A stretch of 64,000 nucleotides of DNA from Okamejei kenojei (lineage: Eukaryota), in the NCBI GenBank assembly GCA_035221665.1, contig CM069168.1, forward strand, positions 17,484,001 through 17,548,000, read 5' to 3'. The notes under the pieces are model-generated. The model saw nothing but the letters and a program-made list of their open reading frames with translations, was not told the DNA's origin and ran no database searches. Made by a program: the position numbers and the translations under genes. Below, piece after piece: positions 1 to 64,000 of this stretch (position 1 is its first letter; each line of letters opens with the position of its first letter).

Positions 1-80
1 AAGTGTGTGGAAGGGCAGATGGTTTGGGTCGGAGCTGGGCTAATCGATTGTGAAAAGCATGTCCTTATTCTTCCCTTCAG

Positions 81-852
81 TGAGGAGTCGCTGGTGATGA
101 TTGAAGAAAGTCAGAACTACCGCAGCCAGCTTCTAACCGTCATGCAGGAGACAATCCAGGATCGAGAGAACTCCTTGCAGGTGAGATCAGCCACACAGCA
201 CCTCGCTTGTTTGTATTCACTTACAACGGTTCCCCTTGCTACATTTAATTCACTTCCGTGGGGCTACATGTGCTGCCACTGATCCTGTGTTATCAAAAGG
301 TCACTGTAGGAAATGTTACTCTACGTCTGACCCTGTACCGGGACTGTGTGTTGGGAGTAAGCAGGAAGAGTTTTACCTTAAAAAAAAAGACACAAAGTGC
401 TGGAGTAACAGCGGGTCAGGCCGCATCTCTCGAGAACATTTCATGGTCGTCTCCCTTCTTCAGACTGGTGACGTTTAGGGTTGGGACCCCTTCTTCAGAC
501 TGATGTAAGGTTGACGTCGGGTTCTCTCTTCAGACTGGTAATGTTTCAGTTCGGGACCCTTCTTCTGATGCAAATGGTTCTTCAGTTTTACCAAACCTGT
601 GCTGGGTTAGAGCTACAAATGTCTGATGGAAACAGAAGTTGCGATAGCTTGTGTTGACCTCAAGACACTTATAGATCTAAGCCAGCACAGGTTAGGTACA
701 GTAAAACTCTTCTTGCATATTCCCAATGCACGCTTCCAGAAGTGGATCAAGCTCAAAGTTTACTGCCAAAAATAACAAACAAAATGTCAGCTTTCTTCAT
801 CTGTTTTTATTCCTTGTTTCAGTCACTGGATTGGAGTTGGCTGTCCAGCTAA
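81..852 (+). CDS. IKBKB: IkB kinase beta, last two coding exons (81..180 and 823..852); gene is 5'-partial
   Basis: AG/GT-bounded exon 81..180 encodes EESLVMIEESQNYRSQLLTVMQETIQDRENSLQ. It splices in phase 0 to 823 TCA CTG GAT TGG AGT TGG CTG TCC AGC TAA = SLDWSWLSS*, the NEMO-binding motif. IKBKB rather than CHUK is inferred from adjacency to POLB. Confidence 0.85.
388..570 (-). repeat. Penelope-like terminal-repeat fragment with about 4 tandem hammerhead-like units
   Basis: Degenerate units resembling GACGTTT.GGGT.GGGACCCTTCTTCAGACT at about 434, 466, 511 and 536. Confidence 0.6.
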
Positions 853-1542
853 GAGGGAGAAGGCAGTGGAGGTGGATGTCTTTGATCAGCGGTGAACACA
901 AGCCTGCCTCCCACCCACGTGGACTTGCAGTTCATCAGCTCCTCTTGTCTTGTAAAGAAACGACATCCCGCACTCTTACCGAACTGGTGACCAGTGCCAG
1001 GAAACACGATTCTCTAGCCTGATGCTCTAATCCTTCCTAACTCCTGGAACCAGGAAAAAAAACAATCTGATGAAGGGTCTTGATCTGAAACTTCACCCAT
1101 TCCTTCTCATCAGAGATGTTGCCGGTTCCGCTGAGTTACCCCAACATTTAGTGTCTATCTTCGGAAATCAATCAGCTCCTGGAAACCATCCCAGGAGGAC
1201 ACTTCGCAACATGTCCGGCAGAGAGCTTGGGTCTGTTCTGTGCTGTACTGTTCTATGTCCTAAAGATCCTAAATGCCTCTCGGTCAGCCTTCTCCATGGT
1301 GTGGCTCTTGTGGGAGAAGGGCTGTTCCATCTTGTGTTGGGATGGCAGGGTAGTGGGAGCACGCCGCTACACAGGACTACACTGGCCGGAAGACTTCTGA
1401 TTCCAGCTTATTGCTCATTCCGCAGGAGGCTTGTGATAAAGTGTTCCGCTCGAACAGGTTGCAGACATGGCTAATGACTAATTGTAGTAAAACATGTAAT
1501 CAATGCACTGCACAGATCCACCAGCAAACTATTTTTACTATA

Positions 1543-1548
1543 AATAAA
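1543..1548 (+). terminator. Candidate poly(A) signal of IKBKB
   Basis: AATAAA about 690 nt after the stop codon, followed by T/GT-rich sequence. Confidence 0.5.
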
Positions 1549-1984
1549 ATTCCGTTTTATGTGCCTTATAAAAGTGCAGCCACAATCTTATCTGTATGCA
1601 ATGTTGTAGACAAGTGATGCCATTGAAAAGCTGATGTTTTAACTAAGGAGTCACCTTTGCAGATGTAGGTGAGTCTATTATATACACCAAGGTGCAAAAA
1701 TATGGAGACCCAAGAGACTGCAAATGCTCGAGTCTTGTGCAAAAACAAAGTGCTGGAAGAACTCAGCGGGCCAGGCGGCATCTGTGGAGGAAAATGGACA
1801 GATGATGTTTCAAGTTAGGATATGCCTTCGGACTGATGGAATACAGGGGAGAAAAGTGAGAGGGAGGGGAGGGGTAAGAACAGCTGTTCCCTCACCTCCT
1901 TACCAGCTTTCTTCGCTCCAGTGAAGAAGGGTCGCATCTGAAACATCGTCTGTCTATTTCACCCCACGGATGCTGCCTGATCCA

Positions 1985-2355
1985 CTGTGGTGAGAGATGG
2001 AGGCAGTAATAATGTGTGGTCCTCACCTTTCACCCACCAGCCTTCCGCATCCATTCTCCGACATTTCCGCCACCTTGAATGTGATCCCGCCACTGCTCAC
2101 ATCTTCCTGCCATCACCCCTTTCTGCAGGAGGTAGGGACAATGCTCTCCAGAAGTCTCACTGACTCTGCCCCCTCTCCAAGCACTTTCCCCAGCAACCTC
2201 TGGGGATATAACACCTGTCCCTACACCTCCTCACTCAACTCCATCTTCTAGGGACCCCAGTAATCCTTCCAGGTGAGGCAGAGGTTCATGTGCACTTCAT
2301 CAAACCTCATCTCCTCCATGCAGTACTCCTGATGTGGTCTTCTCTCCAACGGTGC
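1985..2355 (+). mobile_element. Degraded Penelope-like ORF fragment (region leading into the GIY-YIG domain)
   Basis: 2267..2353 reads FQVRQRFMCTSSNLISSMQYS*CGLLSNG, similar to [20 protein letters not shown] in the better copy at 33153..33455. Confidence 0.6.
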
Positions 2356-3349
2356 GGCCAAGCAGTTGCCAGGGCCTGGGTCCAGAGCCTGAGGCCCGAG
2401 CTGGGGCTAGGTCGGTCCCCGAGGCGATGTCCCGGGATGGAGGTCCCAGCAAGATCAAAACCATAACCCTAATGCAACTACAGTTCCTTCCTACACATTT
2501 CAAAATACTAATGGTAACTGATAACCTTTTCTTACACAGACTATTCATAATTTGATCTATCATGTATACAACATAATTATTTATCTGATCTTATCTTCAA
2601 CTGACATCCTAAACCAGTTGAATTTGCTTGTGTTGTTAGAGTATTGTCTTTCTAAGACTGGAAAACTGCCTGGGCTGGAAATCAGGGGAGAACTTTGTAT
2701 ATTGGGGCTTAGAAGATATTTCTTATCACGTCCTCTTGGCTCATGAGTACCATAACGCTAGCTAGATAAAGGAACTAATATCAGAAGAGATCATGCGGCT
2801 TAAAGCAGGGTCTCCATTGCAAAAATGCAAGGCTGAGGATCGAGAAAGTCAAGGTAGACATAAATGCTGGAGAAACTCGACCTGGAACGCCACCTATTCC
2901 TTCGCTCCATAGATGCTGCCTCACCCGCTGAGTTTCTCCAGCTTTTTTGTCTACCTTTGATTTTTCCAGCATCTGAGGTTCTTTCTTAAACAAGAGTCAA
3001 GTGTGTTTCATTGTCATATGTCCCAGACAGAACAATGAAATTCGTACTTACAGAATATGTAAACATAGTACACTGTAAACAATATGATAAACGAGAGAGA
3101 AACAAATAAATTAAATAATGATTGGGGAGTGAAGAATGTGGAGAGAGAGCTGATGAGATTGGGGTGACATTGTGAACCCTTGTTTAACATCTCCTGCAGC
3201 ACTCTGACCCCGGGCCCAGGACATTGCCCCAGACCCCAGCCCCCGACCTTGCTGGGACCCCCATCCCAGGACCGGCCTCGTGGACCGACCTAGCCCCCAA
3301 CTCGAGCCCCAGGCTCCAGGCCCGGGCCCTGGGACTAGGCCCCCCGCCC

Positions 3350-3363
3350 GTTGCCATGGCGAC
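3350..3363 (+). promoter_or_regulatory. RFX X-box in the ENKD1 CpG-island promoter
   Basis: GTTGCCATGGCGAC, 13/14 match to the X-box palindrome GTTGCCATGGCAAC. It lies in a CpG-rich block (~3240..3520) ahead of a centrosomal/ciliary gene. Confidence 0.7.
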
Positions 3364-3364
3364 C

Positions 3365-3500
3365 GCCGCCGTTGCCGGCCGGGACGGGAGCGGCTGCCAT
3401 GACGATGACGATGGCGATGGCAGCGTGCGCGTCCCCGCGGCCGGGAGTGCGTGCGTGCGTGCGTACGTGCCGGCGGTTGGACGGTGACGCCGGAGCGGCG
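3365..3500 (+). other. ENKD1: Probable 5' UTR first exon of ENKD1 (start approximate)
   Basis: CpG-rich segment ending in a strong donor GCG|GTGAGT at 3500/3501. The next exon (6864) starts with an acceptor 17 nt upstream of the ATG, so an upstream exon is required. Confidence 0.6.
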
Positions 3501-3519
3501 GTGAGTGCGCCCCGGGGAC

Positions 3520-5260
3520 GGGCAGTGGGACAGGGGGTAGAGGGTTGGGGGGGCCAGTGGGGGGGGTAGAGGGTTAGGGGGGGGGCAGTGGGACAGGGGG
3601 TAGAGGGTTAGGGGGGGCAGTGGGACAGGGGTGGGGGTTAGTAGGGGTTAGGGGGGGCCAGTGGGACAGGGGTAGAGGGTTAGAGGGTGGGGGGCCAGTG
3701 GGGGGGGCAGTGGGACGGGGTAGAGGGTTAGGGGGGCAGTGGTAGAGGGTTGGGGGGGGCAGTGGGACGGGGTAGAGGGTTGGGGGGGGGCAGTGGAGGG
3801 TTGGGGTAGAGGGTTAGGGGGGGGGACAGTGGGACTAGGGGTAGAGGGTTGGGGGGGGACGGGGGCAGTGGGACAGGGGGTAGAGGGTTAGGGGGGACAG
3901 TGGGGGGGGTAAGTGTACGGGCAGTGGTACAGGGGGTAGAGGGTTAGGGGGGGGCAGTGGGACGGGGGTAGAGGGTTTTAGGGGGGGGGGGGGGCAGTGG
4001 GACAGGGGGTAGAGGGTTAGGGGGGGCACATGGGGGGACGGGCAGTGGTACAGGGTGGGGTAGAGGGTTGGGGGAGGGCAGGGGACAGGGGGGGAGAGAC
4101 AGGGGGTAGAGGGTTAGGAGGGACGGGCAGTTTGGGACAGGGGGTAGAGGGTTAGGGAGGACAGGGGGACTGTCAGTGGGACAGGGGGTAGAGGGTTGGG
4201 GGGGGACGGCAGTGGGACAGGGGACAGGGTAGAGGGTTGGGGGGGGGGCAAGTGGACAGGGAGGTAGAGGGTTAGGGGGGGGATGGGGCAGTGGACAGGG
4301 GGTAGAGGGTTAGGGGGGGGACATGGGATGTAGTGGGGGACAGGGGGACTAAGAGGGGGGGTGGGGGGGACGGGCAGGCGTGAACAGGGGGTAGAGGGTT
4401 AGGGGGGGATGGGGGGGGCAGTGGGACAGGGGTAGAGGGTAGGGGACATGGGGGACGGGCAGTGGGGGACAGGGGGTAGAGGTTAGGGGGGGGACAGTGG
4501 GCAGTGGGAAGGGGTAGAGGGTTAGGGGGGCGGGGACCGGCAGTGGGAACAGGGGGTAGAGGGTTGGGGGGGGACGGGGCAGTGGGACAGGGAAGCAGGA
4601 GGGAACAGGTTAGGGTGGGAGTGGGACAGGGTGGGTAGAGGGTTAGGGGGGGGACGGGGCAGTGGGACAGGGAGCAGAGGGTTAGGGTGGAATGGGGCAG
4701 TGGACAGGGAGCAGAGGGTTAGGGTGGGACGGGGCAGTGGGACAGGGAGCAGAGGGTTAGGGTGGGACGGGGCAGTGGGACAGGGGGTAGAGGGTTAGGG
4801 GGGACGGGGCAGTGGGACAGGGAGCAGAGGGTTAGGGTGGGAGCGGGGCAGGTGGGACAGGGGTAGAGGGTTAGGGGGGGAACGGGGCAGTGAGACAGGG
4901 AGTAAGAGGGTTAGGGTGGGGACGGGAACAGTGGGACAGGGAGCAGAGGGTTAGGGTGGGACGGGGCAGTGAGGACAGGGGCAGAGGGTTAGGGGGGGAT
5001 GGGGCAGTGGGACAGGAGGAGAGGGTTGGGGGGGGGCGGGGGACAGTGGGACAGGGGGTAGACGGTTAGGGGGGGACAGGGGGGCAGTGGGACAGGAACG
5101 GGTAGAGGGTTAGGGTAGGACGGGGGGTAGAGGGTTAGGGGGGACGGGGGGGGCAGTGAGACGGGGGGGTAGAGGATTGGGGGGGACGGGGCAGTGGGAC
5201 AGGGGGTAGAGGGTTGTGGGGGACGGGGCAATGGGACAGGGGGTAGAGGTTAGAGGCAGG
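3520..5260 (+). repeat. G-rich minisatellite, ~35-40 bp unit GGGGCAGTGGGACAGGGGGTAGAGGGTTAGGGGGGGAC
   Basis: Dozens of imperfect tandem units, many containing TTAGGG; followed by two or three copies of a ~200-230 bp G-rich unit to ~5700. Confidence 0.9.
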
Positions 5261-6319
5261 AGAGGGTGGGGTGGACGGGGCTAGGGGGGTAATAGGATGC
5301 AGGGGACAGGAGGATAGAGGGAGGTTAGGGATGGGGGGGAGGTGGGGGAGAGGGTTAGGAAGGTTGAGGGGTGGGGGGGGGGCTAAAGACAGGGTCAGGG
5401 AGGGACATGATGTAGGGGTACAGGAGGATAGAGGGGACAGGAGGGTAGGGGCAGGAAGGCAGGAGAGAGTGTGGGGGAGGTAGGATTGAGGGGTGGGATG
5501 GACGGGGCTGGGGGGGTAATTGGATGCAGGGGGCAGGAAGATAGAGGGGACAGGAGGATAGAGGGAGGTAGGGATGGGGGAGACAGGGTTAGGAGGGTTG
5601 AGGGGGGTGGGGGGGCGACATGATGTTGGGGTACAGGAGGGTAGGGGCAGGGTAGGCATAGAGAGTGTGGGGGGAGTTAGGATTGAGAGGGTGGGGTGGA
5701 CGTGGGGCTCGGGGGAAAGTGAAGACAGGGTGGTTGGATAGGAAAGGACATGAGGGTAGGGACCTGGGGGAAAAGTGCCCGGGGCAGGGTGGGCTGGAAC
5801 GGTGGCAGGGTTACGGGTAGGGGGCCAGGAGTAAGGGTAGATGATGTGTGCCTTGGGGGGGGGGGGGGGGGGGGAGAGAGGGGAGGCTGAGGGGAAGGCA
5901 GTAGACTTACAGGTAGAGGGATGGGCAAGGGGGAAGGGTTAGGGGTAGAGGGCAAGGGCAGTGGATGGGGGGCTGGGGGCCAGGGTCAAGGGCAAAGGTC
6001 AGGAGATGATGAGCCGGGGCAGGAAGCAGGGTTACAGGTAGGGACCAAGGGCAATGGAAGAGCAAAATGACGGTGGTCTGCGCAGACGGTAGGGTAGAGG
6101 GCAGGGGTGGCAGTGAGCTCGGGGTGAGGCCGAGAACCCCCCGTCGACCATCCTTATTTTGACTTAAGGTAATCAAAGATATGGAATAAGGTTGAGGTGG
6201 AAATCAGACCTCCAATTAAATAGCATAATATGTTTGAACTGTAAACAAAGTGCTGGAGGAACACGTCGGGTCAGGCAGCAACTGTGGTGGGAAATGGACA
6301 GACACCATTTTCACAAGTT

Positions 6320-6620
6320 ATGGGAGTAGAATTAGGCCATTCGGCCCAACGAGTCCACTCCGTCATTCAATCATGGCTGATCTCTGCCTCCTAATCCAAT
6401 GTCCCCCCTGTCTTCTCCCCTTAACCCTTGACACCTGTTCTAATCAAGAAATCGTCCATCTCTGCCTTAAAAATATCCACTGACTTGGCCTCCACCGCCC
6501 TCTGTGGTAATGAGTTCCACAGATTAACTACCCCCTGACTAATGAAGTTCCCCCTCACCTCCTTTCTAAAAGAGTGCCCTTTAATTCTGAAGCTGTGACC
6601 TCTGGTCCTAGTCTCTCCCA
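6320..6620 (-). mobile_element. CR1 LINE 3' fragment
   Basis: ORF 6421..6621 [39 protein letters not shown] is a typical CR1 ORF2 C-terminus. Confidence 0.85.
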
Positions 6621-6880
6621 CGTGGTTTTGGCCCTTTCAGACTGATGATAGATGAGGTTTGACATTATCGGCTCAGTCTGAAGAAGGGTCACCTGACTCT
6701 CAAAACATGCTGTGTCTTTCCGTTTCCCTGCACAGATGCTGCCTGACCCGCTGTATTCCTCCAGCTCTTTGTATTTTGAGAGCAGCATCTTTGTAAGGCT
6801 AAATGGATTCTCCGCCTTTGCTCCTCTCTTTAACCAAGTTACTTTGACAACACTCTGTTACAGCATTATCAGCAAAGAAA

Positions 6881-6965
6881 ATGTCTGAAGGACCCTCCAA
6901 CATATCTGGCCCTATTCCACCAGATCCAACGCTGTTCCCAGACTTTTACCGGCGTCCGATATCAG
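6881..6965 (+). CDS. ENKD1: ENKD1 coding exon 1
   Basis: MSEGPSNISGPIPPDPTLFPDFYRRPIS; donor GTGAAT. Confidence 0.9.
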
Positions 6966-9900
6966 GTGAATTATTATTCCGTTTTTTTTTCCAGGTGAAT
7001 TGCTCAAATTTTCCACTTTTGTAATGTTGTGTACATATCACCAGCCTGATATGGGTGGCCTTTTAAAGCAAGGAGGCAGAACTACTGGGTGGCAAAAAGG
7101 GGGAAAAATATCAGGTTGTCACGCCAGGATACAAGCTTTCTGTCTTTATTTACAACAGGAAATTGTATTGCAACACAAAGTTAAGGAAGGCGTTGGGAGT
7201 AAGAAAGAAGACAACAAAATTAATTTTCTTATAGTAGACACAAAAATAAATTCTTTATTTGTCAATAAAAATAGAAAATGCTAGACGTATATTCAAAACA
7301 AGACAGTTAATAATCCATCAGGAAGTGGTCTCGACCTGGAATCGTCACCGTGTTGCTTCTCTCCAGAGATGCTGATCTGACCGCTGAGTTTACTCCAGCT
7401 TTTTGTGTCCTTTGACGAGAAACAGTTAACAGATCCAGTGTCGTTGATCAGCTGTTCACTTTGTTAAATTAACAAACGGATGGATTTGCTGTAAGCGTCA
7501 CTGTGTTGGAACACGGTGAAGAATCTAATGGGATGGGGGTTCTTTTTAATAAATTGGTTAAAGATGTTTTTATGGAAATAGTGAGAACCTGTTGCGAATA
7601 CAAGGCAGACATTGGGATGATATGTGGATGTTGAATGAAATTTAATCGCAGTAGAGAGGTGGCTTTCTTAACTCCCCATTTTTTATCGGACCTGGTTTAC
7701 CAATTGATGTGATCTTTTTCTGGTGCCTTTCTTTTCGTGGGTGGTTCCTATTGATCTGTAAAGTGACAGAGAAATGTCTGTAATTGATTACCAATAGCTA
7801 TCCCGTGGGAGGCGAGTTGTACGGGGGGGGGGGGGAATGTTGACTGGGGAGGTGTTTGTTGCTCGGGGGCGTGTTACAGGGTGTGGGGCGCGTTGCACGG
7901 GGTGGTAGTATGCTGCACAAAGGACTGGTGATTCTGGTGAAGGTGATGAATCATGAATGTTGGCTCGCTGGTTAATGATTCTAACTTATTTATTAACCTG
8001 TCCTGAACATTGTGTGATTTACCATTGAGAAATGTAACCCCTGGTCTAATCTGTGCACTCGAGGCAAGACTGTAGCTGCATGGCTACCTTCAGTGCCTGT
8101 CCAAATTTCACTACCAATCAATACCCAACGGCCGCTGCAGGGATGGAATAACTGGCTGTAACAAACTCAGCCTAAGCATCCCACCAGTTGAATGATCAAT
8201 TTGGCTTGCTTTCTGTACAGTTTCTATTGATTGCCCATCTAAGTTTAAGAAAGAACTGGCAGATGCTGGTAAAATTGAATTCTGCACATTAAAAAGCTGG
8301 AGAAAACTCAGCGGGTGAGGCAGCATCTATAGAGAGGAAGGGAATTGAAGACGTTTTTTTCTGGAATTGTGATCTCCGACCGAAACCGTCCAAGCAATCG
8401 ATTTCTCCCCATAGATGCTGCCACACTCGCTGAGTTTCTCCAGCATTTTGTGTCTACCTCCCATCTAAGTTTAATTTCCTTCTGTTTCTGCCCGCAGCTC
8501 GGGGAAGGTTAGAAGGGAACAGCCTAAAGCTAGACTTCCTCACAGGACCACTGGCTCCGGACCCCACTTTGTACCCGTCATGCTACAGTGCCCGTCTGCC
8601 CCGGCCAGCCCCTCGTGTACGTGCGGACGCCCGGGAGATCCTCGAGAGGGGGCAGAGGGGCTCTGTGGGCGTGCTGCTGCAGTTGGAAGGAGTGTCCCTG
8701 CACAGGCAGCCTGCACCAAGAAGTTAGTGGACTCTTTTACTGCTTACATCTGTGTATCCTTCAGCAACAACAAGCAACTGCAGATGCTGCTTTACAAAAA
8801 TAGGCACACAGAGTTGGAGTAACTCAGAAGGTCAGTCAGTTGGGATCGCCCAACTTTACACTCCCAAAATAATGGACAAAAGGTCTAAAATACGGGACCA
8901 AAATTCCCGATGGCAATTAGATTGGACCCGACTCGGCTCGTGGCCTGGGTGTGAGTTCGGCCCGGGTTGCAGGGAACGCACACAATGACCCAGCCGGGGC
9001 CAGCTGAGGAGTTGGCACCCCATCCAACTCAGGAACCGGATGATCAGCGTGAGTAGGAGGGGTGTGTTGGGGTGGTGTCGGGTGGTATAAGCGGAGGTCC
9101 GAAGGGCGGACAGCTGGCTGGGCAGCCGACGGACGGGGCCACGGGCGAGGCGCTGCTGCTGCTGCATTCCGTGGGCTGCCACTACGTGGGACGGGTGAGG
9201 TAGGGAACGGGAGGTCAGCAGCACTCCGACCCGACAGTCCCCTCGACCAAGAGTAATGTGCATAGTCAATTACGGGAGGTGACCGGTTTCCGGGACAAAC
9301 AAAATTTTAGCCCTATATATGGGATGTCCCGACTAATACAGGACAGTTGGCAACCCTATCAGTCAGCATCTCTGGTGAAAACATGGATGTTGATGTTTTG
9401 GGTGGTGCCCTTCCTCAGGTCCTGAGCTGAAATGATACCATATCCTTGTTCTTCCAGAGATGTTGCCCTGACCCTCTGAGTTACTCCAACTCTTTGTGTA
9501 TCTCCATTAGTGTTCCCTGCAATGTCTTGTGCGGATACAGCCATTATTTGCTTATAGTGGGATATCTCCATTAATGAAAAAAAAAACATTAAAAAAACAC
9601 AGTTAATTTTATTAGCAGTGTGCTTGTAGTCTGCTGGTGTTTTGATTTGGGGAGACCTGTTTTGGATTGAAGTGTGTGTAAAATTATAAGAGGCATTGAT
9701 AGGGTAGACAGTCAAAACCTTTTTCCAGGATGGAAAAATCAAACTATCAGATGGCATAGATAAAGGAGGAGAGTGCATGGGGGACATTTTTTTTTGTACA
9801 GATGGTGGTCGGGGTCCTGGTACGCGCTGTCAGAGTGGTGGTGGAGGCAGATGTTAATAGTTAGCCGGCATTCTTTAAGGAGACTTTTGGATAGGCACTT

Positions 9901-12900
9901 AAGACATGAAGGGAATGGATGTGTCGTGAGCAGATAAAGAGTCTGGTATTGGCATCATGTTCGGCACAGACACTCGTGGGCCGATAGGCCTGTTACTGTG
10001 CTGTTCTAGACTTGCAGGCACTAGACTCCAAACGTTTCTGAGTTGGGGGGTCGAGTTTGCGGACTGCTTTTGAAGAGGGGACGGCAACAGTGTGTGTTTG
10101 GCTATTGCATGGTGTTTTGGTGATCTATGCCAGACACCTGGCGGTGCATCTGTGCTCCCATTTATAAACAGGAACAACCTTCCCCACAGTGTCTGTTGCC
10201 CGAACATGACGCCAAGAACCATCTCCAATCAGCCTGCACACATCCGTATCTTCATTCCCCCATATCCATATGCCTATCAAAACATCACCTCTGCCATATT
10301 TATGGAACTTGTTTACAGAAATCCCAGTATGGTTAGATCTTCAGTCATTTAGCCACTGTAAAAATATTCTCTTCAGATCCCTAGAGATGTTTTAATCCAA
10401 TTCATGACAAGTATTAGGCAGGAACAGACCCCTTTGGCCACAAAGTCCACACGACAAGAAGCCAGTAAAATGAGCCTCCTCCAAATCATAAATCCTATTT
10501 CTGGAGGATTGCTCTGCATTATCACCCAAACCACTGCCATGAAGGCTCCACCAGCCTATAATCCCAGGATTTAATAAGATTTTGTTTTCTTGCTAGAGAA
10601 GGATCCCAGGGACCACGAGAAGAAACGTAGCGTCGAATGCGTGAGAACCATAACAATGCAGAGACGAAGACCAGCGGGCGTAACAGAGCGCCCCAAACCA
10701 GTGAAAGCGTTGTGGAAATCCCCCAAGTATGAATCGCATCCATCCCAAGTGATGGCCCGCTTCAGGTAAAGCCCCGGCCTAGGTGTGAGAGAAGTTTCCT
10801 CGGCAGCAGAGAGCAGTGGAGGCTCCTGAAATTATTAGTGAGATGGATAAACCTTGCACAAATGCGTACAGAGTAAAAGACTTGTGTGGTGGAAGTGGTG
10901 TGGTCCCACGTATGAAGGGGTTGGTGTCTGCAGTGGCTGATAAACCTCACCAGTATGGAAGGCTCAGAGCAAACATTGCAGAATCTCCTAAACCTCCGAA
11001 GAAGATCCTTAAGGAAGGGTCTCGACCCGAAACATCACCCATTCCTTCTCTCCAGAGATGCTGCCTGTCCCACTGAGTTACTCCACCATTTTGTGTCTAT
11101 CTTCGATTTAAACCAGCAGTTCCTTCCTACACAGAGAATCCTCCTACATACACACCCATTGTTGTTGGAGTTATTGGATGTAACTGTGACAAACCTCATT
11201 ATATGTCAGTAGAGCCTGTGGCCAAACTCTGCTGTAACTGTGGACTATGTATGGAATTATATTAAATAACTTGAGGAGGAAAAATAAAATATAATGCACC
11301 ATCTTCCAGTTCACTATTGTATGTAAACTGCCCTTTTAAAAATAACCCACATAGTACAGATGAAAGGATAGGCAACATATTTTTGGTGGAACCTTTCATC
11401 GACATTTGCTTATTAAAAAAAAATTGCAGCTAATAATTGCAAGTCCACTTTGTTGCTATCAAAAGGTACGCTTTTCAGGTTGGCACAGTGGCACAGCTGG
11501 TAGAGATGCCGCTCAGCGATGCCACAGACCCGGTTTGACCCTGACCTCCCCCCCTCCCCCCCACCACTGCGCTGGCTGTGTGAGATTGCACGTGCTCTTT
11601 GGGTTTTCATCCCGCAACCTGGCGCAGGTTGCAGAATTTAATATGGCCCCACGTGTGTGTATGGGTGTTGATGCGACAAAGTGGGATAACACACACACAG
11701 ATTGTGAGGGGGCGGCGGGGGTTGGGGGGGGGGGTGGTGGTGTGGAGTCGATGGACGGCCCTGGAAACGATGGGGTTGAAAGACAAGTATTAATTCTCCG
11801 AAAGACCACACACCTCGACCCACAAACTCCCCTAATACCCAGACCTGTAAAAATCCGCCCTACAATCACTCAGGTGTAGGGTTTGTACCAAGATGGTTAT
11901 CACCCATCACAAGTCTAATACAAAGCATAGATGAAGAGACCTCGTCTTAACAACATTAATTCTGTCATGACGTATAGAAAGTCTTCTCCATCAGCATAGG
12001 GACAACACACCCAAACTATCCAGGACACTAATCTCAAAATGCACTAAGGAAGGGACACACTAATAGGTAGATTTTCCCTTTATTCATTATCTGGACACTT
12101 TAAAACTACATTTTTAGGAAAATGTACTAGAATTACTCAGTGTGCCAGTCAGCATCTCGGGAGGGAATGGACAGGTGACGTTATGGCTTCTTCAGTCTGA
12201 AGAAGGGTCCTGACCTGAAACATTGCCTGTCCATCCCCTCCAGAGATGCTGGTGACCCACTGTGATCCTCCAGCACTTTGTGTTTTGCTCTAGATTCCAG
12301 CATTGGCCGTCTCCTGTGTCTCTTGCATTCAGGCATGACTGTAAGTATCATGAGGAGGTCAAATAAGCTGACTACATAGAAAATAGGTGCAGGGGTAGGC
12401 CATTCGACCTGGCCCCTTGAGCCAGCACCCTGCCATTTCAATATGAACATGCTGATCATCCAAAATCAGTATCCCGTTCCTGCTTCCCCCCCATACATCG
12501 GGGCTGCCACCTTGGCTTTCATTTATCAATTTTAATTTCTTCCACAAGATGAGTGTGTCCAAACCTGCTGCATAACTGAGCATTGCAGAGTGTTCCTTAA
12601 ATTATTACCAAAGGCATTTCTGATTTGTGTCTGGTCAAAGACAGTCACAGTGAATACATGCCTGTTACCAGATTGCAGACTTTCCCAAAAGCTGACTTAT
12701 TTATTTTCTGTCTTTTATGTCATTTCTCTTCAGGACAACTCACCCCCCAAGTCTTTGGATAATCAGCAGTACCTTAAAGCTCACTCGCGATGTGGGACTG
12801 GGGTCGGTCCCAGGAGATCCACATCCCCGAGCCCAACCAAAGCAGAGACGTGTGTCGAGGCTCCAGAGGATTCTATCGCAAATGTGAGTGAATTATTGGA

Positions 12901-15900
12901 CAGAATTCACCAAGTATTTAAACGTAGGTAGACAGAAATGCTGGAGAAACTCAGCGGGTGAGACAGCATCTATGGAGCGAAGGAATAGGTGACGTTTTGG
13001 GTCGAGACCTGAAACGTCACCTATTCCTTCGCTCCATAGATGCTGCCTCACTCGCTGAGTTTCTCCAGCATTTCAGTCTATCTTTGATTTTTCCAGCATC
13101 TGCAGTTCCTTCATAAACATTAAGTATTTAAACATGACTGTTTCATGCTTTGTTTAATTTAGAGATACAGCACGGAAACAGCTCTTCGCCCCATTGAGCA
13201 CACAGTCATCTGTTTGCAATAGTTTCATATTATCCCAGTTTTGCATCCACCAACCACACTAGGGGCTATTGACAGAGCCAATTAACCTGCAGACCCGCAT
13301 GTCTTAGTGATGTGGATGTGGGAGGAAACCTACTTGGTCACAGGGAGAACGTGCATACTCCACACAGACAGCACCCGAGGTCAGGATTGAACTTGCGTCT
13401 CTGGCACTGTGAGGCAGCAGCTCTACCAGCTGCGACACTGTGCTGCCCAAATGGTCAAACTGAAGCATTATTCAATCCAAGGACAATATTACCAACTTGC
13501 AAACTCATTGCCTACAACGTGTCTGGGAAAGACTTTTGTGGGAAGTCTTGATAATCATAGAGCATAGAACAGTACAGTACAGGAACAGGCCCTTCAGCCC
13601 ACAATGTCTCTGCCTAACATGATTTCAAGACCAAGTATATGCCTGCACATAATTCATATCCCTCCATTCCCTGCATATCCATGTGCCTATCTAATGTCTC
13701 TTAATTGCCAGGCAACCTTCACCTTCTGTGTAAAAAAAACCACTTGCCACGCACATCTTTACACTTTGCCCCCTCACCTTGAAACTATGCCTTAAACCTC
13801 TGTTATGACCTCTCTGTAAATTTGCTGTTAATGCGAGTAATGAAAGCAAATTTTGTTTCCTGATCATAATTACTAACCTGCTTGTTTTTTTTAATTGCAG
13901 GCTCAAGTCACAGGCGTCGGTATAGATTTCATCAGGCACAACGCCCAGAATGCAAGGAAAATGCCAGTGCGACGTTCCAAATCCCTGCAGTCCCTGACGG
14001 ATGTGCTGGACAGGAAAGAGAAAGAACAGCAGGACTACATCAGCCAGAATAAAGGACAGCTACCGCAGTAGTAAGGAATGCACTATTCATCAATCCTTTT
14101 CCTTCACCTCTTCCGCCATGGTTTAGTTATGCTGCAAGTGGGTGCTATTGGTAGCTTTTATCTCAGAAATTATCCCTGCCTCACTCACCTTAACCTCTTA
14201 CTCAATCCCCGACACAACCTTCCACATATCTCCAAACAGTGGCAGAGACCCAGCTTCAATCCTAACTGTGGGTGCTCTTTGTACGGAGTTTGTNTGACGT
14301 TCTCCCCCACCCGTCTTCTCCCCCGTCCGTGTGGGTTTTCTCCGGGAGCTCTGATTTCCTCCCACACTCCAAAGACGTACAGGTTTGTAGGTTAATTGGC
14401 TTGGGAAAATTGTAAAATGTCCCTGGTGTGTAGGATAGTGTTAGTGTGCGGGGATCACTGGTCGGCGCGGACTCGATGGGCCGAAGGGGCTGTTACTGCA
14501 CTGTGTCTCTAAACTAAACTAACCAAAGATGGCCTGCTCTGCTCTGCCTTGAACGGTCTTGCATTTGATCATCCCTGCTTCTGGCGATTCCTTTACATCT
14601 TTTCCAGAGCTACATTTGGCATTTGCTACCCTGTGAGATCGACCAGCGTTGAATCTCGCTTGCCGAGCCGACCACGGCACTGTGTCCATGACTGTCCCTC
14701 AGGTGGTGAACCCAGAGTCTTGCACCTGCGGCCCTTTGCTCCCTCACCTCTGTCAAGTAGGACACAGTACGGCACAGGAACAGGCTCACAATGTCTGTGC
14801 TGAACATGATACCAGGATAAACTCCTCTCCTCTCCTCCACAAGATCCATATCCCTCCATTCCCTGCATATCCACCATCCAATCCAAAAGCCTCTTAAATG
14901 CCACTATTGATCCTGCCCCCGCCACCACCCTAGCAGTGCACTCCAGGCATCCACCACCTTCTGTGTAAAAACAAAACTTCCCTGCACATCTCCTTTAAAC
15001 TTTGCATCTCTCACCTTAAAGCTAAGCTCTCTGGTCTTTGACATTTCCATCCTGGGAAAAAGGTTCTGTCTGCATTCCATATATAATATACGCCTCTCAT
15101 AATTTTATAAACTTCTATCGTCTCCCCTCAACCTCCAATGCTCCACAGAAAACAATCTAAGTTTGTCTAACCTTTCCTTGTAGCTAATACACTCTTCCAC
15201 CATCCCCTCAGCATTGAAAGCAACTTATACTGAAGGGTTTCATCGTCCATTACATTTCCAAACCACAGTTAGAACGTTTTTACAACTCAGCTTTGGATTC
15301 CCTCATTCACTCAATTAGCTGCTGATTAACCTTGCTCACTCCATTTACAATAATTATGGTTATATACCTCAGTCTTACCCAAATCCTTTTGCAAGGTTTT
15401 AAGTTTGAAAAGTAGAACACGTACAAGGCATGTCCTTTGTTCCAGAGTGAAATTGTCAAATTAAATGTCATTTGCTTTTCTTTCTTTCAGTAAAAACTAT
15501 ATTTTCCATTTTCTTTTTCTCTCAGAACATTCAATAAACTTATCGAATAGTGTAAGGCTTGGATGGAGTGGATGTGGAGAGAATGTTTCCACTAGTGAGA
15601 AAGTCTAGAGACTAAAGGCCGTAGCCTCAGAATTAAGGGACGTTCCTTTAGGAAGGAGATGAGGAGGAATTTCTTTAGTCAATGGGGCGTGAGGTGAAGG
15701 GGTGCATCTGTGGAATTCTTGCCACAGAAGGCGGGTGGAACCAAGTCAAAGGATATGTTTTAAGGCAGAGAAGAAGGCCAGCAGAAGATAGATAATCTTG
15801 ATTAGTTCGGGTGTCAGGGTTTATGGGGAGAAGGCAGAAGAATGGGGTTAGGAGGGAGAGATAGATCAGACATGATTGAATGGCGGAGTAGACTTGATGG

Positions 15901-17379
15901 GCTGATTGGCCTAATTCTGCTCCTATCACTTATGACCTTATAAATCCTCTCATAAATCCTCTCCGTGTTTCCAGTTTAATTGAACGGCGGAATCAATGGA
16001 GGAAAGAGGCGGAAGAGCGACAGAAAAATATCCCCGACCCCAGCATGCCTCCAGGTCACACCAGGATGCCAGAGAATGAAAGACTGGAAACACTCAGTTC
16101 CCTCGAACAAAGTAAGTTTACTGTGCTCTCCCTACTGTAGAGGATAACATCTCTAGGATGACCCGAAACGTCATCTATTCCTTTTATCCAGAGATGCTGT
16201 CTGACCCGCTGAGTTACTCCAACTTTCTGTGTCTTTCCTCTGATGAATTATTGACAGGGTAACAGTTTGTGGATAATACTTGCTCCTGCACCAACTCTGC
16301 ATTTGGGTGAAACAAGCATTTCAGTCCAGCTCGCCCATACACTCGCTGAGAATGTACCGTGTACAGATCACGCTCGGCCAAAGCAGTGCCCAGTGATTGC
16401 AAGTTTTAAACGAATAAGTAAAATCATTTTGCATTTCGAAAAGCAAGAGCTGAAGATGCTGGAAGTCTCAATTAGAAGCAGAATATGGTGATAATATCTG
16501 GTAGGCAAAAGTGCTGGAGAAACTCAGCGGGTGCGGCAGCATCTATGGAGCGAGTTTCATAGATGGACCTTCGCTTCATAGATGCTGCCGCACCCGCTGA
16601 GTTTCTCCAGCACTTTTGTCCACCTTCGATTTTCCTGCGTCTGCAGTTCCTTCTGAACATGGTGTGCATAACATATAGCAGTCAGGCAGTTATCCAATGG
16701 AACAAAAGAAGACAATATTTTGGAGTTAATAACATTTCATCAAGGATCCACACCATCCTGGCCACACACTCATCTCCCTGCTACCTTCAGGTAGAAGGTA
16801 CAGGAGCCTGAAGACTGCAACAACCAGGTTCAGGAATAGCTACTTCCCCACAGCCTTCAGGCTATTAAACTGGCTCGGACAAAACTATGAATATTAATAA
16901 CCCATTATCTGTTATTTGCACTTTATCAGTTTATTTATTCATGTGTGTGTATATATTTATATAATGATATATGGACACACTGATCTGTTTTGTAGTCAAT
17001 GCCTACTATGTTCTGTTGTGCTGAAGCAAAGCAGAATTTCATTGTCCTACCAGGGACACATGACAATAAACTCACTTGAACTTGAACTCATCAGAGCCCG
17101 TTAACTATTCAAGCTACATTGGTGATGCAAGTTGAGTGTTTAAAGTATTTATGTTTTAATTAACTTGAACTACCTGCTCATCTTGTTTAATCTGCTTCCT
17201 GCCAATCCCTACCCCTAGCCCAAAAGCAGCTGATCAAGCAATTGCTGATGTTTCCTGTGCGAGTGGATACGATTGGCATGCAGAATAGACGCGCTGACCT
17301 TGAGAAGAAACTGGCAGAGATCGAAGAGGCCATTAAAATCTTCTCTCGGCCCAAAGTTTTCATCAAAGTTAATGACTGA
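6881..17379 (+). CDS. ENKD1: Enkurin domain-containing protein 1; coding exons 6881..6965, 8498..8722, 10597..10765, 12734..12883, 13901..14070, 15975..16111, 17219..17379
   Basis: Spliced product MSEGPSNISGPIPPDPTLFPDFYRRPISARGRLEGNSLKLD...ILERGQRG..LLQLEG...KALWKSPKY...LKAHSRCG...DFIRHNA...PDPSMPPGHTRMPENERLETL...IEEAIKIFSRPKVFIKVND* matches recalled vertebrate ENKD1 end to end. All introns are GT-AG. One exon is frame-disrupted as assembled. Confidence 0.93.
8249..8459. mobile_element. Fold-back Penelope-derived insertion with 15-bp TSD
   Basis: CCCATCTAAGTTTAA at 8234..8248 and 8460..8474; internal inverted arms. Confidence 0.8.
8498..8722 (+). CDS. ENKD1: ENKD1 coding exon 2
   Basis: ARGRLEGNSLKLDFL...EILERGQRGSVGVLLQLEGVSL; 225 nt, phase 1-1. 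Confidence 0.9.
8840..9358. mobile_element. Non-autonomous hAT element (TAGGGTTGCCAAC-type TIR)
   Basis: Right TIR GTTGGCAACCCTA, degenerate left TIR, 8-bp TSD TCAGTCAG at 8832..8839 and 9359..9366; inserted into a Penelope-derived repeat. Confidence 0.75.
10597..10765 (+). CDS. ENKD1: ENKD1 coding exon 3 (contains indels as assembled)
   Basis: KDPRDHEK...PKPVKALWKSPKY; 169 nt does not give the phase-0 end needed by the next exon. Confidence 0.8.
12734..12883 (+). CDS. ENKD1: ENKD1 coding exon 4
   Basis: DNSPPKSLDNQQYLKAHSRCGTG...; 150 nt; donor GTGAGT. Confidence 0.88.
12924..13121. mobile_element. Fold-back Penelope-derived insertion with 12-bp TSD
   Basis: AAGTATTTAAAC at 12912..12923 and 13122..13133; near-perfect ~75-bp inverted arms. 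Confidence 0.85.
13150..13450 (-). mobile_element. tRNA-derived V-SINE (HE1-like)
   Basis: Reverse complement of the SINE head, V core and tail seen at 42570..42890. Confidence 0.75.
13901..14070 (+). CDS. ENKD1: ENKD1 coding exon 5
   Basis: GVGIDFIRHNAQNARK...KGQLPQ; TACTAAC branch point at 13871. Confidence 0.9.
14243..14523 (+). mobile_element. V-SINE (HE1-like)
   Basis: Core GTGGGTTTTCTCCGGG..TTTCCTCCCACACTCCAAAGACGTACAGGT and (TAAAC)n tail. Confidence 0.8.
14755..15190 (-). mobile_element. CR1 LINE 3' fragment (older subfamily)
   Basis: Minus-strand VVAGAGSIVAFKRLLD..MQGMEGYG; related copy at ~13555..13810. Confidence 0.7.
15552..15938 (+). mobile_element. CR1 LINE 3' fragment
   Basis: Same family as 6320..6620, opposite orientation. 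Confidence 0.8.
15975..16111 (+). CDS. ENKD1: ENKD1 coding exon 6
   Basis: LIERRNQWRKEAEERQKNIPDPSMPPGHTRMPENERLETL. Confidence 0.92.
16740..17088 (+). mobile_element. Rex1/Babar LINE 3' end
   Basis: [29 protein letters not shown]-type sequence, then AATAAA and (CTTGAA)n tail. Confidence 0.8.
17219..17379 (+). CDS. ENKD1: ENKD1 last coding exon (end of enkurin domain)
   Basis: QKQLIKQLLMFPV...LEKKLAEIEEAIKIFSRPKVFIKVND*. Confidence 0.92.
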
Positions 17380-17601
17380 GCAGCTCAGAAAGGTAAAATT
17401 CAGGTTGTAGCAACATTTCTGTTTCTGGTCATTGCTTGGAATAATGGTTATGATGTGAAAGGCTTGGTTGTGATATGAATGGGGAGAAGAGAGTTGAGGT
17501 GTATGAAAACAAACTTGAGCAGTTACCAAATACACAGGACAAGATGTTAAAAATCCAAAGTGCCAAATATCAACTTGCTCCCGGTGGTGATGGGAGCCTT
17601 G

Positions 17602-18095
17602 AGGGCCTGTCCCACTTGCTTGCGAAAAAAAAAAAACAAAATTGGGGCGTGCGTTTGGTGGTGCGACCAAACGGAAGCGGAGTTCACACGCGAAGTTCTC
17701 GCGCGTGACGTCATTTGCCTCATGCATACCAATCAGCTGGGTCAGGGAGGCGGCCGACTGAATTTTGGGCGTCGTCGCACGCGTCGGCGCGGTGACGTCA
17801 ACACGGAATGCCACGCCGGGTGGTGACGTCATCACGCAACGCCACGCGCTAGGCGTACAACGTCAAGACGCTACGTACGACCGCAATGCGCCTGCGTGCC
17901 GACAGGCCGTTGGCGCACGGAGATTTTGGCCACTGCTAGAATTTTGGGGCCCCGCGCGATGTCGGGACCAGCCCCGCACATCTGCACGCTTCTAAGTGGG
18001 ACCGGCCCAGCGCGGCCATACAGTGTCCATACGCCTCAAGCGACCACGAGGTCGTGTAATTTGTGAGCCAAGGTCGCGTAAGTGGGACAGGCCCT
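17602..18095. mobile_element. CpG-rich MITE, PIF/Harbinger-like, downstream of the ENKD1 stop
   Basis: Perfect 16-bp TIRs AGGGCCTGTCCCACTT (17602..17617) and AAGTGGGACAGGCCCT (18080..18095); flanks TTG/TTA. Confidence 0.8.
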
Positions 18096-18164
18096 TTATG
18101 CACTCACCTACGATCCTCCTGAGAAAGGCTAGGCAGACACGTCACGTAAGTGGGCACCTTTTCA

Positions 18165-18455
18165 CTGGTGCAGTGAGCAGAGCTGCTGCCTCACAACAGC
18201 TGAGACCTGGGATTGATCCTGATCCCAATCCCGAGTGTTGTGAAGTTTACGTGATCTTCCTGTGACTGTGTGGATTTCCTCCGGGTGCTCCGGTTTCCTC
18301 CCACTTCACAAAGACATGAAGGTTTGTAGGTTAATTGGCTTCTGTAAACTACCCCTAGAATGTAGGGAGTGGTTGCAAAAGTGGAATTAGTGTGAATGGG
18401 TGATCGATGGTAGGTGTGGATTTGATGGGCCGAAGGTCCTGTTTCTATGCAGTAT
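18165..18455 (+). mobile_element. V-SINE (HE1-like)
   Basis: tRNA-like head, V core TTTCCTCCGGGTGCTCCGGTTTCCTCCCAC, CR1-like tail. Confidence 0.75.
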
Positions 18456-18847
18456 CAATCATATTGAATGTAGGTGCTGGCTCAAAGGGCCAAATGGCCT
18501 ATTCCTGCACCTATTTTTCTAATTGTTGTTTCTAATTTTCTACGAAAAATAGGCGCAGGAATAGGAAATTTACCTTTTCTACGGAAAAGGTAATTTTGTA
18601 ATTCTACAAAAATTACCTTTTGAAACCCAGTGATTTTGTTCATCTCTGAATTAAATTTAGTTTATGGAAGATGAAACCTATTTTGTAGCCAAATTAATAA
18701 TTTGAATCCTCTGAATTATAGCTTTGTTCTTGTTCCTTTACATTGCAGGCTTTTAAACGGAGGCATTTCTGACTTGCAGGAAACAAGTTGGAGCTACGGC
18801 ACACTTTGCTTTCTGAGTCTGTTGGTAACGTTTCTCACAGATCTGTA

Positions 18848-18853
18848 AATAAA
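18848..18853 (+). terminator. Candidate ENKD1 poly(A) signal
   Basis: AATAAA followed by AT/GT-rich sequence. Confidence 0.45.
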
Positions 18854-19124
18854 CTGACAGAATATTTTTTTATAATAATTAAATGTTCATTTTGTGATTC
18901 CAATGTTATTAAATTTATCAATTTTTGAAACAACACATGTTTTTGTTCTTTGAGACCTATAATAATGGAAATATTTGGATCATCAAAACTTCAAAGGAGG
19001 GGAGGTATTTTTGCCTTGTTTATGTAGCATTCCCAGACCATCCTCCTATCCTTGCAGCCCCCTGACTCAATATCAAATTTCCCAACCTCCGATAACTTGC
19101 TTTCTTTGCCTATATCAGAACTGT

Positions 19125-19545
19125 GTGCGGCATGGTGGCTCAGCGGTAGAGTTGTTGTCTTACGGCGCCAGAGACATGGGTTTGATCCCGACGGTACACA
19201 AAAATGCTGGAGAAACTCAGCGGGTGCAGCAGCATCTATGGAGCAAAGGAAATAGGCAACGTTTTGGGCCGAAACCCTTCTTCAGACCCTGATTACGGGT
19301 ACTGATCCTGACTGCGGGTGCTGTCTGTACGGAGTTTATACGTTCTCCCCGTGACCTGCCTGGGTTTTCTCCGGGTGTTCTGATTTCCTCCCCCATCCCA
19401 AAGATGTACAGGGTTGTAGGTTAATTGGCTTGGCAGAAATGTAAATTGTCCAGTAGAATAGTGTTAATGTACGGGGATCGCTGGTCGGAGTGGACTCGGT
19501 CGGCCGAAGGGCCTGTTTCCGCGTTGTATCTCTAAACTAAACTGG
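19125..19545 (+). mobile_element. V-SINE interrupted by a Penelope-derived repeat (~19194..19290)
   Basis: SINE head and body separated by ACACAAAAATGCTGGAGAAAC...CTTCTTCAGAC. Confidence 0.75.
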
Positions 19546-19712
19546 TCACTTTTTGCTGCAAGTAATTGTCTGTGATATTGGCTCGGGTTATTTTTACTCT
19601 TTTGTTCCCTCTCCATTAACACACGTATTTGCAACTCATCGCACTTCTTTAAGCAACAAACAATCTGTCATTGATTCACATGCTTGATCAATGGTGTTTT
19701 ATCATTAATGTT

Positions 19713-20410
19713 CAAAGTCAAAGTCAAAAGAGTCAAAAGAGTTTATTGTCATGTGTCCCTGGCAGGACAATGAAATTCTTTCTTTGCATAGCACAACAGA
19801 ACATAGTAGGCATTGACTACAGTTATATACTTAAATACACACATTAATTAATAAATTAATAAAGTGCAAATAACAGATGGAGGGGTATTAATGTTCAGAG
19901 TTTTGTCCGAGCCAGGTTTAATAGCCTGATGGCTGTGGGGAAGTAGCTATTCCCTGAACCGGTCGTTGCAGCTCTTCACAGGCTCCTGTACCTTCTACCC
20001 GAAGGTAGCAGGGAGATGAGTGTGTGGCCAGGGTGGTGTGGGTCCTTGATGATTGCTGCTGCCAGCCTTTTTGAGGCAGCGACTGTGGTAGATCCCCCTC
20101 GATGGAAGGAAGGTCAAGCGATGATGGACTGGGCTGTGTTTACTACTTTTTGTAGTCTTTTCCTCTCCTGGGCACTCAAGTTGCCAAACCAAGCCACGAT
20201 GCAACCAGTCAGCAAGCTCTCTACTGTGCACCTGTAGAAGTTAGAGAGAGTCCTCCTTGACAGACCGACTCCGTAATCTTCTCAGGAAGTAGAGGCGCTG
20301 ATGAGCTTTCTTAATAATTGCATCTGTGTTCTCGGAGCAGGAAAGATCTTCACAGATGTGCACGCCCAGGAATTTGAAGCTCTTGACCCTTTCAACCATG
20401 GGTCATATGT
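19713..20410 (-). mobile_element. Rex1/Babar LINE 3' fragment nested in another Rex1-type tail
   Basis: Nearly identical to 38905..39370. Host tail pieces 19675..19712 and 20417..20555 match the contiguous copy at ~34955..35125. Confidence 0.85.
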
Positions 20411-20759
20411 TGATATGTTTTATTATTATTAATGTTTAGTGTTTTCTGAGTCATTCGTAACCGTCACTGTATGTCATGTTGTTACTTGTGGGCGGAGCAC
20501 CAAGGCAAATTCCTTGTATGTGAATACTTGGCCAATAAAACTTACTTACTTACTTGACGGCACAAATGCAATACAATGACAGCATTTTCTATGCATATTT
20601 CTGAAATAATTTGCAGTGTTCCCCATGCATGTGGAGGTGGCATTCCCAGGGACGCGTTGCCCGACTTTCTATTGGGGTCTCTGCACTCTCTCTCTGTAAT
20701 AATGCCAATAAATGAACCGTATAAAGAGGTTTATAGAAATATAGTGTAACTAGGCAGGT

Positions 20760-20927
20760 TGCAGCCCGAGGCCTGGGCGGGGGCGCGCGCGCGCACGGTT
20801 TAAATCCCGCGGGCGGCGGGGGCGCGCACGCGGCCTAGCGACGCGGCAGAAGCCTGGGCTGACATTGTGACGGCGGCGGGGGAAGGAGGCTGCTGCTCGG
20901 GCCGGCCTTGCGCCGAGAGCCGCCGCC
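20760..20927 (+). promoter_or_regulatory. POLB CpG-island promoter and 5' UTR
   Basis: CpG-dense; GC boxes GGGCGG at ~20775 and ~20811; strong Kozak GCCGCCGCCATG. Confidence 0.7.
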
Positions 20928-20988
20928 ATGAGCAAGAGGAAAGCGCCGCAGGAGACGCTGAACGAGGGGATCACCGACTTCCTGATCG
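20928..20988 (+). CDS. POLB: POLB exon 1
   Basis: [20 protein letters not shown]; donor GTAATG. Confidence 0.95.
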
Positions 20989-23900
20989 GTAATGGAGGCC
21001 GGGAGACAGCGCGTTCAATCCCCTCTCCCCCCCCCTTCCTCTTCCCCTTCGCCCCCCTCCACCTCTCCCCTCCCCTTCCCCTCCCCCTTCCCCTCCTCTC
21101 CCCCCTTCCCCTCCTCTCTCTCCCCTCTCTTCCCTCCTCTCCCCCCTTCCCCCTCCCTCCGTCCCCTCCTTCCCCCCCTCACCCCCTCCCCTCCACTCTC
21201 TCCCCCTTCCCCTCCCTCCCCCCCTTCCTCCTCTATTCTCCCCCTTCCCTTCCCCCTCCCCTCGTCTCTCCCCCTTCCCCTCCTCTCATCCCTCCCCCGT
21301 TCCGATTCCCCTCCCTCTCTCTCCCCCCTTCCCCTCCTCTCTCTCCCCCGCTTCCCCTCCTCCCCCCCTTCACCGCTCCTCCTCCCCTCCTCTCCCCCTT
21401 CCCCTCCCTCTCGTCCCCTCCTACCCCCCTCCCCTCCTCTCCCCCCTTCCCCCTCTCCCCCTCCCCTCCTCTCATCCCCCTTCCCCTCCTCCTTCTCCCC
21501 CTTCCCCTCCTCTCTCTCCGACCCCCTTCCCCTCCTCTCCCCTCCCTCGTCCCCCTTACCCTCCCTCGTCTCATCCCCCTTCCCCTCCTCTCTCCCCCCC
21601 CTTCCCCTCCCTCTCTCCCCCCCCCTTCCCCCCCTCCATCCTTCCCCCCCCCTTTCCCCCCGCTCTCACCCCTTCCCCTCCTCCCCACTCTCCTCTGCCC
21701 CCCTTCCCCCCTTCCTCCTCCTCTCCCCCCCTTCCCCTCCTCTCTCCCCCCCGTTCCCCTCCTCTCATCCTCCCCTTCCCTCCCTCTTCCCCCCATCCCC
21801 TCCTCTCTCCCCCCCCTTCCCCTCCTCTCTCCCCCCTCCCTATCCCCTCCTCTCTCCCCCCCCCTCCCCTTTCCCCTCCTCTCTCCCCCCCCTCTCCCCC
21901 CCCTCCTCCTCTCCCCCCCTTTTCCCCTCTTCTCCCCCCTCCTCTCTCCCCCCTTCCCCTTCTCTCCCCCCTTCCCTCCTCTCCTCTCCCTCCCCTTCCC
22001 CTCCTCTTCTCTCCCCCCCTCCTCTACTCCCTCCCCTCCTCTCTCCCCCCCTTCCCCTCCTCCCCCCTTCCCCTCCTCCGCCCCCTATCCCCTCCTCTCT
22101 CCCCCCTTCCCCTTCCCCTCTCCCCTCCGTTCCCCTCCTCTCTCCCCCATCCCCCCCCCTTCCCCTCCTCTCTCCCCCCTCTTCCCCTCCCTCATCTCTC
22201 TCTCCCCGCCCTTCATCTCCCCCCCACTCCTCTCTCCCGCCTTCCCCTCCTTCATCCTCCTCTCTCCCCCCCTTCCCCCATCCTCTCTCCCCCCCCATCC
22301 CCTCCTCTCTCCCCCCCCCCCTTCTCTAACCTTCCCCTTCTCTTACCCCTCCTCTCCCCCCCTTCCCCTCCTCTCTCCCCCCCTTCCCCTCCTCTCTCCC
22401 CGCCTCCTTCCCCTCCTCTCTCCCCCCCCTTCCCCTCCTCTCTCCCCCCCCTTCCCTCCCCATCTCACCCCGCCTTCCCTCCTTCTCCTCTCCCCTCCAC
22501 CTTCCCCTCCTCTCTCCGCCCCCCTTCCCCTCCTCTCTCTGCCCCCCTCCCTGCGTGCTGCGGAGTCCCCCGCGCGCGTTCCACCCCATCCCCCCCCACT
22601 TTTCTCTTCGCCACACCCTTCCCCTCCTCTCTCCCCCCCCCTCTCCCCTCCTCTAACCCTCCTTCCCCTCCGCTCCCCCCCCCTTACCCCTCCTCCTCCC
22701 CCCTCTCTCCCCGCCCCCTACCCCCTTCCCTCCTCTCTTCCCCCCCTTCCCCTCCTCTCATCCCCCCCCTTCCCCTCCTCTCTCCCCCCCCTTCCCCTCC
22801 TCCCCCCCCCCCTTCCCCTCCTCTCGTCCCCCCCTTCCCCTTCCTCTCCCCTCCCCTCCTCACTCCCCCCCCTCTCTCTCCCCACCCCTTCCCCTCCTCC
22901 TCCCCCCCCTTACCCCTCCTCTCATCCCCCCCCCTCTTTCCCCTCCTCTCTCCCCACCCTTCCCCTCCGCTTCCCCTCCTCCCCCCTTCCCCTTCCTTCC
23001 CCTCTCCCCCCCTTCCTCTCGTCTCCCTCCCCTTCCCCTCCTCTCTCCCCACTCCTCTCCCCTCCTCTCTCCCCCTTCCCCCTCCCTCCCCTCTGACTCT
23101 CCCTTCCCCCACCCTCCCTTCCCCTCCTCCCCTATCCCCTCCACTCCTACCCCTCTCCTCCCCCCTTCCCTCACTCTCCCCCTCTTCCCTCCTCTCCCTC
23201 TCCCCTTCCCCTCCCTCCCCCCCTCCCCCCTCCCCTCCCCCCCCCCTTCCCCTCCGCCTCCCCACCTCCCTCCCCTCCCCCCTTCCCCTCCCTTCCCTCC
23301 CCCCTGTCCCCTCNNNNNNNNNNNNNNNNNNNNNNNNNNNNNNNNNNNNNNNNNNNNNNNNNNNNNNNNNNNNNNNNNNNNNNNNNNNNNNNNNNNNNNN
23401 NNNNNNNNNNNNNNNNNNNNNNNNNNNNNNNNNNNNNNNNNNNNNNNNNNNNNNNNNNNNNNNNNNNNNNNNNNNNNNNNNNNNNNNNNNNNNNNNNNNN
23501 NNNNNNNNNNNNNNNNNNNNNNNNNNNNNNNNNNNNNNNNNNNNNNNNNNNNNNNNNNNNNNNNNNNNNNNNNNNNNNNNNNNNNNNNNNNNNNNNNNNN
23601 NNNNNNNNNNNNNNNNNNNNNNNNNNNNNNNNNNNNNNNNNNNNNNNNNNNNNNNCCCCTTCGCCTCCCCTCCCCTCCTTCTCCCTCTCTCCCCCTCCCC
23701 TCCCCTCCCCTTCCCCTCCTCTCCCCCCCTCTCCCCCTCACGCCCCCTTCCCCCTCCCCTCTCTCCCCCTCCTCCTCTCTCCCCTCCCCTCCCCCCTCCC
23801 CTCACACCCCCNNNNNNNNNNNNNNNNNNNNNNNNNNNNNNNNNNNNNNNNNNNNNNNNNNNNNNNNNNNNNNNNNNNNNNNNNNNNNNNNNNNNNNNNN

Positions 23901-26900
23901 NNNNNNNNNNNNNNNNNNNNNNNNNNNNNNNNNNNNNNNNNNNNNNNNNNNNNNNNNNNNNNNNNNNNNNNNNNNTCCCCCACCCTCCCCTCCTCTCCCT
24001 CCCCTCCCCCCTTCCCCTCCCCTCCCCCCCTTCCCCTCCCCTCCTCTCCCCCCCTTCCCCTCCCTCCCTCCCCCTCCCCCCCCCTTCCCCTCCACTCCTC
24101 CCTCCCCTCCTCCCCTTCCCCTCCCACAATCCCCTCCCCTCCCCCCCTTTCCCCTCCCTCCCCCCCCTTCCCCTCCCCTCCCCCCCTTCCCCTCCCCGTC
24201 CCCCCCCTTCCCCTCCGCTCCTCTCACTCCTCCCCCCCTCCCCCCTCCTCCCCTCCCCTCCCCCCTTCCCCTCCTCTCCCACCCCCCTCCTCTCCCCCTT
24301 CCCCTCCGCTCCCCCCCTTGCCACCTCCATCCCCCCTCTTCCCCTCCTTCCCCCTCTTCCCCTCCTCCCCCTCTTCCCCCGCCTCTCCCCCCTTCCCCTC
24401 CTCTCGCGCCCAACACACCACAATTTCTTGCCGCGTATAAGATAAAAAAGAGGACCTCTCCCCCCTTCCCCTCATCCCCCCTTCAGCACTATGCCGCACT
24501 CCTGCAAAGTCCCCCTCCTCTCCCCCTTCCCCTCAAAAATGAGAATGAGATCAAAAAGTCCCCCTATCACCCTCCCCCGCTTCCCCTCCTCTCCAGCACA
24601 ACATAAAATATCCTCCTTTTTGTTTGTTTTTCTGTCCCCCTTCCCCTCCTCTCTCCCCCTTCCCGAAGAGTGTAAGCGTGAGATAGTCGAAGGAGTTTTA
24701 GAGGATCCATTGTCCATATCTCCTCCCTCCTCCCTGCAAGTTATCACCTACCCTAGAGAAAAGAAAAAAGTGATCTCTCGCTAGTGCTCCTCTCCCCCTT
24801 CCCGTCTCCCTCTCCCCCCCTCTCCCCCTCCTCCCTCTCCCCCTTCCCCCCAACCTTCCTTTTCTCCCCCTGATGCTTCCCCCCCACCCATAGTGAAAAG
24901 AGAGAGAGAGATCACCCTCCCCTGGGGTAACAGTCCTTCATCAGTCACCACCCCCTCATAGATTCTATCCATAAAAGCCCCAGAAAATTGTGAAAAAAAA
25001 GAGAGTATCTCCTACAAGCTGTTACACCACGCCCCCCCCTAGGGATATGTTTCTCTCTCATATCCTCCCTCACCACACTCTCTACAGGAAAAAGAAAAAA
25101 AGAAGGGTGTTATAAGTGAGAATAGACTACCCTTCTCCAGGGTAAGTGAAGTCACCTCCCCCCCCCCCCCCCCAGACTTCTTACTTCTCCCTGGCTGTTT
25201 GGGAAAATGATCGAGCTCGAGCGTGTAGCAATCCCCCTTACACACTTAGAATATGTATCTACAGACCAACCGTAGATGAGAGAGAGGTAGAAGAGAGTTA
25301 TATTGTCCCGCTCAGCCCCTCACTCTGCCCTCCCTCAGACTGATTCATCAAGACCACTTTCAATTTGTGTGTGATGTTTGTTATCTGTAGTGGAAGTAGT
25401 AAATTAGTGGGCTAACTTTTTGAAGGGGGGGGGGGGGGGGGGGTAAGAAATACGGTTATGCACCAGTTTGCAAACTGTTAATAACTTTGAGATAAAAAAA
25501 AAATGAAAAATCCCAAGGACAAGTACAATGCATTTCTTAGTTTGTTGATCATTATCAGCAGCAATGAACGTCCGTGTGGAAAGATCCCAGCTCACAGTCG
25601 CATTTACTTCCCAGTTCCTGACCTAATCAACAATCAATTTGTGAGAGCTCACGGAAATCTGGACAGCATTTTGGAGGAATGGACAGGTGACATTTTGGAA
25701 GTCTGTCCTACTTCATAATGATGGAAGTAGGAGGTGGGGGTTTGTATGGGAAGTAAGCTGGAAAAGAGAAGTAAAGCTGTCAACTTCAGTTGTCTTGTAG
25801 TCAATGACTCCTGTCTGAATATTCTGGTCCCCACAGGATAAACCCAGTTCATCACACCTATCAGGATGGAGGTGAGCTTCCAATTGGATAGAAGAAGGTC
25901 ACAAATATGTTCTTAAAGGACAAAACAAATTATGAGTTTACACTAAGCAATGGTTCCTAAGAACCACATGATATTGTGGATTTTATATGTGTTAATAATT
26001 TTGTTAATTTGTTTTCCACAGATTAACTTAATTTTAATTTCACATTTTAATTGGTTTAGTTTATTTTGTTTAGAGATACAGCGTGGAAACGGGCCCTTAA
26101 GCCCACCGAGTCTGCATCGACCAGCGATCCCCGCACATTAGCACTAGGGACAATTTATACTTTTACCAAAGCCAATTAACCTACAAACTTGCATGTCTTT
26201 GGAGTGTGGGAGGAAACCAAAGATCTCGGAGGAAACCCACACAGTTAAGGGGAGAATGTACAAACTCCATACAGACAGCGCCCGTAGTCGGGAACGAGCC
26301 CGGGTCTTCGGCGCTGCAAGCGCTTAAGGCAGCAACTCTACCACTGCGCCACCGTGCCGCAGCTGTCCCGTGGTTGCCGGGTTATAAATAGAAATACACT
26401 TTCAATCTGAGTTTGTCATCTGTAAATTAGATTCTTAATTTGCAGTATACCTGCTTTCTATGTGAGGCTCACATGGAAAGGGAGAATGCGTGTAATACAA
26501 TTTTACAAAATTAATACTTTATCGAGGCTTTCTATTCTGCAGAATGATTACCAAAAACAAAGTAGACATTTAGAATGCAAGTTTGTACTTTTTGTTATCT
26601 TCTGACAGGAAAGCAGCGTCAGTTATCGCAAAATATCCAACAATAATCAAGAGTGGTGCAGAAGCTAAAAAACTGGTGAGCATTTCAATACTAAACATTT
26701 TTGTAACGTTTCAGAATGTTGTAAACTTTAGTTATTCTTCCCAATATTTGCATAATTTAAAACATCTTAAATGAGTTAAAATGACAGGGTATCCAAGTAG
26801 TGTTTTGTGAATAGATGCATTAATATATATTTGCAATGCGTTTTAGGAAGGAGTTGGTGACAGGATTGCAAAGAAGATTGATGAGTTTCTAGCAACAGGA

Positions 26901-29900
26901 AAGTTGCAAAAACTGGAAAAGGTACAGCATGGATTATTTATTCAATTAACCATTTCGAGTGTTAATCGCCGGTTTAGATTTATTGCAGATTAATGGTACG
27001 GGATGATCGAACAATCATCCAAAGTAAGAAATCTATCAGGCGTGAAAAGAAAGCCATGCATGTTTTGTAAAGAAGTTCTTCAGTTCACTTAGGTGGATAC
27101 ATAAAAGACACAAAATGCTGGAGTAACTCAGCGGACAGGCAACAGCTCTGCAGAGAAGGAATGGGTGACGTTTCGGGTCGAGACCCGAAAAGTCACTCAT
27201 TCCTTCTTTCCAGAGTTGTTGCCTGCCCCGCTGAGATACTAAAGTATTTTGTGTCTATATTTGGTATTAACCAGCATCTGCAGTCCTTCCTATACAAAAA
27301 AGCACTGTACGTTTTGAAAAGAGGGTAGTCCACACCACCCCAACCCCAAATGTTTACCAGCGGGGTTGGTATACTTAAAATCTGTTACTGTTGTGAAATC
27401 TTGCTCCAACTAAATTGATTTCCACATTTTCTATAAATGTAGAACTTCAATTTTTTTCAAAATGGTTTAAAAATGATTATAAAGCATCTCTGAAGAAGGG
27501 TCTTGACCCAAAACGTCGCCCATTCCTTCTCTCTAGAGATGCTGTCTCACCCGCTGAGTTACTCCAGTGTTTTGTGTCTACCTTCGTATGGTGTAAATGG
27601 TGTAAAAAGAAATTCCACATCACATCGAGCAACTGGGAGCGCATTGCACTGGACAGGCGCTCCTGGAGGAAATCCGTGCAGGAAGGCGCTGCACGTCACG
27701 AAATGGAACTACGCCGTGTCGCGGAGACAAGGCGACAGCACCGTAAGGGGAGAGAGCGAGAAGGGGGCTCGACGACTACCAAGCACCGCCAGTCTCCACT
27801 GCCCACGTTGCACCAAGGTGTGTGGATCCCGGATCGGCCTCGACTGACATCTGCAGACCCACAAGTAGACGACCCTATGGAGAGGAGAGGACAGTCGTAC
27901 TCGTTTCCAATGACCGCCGATGATGATGGAGTTTAAACTTTTCATATGTTGATGATTACATTGAAATTTTGTTTTCTTTTCTCGCAGATTCGTCAAGATG
28001 ATACCAGTTCATCTATTAACTTTTTAACAAGAGTAACCGGAATAGGGTAAGTTCTGACGGCAATAACATTTATCACAGTGGTACTTCATTATCTGGCAAA
28101 ATGGAGAGGATTCCATCTAACCCAATAATTTTTGTTGCTGATGCCAGTATAGTTTAGTTTATTATTGTCACATGTACTGAGGTACAGTGAAAAGCTTTTG
28201 TTGTGTGCCAACTGTCAGTAGAAAGACAGTATGGATATCAATGGATTTAGTGCTTTCAGAGATACAGCAATGAAAGTAAGAAAGAACTGCAGATGCCGGT
28301 ATAAATTAAAGGTAGACACAAAATGCTGGAGTAACTCAGTGGGTGGGGCAGCATCTCTGGAGAGAAGGAATGTGCGATGGTTTGAGGACGTTTACCAGGA
28401 TGCAGTTTAAGAGATTGGAGACCTCGGACGTTTTCAGCTCAGAATAACGAAAAATTATGTTTAACTGATGGTGCAAGGGCTAGGATTTGCCACAGTAAGT
28501 GAGTTAGTGTCCTGATCAATTTAAAATAATGGGCAAAAGGAAAATAACGGGAATGAGGTGAAATAGTTTGGAAGGGATTTAAACGGGATTGCACCCAGTC
28601 ACGTACTAATGCATGTTGCTACTTTGCAGACCTGCGGCAGCGAGGAAGTTTGTGGAGGAGGGAATCAAGACTTTGGATGGTACGATATTTAAGCACCCAT
28701 TTTTTAAAACTACAACACCAGGCTGTAAAGTTACAATCTTAAATTTAAAAATTAATTGCCATAAATAAAAATACATATGAAAATGTTTGTTTAATTCTTT
28801 GCTATGTATGTGCCATATATTTGCTGAAAATGTATTTATTTCACTTCAACGTTCTGTTAATGATTGGTCATTCATAATGAAAAGCAAAAATCAGCAGTTT
28901 AAAAAAAATAAAACCAGTAAGTGCTGGAGAAAGACAGCAGGCCATGCAACATGTTTAGTTTAGTTTAGAGATGCAGCGTGGAATCAGGCCGTTTGGAAGA
29001 CCGAGTCCATGCTGACCTGCAGTCACTCCAATCTAATTCCATCCTACACATTAGAATGTGGCAGGAAACCGGAGCACCCAGAGGAAACCCACGTGGTCAC
29101 AGGGAGAACATACAAACTCCAGTAGTCTCTGGCGCTGTGCGGCAGCAACCCAGGCAGGGCCCTCCATTTTGAGCATTTACAATTGGGGATGATTAAGAGG
29201 TCACATCTAGAGAACTATGGGGCTGGAGTTGAATATAGGGATGGGAAAGTAAAGTGTTAAGTGCACAGCTCAAACCCATTTACATGGCCACAGTGATGAT
29301 CATCTTTAAATGTACCGCTCTTTGTGAGAGGAAACAGTTAGCCCTCTGGAACGGGAAAACAATTTGATCTAATTCTTGGCAGTACATTTTTTCTGTCATT
29401 TGAAGTCTAAATGACTATTAATGATTTGAAATATAATTTCTCTGATCTACAGATCTGAGAGAGAATGAACACATACTGAATTATCATCAGCGGATTGGCT
29501 TGAAGTAAGTATTTTCGTGGTGGAGCCATTTTGTCATAAATGAAATGAGATACAGTACGGGATCAAAATTAATGGCATAAGATTTGGTGCAGTGAGCAGC
29601 TTTGCTTTCCGCAAATTGTTTGTTGTGGTGCCTACAATCATCATACAGTGTTCCAAACGGGCTCTTCAGCCCAACTTGCCCACAATGACCAACATGGGCA
29701 ACGTGAGCCTGAAAGCGGTAACGTCCAGGTTCAGGAACAGCTTCTTCCCCACATCCATCAGGCTATTAAACACAACAAATAAGCTACGAGCTCTGAACTG
29801 TAAATGACTATGTTATTATTTGTTATTTGCACTATATTTGTTATTTATTGAACTTTTTCTTTTTTTTCCTCCCGTTATATACAATGTTTACATAGTCACA

Positions 29901-32900
29901 TATTCTGTTGAGCAGCAGCAAGTAAGAATTTTATTGTCCCGTCCGGGACATTTGACAATAAAACGCTCTTGACTCTTGACATGCCCCATCAACACTCGTC
30001 CCACCTGCCTGTGTTTGGCCCATATGAGTCTAAACCAGACCTATTCACGTACCTGTCTGAACATAGTCTTCTAAACATTGTGGTAGTACCTGCCTCAACT
30101 ACCTCCTCTGGCAGCTCGTTCCATACACCCACCACCCTTCACGTTTAAAAAAAAAGGTTTCCTCTCAGGTTCCTATTAAATCTTTTCCCTCTGCGAGAGT
30201 TTGTGAGTTTGCCAGAACAGCAGAGAGAGCCAAAGTGAAAGTCTGAAAGAGGGCACCACCCCCTGCCTTACTTTATTGTTAATCACTAAAACCGTTGCAG
30301 TCCTCTTTGTACCCAGACAGTCACCTTTATCCTCCTTTGACTTCTCCTGCCACATACCTTTTCTCTGCCAGAGTGTAAATGTCTACCTATTGGTCATTTG
30401 GAGGAAAATTGCTTTGAAGGGACAGTAATAATGGCAAAGAGCTTGCGGTCAAAATGATTTTATGCAACACAAAATTGGCGGAATAAGATTTTTAGAGAAC
30501 TGGCAGGCAGGTGTATGTTCCATTTAAATCTGAAAGGTGAAGTATATCTTTGTAATCAGAGCCTTGCAGCCAATTATTAAAGTTTTACTGTACCCATTGT
30601 ATTTTCAAGTTGGAGGAAGTAGTTTTATGGGAATTCACGATTCAGCCAGCTATTTCGTTTTACTCCTTGGTTAAGAAAGTTAGTTTGAACCTGTTAAATC
30701 TTCCTGTTGTGCTTTAAAGGATATGGAGACTATTCTGAAATTATCCACAATAATTGAGCATTAATTTTCTCAATATATTAACCTTAAAGACTTCAAAATA
30801 TTTACGTTAATGTCACATCCTTTGTGTTTAATTTGTCTGCTGATTTGGTACTCTGGCTAAAATTGGAGTTGGGGAAAAATGTAATCATTTCATTTCATTT
30901 TTTTAATAGTTTTTCTTAAACTTGAGCAATTATGTTTGCAAGTATTTGCTTGATGTGCTAAAGCCCTCTGGTGGCAATAAAAGGGATAACTAAACAACTT
31001 CTAGGTTTGGACAATAGATCATAAGTGATAGGTGGAGATTTAGGCCATTCAGCCCAACTGGCCTACACTGCCATTCAATCATGGCTGATCTATCTCTCCC
31101 TCCTAACCTCATTCTCCTGCCTTCTCCCCATAACCTCTGACAATAACTCAGTCACACTGTGCTACATGTAATAATCTCGGAAATATTTTTCTTGAAATGG
31201 ATTTTAAAATGGAGGCTGGGCAGTAATACAACATTTAATGTGTTACATGGATCGCACAATTATAGTTTGGATCTGAAACTTGAGTTTCTACCTTGTGCTT
31301 CATGTTAGTTAGTATATTATATGCAGTGCAGGACGATTGGCGAGATATGAAGGTACTCCCTTGGTATTGTGGCAAAGTAGTTGTTATTTTTCGTTGATGC
31401 GAAACCTGAACCATTTAAAAGTAAGGGATGACCTGAATTAAGTCACGCAGGATAACAGAGAGAGCTTTTAACTGAACATTTAACCTGCAGGGGTGACCTA
31501 TAATAGGCGAGTTCAGATGGAATTGCTTTCCAATTACCACGTGCTCAGTTATTTTATTGATTCCTGTAGGTATTTTGATGACTTTGAAAAGCGAATTCCC
31601 CGGACAGAAATGGTGAAAATGCAGGTAAGGCAAAGAGACCTTAACTGGGTAAGATGTGTAGGAAAGAACTGCAGATGCTGGTTAAAATCGAAGGTAGACA
31701 CAAAATGCTGGAGTAACTCAGCAGGACAGGCAGCATATCTGGAGAGAAGGAATGGGTGTTTTTTGGGTCTCGATTAGAGATACAGCGCGGAAACAGGCCC
31801 TTCGGCCCACTGAGTCCCCACCGACCAGAGATCCCCGCACATTAACACTATCCTGCACACACTAGGAACAATTTTTTACATTTATATCAAGCCAATTAAC
31901 CTACAAGTCTGTACGTTTTTGCAGTGCGGGAGGAAACACTTAGAGGCTTACCGGTCAGCCATTTAGAATGGAGAAGAGGAAACCCTTTTTTCATAGAGAG
32001 TTGTGAGTCTGTGGAATTCTCTGCCTCAGAGGGCGGTGGAGGCAGGTTCTCTGGATGCTTTCAAGAGAGAACTGGATAGGGCTCTTAAAGATAGCGGAGT
32101 CAGGGGATATGAGGAAAAGGCAGGAACGGGGTACTGATTGTGGATGATCAGCCATGATCGCATTGAATGACGGTGCTGGCTCGAAGGGCCGAATGGCCCA
32201 CTCCTGCACCTGCTGTCTATTGTCTATTGAAGGCGAAGATGTTGGAGAAAACCCACGCAGGTCACGGGGAGAACGTACAAAATCCGTACAGACAGCACCC
32301 GGGTTTCTAGCACTATAACGCAGCAACTCTATCGCTGAGCCACAGTGCCACCCTTAAACTTTGTAGTTACTTCATTGGTCTCAAAACTTGGGAGGTTCTG
32401 ACATAATGGAAGGAATTGCACAAATGCGTTTTATTTCCCCTTCGACCTCTACTGCAATTTGGTTTAATCAACAATTATTGTTCTCTTTTGAAAACTTGTT
32501 GAAATTGGTTCTAAGAAGCCATCAGTCAAATCTTTCCTCATCTTTAGTCCTCATAAACATCCTCTGGTTTTTCACCATGAGCCATTGGAAACTATTTCAC
32601 GCTACTCATTTAAACCTTTCATGATTTTCACACTTGCATCTAATCTCCAGTTAGTCTTCCCCTGCTGCAAGGAGAACAATCTCAAACTCTCTGGATGATT
32701 TATAAAATGCCGATGAATAGATGGGAATAATGAATCCCTGTAATCATTTAGTAAATCTCTGCTCTTTAGGAAAAACTGCACACCATTCCTAAGTTTGGTG
32801 CTTAGCAGTTAACATTCCCTGAATATCTATGTGCCTATCCAGAATCCTATTAAAAGCCCCCATCGTATCTGCCTCATCTGCCACAATTGGCAGCATGTTC

Positions 32901-35900
32901 CTGGCACACACCACCTTCCTTCTGTGTAAAACTGAAAAACTTGCCCCACACATCTCCTTTAAACATTGGTAGACAAAAGTGCTGGAGAAACTCAGCGGGT
33001 GCAGCAGCATCTATGGAGCGAAGGAAATAGGCAACGTTTCAGGCCGAAACCCTTCTTCAGACTGATGTAGGGTGCGGGGAGAAGAAAGGAAAAAGGAGGA
33101 GGAGGAGCCCGAGGGCTGAGGGAGAGCTGAGAAGGGGAGGAGACAGCGAGGGCTACCGGAAATTGGAGAATTCAATGTTTATGCCGCTAGGGTGCAGACT
33201 GCCCAAGCGGAATATGAGGTGCTGCTCCTCCAATTTCCGGTGGTGCTCACTCTGGCCATGGCGGAGGCCCAGGACAGAAAGGTCAGATTCGGAATGGGAG
33301 GGGGAGTTGAAGTGCTGAGCCACCGGGAGATCAGGTTGGTTAATGCGGACCGAGCGGAGGTGTTCGGCGAAACGATTGCCAAGCCTACGCTTGGTCTCAC
33401 CGATGTAGATCAGCTGACATCTAGAGCAGCGGATGCAATAGATGAGGTTGGAGGAACTCTCCTTTAAACATTGCCTGCACATGATCACTGCATATCCACG
33501 TAATTTTGCCACAGTAGAGTTGAAGTGAATGAAAGATCTGCCACACAGTCACGAATGTCACTTCTGCTTTTACGTAGCATCGTGAATTTTATCGTTTATT
33601 TTTGTCTCTTTTACTCTTTAGGCTATAGCTCTGCGGGAGGTGGAAAAATTAGATTCTAAATATGTCGCCACCGTTTGTGGCAGCTTCAGACGAGGTTGGT
33701 ACATTCTGCTTTCTGCATTAGCAAAGTGAAAAATGGCAAATGGAAAACTTGTTTGTGTGCCTAAACCAGGATACCATTTGATGATTTTCTTAACATTTTC
33801 TTGCCTATTTTTTAAATGTTGTCTGCTTTAAAAGTAGATTAAAAAAAGAATTGGATCAAATTGCCAAGGATGTGTGCAAATTCACCGTGTGCTGAAGGCG
33901 ACCGGATAAGCTCTCACTCTGGTTGATCGTGGGTCTTGAAAAAAACAGGAGAACTTATCACTTGTGGTCTTGAGACTTATCCGCTCCTCTCAATGTCTGT
34001 ATCTCTACCACATCTACTCCCAAGATGAGGCTTTTCATCCTAATTTTGAGGAAGGACATCCTTGTGATTGAGGCAGTGCAGCGTAGGTTCTCGAGATTGA
34101 TCCCTGGGATGGCGGGACTGTCATATGAGGAAAGATTGAAAAGACTAGGCTTGTATGCACTGGAGTTAGAAGGATGAGGGGGTTTCTTATAGAAACATAT
34201 ACAATTATAAAAGGACTGGACAAGCTAGATGCAGGAAAAATGTTCCCAATGTTGGGCGAGTCTAGAACCAGGGGCCACAGTCTTAGAATAAAGGGGAAGC
34301 CATTTAAGACTGAGGTGAGAAAAAACGTTTTCACCCAGAGAGTTGTGAATTTGTGGAATTCCCTGCCACAGAGGGCAGTGGAGGCCAAGTCACTAATGGA
34401 TTTAAGAGAGATATAGCTCTAGGGGCTAGTGGAATCAAGGGATATGGGGAGAAGGCAGACACAGGTTATTGATTCAGCCATGATCACAATGAATGGTGGT
34501 GCTGGTTCGAAGGGCCGAATGGCCTCCTCCTGCACCTATTTTCTATGTTTCTATGTATTCTTTCGTTAGTAAACATGGTTTCCTCTCCCGCTGTCATGGA
34601 TGGATCCTTGAACTGTGTCTTCTCCGTGGCCAGTGGTTCTGCTTAAGCTCCCCTTCCCCCCAGACGCAACTAGGACAGAGTTCCTCTCGTCCTCATTTTT
34701 CACCCCACTGGCCTCTGCATCCAACACATCGTTTCTACTTAATAACATTTATAATACTTTCCTTTAAAGTGATTGAGCTGATAGAGGACGTGCTGTTACA
34801 CTTTCATGACGACCAGTTAATCTTTATCTGTTCCCTCTGGAAGGCAACTCCGGACTGTCAAAGCTGCCACAGCCAGACATAAAAACAGTTTTTATCCACG
34901 AGTAGTTGTTCTACTCAACAGCCAAAAATCTGTAGCCTCCCTTTTTTTTGTTGGTTCACATGCTTGATCAATGGTGTTTTATCATTAATGTTTTATTATT
35001 ATGAATGTTTAGTGTTTTCTGAGTCATTCGTAACTGTCACTATGTCATGTTGTTACTTGTGGGCGGAGCACCAAGGCAAATTCCTTGTATGTGAATACTT
35101 GGCCAATAAACTTACTTACTTACTATTTCTATTTGTTTAATGACTACTAAATGCAACAAAAATGTAGGGAGTGTGGATCAAAAGCAATATTCCTCAGTGT
35201 TCTCTCTTGTTCTCAGGCGCTGAGTCCAGTGGTGATATGGATATTCTCTTGACTCATCCGGACTATACCTCGGAATCATTAAAAAAAGTAAGTTGATTAC
35301 TAGAGATGTCAGTTTACAATGTCATGTGTTAGTGTTCAGCATGTACATAATCACCATCATGTCATAGAGTTTCAGCTGTAAGCAGTTGTTGTCCATCACC
35401 GCATAATTTCAACAGACAGGCACATGGTTTATGTTTTGCCATTGCTACAGTCCGCGTTCTTGTAAAGATTCTAACAGTGAGGATTAGTTGTGCCTGAGTC
35501 TGGCCCTTGTCCGGAAACAGGGATAAACTAGAACTAGTGTGAATGGGTCGATTTGAACTTGGTGGGCGAAAGGGCCTACTTCCATGCTGTCTCCCTAAAC
35601 GGGTGGATGGAATACTGTCCCCTTGCCTGAATGGGTGCGCATCCATTATTTTTGAAAAGCATCTAGGTCAAAGTGGTCAAGTACGAGAATGCCGAGAACA
35701 AAGGGGCCCTGGAGTGGAGGGCAATCGAGAACGGGGGGGGGCGCTGAGAACGATGGGGGAATGGGGCCATTGGGGCAAATAAAGGGGTACTCTGTAACTT
35801 TGTCGGCCCCCCTTATGTGGCGACCCTTTGTATGCCATGGTTTGCAAAACTCCCCCTCCCATTCCGAATCCGAACATTCTGTCCTGGGCCTCCTCCATTG

Positions 35901-38900
35901 CCAGAGTGAGGCCCAGCGAAAATTGGAGGAGCAGCACCTCATATTTCGCTTGGGCAGGTTAAACCCCAGCGGTATGAACATTGACTTCTCTAATTTGAGA
36001 TAGTCCTTGCTTTCTCCCACCTTCCCCTCCCCCTTCCCAGCTCTCCCACAGCCCACTGTCTCCACCTCTTCCTTTCTTTCTTTCCCCCCCGGACATCAGT
36101 CTGAAGAAGGGTCTCAACCCGAAACGTCGCCTATTCCTTCACTGCATAGATGCTGCCTCACCCACTGAGTTTCCTCAGCATTTTTGTCTACCTTCGATTT
36201 TTCCAGCATCTGCAGTTCTTTCTTAAACATCAGTATATGGGTTTCAGTTGTACAAGAAGATGATTCATCATCGCAGGCATATTTGGCAATGGATGGACAA
36301 GTTGCGTTGGCCTTGGCTGTGAATGAATAATGAAAAGCTATTCCTGTTTCTGCTGGCCTGCTCCATCGGCAGTGTAGTCTATTATTATAATCCCTGAATA
36401 AATTTAAATGGTTTAATTGACCTCTCCCCATTTAATTACAGAGTGTCTGAGGAACTCTGCAGGTCAGGTAGCATCTGTGGGGGGAGTGGACACTGCATGA
36501 TCTGTTGACTTCCTTTTGTGTTTTGCTTGAGATTCAAGCACCTGCAGTTTCTTGTGTCCCCATTCTACCTACCCTATGATAAGGTGTGTGCTTCCTATAG
36601 CTAGTCAAGGCCATGCATTTTGTTCACATTCAGGCATTCAACAGCAGAGGGCACTGTACTTCTTCCCTAGGATGCAGATAGACTGAAGGAATTAGATGCT
36701 AGTGCTGAACTCAAATTGCTTTAAACGGTTTTTAATTGCTGAAAACCGTGTCTTTGCAAGAGGATGCTCACCTTCATCACGTTGCAATATGAAACTACAG
36801 AATAAAGACTGAATGCTTTAAAATAGGAAATAAATCCTGCAGACCTGGCTACGATTAAGGCTATCTTTGGTCACCTTTTGAAGGAAATTGTGAAAAGTTC
36901 AGTTTAGTTTATTGAGGTACAGTGAAAAGCTTTTGTAGCGTGCTATCCAGTCAGCAGAAGAACAATACATGATTACAATGGAGCCATTCGCAGTGTTTAG
37001 ATACATGGTAAGAAAATAAAGTTCAGTGCAAGGTAAAGCTAGGAATATCTGATCAAAGATAGTCTGAGGTAGACAAAAATGCTGGAGAAACTCAGTGGGT
37101 GAGGCAGCGTCTATGGAGCGAAGGAATAGGTGACCCGAAATGGCACCTATTCCTTCGCTCCATAGATGCTGCCTCACCCGCTGAGTTTCTCCAGCATTTT
37201 TGTCCACCTTCGATTTTTCCAGCATCTGCAGTCCTTTCTTAAAGATAGTCTGAGGATCACCAATGGGGTGGATTCAGTTGCCTGATAACAGCTGGGAAGA
37301 AACTGTCCCTGAATCTGGAGGTGTGCGTTTTCACACTTCTGTACCTTTTGCCCGATGGGAGAGGGGAGAAGAGGGAGTGGCCAGGGTACAACTCGCCCAT
37401 GCTGATGTTGGCAAAAGGGAGCGTGTGACCTGCTACCGTTTTGAGTGAAGAATTGGCATTCTTAAAATGATACCAATCAAATTAAGTCCAAATTTGAAGC
37501 CGTCTATAATCAGTTTTTGTCATAGAAAATTAATTCAAATTGTTTAGAAGTTACTTGGATCCAGGAAAGTAACTTGCGACCTTACTATATATATATAGCT
37601 CAATGCAATTAAAATAGAAAGTGCTGGAAATATTTAACATTCCCGGCAGCATCTTAGATGAAACAGCATTAACATGTTAGGTCAACAACCTTTCATTCAC
37701 ATGTTGCCCATTGACCTGAACAGGTGCATTTGTGCATGTCTTCCCTTGTTGGTGGACATTCACTTAATGAATCTTCACAACAGCAAAGGGTTCTATTTAA
37801 CCTGACCCCTCGCTTCGTGAATGTTTCGATGAGCTCAAGGAGGCAGCCCACCACCACCGTATCGAGTGGAACTAAGGATGGGCAATGTCCAGTTCTTCAA
37901 AATGAATTTCAAAAAGGTGTCCTGCTCATCATGTTATTCAACCATGCCTTTTTTATATCATTACTAATGTATAATTGAGCCTGTCATACCAACTTGATTG
38001 GAGTTGAGGTAGAGTAATTAGATCAAATTTTGCAATGCAAGAATAATTTCAAAGCTACTTTCACATGACAGCTTTAGGCCATTCTCAATATTGAATGTAG
38101 ACACAAATGCTGGAGAAACTCAGCGGGTGCAGCAGCATGGAGCGAAGGATTTTTTTTCTTCGCTCCATAGATGCTGCTGCACCCGCTGAGTTTCTCCAGC
38201 ATTTTTGTCTACTTTCGATTTTCCAGCATCTGCAGTTCCATCTTAAACTCAATATTGAATGGATTGTTCCGATTCCATTTTCAGGTTTCTTGCATAAATA
38301 AATGTCACCTGGATGCTGTCTGGTTTAGTTTTTCATTGTCACGAGGCAAAGCTTTTTTGTTGTGTGCTGTCCAGTCAGCGAAAAGACTATACGTGATTAC
38401 AATCAAGCTATCCACGGGTATGCTTGATGATGAGTGAACACCTTTTTGAAATTCATTTTAAAGATACAAAGTGAAGGATTTCCCAAGGAACAGTACATTA
38501 ACAGAAATAGAGTGTGAGAAAATTGGCTGGGGAAAGAAATCCGACAAAAATGCTGAGCGACTTAAAAGATTTACTTTGAACCATTTGGACGGTTTCATGT
38601 TAACATCATGCCATGCAACGTTACCACATTTTGTAATAAATTTGTTTACAAGCATCGAGGCTACATGTGCATTTAATTTTAATCCCACTTCACTAGCCAT
38701 TGTAAGGAACCATCTGACTGTTCACATCATTAAATCGTGCATAGTAGCACCATTATTGTATGTCGTTTGATAAATGGGATTCTAGTTTGATCACTGACTT
38801 TGCTAATTCAGTCCTCACAAATGGACACAGCAAGGAAACTAAATCCAGCCTTGCTAGGCTACTTACTAGAATGCCAGAAGAAGATTGGAGCAAAAGGGTT

Positions 38901-40660
38901 TGGACAAATGGGGAAGTAGCTATTCCTGAACCTGGTCGTTGCAGTTCTCAGGCTCCTGTACCTTCTACCCGAAGGTAGCAGGGAGATGAGTGTGTGGCCA
39001 GGGTGGTGTGGGTCCTTGATGATGCTGCCAGCCTTTTTGAGGCAGCGACTGTGGTAGATCCCCTCGATGGAAGGAAGGTCAGAGCCAATGATGGACTGGG
39101 CAGTGTTTACTACTTTTTGTAGTCTTTTCCTCTCCAGGGCACTTAAGTTGCCGAACCAAGCCTCGATGCAACCGGTCAGCAAGCTCTCTACTGTGCCCCT
39201 GTAGAGGTTAGAGAGAGTCCTCCTGGACAGACCGACTCTCCGTAATCTTCTCAGGAAGTAGAGGCGCTGATGAGCTTTCTTAATAATTGCATCTGTGTTC
39301 TCGGACCAGAAAAGATCTTCACAGATGTGCACGCCCAGGAATTTGAAGCTCTTGACCCTTTCAACCATGTTGATATAAACAGGACTGTGGGTCCCCATCC
39401 TACTTCCAAAGTCCACAATCAGTTCCTTGGTTTTGCTGGTGTTGAGGGCCAGGTTATTGTGCTGGCACCATATGGACAGTCGCTCGATCCCTCTTCTGTA
39501 CTCCGACTCATCCCCATCAGTCTCACAACAGTGGTGTCGTCAGCGAACTTGATGATGGAGTTCACAATCTGACCGGCTACGCAGTCATGAGTATAGAGTG
39601 AGTACAGCAGTGGTCCAGAGCGGAGTGGAGGGCCAGCAAGATCGCGTCCACCGTTGATCTGTTGTGGCGGTAAGCGAACTGCAGTGGGTCCAGGTTTTTG
39701 TCGAGGTAGGAGTTGATTTGCGCCATGATCAACCTCTCGAAGCACTTCATCACCACAGGCGTTAGTGCCACAGGTCGATAGTCATTGCGGCACGTCACCT
39801 TACTCTTCTTGGGCACCGGTATAATTGATGCCCTTTTGAGGCATCAAAGAAATCCTACATCGGGGTTGGTAACGATGAATTTTGATTTCAGCAAAGTAGA
39901 CATGAGTCACAGAGTTGCGTGGAAGCAGACCCTTTGAGCTATTGAGAAGGAGGAGCTATTAGATATCGGGGTGATATTTTGCCTGGCATGGATGAGATCT
40001 CTCTCAGTTGCCATGGCAATTAAGGGAGCCGTTACAAAGATTTTTGCTGGATTGGTGTGGATGAGAAAAAGTTTGGCATGGACTCGATGGGCCAAAGGGC
40101 CTGTTTATGCACTGTGCAATTCCATGACTCTATACTGAAACACGAACTCATCCATTTGTGAAGTCAGGAACTCAGTTGTTCAGACAGCAGTTGCGGAGGG
40201 AATGGGCAAGCAACATGAAGTGCTGGAGGACCTCAGCATGTCAGGCAGCAACCGTGCAGTGTTCATCCCTCCCTCCCTAGATGCTGACTGTCCCTCTGTG
40301 ATCCTCCAGTACTTGTTTTTTTTTGTTCAAAACTCAGGCATCTGCAGTTTTTGTGTCTCTTTATTTCTGAATATCCAGTGAGTTGTCTTTTAATATAAAA
40401 TAATCAATAAATGCAGCAAAATATCTCTGCTGAATAGCAAGTTTAGCCTGATCTTTGCCAATTTCCATTGACTTATTTTATCTATGAACATGCTGTTCTT
40501 TCATTTTTATTTTATTTACTTGGGTGGGGACGCTGAGACCACAGGATTTATGTTATTCCCTTTCAGCAACAATCCCCTCACAACAAAACAGTCGCTCATC
40601 AAGCAAGTGGGAAAATAAATAGAATTCTCACATTTTTATGAGATTATGTTAACCTATATT

Positions 40661-40698
<38 letters not shown>

Positions 40699-43600
40699 TG
40701 CAATGCAATTAAACACTCATGTTTTCCAGAACAGAAAAAAATAGAAAATATTCACCAGTTCTAGCCATTTATGTCGCACATAGAATAGAACAACAGACTT
40801 AACATTTAGTCAGTGATAGCCATTTGGCCCAAAGGATAATGACTGTATGTACCATGTGTGCCTAATACTGTGACCCTGCATTTTAATTGAATGTCATTTG
40901 GGATAAGAGGAGATTGGCCAGGCTAACAAATGCAGAGATGATAAGGCGTTTAGTATTTAGAGGTGCTAATATCTTTACAGCCTACGATTTACGGTATTCA
41001 ATTCTTTGTCGCTTTCCACCTCTTAGCACGGAGGATAAATTCCAGACTGGAAAATAATGTATAAATGGAGAGAGAGAGGAAGCAATCTTTCTCTATATGG
41101 TTTACTATAATATAGTCATACAGCACGGAAACAGGCCCTTCCTTCAGCCCATGCTGACAAAGTTCTCTCGTCTACACTCATCCCACCTGCCCATGTATGG
41201 CCCAGATCCCTCTGAGCCTTTCCTAACCATGTACTTGTCCAAATGCCTTTTAAATGTTGTTTATAACACTTTTTATCAACTACCTCCTCTGGCAGCTCGT
41301 TCCACTTACCCACCACCTCCGTGAAGGCGACTGTGGAGGCCTCAATAGGCCCGACTATGGGTGGACATGGGATGGGGACTGGACTTTGTGCTTCCCTCAT
41401 AATGGGAACCATTGTGGGGGGAAGTTTTTTCTGTTTAAATCTCTTTATTATTGTTATGTCTGTATTTCTTTTTAATGCGCTGCATTGGCAAGAAGCATTT
41501 CACTACACCTATGGTGTATGTGACCAATAAATAACTGTTGAACCTTTGAACCCTCTTTGTGAAAAGTCACCCCTTGGGTTCCTATTAAATCTTCACCCTC
41601 TCACCTTAAACCTATGTCCTCTAGTTCTTGATTTCCCCTTGTCTCGTTAAAACACTCTGTCCTTTCACCCTATCTAGTCCCCTCATCTTACACACCTCTA
41701 TAAGGTCACTCCTCATCCTCCTGCGCTCCATGGAATGAAGTCCTTGCCTGCCCAACCTCTCCCTGTAGCTCAGTCCCTCGAGTCCTGGCATCATCCTTGG
41801 AAATCTTCACTGCACTCTTTCCAGCTTAAAAGCATCAAAAAGATCAATTTGTATTAGCACCAACAGATAGAGCTCTCAGGGTTATTTCACTAGCCTTTCT
41901 GTGGAATATAAATATTTGGGGAGCACGGTGGCACAGCGGTAGAGTTCTATATTCTATGTTTTGTGTTATTCTGTAGATTGGCAAACCTCTTAGAAATGTA
42001 GAAGGTGGTTTATGATATGAACTGCAGTTTATTGAATTGTCTTAGAGCTCTCATTGCCAGTAAAGTTTTGGGGAGCAAATTAACTTCTTATTAAATATTC
42101 AAGTGAGTTGTGGACAAGACTCGGCAACAATACTGAAGTTTGTGTCCTTTGAAAATTGCAATAGATTTGAACTGTATAAGAATAAAATGAACTTGCCTCC
42201 AATTGTCCCCACCAGCTAAATAATTGCACAGATTAATATTATTTGAGATCCACTGGAGCTCAGTTACTGAGATTTCTTTTGGATCTTTTGCAGCCAAAGC
42301 TTCTTCATAAAGTTGTGGAATGCCTGGAAGCAACAGGTTTCGTCACCAACACCCTTTCCAAGGGAGATTCCAAATTCATGGTAAGTAATATTTCTCCAGT
42401 TGCTGCAATGAGAAAATGATAAACAAATGCAGAATTTTTTTTTGTTTGTCTGGTATTGTCTCTCTTTCACTTATTGTATTAAAATCACAATTAAAATGAT
42501 GGAAGAGTGGATTTTAGATGACTTCATCAAATATGTATAGACAGATATCCTAGTCATAATCATAGACCTGTGGTGACACAGTGGCGCAGCGGTAGAGTTG
42601 CTGCCTTGCAGCTCTTGCAGCGCCAGAGACCCGGGTTCGATCCTGACTGCGGGTGCTGTCTGTACGGAGTTTGTACTTTCTCGCTGTGACCGTGTGTGTT
42701 TTCTCCGAGATCTTCGGTATCCTCCCACACTCCAAAGATGTACAGGTTTGTAGGTCAATTGGCTTGGGTTTGTATACTTGGTATAGGTGTCCCTAGTGTG
42801 TGTAGACTTGTGTTAATGTGTGGGGATCGCTGGTCGGTGCGGACTCGGTGGGCCGAAGGGCCTGTTTGTGCACTGTATCTCTAAACTAGACTGTGTTCGG
42901 CATGGAAGCAGGCCCTTCAGCCCACCTTGTCATATTGAGCTAGTCCCATTTGCCTGCGTTTGTCCCTTAGCCCTCTAAACCATTCCTGTCTATCCTGTCT
43001 AAATGTCTTTTAAAAGTCATAATTCTATCCACTTCCATAGCTTCCTCCGGTTCTTTCCAGATATGGACTACACTCTGAGTGAAAACGATTCCCCTGAAGT
43101 CCCTCATAAATCTCTTCCTTAAGACATAGGCTTAAGATCATCACGATCTCAAAGTTATGCCGTCTAGTTTTAGATTCCTCGACTCTGAAATACATTGTGA
43201 ACGTTCACATTATCCATGCCTCTCAGGATCTTGTACATCTTAATAATGTCACCCCTCGCCCTCCTATGCTCCAAAGAAAAAGGTCCTAGCCTATCTAACC
43301 TCTCCATGTAATTCAAGCCTGCAAACCCAGGCAACATCCAGATGAATCTACGCTGCAACCTTTCCAGCTGAATGATATCTTTCATTTAGCTGGGTGACTA
43401 GAACTCCATATTGTACTCCATTCAGTATTCAGTGCTGGATAGTTTTGGGGCCATTGCTTTGATGACAAATTAGACTTTGGACTTTGTCTGTGGAACTGGT
43501 GCGCTACAATGCTGAGAACTACATTCTGCACTCTGTATCTTCCCCTGTGCTCTATCTATTGTACTTGAGATTAACTTGATTGTATTTATATCTAGTATTA

Positions 43601-46600
43601 CCTGATCTGATTAGATAGCATGCAAAACAAAGCTTTCCACTGTACCTCGGTGCAGGTGACAATAATAAACCTGAAGCAAAACATCTTAAATGCATCGATA
43701 CTATTCATTTCACCCACTCCCTGGAGCAGGGAGTTGCACATTTTCACCACTCTTTTGATATAACAATTTCTTTGGAATGTTCTAATTTCTTGGTAATTGA
43801 ATCACAATAGCTTCTGGTAATACTGTTTCCTGTTTTCCTAAATCTACTCTATCAAAACTTTGAAGATTTTCATTTGCCGTTTTGAATACAAGGAGCCTTA
43901 AAAACAAACGGGTTGAGCTTGAGTTATTGCTAATCAATATGAACCTCTACAAAGGAATGTAAGAGGATGCACTTTGGGTTTCATCCAGATCTTTGAAATC
44001 AAGTCAGTAATGTTTATCTTAAATTGCTTCCTGTGGGTAAACTGACACCTTCATTTTATCATTTCAGTCCTTGCTATTCTTTTAAACTTGAAGCACCTGA
44101 TCTGCGGAAGGTTTTGAACTTTTAATCACATGTTTTCCCACCGCTTTTGAAGTATTCTGACAAGTGTGGCGAGCCTTCTGTGGGAGTGGCAGAACACTGC
44201 TGGTTTACACTTCAGAAGTCTGTTCATTGATCTTGGTTTAAGATCATCATGAAAGACACTGTGGTGTCTGTTCACCTGCGACTCTCGTGGCTTTTGAAAA
44301 CATGAGTTAATTGATTTTACTCGTAAAGAGGTGTGAAGTACAATTTGATACATAAATATCAAAATTAATTTTGGTGTTGAATTACAAGCACAATAACGGT
44401 GTCTTCCAAACAAAGAGCTTATTAACTCTTGTCAAGATGTAAAGTGATTTTGTTGACTGTGACACGGCTCAGATTGCTGTAACAGGCTACAGAGCGAAGT
44501 CGGCAGAGTCTGTGGCAATGACATCCCTCCCTGATGAGCGCAATGTGTTCTGTGGTGATTTTGAACAGTAGATCAATGGGCTGATGTCGACTGCACCAAC
44601 AGCCTCGGGGGTATCTCTACCCACAGTCACCATCACAGACATCAGATTGGTCTTTCTGAGATTGAAACCCCTGGAAACTGACTGGCAAGGAAGGAGACTT
44701 GTCTGTGTCCTCAGAACCTGTACGGACTAGCTGGCAGGAGTATCCACTGACATAATTAATTTCGTCCTACTCCAAACTGAGTTCCCACCTGATTGAAAAA
44801 GACCGCTATCCTCTTGATGACATGGAGAAGCAAGGTAGCGTGCCTTAGTGACTACCGCCCAGTGGATCTGACATCCATTATCAATCAGCATGTGCACATC
44901 ATCTTCAGCCTCCCAGACAACCTTGATCCACTGCCATATGTCCACTGCCGCAACAAGTCCTTGGCAGATGACATCTCCATGGCCCCACCCTCGTCCCCGG
45001 AACATCAGGATAACAAGGACATTGATGTAGATGTGACTCTATTCACTATAGCTCCGCATTCAATGCCATAATTCCAACCAAACTCAAAGGTTATTTTATT
45101 GGTCACATACACCAATTGGTGTAGTGAAATGTTTCTTGCCAATGCAGCACATTTAAAAAAAAAAAAGAATACAGACATAACAGATTGCGTAAATTTGGTG
45201 CATGTACAGATGTGGTGAAGATGTCGCTATTTAGAGCATACTGCACACCCCTCTACACTGCGCACCTGTGGTCGAACTATTTAAAGACAAGTATGCAGAG
45301 ACTAAAGGTGGCATATAACGATGCCATGAGAACACTGCTAAGGCAACCAAGATGGTGTAGTGCCAGTAATATGTTTGTGGCTGCAGGAGTCAGTACTTTA
45401 GAAGCTATTCTAAGACACCACATGTATAAATTCATTTGCAGGATAAATGACTCTAAAAATGTGCTTATTGTGGCCTTGACAAACATAAGGGTTAGCACTA
45501 CACGCTACGAACCCCAGCTGTGGAGACACTGGTATCGTTGTCTCGTTGTACCACATTGATCATTTTCTACTCTGGATTTTTAACTTAAGTATTGTGGTTT
45601 GTTTTTTTATATATAAATATATAAATTATGATGTTTTTTTTATGTGATTTACCATGATTTTATATATATTTATGATATTTGATATGCAATGCATTTTTTA
45701 ATGTAATGTTACCCATTGTCTGGACCTTGAGTCCGTAATAAAGTTATTATTATTATTATTATTATAACAATAATAAAGAGATTTTAAACATAAAAAACAT
45801 CCCCCCACAACTGTTCCCATTATGAGGGAAGGCACCAAGTCCAGTCCCCATCCCATGTCCACCCATAGTCAGGCCTATTGAGGCCTCCGCAGTCGCCTTC
45901 ACGGAGGCCCGATGTTCCAGGCCGTTCTCGCTGGGTGATGGTGCTCCGGCGTCGGGAGAATCCTCTCAGCGGCTTGGGACACCTGGAACGGCCGCTTCCT
46001 TACCGGAGTCCGCGGCTTCCGAAGCCAACAAGGCCGCGCGGGCCACTCGGGTCCAGACTCCTGGATGAAGGGCTCAGCGCGCCCTCTGCAACTGGATCCT
46101 TGACTTCCTGATCCGTAGACTGCAATGAGCAAGGATAGGCAACGAAACATCCTCCAAAATTCTCAACACCAGTGCCCCAAAAGGATGCATTCTCATCCCC
46201 TTTTCTCCATAAACTCTCAAGACTATGTTGCCAAATTCAAGTCGAACTCCATTCATACGTTTGCAGATAACACCACCATGCTGAGCAAGATCTCGAACAA
46301 TGATGAAACAGAGTACAGGAAGGAAACAGAGAGCTTAGTAGCGTCACGCCAAGACAACAACCTCTCCCGCAGTGACAGCAATGTACAAGAGTTGGTCAAT
46401 AACTTCAGGAAGTGGGGTGGTGTACACGCCCAGTCTACATCAGTGGGGACAGTCAGAAGCTTAAGGTTTGCTCGGTGTAAATATCACCCACGACAAGTTT
46501 CACCTACTGTCCCAGCACGGCCAAGAAAGTACACCAACACCTCTACTTCCTCAGAAGGCGCAGTGGTAGAGTTGCTCAGCGAATTACAGCGAATGCAGCT

Positions 46601-49600
46601 CCAGAGACCCGGGTTCTATCCTGACTACGGCTGCTGTCTGTGCGGAGTTTGTACGTTCTCCCCGTGACCTGCGTGGGTTTTCTCGGAGATCTTCGGTTTC
46701 CTCCCACACTCCAAAGACGTACAGGTTTGTAGGTTAATTGGCTTGGTAAATGTAATAATTGTCCCTAGTGGGTATAGGATAGTGTGGGCCGAAAGGGCCT
46801 GTTTCCATGCTGTATCTCTTAACTAAACTAAAAAAAATTGATATCTCTCCAATAACTCTTATCAATTTCTACTAACACTCCAATATAATGTGATCTATTG
46901 GAATGTATCACAGGTTAATGTGGCAATTGTTTGGTCCTACGAAAAATGGCGGAGTTGTAAAAGCAGCAGGTCTATCTTTAGATGTGAAGTCCAAATTTTA
47001 AATGTGAAGCATTCATTATCCATTTGAGTTACTTCTGTTAACCCTTTCTGCTTTCAGTTTTGTATTCATCTTGCTTTTAATTCTGCTACTTCTCATTCAC
47101 TCCATATGTTCTATCATGGCTTGAATCTATTTTGCAGTACCTTTTTGAAGGCCTTAAAATCAATTCCTGTTTTCAATAGAGTTGTGGTTCAGAACTTTTA
47201 CAGTTATGGTGGAGGTTCAACTTTTATAGTTAGTGGTTTTTCTTTATTGGGATGCATCACAGCTTGGTTTGGGGACAGCTACATCCAAGACTGCAAGAAA
47301 TGGCAGAGAAATGTGGACGCAGTCCAGACCATCACACAAACCAACCTCCCTTCCTTTCCATTGGCAAGGCCACCAGCATAATCAAAAACGAGTTGCATCC
47401 CGGTCACTCCCGCTTCTCTCCTCTCCCATCAAGCAAGAGGTACAGAAGGCTGAAAACGCACACCCCCACATTTAGCGACAGTTTCTTCCCAGCTGTTATT
47501 AGGCAACTGAACCACCTTACTGGATAAGTAGACAACTGGGATTCTTTAGACTTTAGACAGCACAATGGCGCAGCAGTAGAGTTGCTGCCTTCCAGCGCCA
47601 GATCCCCAGGTTCGATCCTAACCACGGGTGCTGTCTGTATGGAGTTTGTACATTCTCCCTGTGACCACATGGGTTTTCACCGGGCATTCCGATTTCCTCC
47701 TACATTCCAAAGACATAGAGGTTTTCATGTTATTAGGCTTCTGTAAATAGCCCCTAGTGGGTAGGATACGAAACTGGGATAACATGGAACTTGTGCTTGG
47801 GTGATCACTGGTCTGTGCAGACTTGGTGGGCCCAAGGGCTTGTTTCCATGCTGTATCTCTAAAATAAAATAAACTCAATTCTAAAGTAATGTTTATATTG
47901 AAATGCACTAAACTCTTTATCATTTCTTGGGAACTTTACTTTCAAAAAGAAAATAAATCTCTCTGAAAGGAGAAACAAAGTCAACCTGTATAGGAAGGAA
48001 CAGTTTCAACCGAAGACAGACTCTCAGTGGGACAGGCAGCATCTCTGGAGAGAAGAGATGGGTGACATTTTGGGTCGAGACCCTTTTTCAGACTGATTAG
48101 ATTCGGTCTGAAGAAGGGTCTCGACCCGAAACATCACCCATTCCTTCTCTCCAGAGATGCTGCCTGTCCCGCTGAGTTGCATTTTGTGTCTAACAAAGTC
48201 AATATTTCAGGATAAGATCAATCACCTAGTTACATTAATTCTTTGCTCTGACCACAAGGCTGATGGCCTGATGAACTTTTCCAGCATCTTCGGTTTATCT
48301 CAGATTTGCCGCATTCCTGCGGCAGCTGAGGAAACACACAATCTGCCACAGGCAATGATGGTCCAATTCTATACGGCCATCGTAGAGTCTGTCCTCACCT
48401 TCTCCATCATGGTCTGGTTTGGCTCAGCCACCAAGCACGACATCCGGAGGCTGCAGCGAATCGTTCGATCAGCAGAGAAGGTTGTTGGCTGCAACCCCCC
48501 CCCCCCCCCCCATCGATGAACGGTACACTGCAAGGGCCAGGAAGCGAGCGGGTAAGATCGTCTCTGTCCCTCTGGCACTTCCCTCTGGAAGGCGACTCCG
48601 GACTGTCAAAACTGCCACAGCCAGACATAAAAACAGCTTTATTTCCACGAGCAGTAGCACTACTCAATAACTAAAAATCTGTAGCTTCCTTTTGCTCTGG
48701 TATTTTATTTCATTCACATGTTTAAACTATAATGTTTATTCTGAATGTTTTAATGTTTTATGTTTTGTTCTTAATTGTTTGTATGTCGTGTTGTTACTTG
48801 CGAGCGGAGCACCAAGGCAAATTCCTTGTATGTGTACATACTTGGCCAATAAACTTCCTTCATTCATTCATTCATTCATTCATTCATTCATTCATTCGTC
48901 TGCAGTGTTTTGCTTTTGAAAAGGTTTGAAATTCATGTTGCTGCCAAGCCCAAAGGCATGAGATGATTTATGGAGAACTTGAAAAAGAATATCTACCTGG
49001 CCGTCTGCTCCTGTAAAAAACTTTTGTTTTTTAATTATTGAAGTGGGTGGGGTGAAGATCATAAGGTATCAGTGAAAACTAAATGATCAGTACAGCTGCT
49101 GACATGCCTGAGGCAATGGCTGCAAGCCCATTAAAACCTTTTGGTTTTATGCCATATCCATTGCCCTCCATAATGTTTGGGACATAGACCCATCATTTAT
49201 TTATTTGCCTCTGTACTCCACAATTTGAGATTTGTAATAGAAAAGAATCACGTGGTTAAATTGACAGATTTTAATTAAGACCGTTTTTATACATTTTGGC
49301 TTCACCATGTAGAAATTACAGCAGTGTTTATACATAGTTTCCCCATTTCAGGGCACCGTGATGTTAGGGACACAGCAATGTCATGTAAATGAAACTAGTC
49401 ATGTTTAGTATTTTGTTGCAAATCCTTTGTATGCAATGACTGCTTGATTCATGGACATCACCAGTTGCTGGGTGACTTCTCTGGTGATGCTCTGCCAGGC
49501 CTGTATTGCAGCTATCTTTAGCTTATGCTTGTTTTGGGGGCTAGACCCCTTCAGTTTTCTCTTCATCATATAAATTCAGATCGCGTGATTAAGTTCACCA

Positions 49601-52600
49601 CTCAAGAATTGACCATATTTTAGCTTTGAAAAACTCCTTTGTTGCTTTAGTAGTATGTTTGGGATCATTGTCTTGCTGTAGAATGAACCGCCGGCCAATG
49701 AGTTTTGAGGCATTTGTTTGAACTTGAGCAGATAAGATGTCTATACACTTCAGAATTCACTATACTACTACCATCAGCAGTTGTATCATCAATGAAGATA
49801 AGTGAACCAGTACCTTCAGCAGCCACACATGCCCTGCACAGATGTGTTTCACAGATGAGGTGGTAAGCTTTGGATATTGGGAAGTTCATTCTCTCCCCCA
49901 AACTTTGCTCTTGCCATCACTCTGATATAAGTTAACCTTTGTTTCATCTGCCCACAATACCTTTTTCCAGAACTGTGGTTAATCTTTTAAGTACTTCTTG
50001 GCAAACAGTAACCTGGCCATCCTATTTTTGCAGCGAACCAGTGGTTTGCATCTTGCAGTGTAGCCTCTGTATTTCTGTTCATGAAGTCTTCAGCAGACAG
50101 TGGTCATTGACAAATCCACACCCGACTCCTGAAGAGTGTTTCTGATCTGTCGGACTGGTGTTTGGGGATCTCTCTTCAGTATAGAGAGAATTCTTCTGTC
50201 ATCAGCTGTGGAGGTCTTCCTTGGCCAGCCAGTTCCTTTGCGATTAGTTAACACATAAGTGCTCTCTTTCTTCTGAATGATTTTCCAAACAGTTGATTTT
50301 AGTAAGCCTAAGGTTTGGCTGATGTCTCTAACTGTTATATTCTTGTTTTTCGGTCTCATAATGGCTTCTTTGACTTTCATTGGCACAACTTTGGTCCTGA
50401 TGTTGAAAAACAGCAATGAAAGTTTCTAAAGGTGATGGAAAGACTGGAGGAAAGACTAGGTGCTGAGAGCTCTCTTATACCTGCATTGAGGAGGCAATTA
50501 AACACACCTGAGCAATACAAATGCCTGTGAAGCCATGTGTCCCAAACATTATGGTGCCCTGAAAAGGGGGGACTATGTATAAACACAGCTGTAATTTCTA
50601 CATGGTGAAACCAAAATGTATAAAAATGGCATTTAATCAAATCTGACTGTGTACTTTGACCACATGTGATCTTTTTTCTATCACATGTATCAAATTGTGG
50701 AGTACAGAGGCAAATAAATAAATGATGGGTCTTTGTCCCAAACATTATGGGGGGCGCTGTATGCTGGATGTGGTTCTTGTAATTATGCAATTTAATTACA
50801 GGGCTGTTTACTTTAAATTGGTTTTAGATGGCGTTGAAAGAGAGGATATTTGCATAAATATTTTGAGTGTTGATGTGAGGGTTGCGGCTGTTACAGAATG
50901 TGCTTTGAGGTCTGCCAATGATGGTAGTTTGGATTACAATAAACCAGCTCAATGACCGCAGTCAGCACGTGAAGAAATAACCAATTATTTTGATTTATTT
51001 TGTCTCCTTTGGGTGCTTGTGATGTTCCTTCAATAGCAGAGAAATTATTTGTTCTCATCTGTCTGAAGAAGAGTCTCGGCCCGAAACGTCACCCATCCAT
51101 GTTCTCCAGCACTCAGTGTCCTTTTGTATATTAACCAGCATCTGCAGTCCTATGGGCTACACAGTGGATGTGAATGCAGTCCTGATTAACATACTCTTCC
51201 TGGGCCAACACTTACTCACCTTTCTCTAACACGAGCGAGAACTGATAATGTCACAGCAGAGCACGGCAGCAGGCCCTTCAGCCTCAATATCCATGTCCCC
51301 ATTGTACCCATCCATGCGAATCTCAGTTATCCACATTAAGTCCGTAGCCTTCTCTGCCTTGGCGATTCAAGTATTTGTCCCTTGATGCTTCCTAAATAGT
51401 GTGTGTGTGTATACGCGTCTCTGTGTGCACGTCTGTATGTGTGCGTGCGTATCTGTGTGTGTGTATACTGTAGCCATCTGCATTTATCCTCTGTAACAAA
51501 AATTCCCCCTCACATTGGGGTGAAGCCTGTATGGCCATGAGTAGCCGCCCAATGAGTTGTACCTTATTCTGGTCGCCGCTGGATTTTCAACATGTTGAAA
51601 ATGTTCGGCGACCTGCTGCGACTATGACGGCAGTCGCCGAAAAAAACGCATTAGTGGGACAGGCCCATAAGCATGCAACAACCCTGTAGGTATGCACGCC
51701 TGTAGCAGTGATGAGGAAATTAGATTTGAGAGCTACATACCATGAAGAAGGATAAGAAGGGCTTTCACAACAGAAAAAAGAATTGCAGGATGTGGTCTCT
51801 CCAAAGCCTGTGAATGATATGGTCTGTAGGAAGCAGGAGACTTCTAGCTAATTGTATGCAGGTCCATTTTGGCCTGATAATTGATTTAATTGTTACTTTG
51901 AACTCAGTAGCTACTTCATGAAAGTAGAGGTTTAATGAAACGCAATGCTTGCAGCTGTAATTTACAGAGTCGATGAAAAATCTTGTACAAATTGTTAAAG
52001 GTAATTTTACATGCATTGATGTTATTTTCGAAGTACCTGAATACAAAGGTGTCAAATATAATTGATTTAATGTTGTACATGTAATTGCCCCAAACCGATT
52101 TCATTTAGCATCTCAGAACAGAAAGAAGTTTTTTATTTCTTTAGTCATTTTAAGCTTTTAATGTATTGGTTAAAAATGTAAAAATCCATTAACGTTCTTC
52201 AGAGCAGTAATAAAACTGTGGAGTTCAAAATACTTGACCTCGCTAAAAGGAGCTGAATGGTCCTGGTCTGGCCCCACACCTAGAGTTGTCAGTTGCGCAG
52301 TGCTAGAACTGCTGCCTCACAGCACCAGAGACCCAAGTTCGACCCTGACTATGGGTGCTGTCTGTGTGGAGTTTACACGTTCTCCCTGTGGCCGCTTGGG
52401 TTTCCTCCCATGTTCCAAAGACGTACGGGTTTGTAGGTTAATTGGCCCCTGTGTGTAGGATGCAAAAGTGGGATAACATAGAACTAGTGTACGGAAATAG
52501 ACATAAAAGGCTGGAGTAACTCAGCGGGACAGGCAGCATCCCTGGAAAGAAGGAATGGGTGGTGTTTTGGGTCGAGACCCTTCTTCAGACTGATGCAGAA

Positions 52601-55600
52601 GTGCAGTGTAGTTCAGTGTGGTGTCGTTCAGTCTAGTGTATGGAAGATGGATGGTCGGAGTGGACTCAGTGGGCCAAAGGGCCTATTTCCATGCTGTATC
52701 TCTAACACTAATCTACCGGAGAAGAGAACTAATCTCACTTGCCTTCTGTACAGGAACCGGTTGGACAGTGAAGTCTGAGTGACGACTAGGTTTCAGTGAT
52801 GCAGGGTTGACACTGTCACCCAGACAGGCTCAGACAGAAGATAAGGTGGGCAGCAGAGATTTGGCTCAACATTTGTTCTCTGATATTTAAAAACACAAAA
52901 TTCTTAAAAATAACTAAAACTTTAAAAAAAACCTCATCTTTCTCTCCCCGTTCAAACCCATCAAAGTCTTTAGAATCTCAGATCTAAATCGTGTCTGAGT
53001 GTTGATACTGCTGTGGATTGGAAGGTAGTGATGAATTTGCTGCTATATATTAGTCAACATGTTTTGGAATTCTGCAATGGCAAATTCTGTCCATAACTTA
53101 GTAAAATGTTAACAGTTGCCAGTAATATTTAGCCTAATCATTTAAGCGATGGATCCACCAGAATCACTGCGATCCAGACCACATTTATCTGATGGAGAAA
53201 AGGAATGGGTGACACTTGGGGCTAGACCTGCTTCAGAATGAGGGTCAGTGGAGAGGGAAAATAGAGATATGAAAAGTGTGCCTTTTTCCGCGCTGTATCT
53301 CTAAACTAAACTAAACTAAAAGAAAGTGACAAAACAGCTAGCCTGCCATTCTTGGCTTCACGTTTCTGGCAACTTGTTCGATACGTTTTTTGCTAAAATG
53401 AAAGATTTGCAAGACCCTGAAATAAAATGATTTGTGGTATTTAATCATGTCCATACACTATCACTTTTTAATTATAACCTATCTCTCAGCGGAAAGAGCC
53501 ATGACCACTTTTTGTAATAAAAGTGGATGCCGGGTGGTATGGATTGTGGTTAATTGTAACTGAGCTAAATTGAATACAGTGTTATTAGTGGTGAGGCAGC
53601 TGCTGCCTGTTGGTCTGTTTAGGATGAACTATTATCAGATAGTTGTGCATCTTTGAAGTGCTGGTGGAGACTTTGCCTGAAGCTTTGATAGTGGAGGCAT
53701 CGATCAGGCAATAGTCTGTTTTACTACCTTGTCTGAATATTGATTGCCCGTTGAATCACAGCATTGCAACTTGCTGTCTCTGCTTCCCTGCTTACCTGCT
53801 GGAGCAGCCGGCCCAAGAAGCCTTTTTGTGACAGCTGCTTTGGAGACACCGATGAGAAGTATTATTATATTTTGAACAACAGAACCATTGTAAACTTCAT
53901 TTGGCACAGACCGACCTTCCCTTACTGTGGTCTTACAGTATATTCTGTAACCCTAATATCCAGATTTGACCTATATGTTTCCAGACCCTTTTTCAGACTG
54001 ATGCAGAAGTGCAGTGTAGTTCAGTGTGGTGTCGTTCAGACTAGTATGGAAGATGGATGGTCGGAGTGGACTCAGTGGGCCAAAGAGCCTATTTCCATGC
54101 TGTATATAGGTCATAGGTCGCCAAATATGTTCAAAATGTTGACATGTCGTGGGGTGACGCCTGTATGGTTGTGAGTAGTCGCCCAAAGTGTCGTATCTTT
54201 TTCTGGTCGCTGCTGGGTTTTCAACATTTTGACATTTTTCGGCGGCCTGCTGCGACTATGACGGGCAGCAGTGAGATTGCCACAAATTAAAGGCTATTTA
54301 ATGCGCTGCCTTTAATGATGAGGATCAAAGAAACCCTGAACTACTTGGCCCATTGATCAGTACAGGGTGACAACCACCATACTTCTCAGTTTGCAACTCA
54401 CCATTTCATAATGGATATCATAAAGGCCTTTTAACTGGGTGCAGTTTTGACCTTCTCACATCAAGAGTAACTGGCAGCATGGGCAGAAGGGTTTCTCAAA
54501 AGAGTCGCTTTTACATGAGGTAGAGTGTGATAGACTGAACCCACAGGATGCCCAGAGCTCCACATAGAACCACATGGTACATCTAAACGACTACCTGAAC
54601 TAAAAATCATAGCCTCAAACACATTTCTCCTTCATGAGACTGACATAGGGTCTTTGCTCACAGAAGATTCTTAGCAGATCAGCCCTCGTTGTGTGCACAT
54701 TGTAAGCAACTCTTGGTCAATGATCATTGGTGTTCAACAACATTGCATCAGTGAAGTAATAGGTGTCCTATTCCTTCTCTCCAGAGATGCTGCCTGCCCC
54801 GCTGAGTTACTCCAACTTCTTGTGTCTATCTTCAGTGTAAACCAGCATCTGCAGTTCCTTTTTCTCATTCTATTTCTAATTTGTATTTGCATAACACTTA
54901 AATTGTCAGTAATAAATTCCGAGGAAGATGGATAAGGTCCATCAAACGAATGAATTTGGCGAAGCTCATGCAGGCGGCCTTTAATGAAGGAGCCATGTAC
55001 AAGCAGCTGCTTGTAGATGCGCTATTCTATGCTCGGTGCACTTTGAGGAGGATCGCATATCTGTGGTTAGTAATAAAACAAGGTTGGATTATACTTAAGT
55101 AAAACATTTCTTCAGCATGTAAGTTATGAACAATATCACTATCAGCATAGGCGTCGCAGTTTTAGAAAATATATATGGATTTAACAAAATAATATCATAT
55201 CCTAATTGAATAGAAAATTCAATTGATCTGTTGGCAGATCAATTTCCCTCCTTGGATAAATAAAGTTCTATCGTATTGTAAAAGTTCTCCTGCAAAACCT
55301 GTAATGAACTGTTTTGAACTGCAGAAAATACATTCGATATATTTACACTTGCAACTATTTTTCTAAAAGTCGGATTGCAGATTGTTTCATATTGCTTATT
55401 GTCAGTTAGAACTTATGACCAGTACACCCATGTGTCGGAGGGAGCTGCAGATATTGGTTTAGATGGAAGATAAACACAAAATGCTGGAGTAACTCAGCGG
55501 GACAGGCAGCATCTCTGGAGAGAAGGAACGGGTGACGTTTCGGGACATTTGTGTCTAACAGTACACCCATGATTCATTGTTTCTGAATGAACAAAAATAC

Positions 55601-58600
55601 TTTGGATTCAACACTTTTTTGCCTCTCAAATGAAATTGCTCCTGTCAGAAACAGTTTGTTGTGCCTGGATGGAGCGTTGTACATGGATTTTCCAGGAGCT
55701 ACCTTGTCTCTCAAGCTTAACACACACTGGTCGAAACGTCACCCATTCGTTCCGTCGATGCTGCCTCACCCGCTGAGTTACTCCAGCATTTTGTGTCTAC
55801 CTTTGCTTGTAAGGAGGTTGTACATTCTCTCCGTGACCTGCGTAGGTTTTCTCTTGGCGCTCCGGAGTATTCTGCCACATTCCAAAGACGTACAGGTTTG
55901 TAGGATAATTGGCTTGGCATCATTGGGAATTATCTCTAGCGTGTGTGGGATAGTGTGAGTGTGCAAGGATCGCTGGTCGGCGCCGACTCAGTGGGTCCAA
56001 GGACCTGTGATTTAAGTGTATTAAATATCATCAACTTGCGCCTTCCTGCTCTACCATACCATTTATAGTCTCTTGCAATTTATCACTATTCTCTTTATAT
56101 TTCACAATATTGCCACAAATCATCCCAAGAATTATTTTTAAGTGAAAAGAAATTTGAAGACGCCAATCTTTTGAGGACAGAATGTTGCTTGTTTAATATG
56201 CATAAATTAGTGTTAATGTTACTGTTTTGAGCAAGTTTAAACTATTCCCCACTTGGTGTTTGGCAATAACTGAGTTGTTTAAAGATGTGGCTCATGGTGT
56301 GAGAGGAATATTTAATCAATCTGTGTCATTGAGTTCATCAAGACAATTCCTTTCACAGAGTGCTGGCGTAACACAGCGGGTCAGGCAGCATCTCTGAAGA
56401 ATGTGGATAGGTGACGTTTTGGGTCGGGACCCTTCTTCAAATCTGAAGTGACACCTATTCATGTTCTCCAGAGATGCTCTCTGACCCACTGAGTTACTCC
56501 AGCACTTTGTGCTTATCTTTGGTATAACCCAGCATCTGCAGTTCCTTTATATTATATCCTTTCTCAGAAAATTGGATTTTATTGCAACTCGTTTAAGAAG
56601 AAAAACGTTACCTACTCCTACTCCTCTCCATAGATGCTGCCTCACCCACTGAGTTTCTCCAGCATTTTTTGTCTACTTTTACTGCAACTTATCTAGTTTG
56701 ATGGCGCAATTCTCTGCACAGTTGCTGCCTGATCACCAAATCGTGCAATCAATTAAAAATATTGGTCTGTTCACATTGTTAGTTTAATCTGTAAGAATGA
56801 TAGTTCTTAAACTTGTTTACATACTGCACACAATGTACTAGTACAATTAAATCCATGTTTCCTTTTCATTGCAAATATACCCAAAATAAGTCTTTGTGGT
56901 TTTTTTTTTTTGCCCGACTGTTCAAGAAATGATTTTTTACATGTGCTGCTTGTTTTTCTGACAATTGATAAAGATTGCTGAATTGCTAACTCTCTCTTTA
57001 CCTGCCCTTTTTGAACAGGGTGTCTGCCGATTACCAGAAGAGAGTGATGGCAGTGAGTATCCATTCAGGAGAATTGACATCAGGTGAGTTAATTAAATAA
57101 TAATTCAACTTTACTCAAAAACATCCTCTTTCCATCGGGTATTGGACCAGCAAGTAGAAGATGGGTGTAAAAAGTGAAGGAAACAGGAACTTTAATTAAA
57201 GTGTCTGCAATTAATTAAAAAACATTTAGATCAAGAAAAATAGATAAACTATAGATTAAGATAAAGAGAAAAGGGTTGCACGGTGGCGCAGCGGTAGAGT
57301 TGCTGCCTTCGAGCGCTTGCAGCGCCGGGTGCTGTTTGTAGGTAGTTTGTGTGTTCTCCCGTGACCCGCGTGGGTGTTCTCCAAGATCTTTGTTTCCTCC
57401 CACACTCCAAAGATGTATAGGTTTGTAGGTTAATTGGCTTGGTATAAGTGTAAGTTGTTCCTTGTGTGGGTAGGATAGTGTTAGTGTGCGGGGATCACTG
57501 GTCGGTGCGGACTCGGTGGGCCGAAGGGCCTGTTTCCGCGCTGCATCTAAACTAAAACTAAAATCAATTTAAATCTTGGGATAAAAATAAAAATGATTGA
57601 GAGGAACTCAGCAGGTCAGTCAGCATTTGTGGAGAGGAATAGCCGATGAACAAGTGGATTGCTAAATTGCGCATGAAATTAAAACATTAAAAAATGATTT
57701 TGTTTTAGTGCATAACTGTAAATATTAACAATATCTGCCGAAATATAACTCCTTGTTGGCTGTTACAGGGAGAAAGGATGGTAGTCTTCAATTGGTATTA
57801 TCTGTGCGGTCATTGGGAGCCCTTTGTTGCTTCCAACAATAGTGATCGCGATAGCTAGCTTCACCATTACCTTTATGTACTTGTATTAATGTATTCCAAA
57901 TGGATATTCTAAATCGCACGTTTTTTAAATATTGGGCAAGTGAACACGTTCCCCAACGCGAATGAGTTGAGGAATGAACCATCTCCATTGTTCAGTAGCT
58001 TATTGCCCTTTGGCTAAAGGTTGCTAACTGTCTACGTTTCCCCTGCAGGCTCATTCCAAAGGATCAGTATTTCTGTGGTGTGCTTTATTTCACCGGAAGT
58101 GATCTTTTTAACAAGAACATGAGGACCCATGCCCTGGAAAAAGGCTTCACATTGAATGAGTACACTATTCGTCCATTGGGAGTTACAGGTAGGAGCTGAA
58201 TCCTTTTGGAAGCATAGAGACACAAGAAACTGCAGGTGCTGGAATCGTGAGCAAAGCATAAAGTGCTGGAGGAACTCAGCTGGTCAGGCAGCATCTGTGG
58301 AGAGAACAGATGGACCTGAGGACCTCCTGGTGGGGAGTGGGGGTGCAAAGGGACTAGACATCATGGTGGAGATGGTGCCTAAAAATTGAGGTTGCTGACG
58401 TGGTGGAGTACATGTGAGGTGTCTCGGATGTAGATCAGGACTGGACAGGGGTGAACCAGGTAGAACGGAGCTATTTGGAGATGAGTTACTGGAGAGTATT
58501 CTGAGGGGTAAGATGGATTTGGATAGACGGGCTGACCATGGCTAGTCAGCATGGTTTTGTATACGGGCGAATGTGTCTTATGAATCTGAGTTTTATGAAG

Positions 58601-61600
58601 AAGCAACCAAAAAGATTATTGAGAGCAAGGCCATAGACGTCTATATGGACTCGACAAGCATTTGGTAAGGGTTTACATGGTAGGCTGGATTGAGACACTT
58701 CTTCAGACGTAGATTAGATCTTATGGGATCCACAGTCAAATTAATGCACAGTCTTTTACTCAGAGTAGGGGGGCTCAAGAACCAGGGGAGAGAGGTTTAT
58801 GGTGAGATTTGAAACTTTTAATAGGAACCTGAGGGGCAACCTTTTCCACAGAGGATGGTGGGTATTTGGAATGAGCTGCCAGAGGAGGTGGTTGAAGCAG
58901 GTATTGTAGCAACATTTAAAAGACATTTGGACAGGTTCATAGATAGGAAGGTTTAGATGGGCATGGGTCAGTTGTGGGCAGGTAGCACTAGTAGATGGGG
59001 CATCTTGCTCAGCATGGGCAAGTTGGGCAGAAGGGCCTGTTGCTGTGCTGTATGATTCTAGGACTTTATTAGAACTATTTTGCAGAATGTGCAAAGTTTT
59101 AAACTCATCATTTGTTTGCATATAACACTCTAAACCATAAAGGAATTGTAGCCAACATTACCAATGCTGGTGAGCGATATGGGAACATGAGCGTGCTTAA
59201 AATATTGTGGCTAAAATCACTGAATAGCTGACAAAATGATGTGGTCTCAGTGCTGGCAATGGTGTGAAGCAGATTACCATCATGCGCCAAGTTTCATCTG
59301 CAAGTGAAAAAAGATAAACAAATCTCAAAGATGAACACAAAATGCTTTAATAACAGCGGAACGGGCAGCATTTCTGGATGGATGGAATGGGAGATGATTC
59401 GGGTCGAGACCCTTCTTCAGAGGTCAGGGTCTGAAGAAGTGTCTCAACCTGAAATGTCACCCGCTCCTTCTCTCCAGAGATGTTGCCTGACCCGCTGAGT
59501 TACTCCAGCCATATGTGCCCAACGTTATGAGTCGGATATCGCTCTTAGGGCTAACAAAATCAAGGGATATGGAAAGAAAGCATTTGGATGATCAGCCATG
59601 ATCGTATTGAAAAACATACGACTCTTTGGGCGACTACCCACGACCATACAGGCGTCGCGTGTCGACATGTCACGGGGTGATGCCTATATGGCCGTGAGTA
59701 GTCGCCCAAAGATTGGTACCTGTTTCTGGTTGCCGCTGGATTTTCAACATTTTGAGAATTTTCGGCGACCTGCTGAGACTATGACGGGTACCGGCAAGTC
59801 GCCAAAAGAGTTGCATAAGTGGGACAGGCCCTTTAGTGTATTCTCCATACCTGAATATTCTAGGTTTTGTTTAGCACCGTTTAAAAAGCAAAATACAACT
59901 TACAAATTAAAAGCAGAAAATGTATATTAAATGCATCACAGTACTGCTTGACCCTGCTGGGAGTACTATACATGGTTCTTGTCTCCAAGAAAGAAAAGAA
60001 TTGGAGGAGACTCAAAAAGATTCATGATGTTAATATGAGAGGATATTACACTTTTATATAATCATCAAAGGGATGTGGGCTTTACAGGGTGATCCGGTAT
60101 TTAATTGCCCATCCTTAGTTGCCAATGGAAAGGTGCTTAAGATCTCCCTTGAAACCCAGTAATCCATGAGGTGCAGGCATGTTCGCACAGTCTGTCTCCC
60201 GGTGACCACGGGGTTTTCCTCCGGGTGCTGTAGTTTCCTCCCACAACCCAAAGATGTGCAGGTTGGTAGGTTTACTGGCACTAGAAAATAGACAATAGGT
60301 GCAGGAGTAGGCCATTCGGCCCTTCGAGCCAGCACCGCCATTCAATGTGATCATGGCTGGTCATCCCCAATCAGTACCCCATTCCTTCCTTCTCCCCATA
60401 TCCCCTGAATCCGCTTTCTTTAAGAGCCCTATCTAGCTCTCTCTTGAAAGCATCCAGAGAACCCGCCTCCACCGCACTCCGAGGCAGAGAATTCCACAGA
60501 CTCACAACTCTCTGTGAGAAAAAGTGTTTCCTCATCTCCATTCTAAATGGCTTACCACTTATTCTTAAACTGTGGTCCCTGGTTCTGGGAACATGTTTCC
60601 TGCCTCTAGCGTGTCCAAACCCTTAATAATCTTATATGTTTCAATAAGATCTCATCTTTCTATACTCCAGAGCGTACAAGCCCAGCCGCTCCATTCTCTC
60701 AGCATATGACAGTCCCGCCATCCTGGGAATTAACCTTGTAAACCTATGCTGCACTCCCTCAATAGCAAGAATGTCCTTCCTCAAATTAGGGGACCAAAAC
60801 TGCACACGATACTCCAGGTGCTCCTGGTGCTGTGTGCAGGGAATTGATGACAATATGGAGAGAGTAAAGTTGGATATGATTAGTGGGTGGTTGATGGTCA
60901 GTATGGAGTCAGTGGGCCGAAGGGCCTGTTTCAGTGCTCTATCTATGAGTCTACAATAATTTATTATAATATGTTTATAATGTTGGGAGTAGAGGATGGG
61001 AGGCATATGTGGAGCAGGAGAGCTTGGTTGAAAAACTAGTTTGTTATAGATTTGATACCATGTATGTTGGACAACATTTAACGATGTTGGTTTCAATAAA
61101 ATACATTTTTTTAAAAATATTTCTCTACTCAAAGAAACCTTAGAGAGAATGCAATAAACGTCTGTACTGTGGTATGATATGTTTTTGATTGTGGTGTGAA
61201 AATAGCTTTCCAATCTCACCAAGTTCTATCTGCTTCAATGGTTTGGGTCACCCCTACTAAGAGAAATGCAATTGAAACCATTTAGTTCTGGGTGGTAAGA
61301 AAGGGATGCTCTCACAGAAGGTCAATGCTGGGAGAGATTCTAAATTACAAGTGGTAAATTCATTGAAAACTGAAAGGTCTGTTTCATTGTGAAGTTACAT
61401 GTGTGGGAAGAAAGTTACTATGCCAAACTGACCACGTTCTGATGTGAAATGAGTGTGTTTGGCTGCCCTGGACTGCATGGGATGCAAATGATTGTCTGGC
61501 ACCAGACCTACCGGTGAGGTTTTCAAATCTCTTGTACAACATAAGCTGTGGAGAAAAGCACAAAATGCTGGAAGTCAGCGGGTCGAACAGCATCTTGGGG

Positions 61601-63452
61601 AATGGGGGGAATCGACAGACTAAAGGACCTGTCCCACAGTCGATTTTTTTTTTGGCGTCTGCCGGCACCCGTCATAGTCACAGCAGGTCGCCGCAAAATT
61701 TCGAAATGTTGAAAATCCAGCGGTGACCAGAACAAGATACGACTCCTTGGGCGACTACTCACGACCAAGCAGGCGTCACCCCGTGGCATGTCGACACATG
61801 ACGCCTGTTTGGTGGTGAGTAGTCGCCCAAAGAGTCGTACCTTTACTGGTCGCTGCTGGATTTTCAACACGTTTGAACATTTTCGGCAACCTGCTGCGAC
61901 TATGACGGGTGCCGGCAAGCCACCGAAATCCCGTAAGTGAGTCAGGCCCTTAAGGAAGATCCCCAATACGAAACGCTGCCTGTCCGTTTCCCTCCACAGG
62001 TGCGCCTGACCTGCTAAGTTACTCCAGAACTTCATATTTTGCACTGGATTCCATCATCTGCAGGTCCTTGTATCTTCATAAGCTGTGGTGGCTAGGTTAG
62101 AAATGTCAACATCTCACAGTCTCTACACCTGCTGCCTGTTCTTGCAGCCATCTAGTCCTTGCTCCACCTTCCACAGCTGCAGTTGCTTGTGTCTCCATCC
62201 CATTACTGCATTCCACTCGGATTCTCATAGAGCCATCGAGCATGGAATCAGGCCCTTCGGCCCAACTTGCCCATACTGACCAGGATGCCCCATCTACTGT
62301 AGTGGCACCATTCCGTGTTTGGTCCATATATCTCAACCTCTCCTATCGGGGTGGGAGATTGCAACCTTCACGTGGTCCGTCCTTTTTCGACGAATGCAAT
62401 AAACCTGGCGTGCACAATCCAGTAAGATCAAATAGAACAGGTTGTCCTACAACGTTAGGCTGTGCATGCCGTACGCAAGAAGAAGAACCTCTCCTATCCA
62501 TGTACCTGTCCAAATGTCTTTTCAATGCTGTCTTAAATGAAGATGCTTTTAAAATGCTTTTAAATGAAGATAGATAAATGCTGCCAATACCTGCCTCAAT
62601 CTGCCTCACCTGCCCCTTCAAGTAAGCATTCTTCAATTCTTTTGAAGTATGCTTCAAAGTTCTCCTCTCCTCAGTGAGTTCTAAGAGTCCTCTCTCATTG
62701 TGGTTACTCTGTCATTTTGACTGCCCTTCGTCTCTTCACGAGCAGCCTGTCTCACCCCTCTTGCTCACCTCTTTATTCTGGCTCGCCTTCCTCTACACCA
62801 GGGGTGGGCAATATGTTCTGTTTAGGGGCCGGGACGCGTGTCTGTGAGCGGATGGCGGGCCACATCTATCACGTGTACACATGGATCCGCCCCCATCCCA
62901 CCCCGGGTGGCAGGCATCAAATCACGTGCTCACAGAAGGTAGACAAAAATGCTGGAGAAACTCAGCAGGTGAGGCAGCCTCATGCAATCCTTGCATGTCT
63001 ACCTTCGATTTTTCCAGCATCTGCAGTTTTTTCTTAAACGTGTTCACAGCAGGTGCGCGGCCGTGCTGGCGGCTGTCCGTAGGATGCGATAGCCAGAGCT
63101 CGGCGCCCGGTGGGCCGGATGATCACGGGAGGGAAAAAAAATCTGCCTGCGGGCGGGATGATTACGGGTTACGGGCCGTAGGTTGCCAACCCCTGGTCTA
63201 CACTCTGTACAGACAGCACCTGAGGGAAGGATCAAACCAAGGTCTCTGATGCTGTAAGACACCAACTCTACTGCCGCGCCAGTTTTCTTGCACACTGAGT
63301 TGATGTATTGAGTGAAATGGTTGTTGCATCATTGACATTGTGCTGTGTTGACTGCAGGAATCCCTGGCGAGCCACTACCAGTGGAGAGTGAAAGCGACAT
63401 CTTCGAATACATTGAATGGCGATACCGGGAACCGAAGGAACGAAGTGAGTGA
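20928..63452 (+). CDS. POLB: DNA polymerase beta, 14 exons
   Basis: [20 protein letters not shown]...[10 protein letters not shown]...K72...[21 protein letters not shown]...[25 protein letters not shown]...YREPKERSE*. Exon sizes 61,(58),67,75,59,50,52,55,73,71,87,65,140,95 match the mammalian POLB structure as recalled. Catalytic D190/D192/D256 are present. Confidence 0.97.
21020..24410 (+). repeat. Pyrimidine-rich minisatellite, ~20 bp unit CCCCCCTTCCCCTCCTCTCT, containing assembly gaps 23314..23655 and 23812..23975
   Basis: More than 3 kb almost purely C/T on the + strand. Confidence 0.9.
25467..25540 (+). other. POLB: Garbled remnant of POLB exon 2
   Basis: AACTTTGAG (NFE, 25483) and AAGTACAATGCA (KYNA, 25521) match the expected ELANFEKNV...HKYNAYR in the right place, but frame and splice sites are corrupted. 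Confidence 0.55.
26055..26360 (-). mobile_element. V-SINE (HE1-like)
   Basis: Reverse-complement near-full-length copy. Confidence 0.8.
26609..26675 (+). CDS. POLB: POLB exon 3
   Basis: [22 protein letters not shown], 67 nt. Confidence 0.95.
26847..26921 (+). CDS. POLB: POLB exon 4
   Basis: [25 protein letters not shown], 75 nt. Confidence 0.95.
27590..27930 (+). mobile_element. RTE-clade LINE 3' end
   Basis: [24 protein letters not shown] then, in another frame, [14 protein letters not shown]; (GAT)n tail at ~27919. Confidence 0.8.
27988..28046 (+). CDS. POLB: POLB exon 5
   Basis: [20 protein letters not shown], 59 nt. Confidence 0.95.
28630..28679 (+). CDS. POLB: POLB exon 6
   Basis: [16 protein letters not shown], 50 nt. 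Confidence 0.95.
29453..29504 (+). CDS. POLB: POLB exon 7
   Basis: [17 protein letters not shown], 52 nt. Confidence 0.95.
31570..31624 (+). CDS. POLB: POLB exon 8
   Basis: [18 protein letters not shown], 55 nt. Confidence 0.95.
31773..32350 (-). mobile_element. V-SINE split by a + strand CR1 3' fragment (~31942..32228)
   Basis: SINE tail and head halves flank CR1 sequence (GAGAGTTGTGAGTCTGTGGAATTCTCTGCC). Confidence 0.75.
32969..33457 (-). mobile_element. Penelope-like retroelement, 5'-truncated: GIY-YIG endonuclease plus terminal repeat
   Basis: [32 protein letters not shown]...HFN...[21 protein letters not shown]; 16-bp TSD TCTCCTTTAAACATTG at 32953..32968 and 33458..33473. Confidence 0.9.
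33622..33694 (+). CDS. POLB: POLB exon 9
   Basis: [24 protein letters not shown], 73 nt. Confidence 0.95.
34036..34556 (+). mobile_element. CR1 LINE 3' fragment
   Basis: ORF 34174..34416 [38 protein letters not shown]; (TTTCTATG)n tail. Confidence 0.88.
35217..35287 (+). CDS. POLB: POLB exon 10 (catalytic D190/D192)
   Basis: [23 protein letters not shown], 71 nt. Confidence 0.95.
35847..36229 (+). mobile_element. Penelope-like element 3' end (GIY-YIG C-terminus plus terminal repeat with hammerhead-like motif)
   Basis: [46 protein letters not shown]; CTGAAGA..GAAACGTC at 36101..36128. Confidence 0.85.
37070..37240. mobile_element. Fold-back Penelope-derived insertion with 15-bp TSD
   Basis: AAAGATAGTCTGAGG at 37055..37069 and 37241..37255; inserted into a minus-strand Rex1-type tail. 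Confidence 0.85.
38098..38247. mobile_element. Fold-back Penelope-derived insertion with 14-bp TSD
   Basis: CTCAATATTGAATG at 38084..38097 and 38248..38261. Confidence 0.85.
38905..39845 (-). mobile_element. Rex1/Babar LINE reverse-transcriptase fragment
   Basis: [69 protein letters not shown]. Confidence 0.92.
40661..40698. repeat. Compound (TA)n(GA)n microsatellite
   Basis: Read directly from the sequence. Confidence 0.9.
41317..41552 (+). mobile_element. Unclassified non-autonomous retroelement 3' part, inserted in a minus-strand CR1 (41116..41830)
   Basis: Reverse complement matches 45085..45182 plus 45763..45905; ends in AATAAA and TTGAACCTTTGAA. Confidence 0.6.
42294..42380 (+). CDS. 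POLB: POLB exon 11
   Basis: [29 protein letters not shown], 87 nt. Confidence 0.95.
42570..42890 (+). mobile_element. Full-length tRNA-derived V-SINE (HE1-like)
   Basis: Pol III A box TGGCGCAGCGG, B box GGTTCGATCC, V core, CR1-like tail GGGCCGAAGGGCCTGTTT. Further copies at ~28955(-), 46556, 47560, 52295, 55810, 57277, 60195 and 63204(-). Confidence 0.85.
44680..46555 (+). mobile_element. Old Rex1-like LINE split by nested insertions (45085..46050)
   Basis: [18 protein letters not shown] before, and [20 protein letters not shown] after, the inserts. Confidence 0.7.
45183..45762 (+). mobile_element. RTE-X-like LINE 3' end
   Basis: [47 protein letters not shown]; AATAAA and (TTA)n tail; flanking ATAACA duplication. 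Confidence 0.7.
47985..48191. mobile_element. Fold-back Penelope-derived insertion with hammerhead-like motif and 11-bp TSD
   Basis: AACAAAGTCAA at 47974..47984 and 48192..48202; CTGAAGAAGGGTCTCGACCCGAAA at 48108..48131. Confidence 0.8.
48320..48897 (+). mobile_element. Rex1/Babar LINE 3' end (second subfamily) with (TTCA)n tail
   Basis: [61 protein letters not shown]. Confidence 0.85.
49159..50759 (-). mobile_element. Full-span, inactivated Tc1 transposon of IR/DR type
   Basis: ~215-bp terminal inverted repeats with inner and outer CCATAATGTTTGGGAC-like direct repeats; right end CTG|TA; paired-like HTH and GRPR-like linker (..[28 protein letters not shown]); frameshifts in the catalytic region. 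Confidence 0.92.
57019..57083 (+). CDS. POLB: POLB exon 12 (D256)
   Basis: [22 protein letters not shown], 65 nt. Confidence 0.95.
58049..58188 (+). CDS. POLB: POLB exon 13
   Basis: [46 protein letters not shown], 140 nt. Confidence 0.96.
58545..59060 (+). mobile_element. Degraded CR1 LINE fragments
   Basis: QHGF..G.CL.NL-like and [19 protein letters not shown]-like segments. Confidence 0.65.
60285..60818 (-). mobile_element. CR1 LINE 3' fragment inserted in a V-SINE
   Basis: [47 protein letters not shown]. Confidence 0.88.
61624..61950. mobile_element. Palindromic PIF/Harbinger-like MITE with TAA TSD
   Basis: TAA|AGGACCTGTCCCAC...GTGAGTCAGGCCCT|TAA with long inverted arms; partial copies at ~51520..51667, 54115..54270 and 59615..59832. 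Confidence 0.82.
62348..62485 (+). mobile_element. Short non-LTR insertion with (AAG)n tail and 13-bp TSD (possibly Vingi-like)
   Basis: AACCTCTCCTATC at 62335..62347 and 62486..62498; ends GCCGTACGCAAGAAGAAG. Confidence 0.65.
62799..63195. mobile_element. hAT (Charlie-like) MITE with a nested Penelope-derived fold-back (~62936..63038)
   Basis: TIRs CAGGGGTGGGCAA / TTGCCAACCCCTG; 8-bp TSD CTCTACAC / GTCTACAC. Confidence 0.82.
63358..63452 (+). CDS. POLB: POLB exon 14
   Basis: [30 protein letters not shown], 95 nt. Confidence 0.96.
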
Positions 63453-63667
63453 GTGCCACCTGACGATCACGCGCAGAATCACCTCACAGAACACTCCGGG
63501 GTTCAGTGGGAGCGAGAATGTGCTGAACCTTGACAAGTAAAGAACCGACTGAAATATTTCGGAAGGAATTCTCGATAACTTTATTCATTATTGGTAATGC
63601 GCATATGGCTAGCATGTTACGTATTTATAGAGGTCAACTTTTGTACAAGGCCCCATGCAGTAATATC

Positions 63668-63730
63668 AATAAAGCACAATTAGGGAACTGCGGTGTAGTA
63701 TTTAATCATGACTGAAAAATAATCAATAAA
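63668..63730 (+). terminator. Tandem candidate POLB poly(A) signals
   Basis: AATAAA at 63668..63673 and 63725..63730. Confidence 0.6.
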
Positions 63731-64000
63731 AATATTCACAACATGTTTGTAAAACTAGTGGAGCAGAAGGGTTCAACGTCACTAGTCAGGTAACATCAAA
63801 CAATGCAAACTACTGCAACATTCACAGTTAGATCGTTTCCAAACTTAACTCAACATCACTGATCATTTCCAGACAACCCCCTTTAATTCTTTTGATAAAT
63901 GAGTATAGTATATAGATTGTTTACTTAGTTGATCATTGCAAAGTCAATAATATTAGTGTCACATTCTCTACTTGGCTTGTACGCAGTATACATTCACAAA

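What the first reader, a model, noticed from the sequence alone, without database searches (positions are those of the whole stretch)
8234..55571. Family of short fold-back Penelope-derived insertions with TSDs and a fixed internal breakpoint
Seen: many 100-220 bp insertions made of two inverted arms of the terminal repeat found on GIY-YIG-bearing copies (32969..33457, 35847..36229). At least seven have 11-16 bp TSDs (8234/8460, 12912/13122, 32953/33458, 37055/37241, 38084/38248, 47974/48192, 55420/55559), so each is an independent insertion. One arm nearly always stops at the same point (..TTTTGTCTAC / GTAGACA..), while the other carries an extra ~35-nt tail (..TTTTCCAGCATCTGCAGTTC..TAAAC). 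The fold-back point differs between copies. The non-inverted GIY-YIG copy at 32969 ends exactly at the GTAGAC point, without the tail. Established: Penelope-like elements have inverted pseudo-LTRs and short 3' tails. Inference: reverse transcription starts about 35 nt inside the RNA end and the 5' junction is resolved by inversion, producing a very high-copy class of mini hairpin retroposons in introns and UTRs.
Basis: partly seen in the sequence, partly recalled or inferred. Interest (0 to 1): 0.7.

Follow-up and report, generated by a model that had tools for sequence, protein, structure and literature searches.

The report
Double-ended Penelope retrotransposon insertion stumps
These short mirror-image DNA inserts are real, very abundant stumps of a known kind of jumping gene (Penelope-like), and their ends suggest that both cut ends of the chromosome likely start copying the element's RNA, each at a different fixed site.

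Summary
Real, and mostly a known layout. All seven named target-site duplications (TSDs) are exact (11-16 bp), but only five flank fold-backs. The arms are a ~135-nt terminal cassette of Penelope-like elements with a Neptune/Nematis-type linker (RT plus GIY-YIG in one frame). In 1.36 Mb sampled across the genome: 673 arms, 122 head-to-head pairs (about 250,000 genome-wide), TSD mode 14 bp, empty paralogous sites for 9 copies. Inverted pLTR, one-sided tail, TSD and two internal RT start sites are in print. The sample adds three numbers. One tail per pair: 81 of 98 (49 expected). The tailed arm is the 5'-shorter in 14 pairs and the longer in 8, which simple snap-back cannot give. Best reading: both target ends likely prime, one at each start site, and run off near the RNA's 5' end; the products are probably dead. 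No RNA or biochemical test was possible. This scan reported the same pattern many times on other DNA.

The parts
8234..8474 (.). Fold-back insertion: TSD 8234-8248, tailed arm on - (to 8357), spacer, tailless arm on + (8377-8459), TSD 8460-8474
12912..13133 (.). Fold-back, 12-bp TSD; tailless arm on -, tailed arm on +; junction in the self-complementary helix II of the hammerhead-like motif
37055..37255 (.). Fold-back, 15-bp TSD, inserted in another repeat; 8 empty paralogous sites hold the TSD once
38084..38261 (.). Fold-back, 14-bp TSD, in a DNA polymerase beta intron; left junction shared by contigs of four runs from organisms A-D
47974..48202 (.). Fold-back, 11-bp TSD; both arms reach the fixed 5' boundary; tail on the - arm
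62924..63049 (.).
27104..27296 (.). Fold-back, one tail, no TSD found
16443..16656 (.). Fold-back scored as two tails, no TSD found
12121..12310 (.). Older fold-back, both arms at the 5' boundary, one tail
56354..56548 (.). Older fold-back, one tail, doubtful 12-bp TSD
59323..59524 (.). Older fold-back, no tail on either arm
40213..40349 (.). Decayed fold-back, one tail
9359..9504 (.). Decayed fold-back
55420..55571 (-). Single tailed arm with 13-bp TSD; not a fold-back
32953..33473 (-). 5'-truncated non-inverted copy, 489 bp between 16-bp TSDs, ends at the breakpoint without tail
33156..33455 (-). C-terminal GIY-YIG endonuclease part of the ORF with the two cysteines inside the core
35847..36229 (+). 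5'-truncated copy: endonuclease end, 3' UTR, cassette (36097-36229), tail 36192-36229
36098..36130 (+). Fixed 5' boundary (36098, model position 3) and minimal hammerhead-like motif: core 36101-36107, helix II 36109-36120, predicted cut after 36128
   Evidence: motif definition from PMC4209133
33625..33696 (+). Host exon of DNA polymerase beta (context)

Best explanation
These hairpins are very short head-to-head insertions of the terminal cassette of endonuclease-bearing Penelope-like retrotransposons, likely made afresh at each site when both 3' ends of one staggered cut of about 14 bp prime reverse transcription, probably one at each of two fixed start sites 38 nt apart. Shown: origin from RT-GIY-YIG elements, true insertion with TSD, two 3' end zones, one tail per pair, a fixed 5' boundary, and both arms from the same subfamily. 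Inferred: the cassette also lies at the 5' end of the transcript (cassette, tail, 5' UTR, ORF), so an enzyme starting there would run off after about 95 or 135 nt, which would explain the uniform small size. The two cDNA ends would then be joined through short complementarity or a few added bases. The products would lack the sequence downstream of the start sites and so be dead ends.
For: RT and GIY-YIG in one 525-aa open frame; about 3.8-kb unit in tandem. TSD score of 9 or more in 37 of 122 against 3 of 242; length 13-16 in 26 of 31; empty paralogous sites for 1 of 7 window copies and 8 of 31 sampled copies. One tail in 81 of 98 classifiable pairs, 48.8 expected if arms were independent, p 6e-11, stable at three thresholds; tail left 43, right 38. 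Tailed arm shorter at its 5' end by 20 nt or more in 14 pairs and longer in 8 (4 and 3 among TSD-bearing pairs); two long tailless bodies carry a short tailed inverted arm (L013, L044) and one the reverse (L017). Arms agree at 8 of 9 two-state columns far above chance, e.g. 79 of 86 against 46. 5' boundary: 86 of 122 pairs; 156 of 429 single arms with unique flank, upstream pyrimidine share 0.49-0.54 against 0.69-0.82 in copies that extend; the near-full-length copy L120 and 8 of 15 non-tandem 5'-region loci begin at positions 2-13. In vitro precedent: two internal start sites bounding the tail, both target strands cut and extended, predicted dimer (PMC11167929, parts 1-2 of 4 read).
Against: All mechanism steps are read from dead copies about 10-25% diverged. 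59 of 81 one-tail pairs differ by under 20 nt at the 5' end and do not discriminate; deletions at the hairpin tip after insertion could make some asymmetry; profile ends inside helix II are uncertain by about 10 nt. 17 of 98 pairs have two tails or none, and 2 of the 6 long copies with an inverted arm have equal ends, 1 more is ambiguous. Only 37 of 122 pairs show a TSD. A cap-derived G is not established: 36 of 156 overall, 10 of 17 in a post-hoc subset (p 0.008), 8 of 22 in hairpins (p 0.26). 15 of 30 5'-region loci extend upstream of the boundary, so longer templates exist. The boundary also looks like a 3' splice site. The in vitro data are from a Poseidon, not a Neptune-type element.
Confidence: 0.62

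Rival explanations
1. One cDNA is made, folds back on itself at a short palindrome, is copied back, and the tail difference arises when the endonuclease resolves the hairpin intermediate (self-priming as proposed in PMC3846280; tail by EN-mediated resolution as in PMC8557442).
For: 63 of 122 pairs overlap at the junction and several junctions sit in built-in palindromes; both arms come from one subfamily; it gives one tail per pair naturally.
Against: It predicts a fixed polarity between tail and 5' length; both polarities occur (14 and 8; 11 and 7 where one arm reaches the boundary and the other starts at 26 or later). A 2-kb tailless body with a short tailed inverted arm (L044) is hard to get this way. 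The two ends match RT start sites in vitro (PMC11167929).
Confidence: 0.17
2. Same insertion mechanism, but the fixed 5' boundary is a splicing landmark (3' splice site or branch point that stops RT), not the transcription start.
For: Families with different 3' UTRs keep a pyrimidine tract, a branch-point-like word (motif recalled, read by eye) and CAG just before the boundary; in D. virilis the intron end maps to the 5' end of helix I (PMC4209133, part 2).
Against: Element bases fade over positions 6 to 0 rather than switching at 4/5; no ORF-end-to-cassette spliced junction among 314 anchored arms (one weak candidate, probably an old family's UTR); no GT..AG joint among the 15 listed of 45 in four putative RNA runs (contigs only, weak).
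Confidence: 0.12
3. The hairpins or solo cassettes are a non-autonomous family that is transcribed and mobilised as a unit (retrozyme- or SINE-like).
For: About 1.4 million arms against far fewer long copies; the cassette holds an initiator-like word (recalled consensus) and a hammerhead-like core, intact in 133 of 286 arms.
Against: Of 16 listed same-junction comparisons among 135 hairpins, most lie at built-in palindromes or short shared words; the identical rare junction (3 copies) sits in a larger shared repeat. Same-direction neighbours are few (33 against 122); 5' ends show no peak at the ribozyme cut (38, 40, 38 per 10-nt bin); no clear one-strand A-to-G scar.
Confidence: 0.07
4. A MITE or foldback DNA transposon with terminal inverted repeats.
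For: Inverted arms and TSDs.
Against: Ends are asymmetric, TSD length varies from 10 to 19 bp, and the arms are the 3' end of an RT-GIY-YIG element.
Confidence: 0.02

Closest known systems
Insertion unit of EN+ Penelope-like elements with inverted pLTR, one-sided 30-40 bp tail and TSD (Pen2a_Av in PMC3846280, passages; Fig. 2 legend of PMC8557442, passages)
   Same: Head-to-head inverted pLTR, tail on one end, TSD of variable length, partial tandems, palindromes at the junction.
   Different: Here most units have no body at all (median 190 bp), reach about 250,000 copies, and the rules can be counted; TSD mode is 14 bp against 8-10 bp in the Adineta examples.
PAc, Poseidon of Anolis carolinensis (PMC11167929, parts 1-2 of 4 read)
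   Same: Two internal RT start sites bound the tail; hammerhead upstream; AT-rich targets (TSDs 65% AT against 56%).
   Different: PAc is Penelope/Poseidon and starts 111-118 nt inside the ORF; here the linker is Neptune/Nematis-type and the tail ends about 34 nt before the likely ATG. The parts read do not link the two start sites to inverted pairs.
Minimal hammerheads of metazoan PLEs (PMC4209133, parts 1-2 of 4 read)
   Same: CUGANGA core, extra base before helix II, palindromic helix III region, 2-bp helix I as in D. virilis; that paper already notes pairs of motifs 100-700 bp apart on opposite strands in Schistosoma.
   Different: Catalysis untested here; insertion ends do not mark the cut site.
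Non-LTR retrozymes (10.64898/2026.07.22.740005, parts 1-3 of 5 read)
   Same: Gene-less derivatives of PLE pLTRs with a type I hammerhead, also found in a chondrichthyan.
   Different: Retrozymes are direct tandem repeats; these are inverted pairs or single arms bounded by the fixed 5' boundary and the two 3' sites.
L1 twin priming
   Same: Both target ends prime and the two cDNAs join by microhomology, giving an inversion within one TSD.
   Different: In L1 the inverted piece copies a different part of the RNA and the other end is poly(A); here both arms copy the same stretch from two sites 38 nt apart.

Membership tests
EN+ Penelope-like element (parent) | Single ORF with RT followed by C-terminal GIY-YIG | tested here: met
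   L034:1345-2919(-): RVT_1 E 2e-5 and GIY-YIG E 1.5e-4 in one 525-aa frame, both just under Pfam cut-offs; RVT_1 above cut-off in L035, GIY-YIG above cut-off in the window copy
EN+ Penelope-like element (parent) | [quoted passage not shown] | tested here: met
   Read in the translation against the definition in PMC8557442
EN+ Penelope-like element (parent) | Partial tandems forming pLTRs | tested here: met
   L117, L118, L119; 15 of 30 loci
EN+ Penelope-like element (insertion unit) | Inverted 5'-truncated copy and 30-40 bp tail on one end | tested here: met
   122 head-to-head pairs, 81 of 98 with one 38-nt tail
EN+ Penelope-like element (insertion unit) | TSD of variable length at a true insertion | tested here: met
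   empty paralogous sites
EN+ Penelope-like element | Hammerhead motif in the pLTR (sequence and pairing) | tested here: met
   Core intact in 133 of 286 arms; helix II 85-88% paired at 4 pairs; helix I only 2 pairs; no Rfam match at gathering score
EN+ Penelope-like element | Hammerhead self-cleavage | not testable with these tools
   needs in vitro RNA; no 5'-end peak at the cut site
EN+ Penelope-like element | Retained spliceosomal intron | tested here: inconclusive
   splice-like signals at the boundary, no spliced copy seen
Neptune clade | CX2-5CxxC linker between RT and EN (shared with Nematis) | tested here: met
   C-x4-C-x2-C in L034, L035, L042 translations; definition
Neptune clade | RT groups with named Neptune elements | not tested
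   no clade-named reference among the 120 listed hits
Non-LTR retrozyme | Direct tandem units each with a hammerhead | tested here: not met
   33 same-direction neighbours against 122 head-to-head
Non-LTR retrozyme | Circular RNA intermediate | not testable with these tools
   only contigs of guessed RNA runs were offered
MITE / DNA transposon | Symmetric fixed terminal inverted repeats and constant TSD | tested here: not met
L1-type twin priming | Inverted and direct parts copy non-overlapping RNA; poly(A) end (recalled) | tested here: not met
   arms overlap in element coordinates and end at fixed non-A sites

The most novel reading that the evidence does not exclude
A Penelope-type RT-endonuclease dimer grips one RNA at two start sites 38 nt apart and extends both ends of a 14-bp staggered cut in one event. 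The one-sided tail and the inverted pLTR of all such elements would then be one phenomenon, and a quarter of a million stumps in this genome would record both start sites and the transcription start.
Probability: 0.35. Interest if true: 0.62.

Novelty: new member of a known kind. Interest (0 to 1): 0.36.

Why it matters
How Penelope-like elements build their inverted ends and one-sided tail is called undefined in PMC8557442 and is left open in the parts of PMC11167929 read here. The counts here (one tail per pair, both polarities, 14-bp stagger, fixed 5' boundary) turn that into a direct prediction for an assay that already exists. For annotation, a cassette covering about 4.6% of the sampled DNA could be mistaken for a MITE or a retrozyme family; it is better filed as truncated PLE ends. 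The element itself is not a new system.

Tried and rejected
Rfam scan of the window: 0 matches. MFE folding of three cassette stretches gave z of 0.45, 0.70 and -0.47, no support for unusual stability. Cap-derived G: not established. 5'-end peak at the hammerhead cut: absent. One-strand A-to-G scars: 2 of 135 hairpins flagged (5:1 and 8:0 with 11 other changes), totals 119 against 101, judged chance. Junction spacers templated from nearby DNA: 5 of 27 against 5 of 27 in the control. Spliced copies: none. Empty orthologous site: not seen; the 38084 copy's left junction is present in all four runs laid, and 37055 was not resolved because repeats swamped the joint table. RNA: no RNA holder listed on record; four guessed RNA runs were contigs only and could not show starts. 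A genome search with the recurrent-junction hairpin L131:5680-5870 returned no candidates, which shows nothing because common words are skipped. Rows dropped before counts: 24 of 122 pairs with an unclassifiable arm (tail test); one self-hit, L164, from the empty-site list; window copies kept out of all sample counts except the 135. Literature: 7 searches; 'twin priming' with 'penelope' and 'inverted' gave 2 listings, neither read, neither about PLE mechanism by title; the two searches on Penelope in sharks and skates listed no paper on this family by title or start of abstract. Most subscription papers, Repbase/Dfam and all supplements (including those of PMC11167929) were not seen and may already hold this family or idea.
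Full report
Observation. The seven named direct repeats are exact, 11-16 bp. Mapping the copy at 35847-36229 on the window shows head-to-head pairs at 8234, 12912, 37055, 38084 and 47974, one tailed single arm at 55420, and the long non-inverted copy at 32953 that ends at the breakpoint without tail. A profile built from 126 real copies plus the window copy (136 positions; position 3 = window 36098) finds 55 arms and 13 head-to-head pairs in the window. At least one flanking exon is DNA polymerase beta.

Parent element. 33156-33455 (-) encodes a GIY-YIG domain with the two cysteines of the PLE CCHH motif (definition in PMC8557442, passages). A genome search with it rang on 133,580 candidates, 150 scored. 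Walking upstream gave a frame holding RT and GIY-YIG together, a C-x4-C-x2-C linker of Neptune/Nematis type and a unit of about 3.8 kb in partial tandems. The closest named proteins, 63-69% identical, are from sharks and rays, so the host is likely a cartilaginous fish. No intact full-length ORF was among the copies read. At least four families with 3' UTRs of about 100 to 350 nt share the same terminal cassette. In 28 of 30 loci holding the element's 5' region the tail runs straight on into it, so the tail is not the end of the RNA.

Genome sample. 136 stretches of 10 kb at round-number coordinates on the large contigs hold 673 arms, none on reversed DNA. Neighbours within 60 bp are head-to-head in 122 cases, tail-to-tail in 25, same-direction in 33. 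This scales to about 1.4 million arms, 4.6% of the DNA, and about 250,000 hairpins (bootstrap 199,000-298,000); 100 of 122 are 100-220 bp. TSDs scoring 9 or more flank 37 of 122 pairs against 3 of 242 shuffled pairs. Among the 31 scoring 10 or more, 26 are 13-16 bp (mode 14) and they are 65% AT against 56%. The window copy at 37055 has 8 empty paralogous sites with the TSD once, and 8 of the 31 sampled copies have such sites (one self-hit dropped). No empty orthologous site was seen: the 38084 copy is shared by four runs from organisms A-D.

Three fixed points. TSD-defined outer ends fall at positions 90-101 (26 of 62) or 128-136 (31 of 62). Exactly one arm is tailed in 81 of 98 classifiable pairs, against 48.8 expected for independent arms (p 6e-11), on either side (43 left, 38 right). 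Upstream of these the pyrimidine share is background, unlike the 90 copies that continue into the 3' UTR; element bases fade between positions 6 and 0. The near-full-length copy L120 and 8 of 15 non-tandem 5'-region loci begin at positions 2-13, while 15 of 30 loci extend further upstream. The word there fits an initiator consensus (recalled) and also a 3' splice site. Just inside lies a minimal hammerhead-like motif with a 2-bp helix I (PMC4209133); 5' ends show no peak at its cut site. An 8-bp stem pairs positions 53-60 with 111-118 in 88-93% of arms, without covariation, so the upstream end zone lies in its loop and only tailed arms can close it.

Mechanism. If one cDNA snapped back and copied itself, the second arm would be contained in the first, so the tailed arm would never be the 5'-shorter one; a fixed staggered cut on a hairpin intermediate would also give one polarity. 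Both polarities occur: tailed arm shorter by 20 nt or more in 14 pairs, longer in 8, 59 uninformative; 4 and 3 among TSD-bearing pairs; two long tailless bodies have a short tailed inverted arm, one the reverse, two have equal ends, one is ambiguous. Both arms come from one subfamily (84% identity against 76%; 8 of 9 two-state columns concordant far above chance), which excludes chance neighbours but not one versus two RNA molecules, nor later conversion. The simplest reading is two primings from the two target ends, coordinated so that each uses one of the two start sites, followed by run-off near the RNA's 5' end and joining (63 of 122 junctions overlap, 33 have spacers of 4 nt or more; spacers are not templated nearby above control). 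This matches the in vitro findings for PAc of two internal starts, cutting and extension of both strands and a predicted dimer (PMC11167929, parts 1-2 of 4). It is inferred, not shown. Self-propagation of hairpins got no support.

What is known. Inverted pLTR, one-sided tail, TSD and junction palindromes are described (PMC3846280, passages; PMC8557442, passages); transcription starts inside the upstream pLTR in D. virilis (PMC2377424, passages and introduction); opposite-strand pairs of minimal hammerheads 100-700 bp apart were noted in Schistosoma (PMC4209133, parts 1-2); gene-less tandem derivatives are retrozymes (10.64898/2026.07.22.740005, parts 1-3 of 5). My seven searches listed no paper giving the one-tail rule, the two polarities or the fixed 5' boundary, but the library lacks most subscription papers and I saw no supplements or repeat databases. 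This scan has noted the same pattern often: 91 findings in at least 19 genomes hold all the search words, and 62 notes in this genome fit 'Penelope hairpin'; several reach the same double-priming reading. My reading was written down before those look-ups; they are not independent support.

Verdict. A real, very abundant set of stump-sized insertions of a known kind of retrotransposon. It is worth keeping as a large natural record that makes an open mechanistic question testable, not as a new element. Interest 0.36.

Noticed in passing
window about 20928 to at least 35290 (+): DNA polymerase beta gene: the exon at 33625-33696 matches solved POLB; an N-terminal POLB-like start near 20928 and an exon near 35218 were recognised by eye from recalled motifs.
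   Followed up: partly
window 3514-5717 and 21009-24412: Long C/T-rich low-complexity tandem stretches, the second in the first POLB intron and holding the N runs.
   Followed up: no
window 59609-59837 and 61619-61954: A second, unrelated palindromic repeat family with nested inverted arms, possibly a non-autonomous DNA transposon.
   Followed up: no
L184:1636-2154 and L131:5687-6170: A young larger repeat carries two hairpins in opposite orientation; two neighbouring hairpins share about 130 identical central bases but have different outer ends, as if converted from each other.
   Followed up: partly
L174:6425 and L030:9701; L164:5147 and L138:3015: Hairpins or tiny inverted arms with the same flanks at two loci, so passively copied inside other repeats.
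   Followed up: partly
L094:960-1500: A 27-bp GC-rich minisatellite of variable copy number inside the 5' half of the element's ORF.
   Followed up: no
L245:1511-1519 and 1462-1472: The word at the breakpoint recurs right after the tail end, so the two end zones are each close to a copy of the same short motif; a possible recognition signal.
   Followed up: no
L216:7450-7830: Two hairpins side by side whose TSDs overlap, as if the second landed in the TSD of the first.
   Followed up: no
L125 (G000:C6:107230500-107240000): Large head-to-head inversion of the element's 5' half with an internal deletion.
   Followed up: no
proteins P0004, P0064: Ray gene models named as a kinase-domain and a chitinase-domain protein match this element's ORF at 64%, so PLE sequence has entered public annotations or been exonised.
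   Followed up: no
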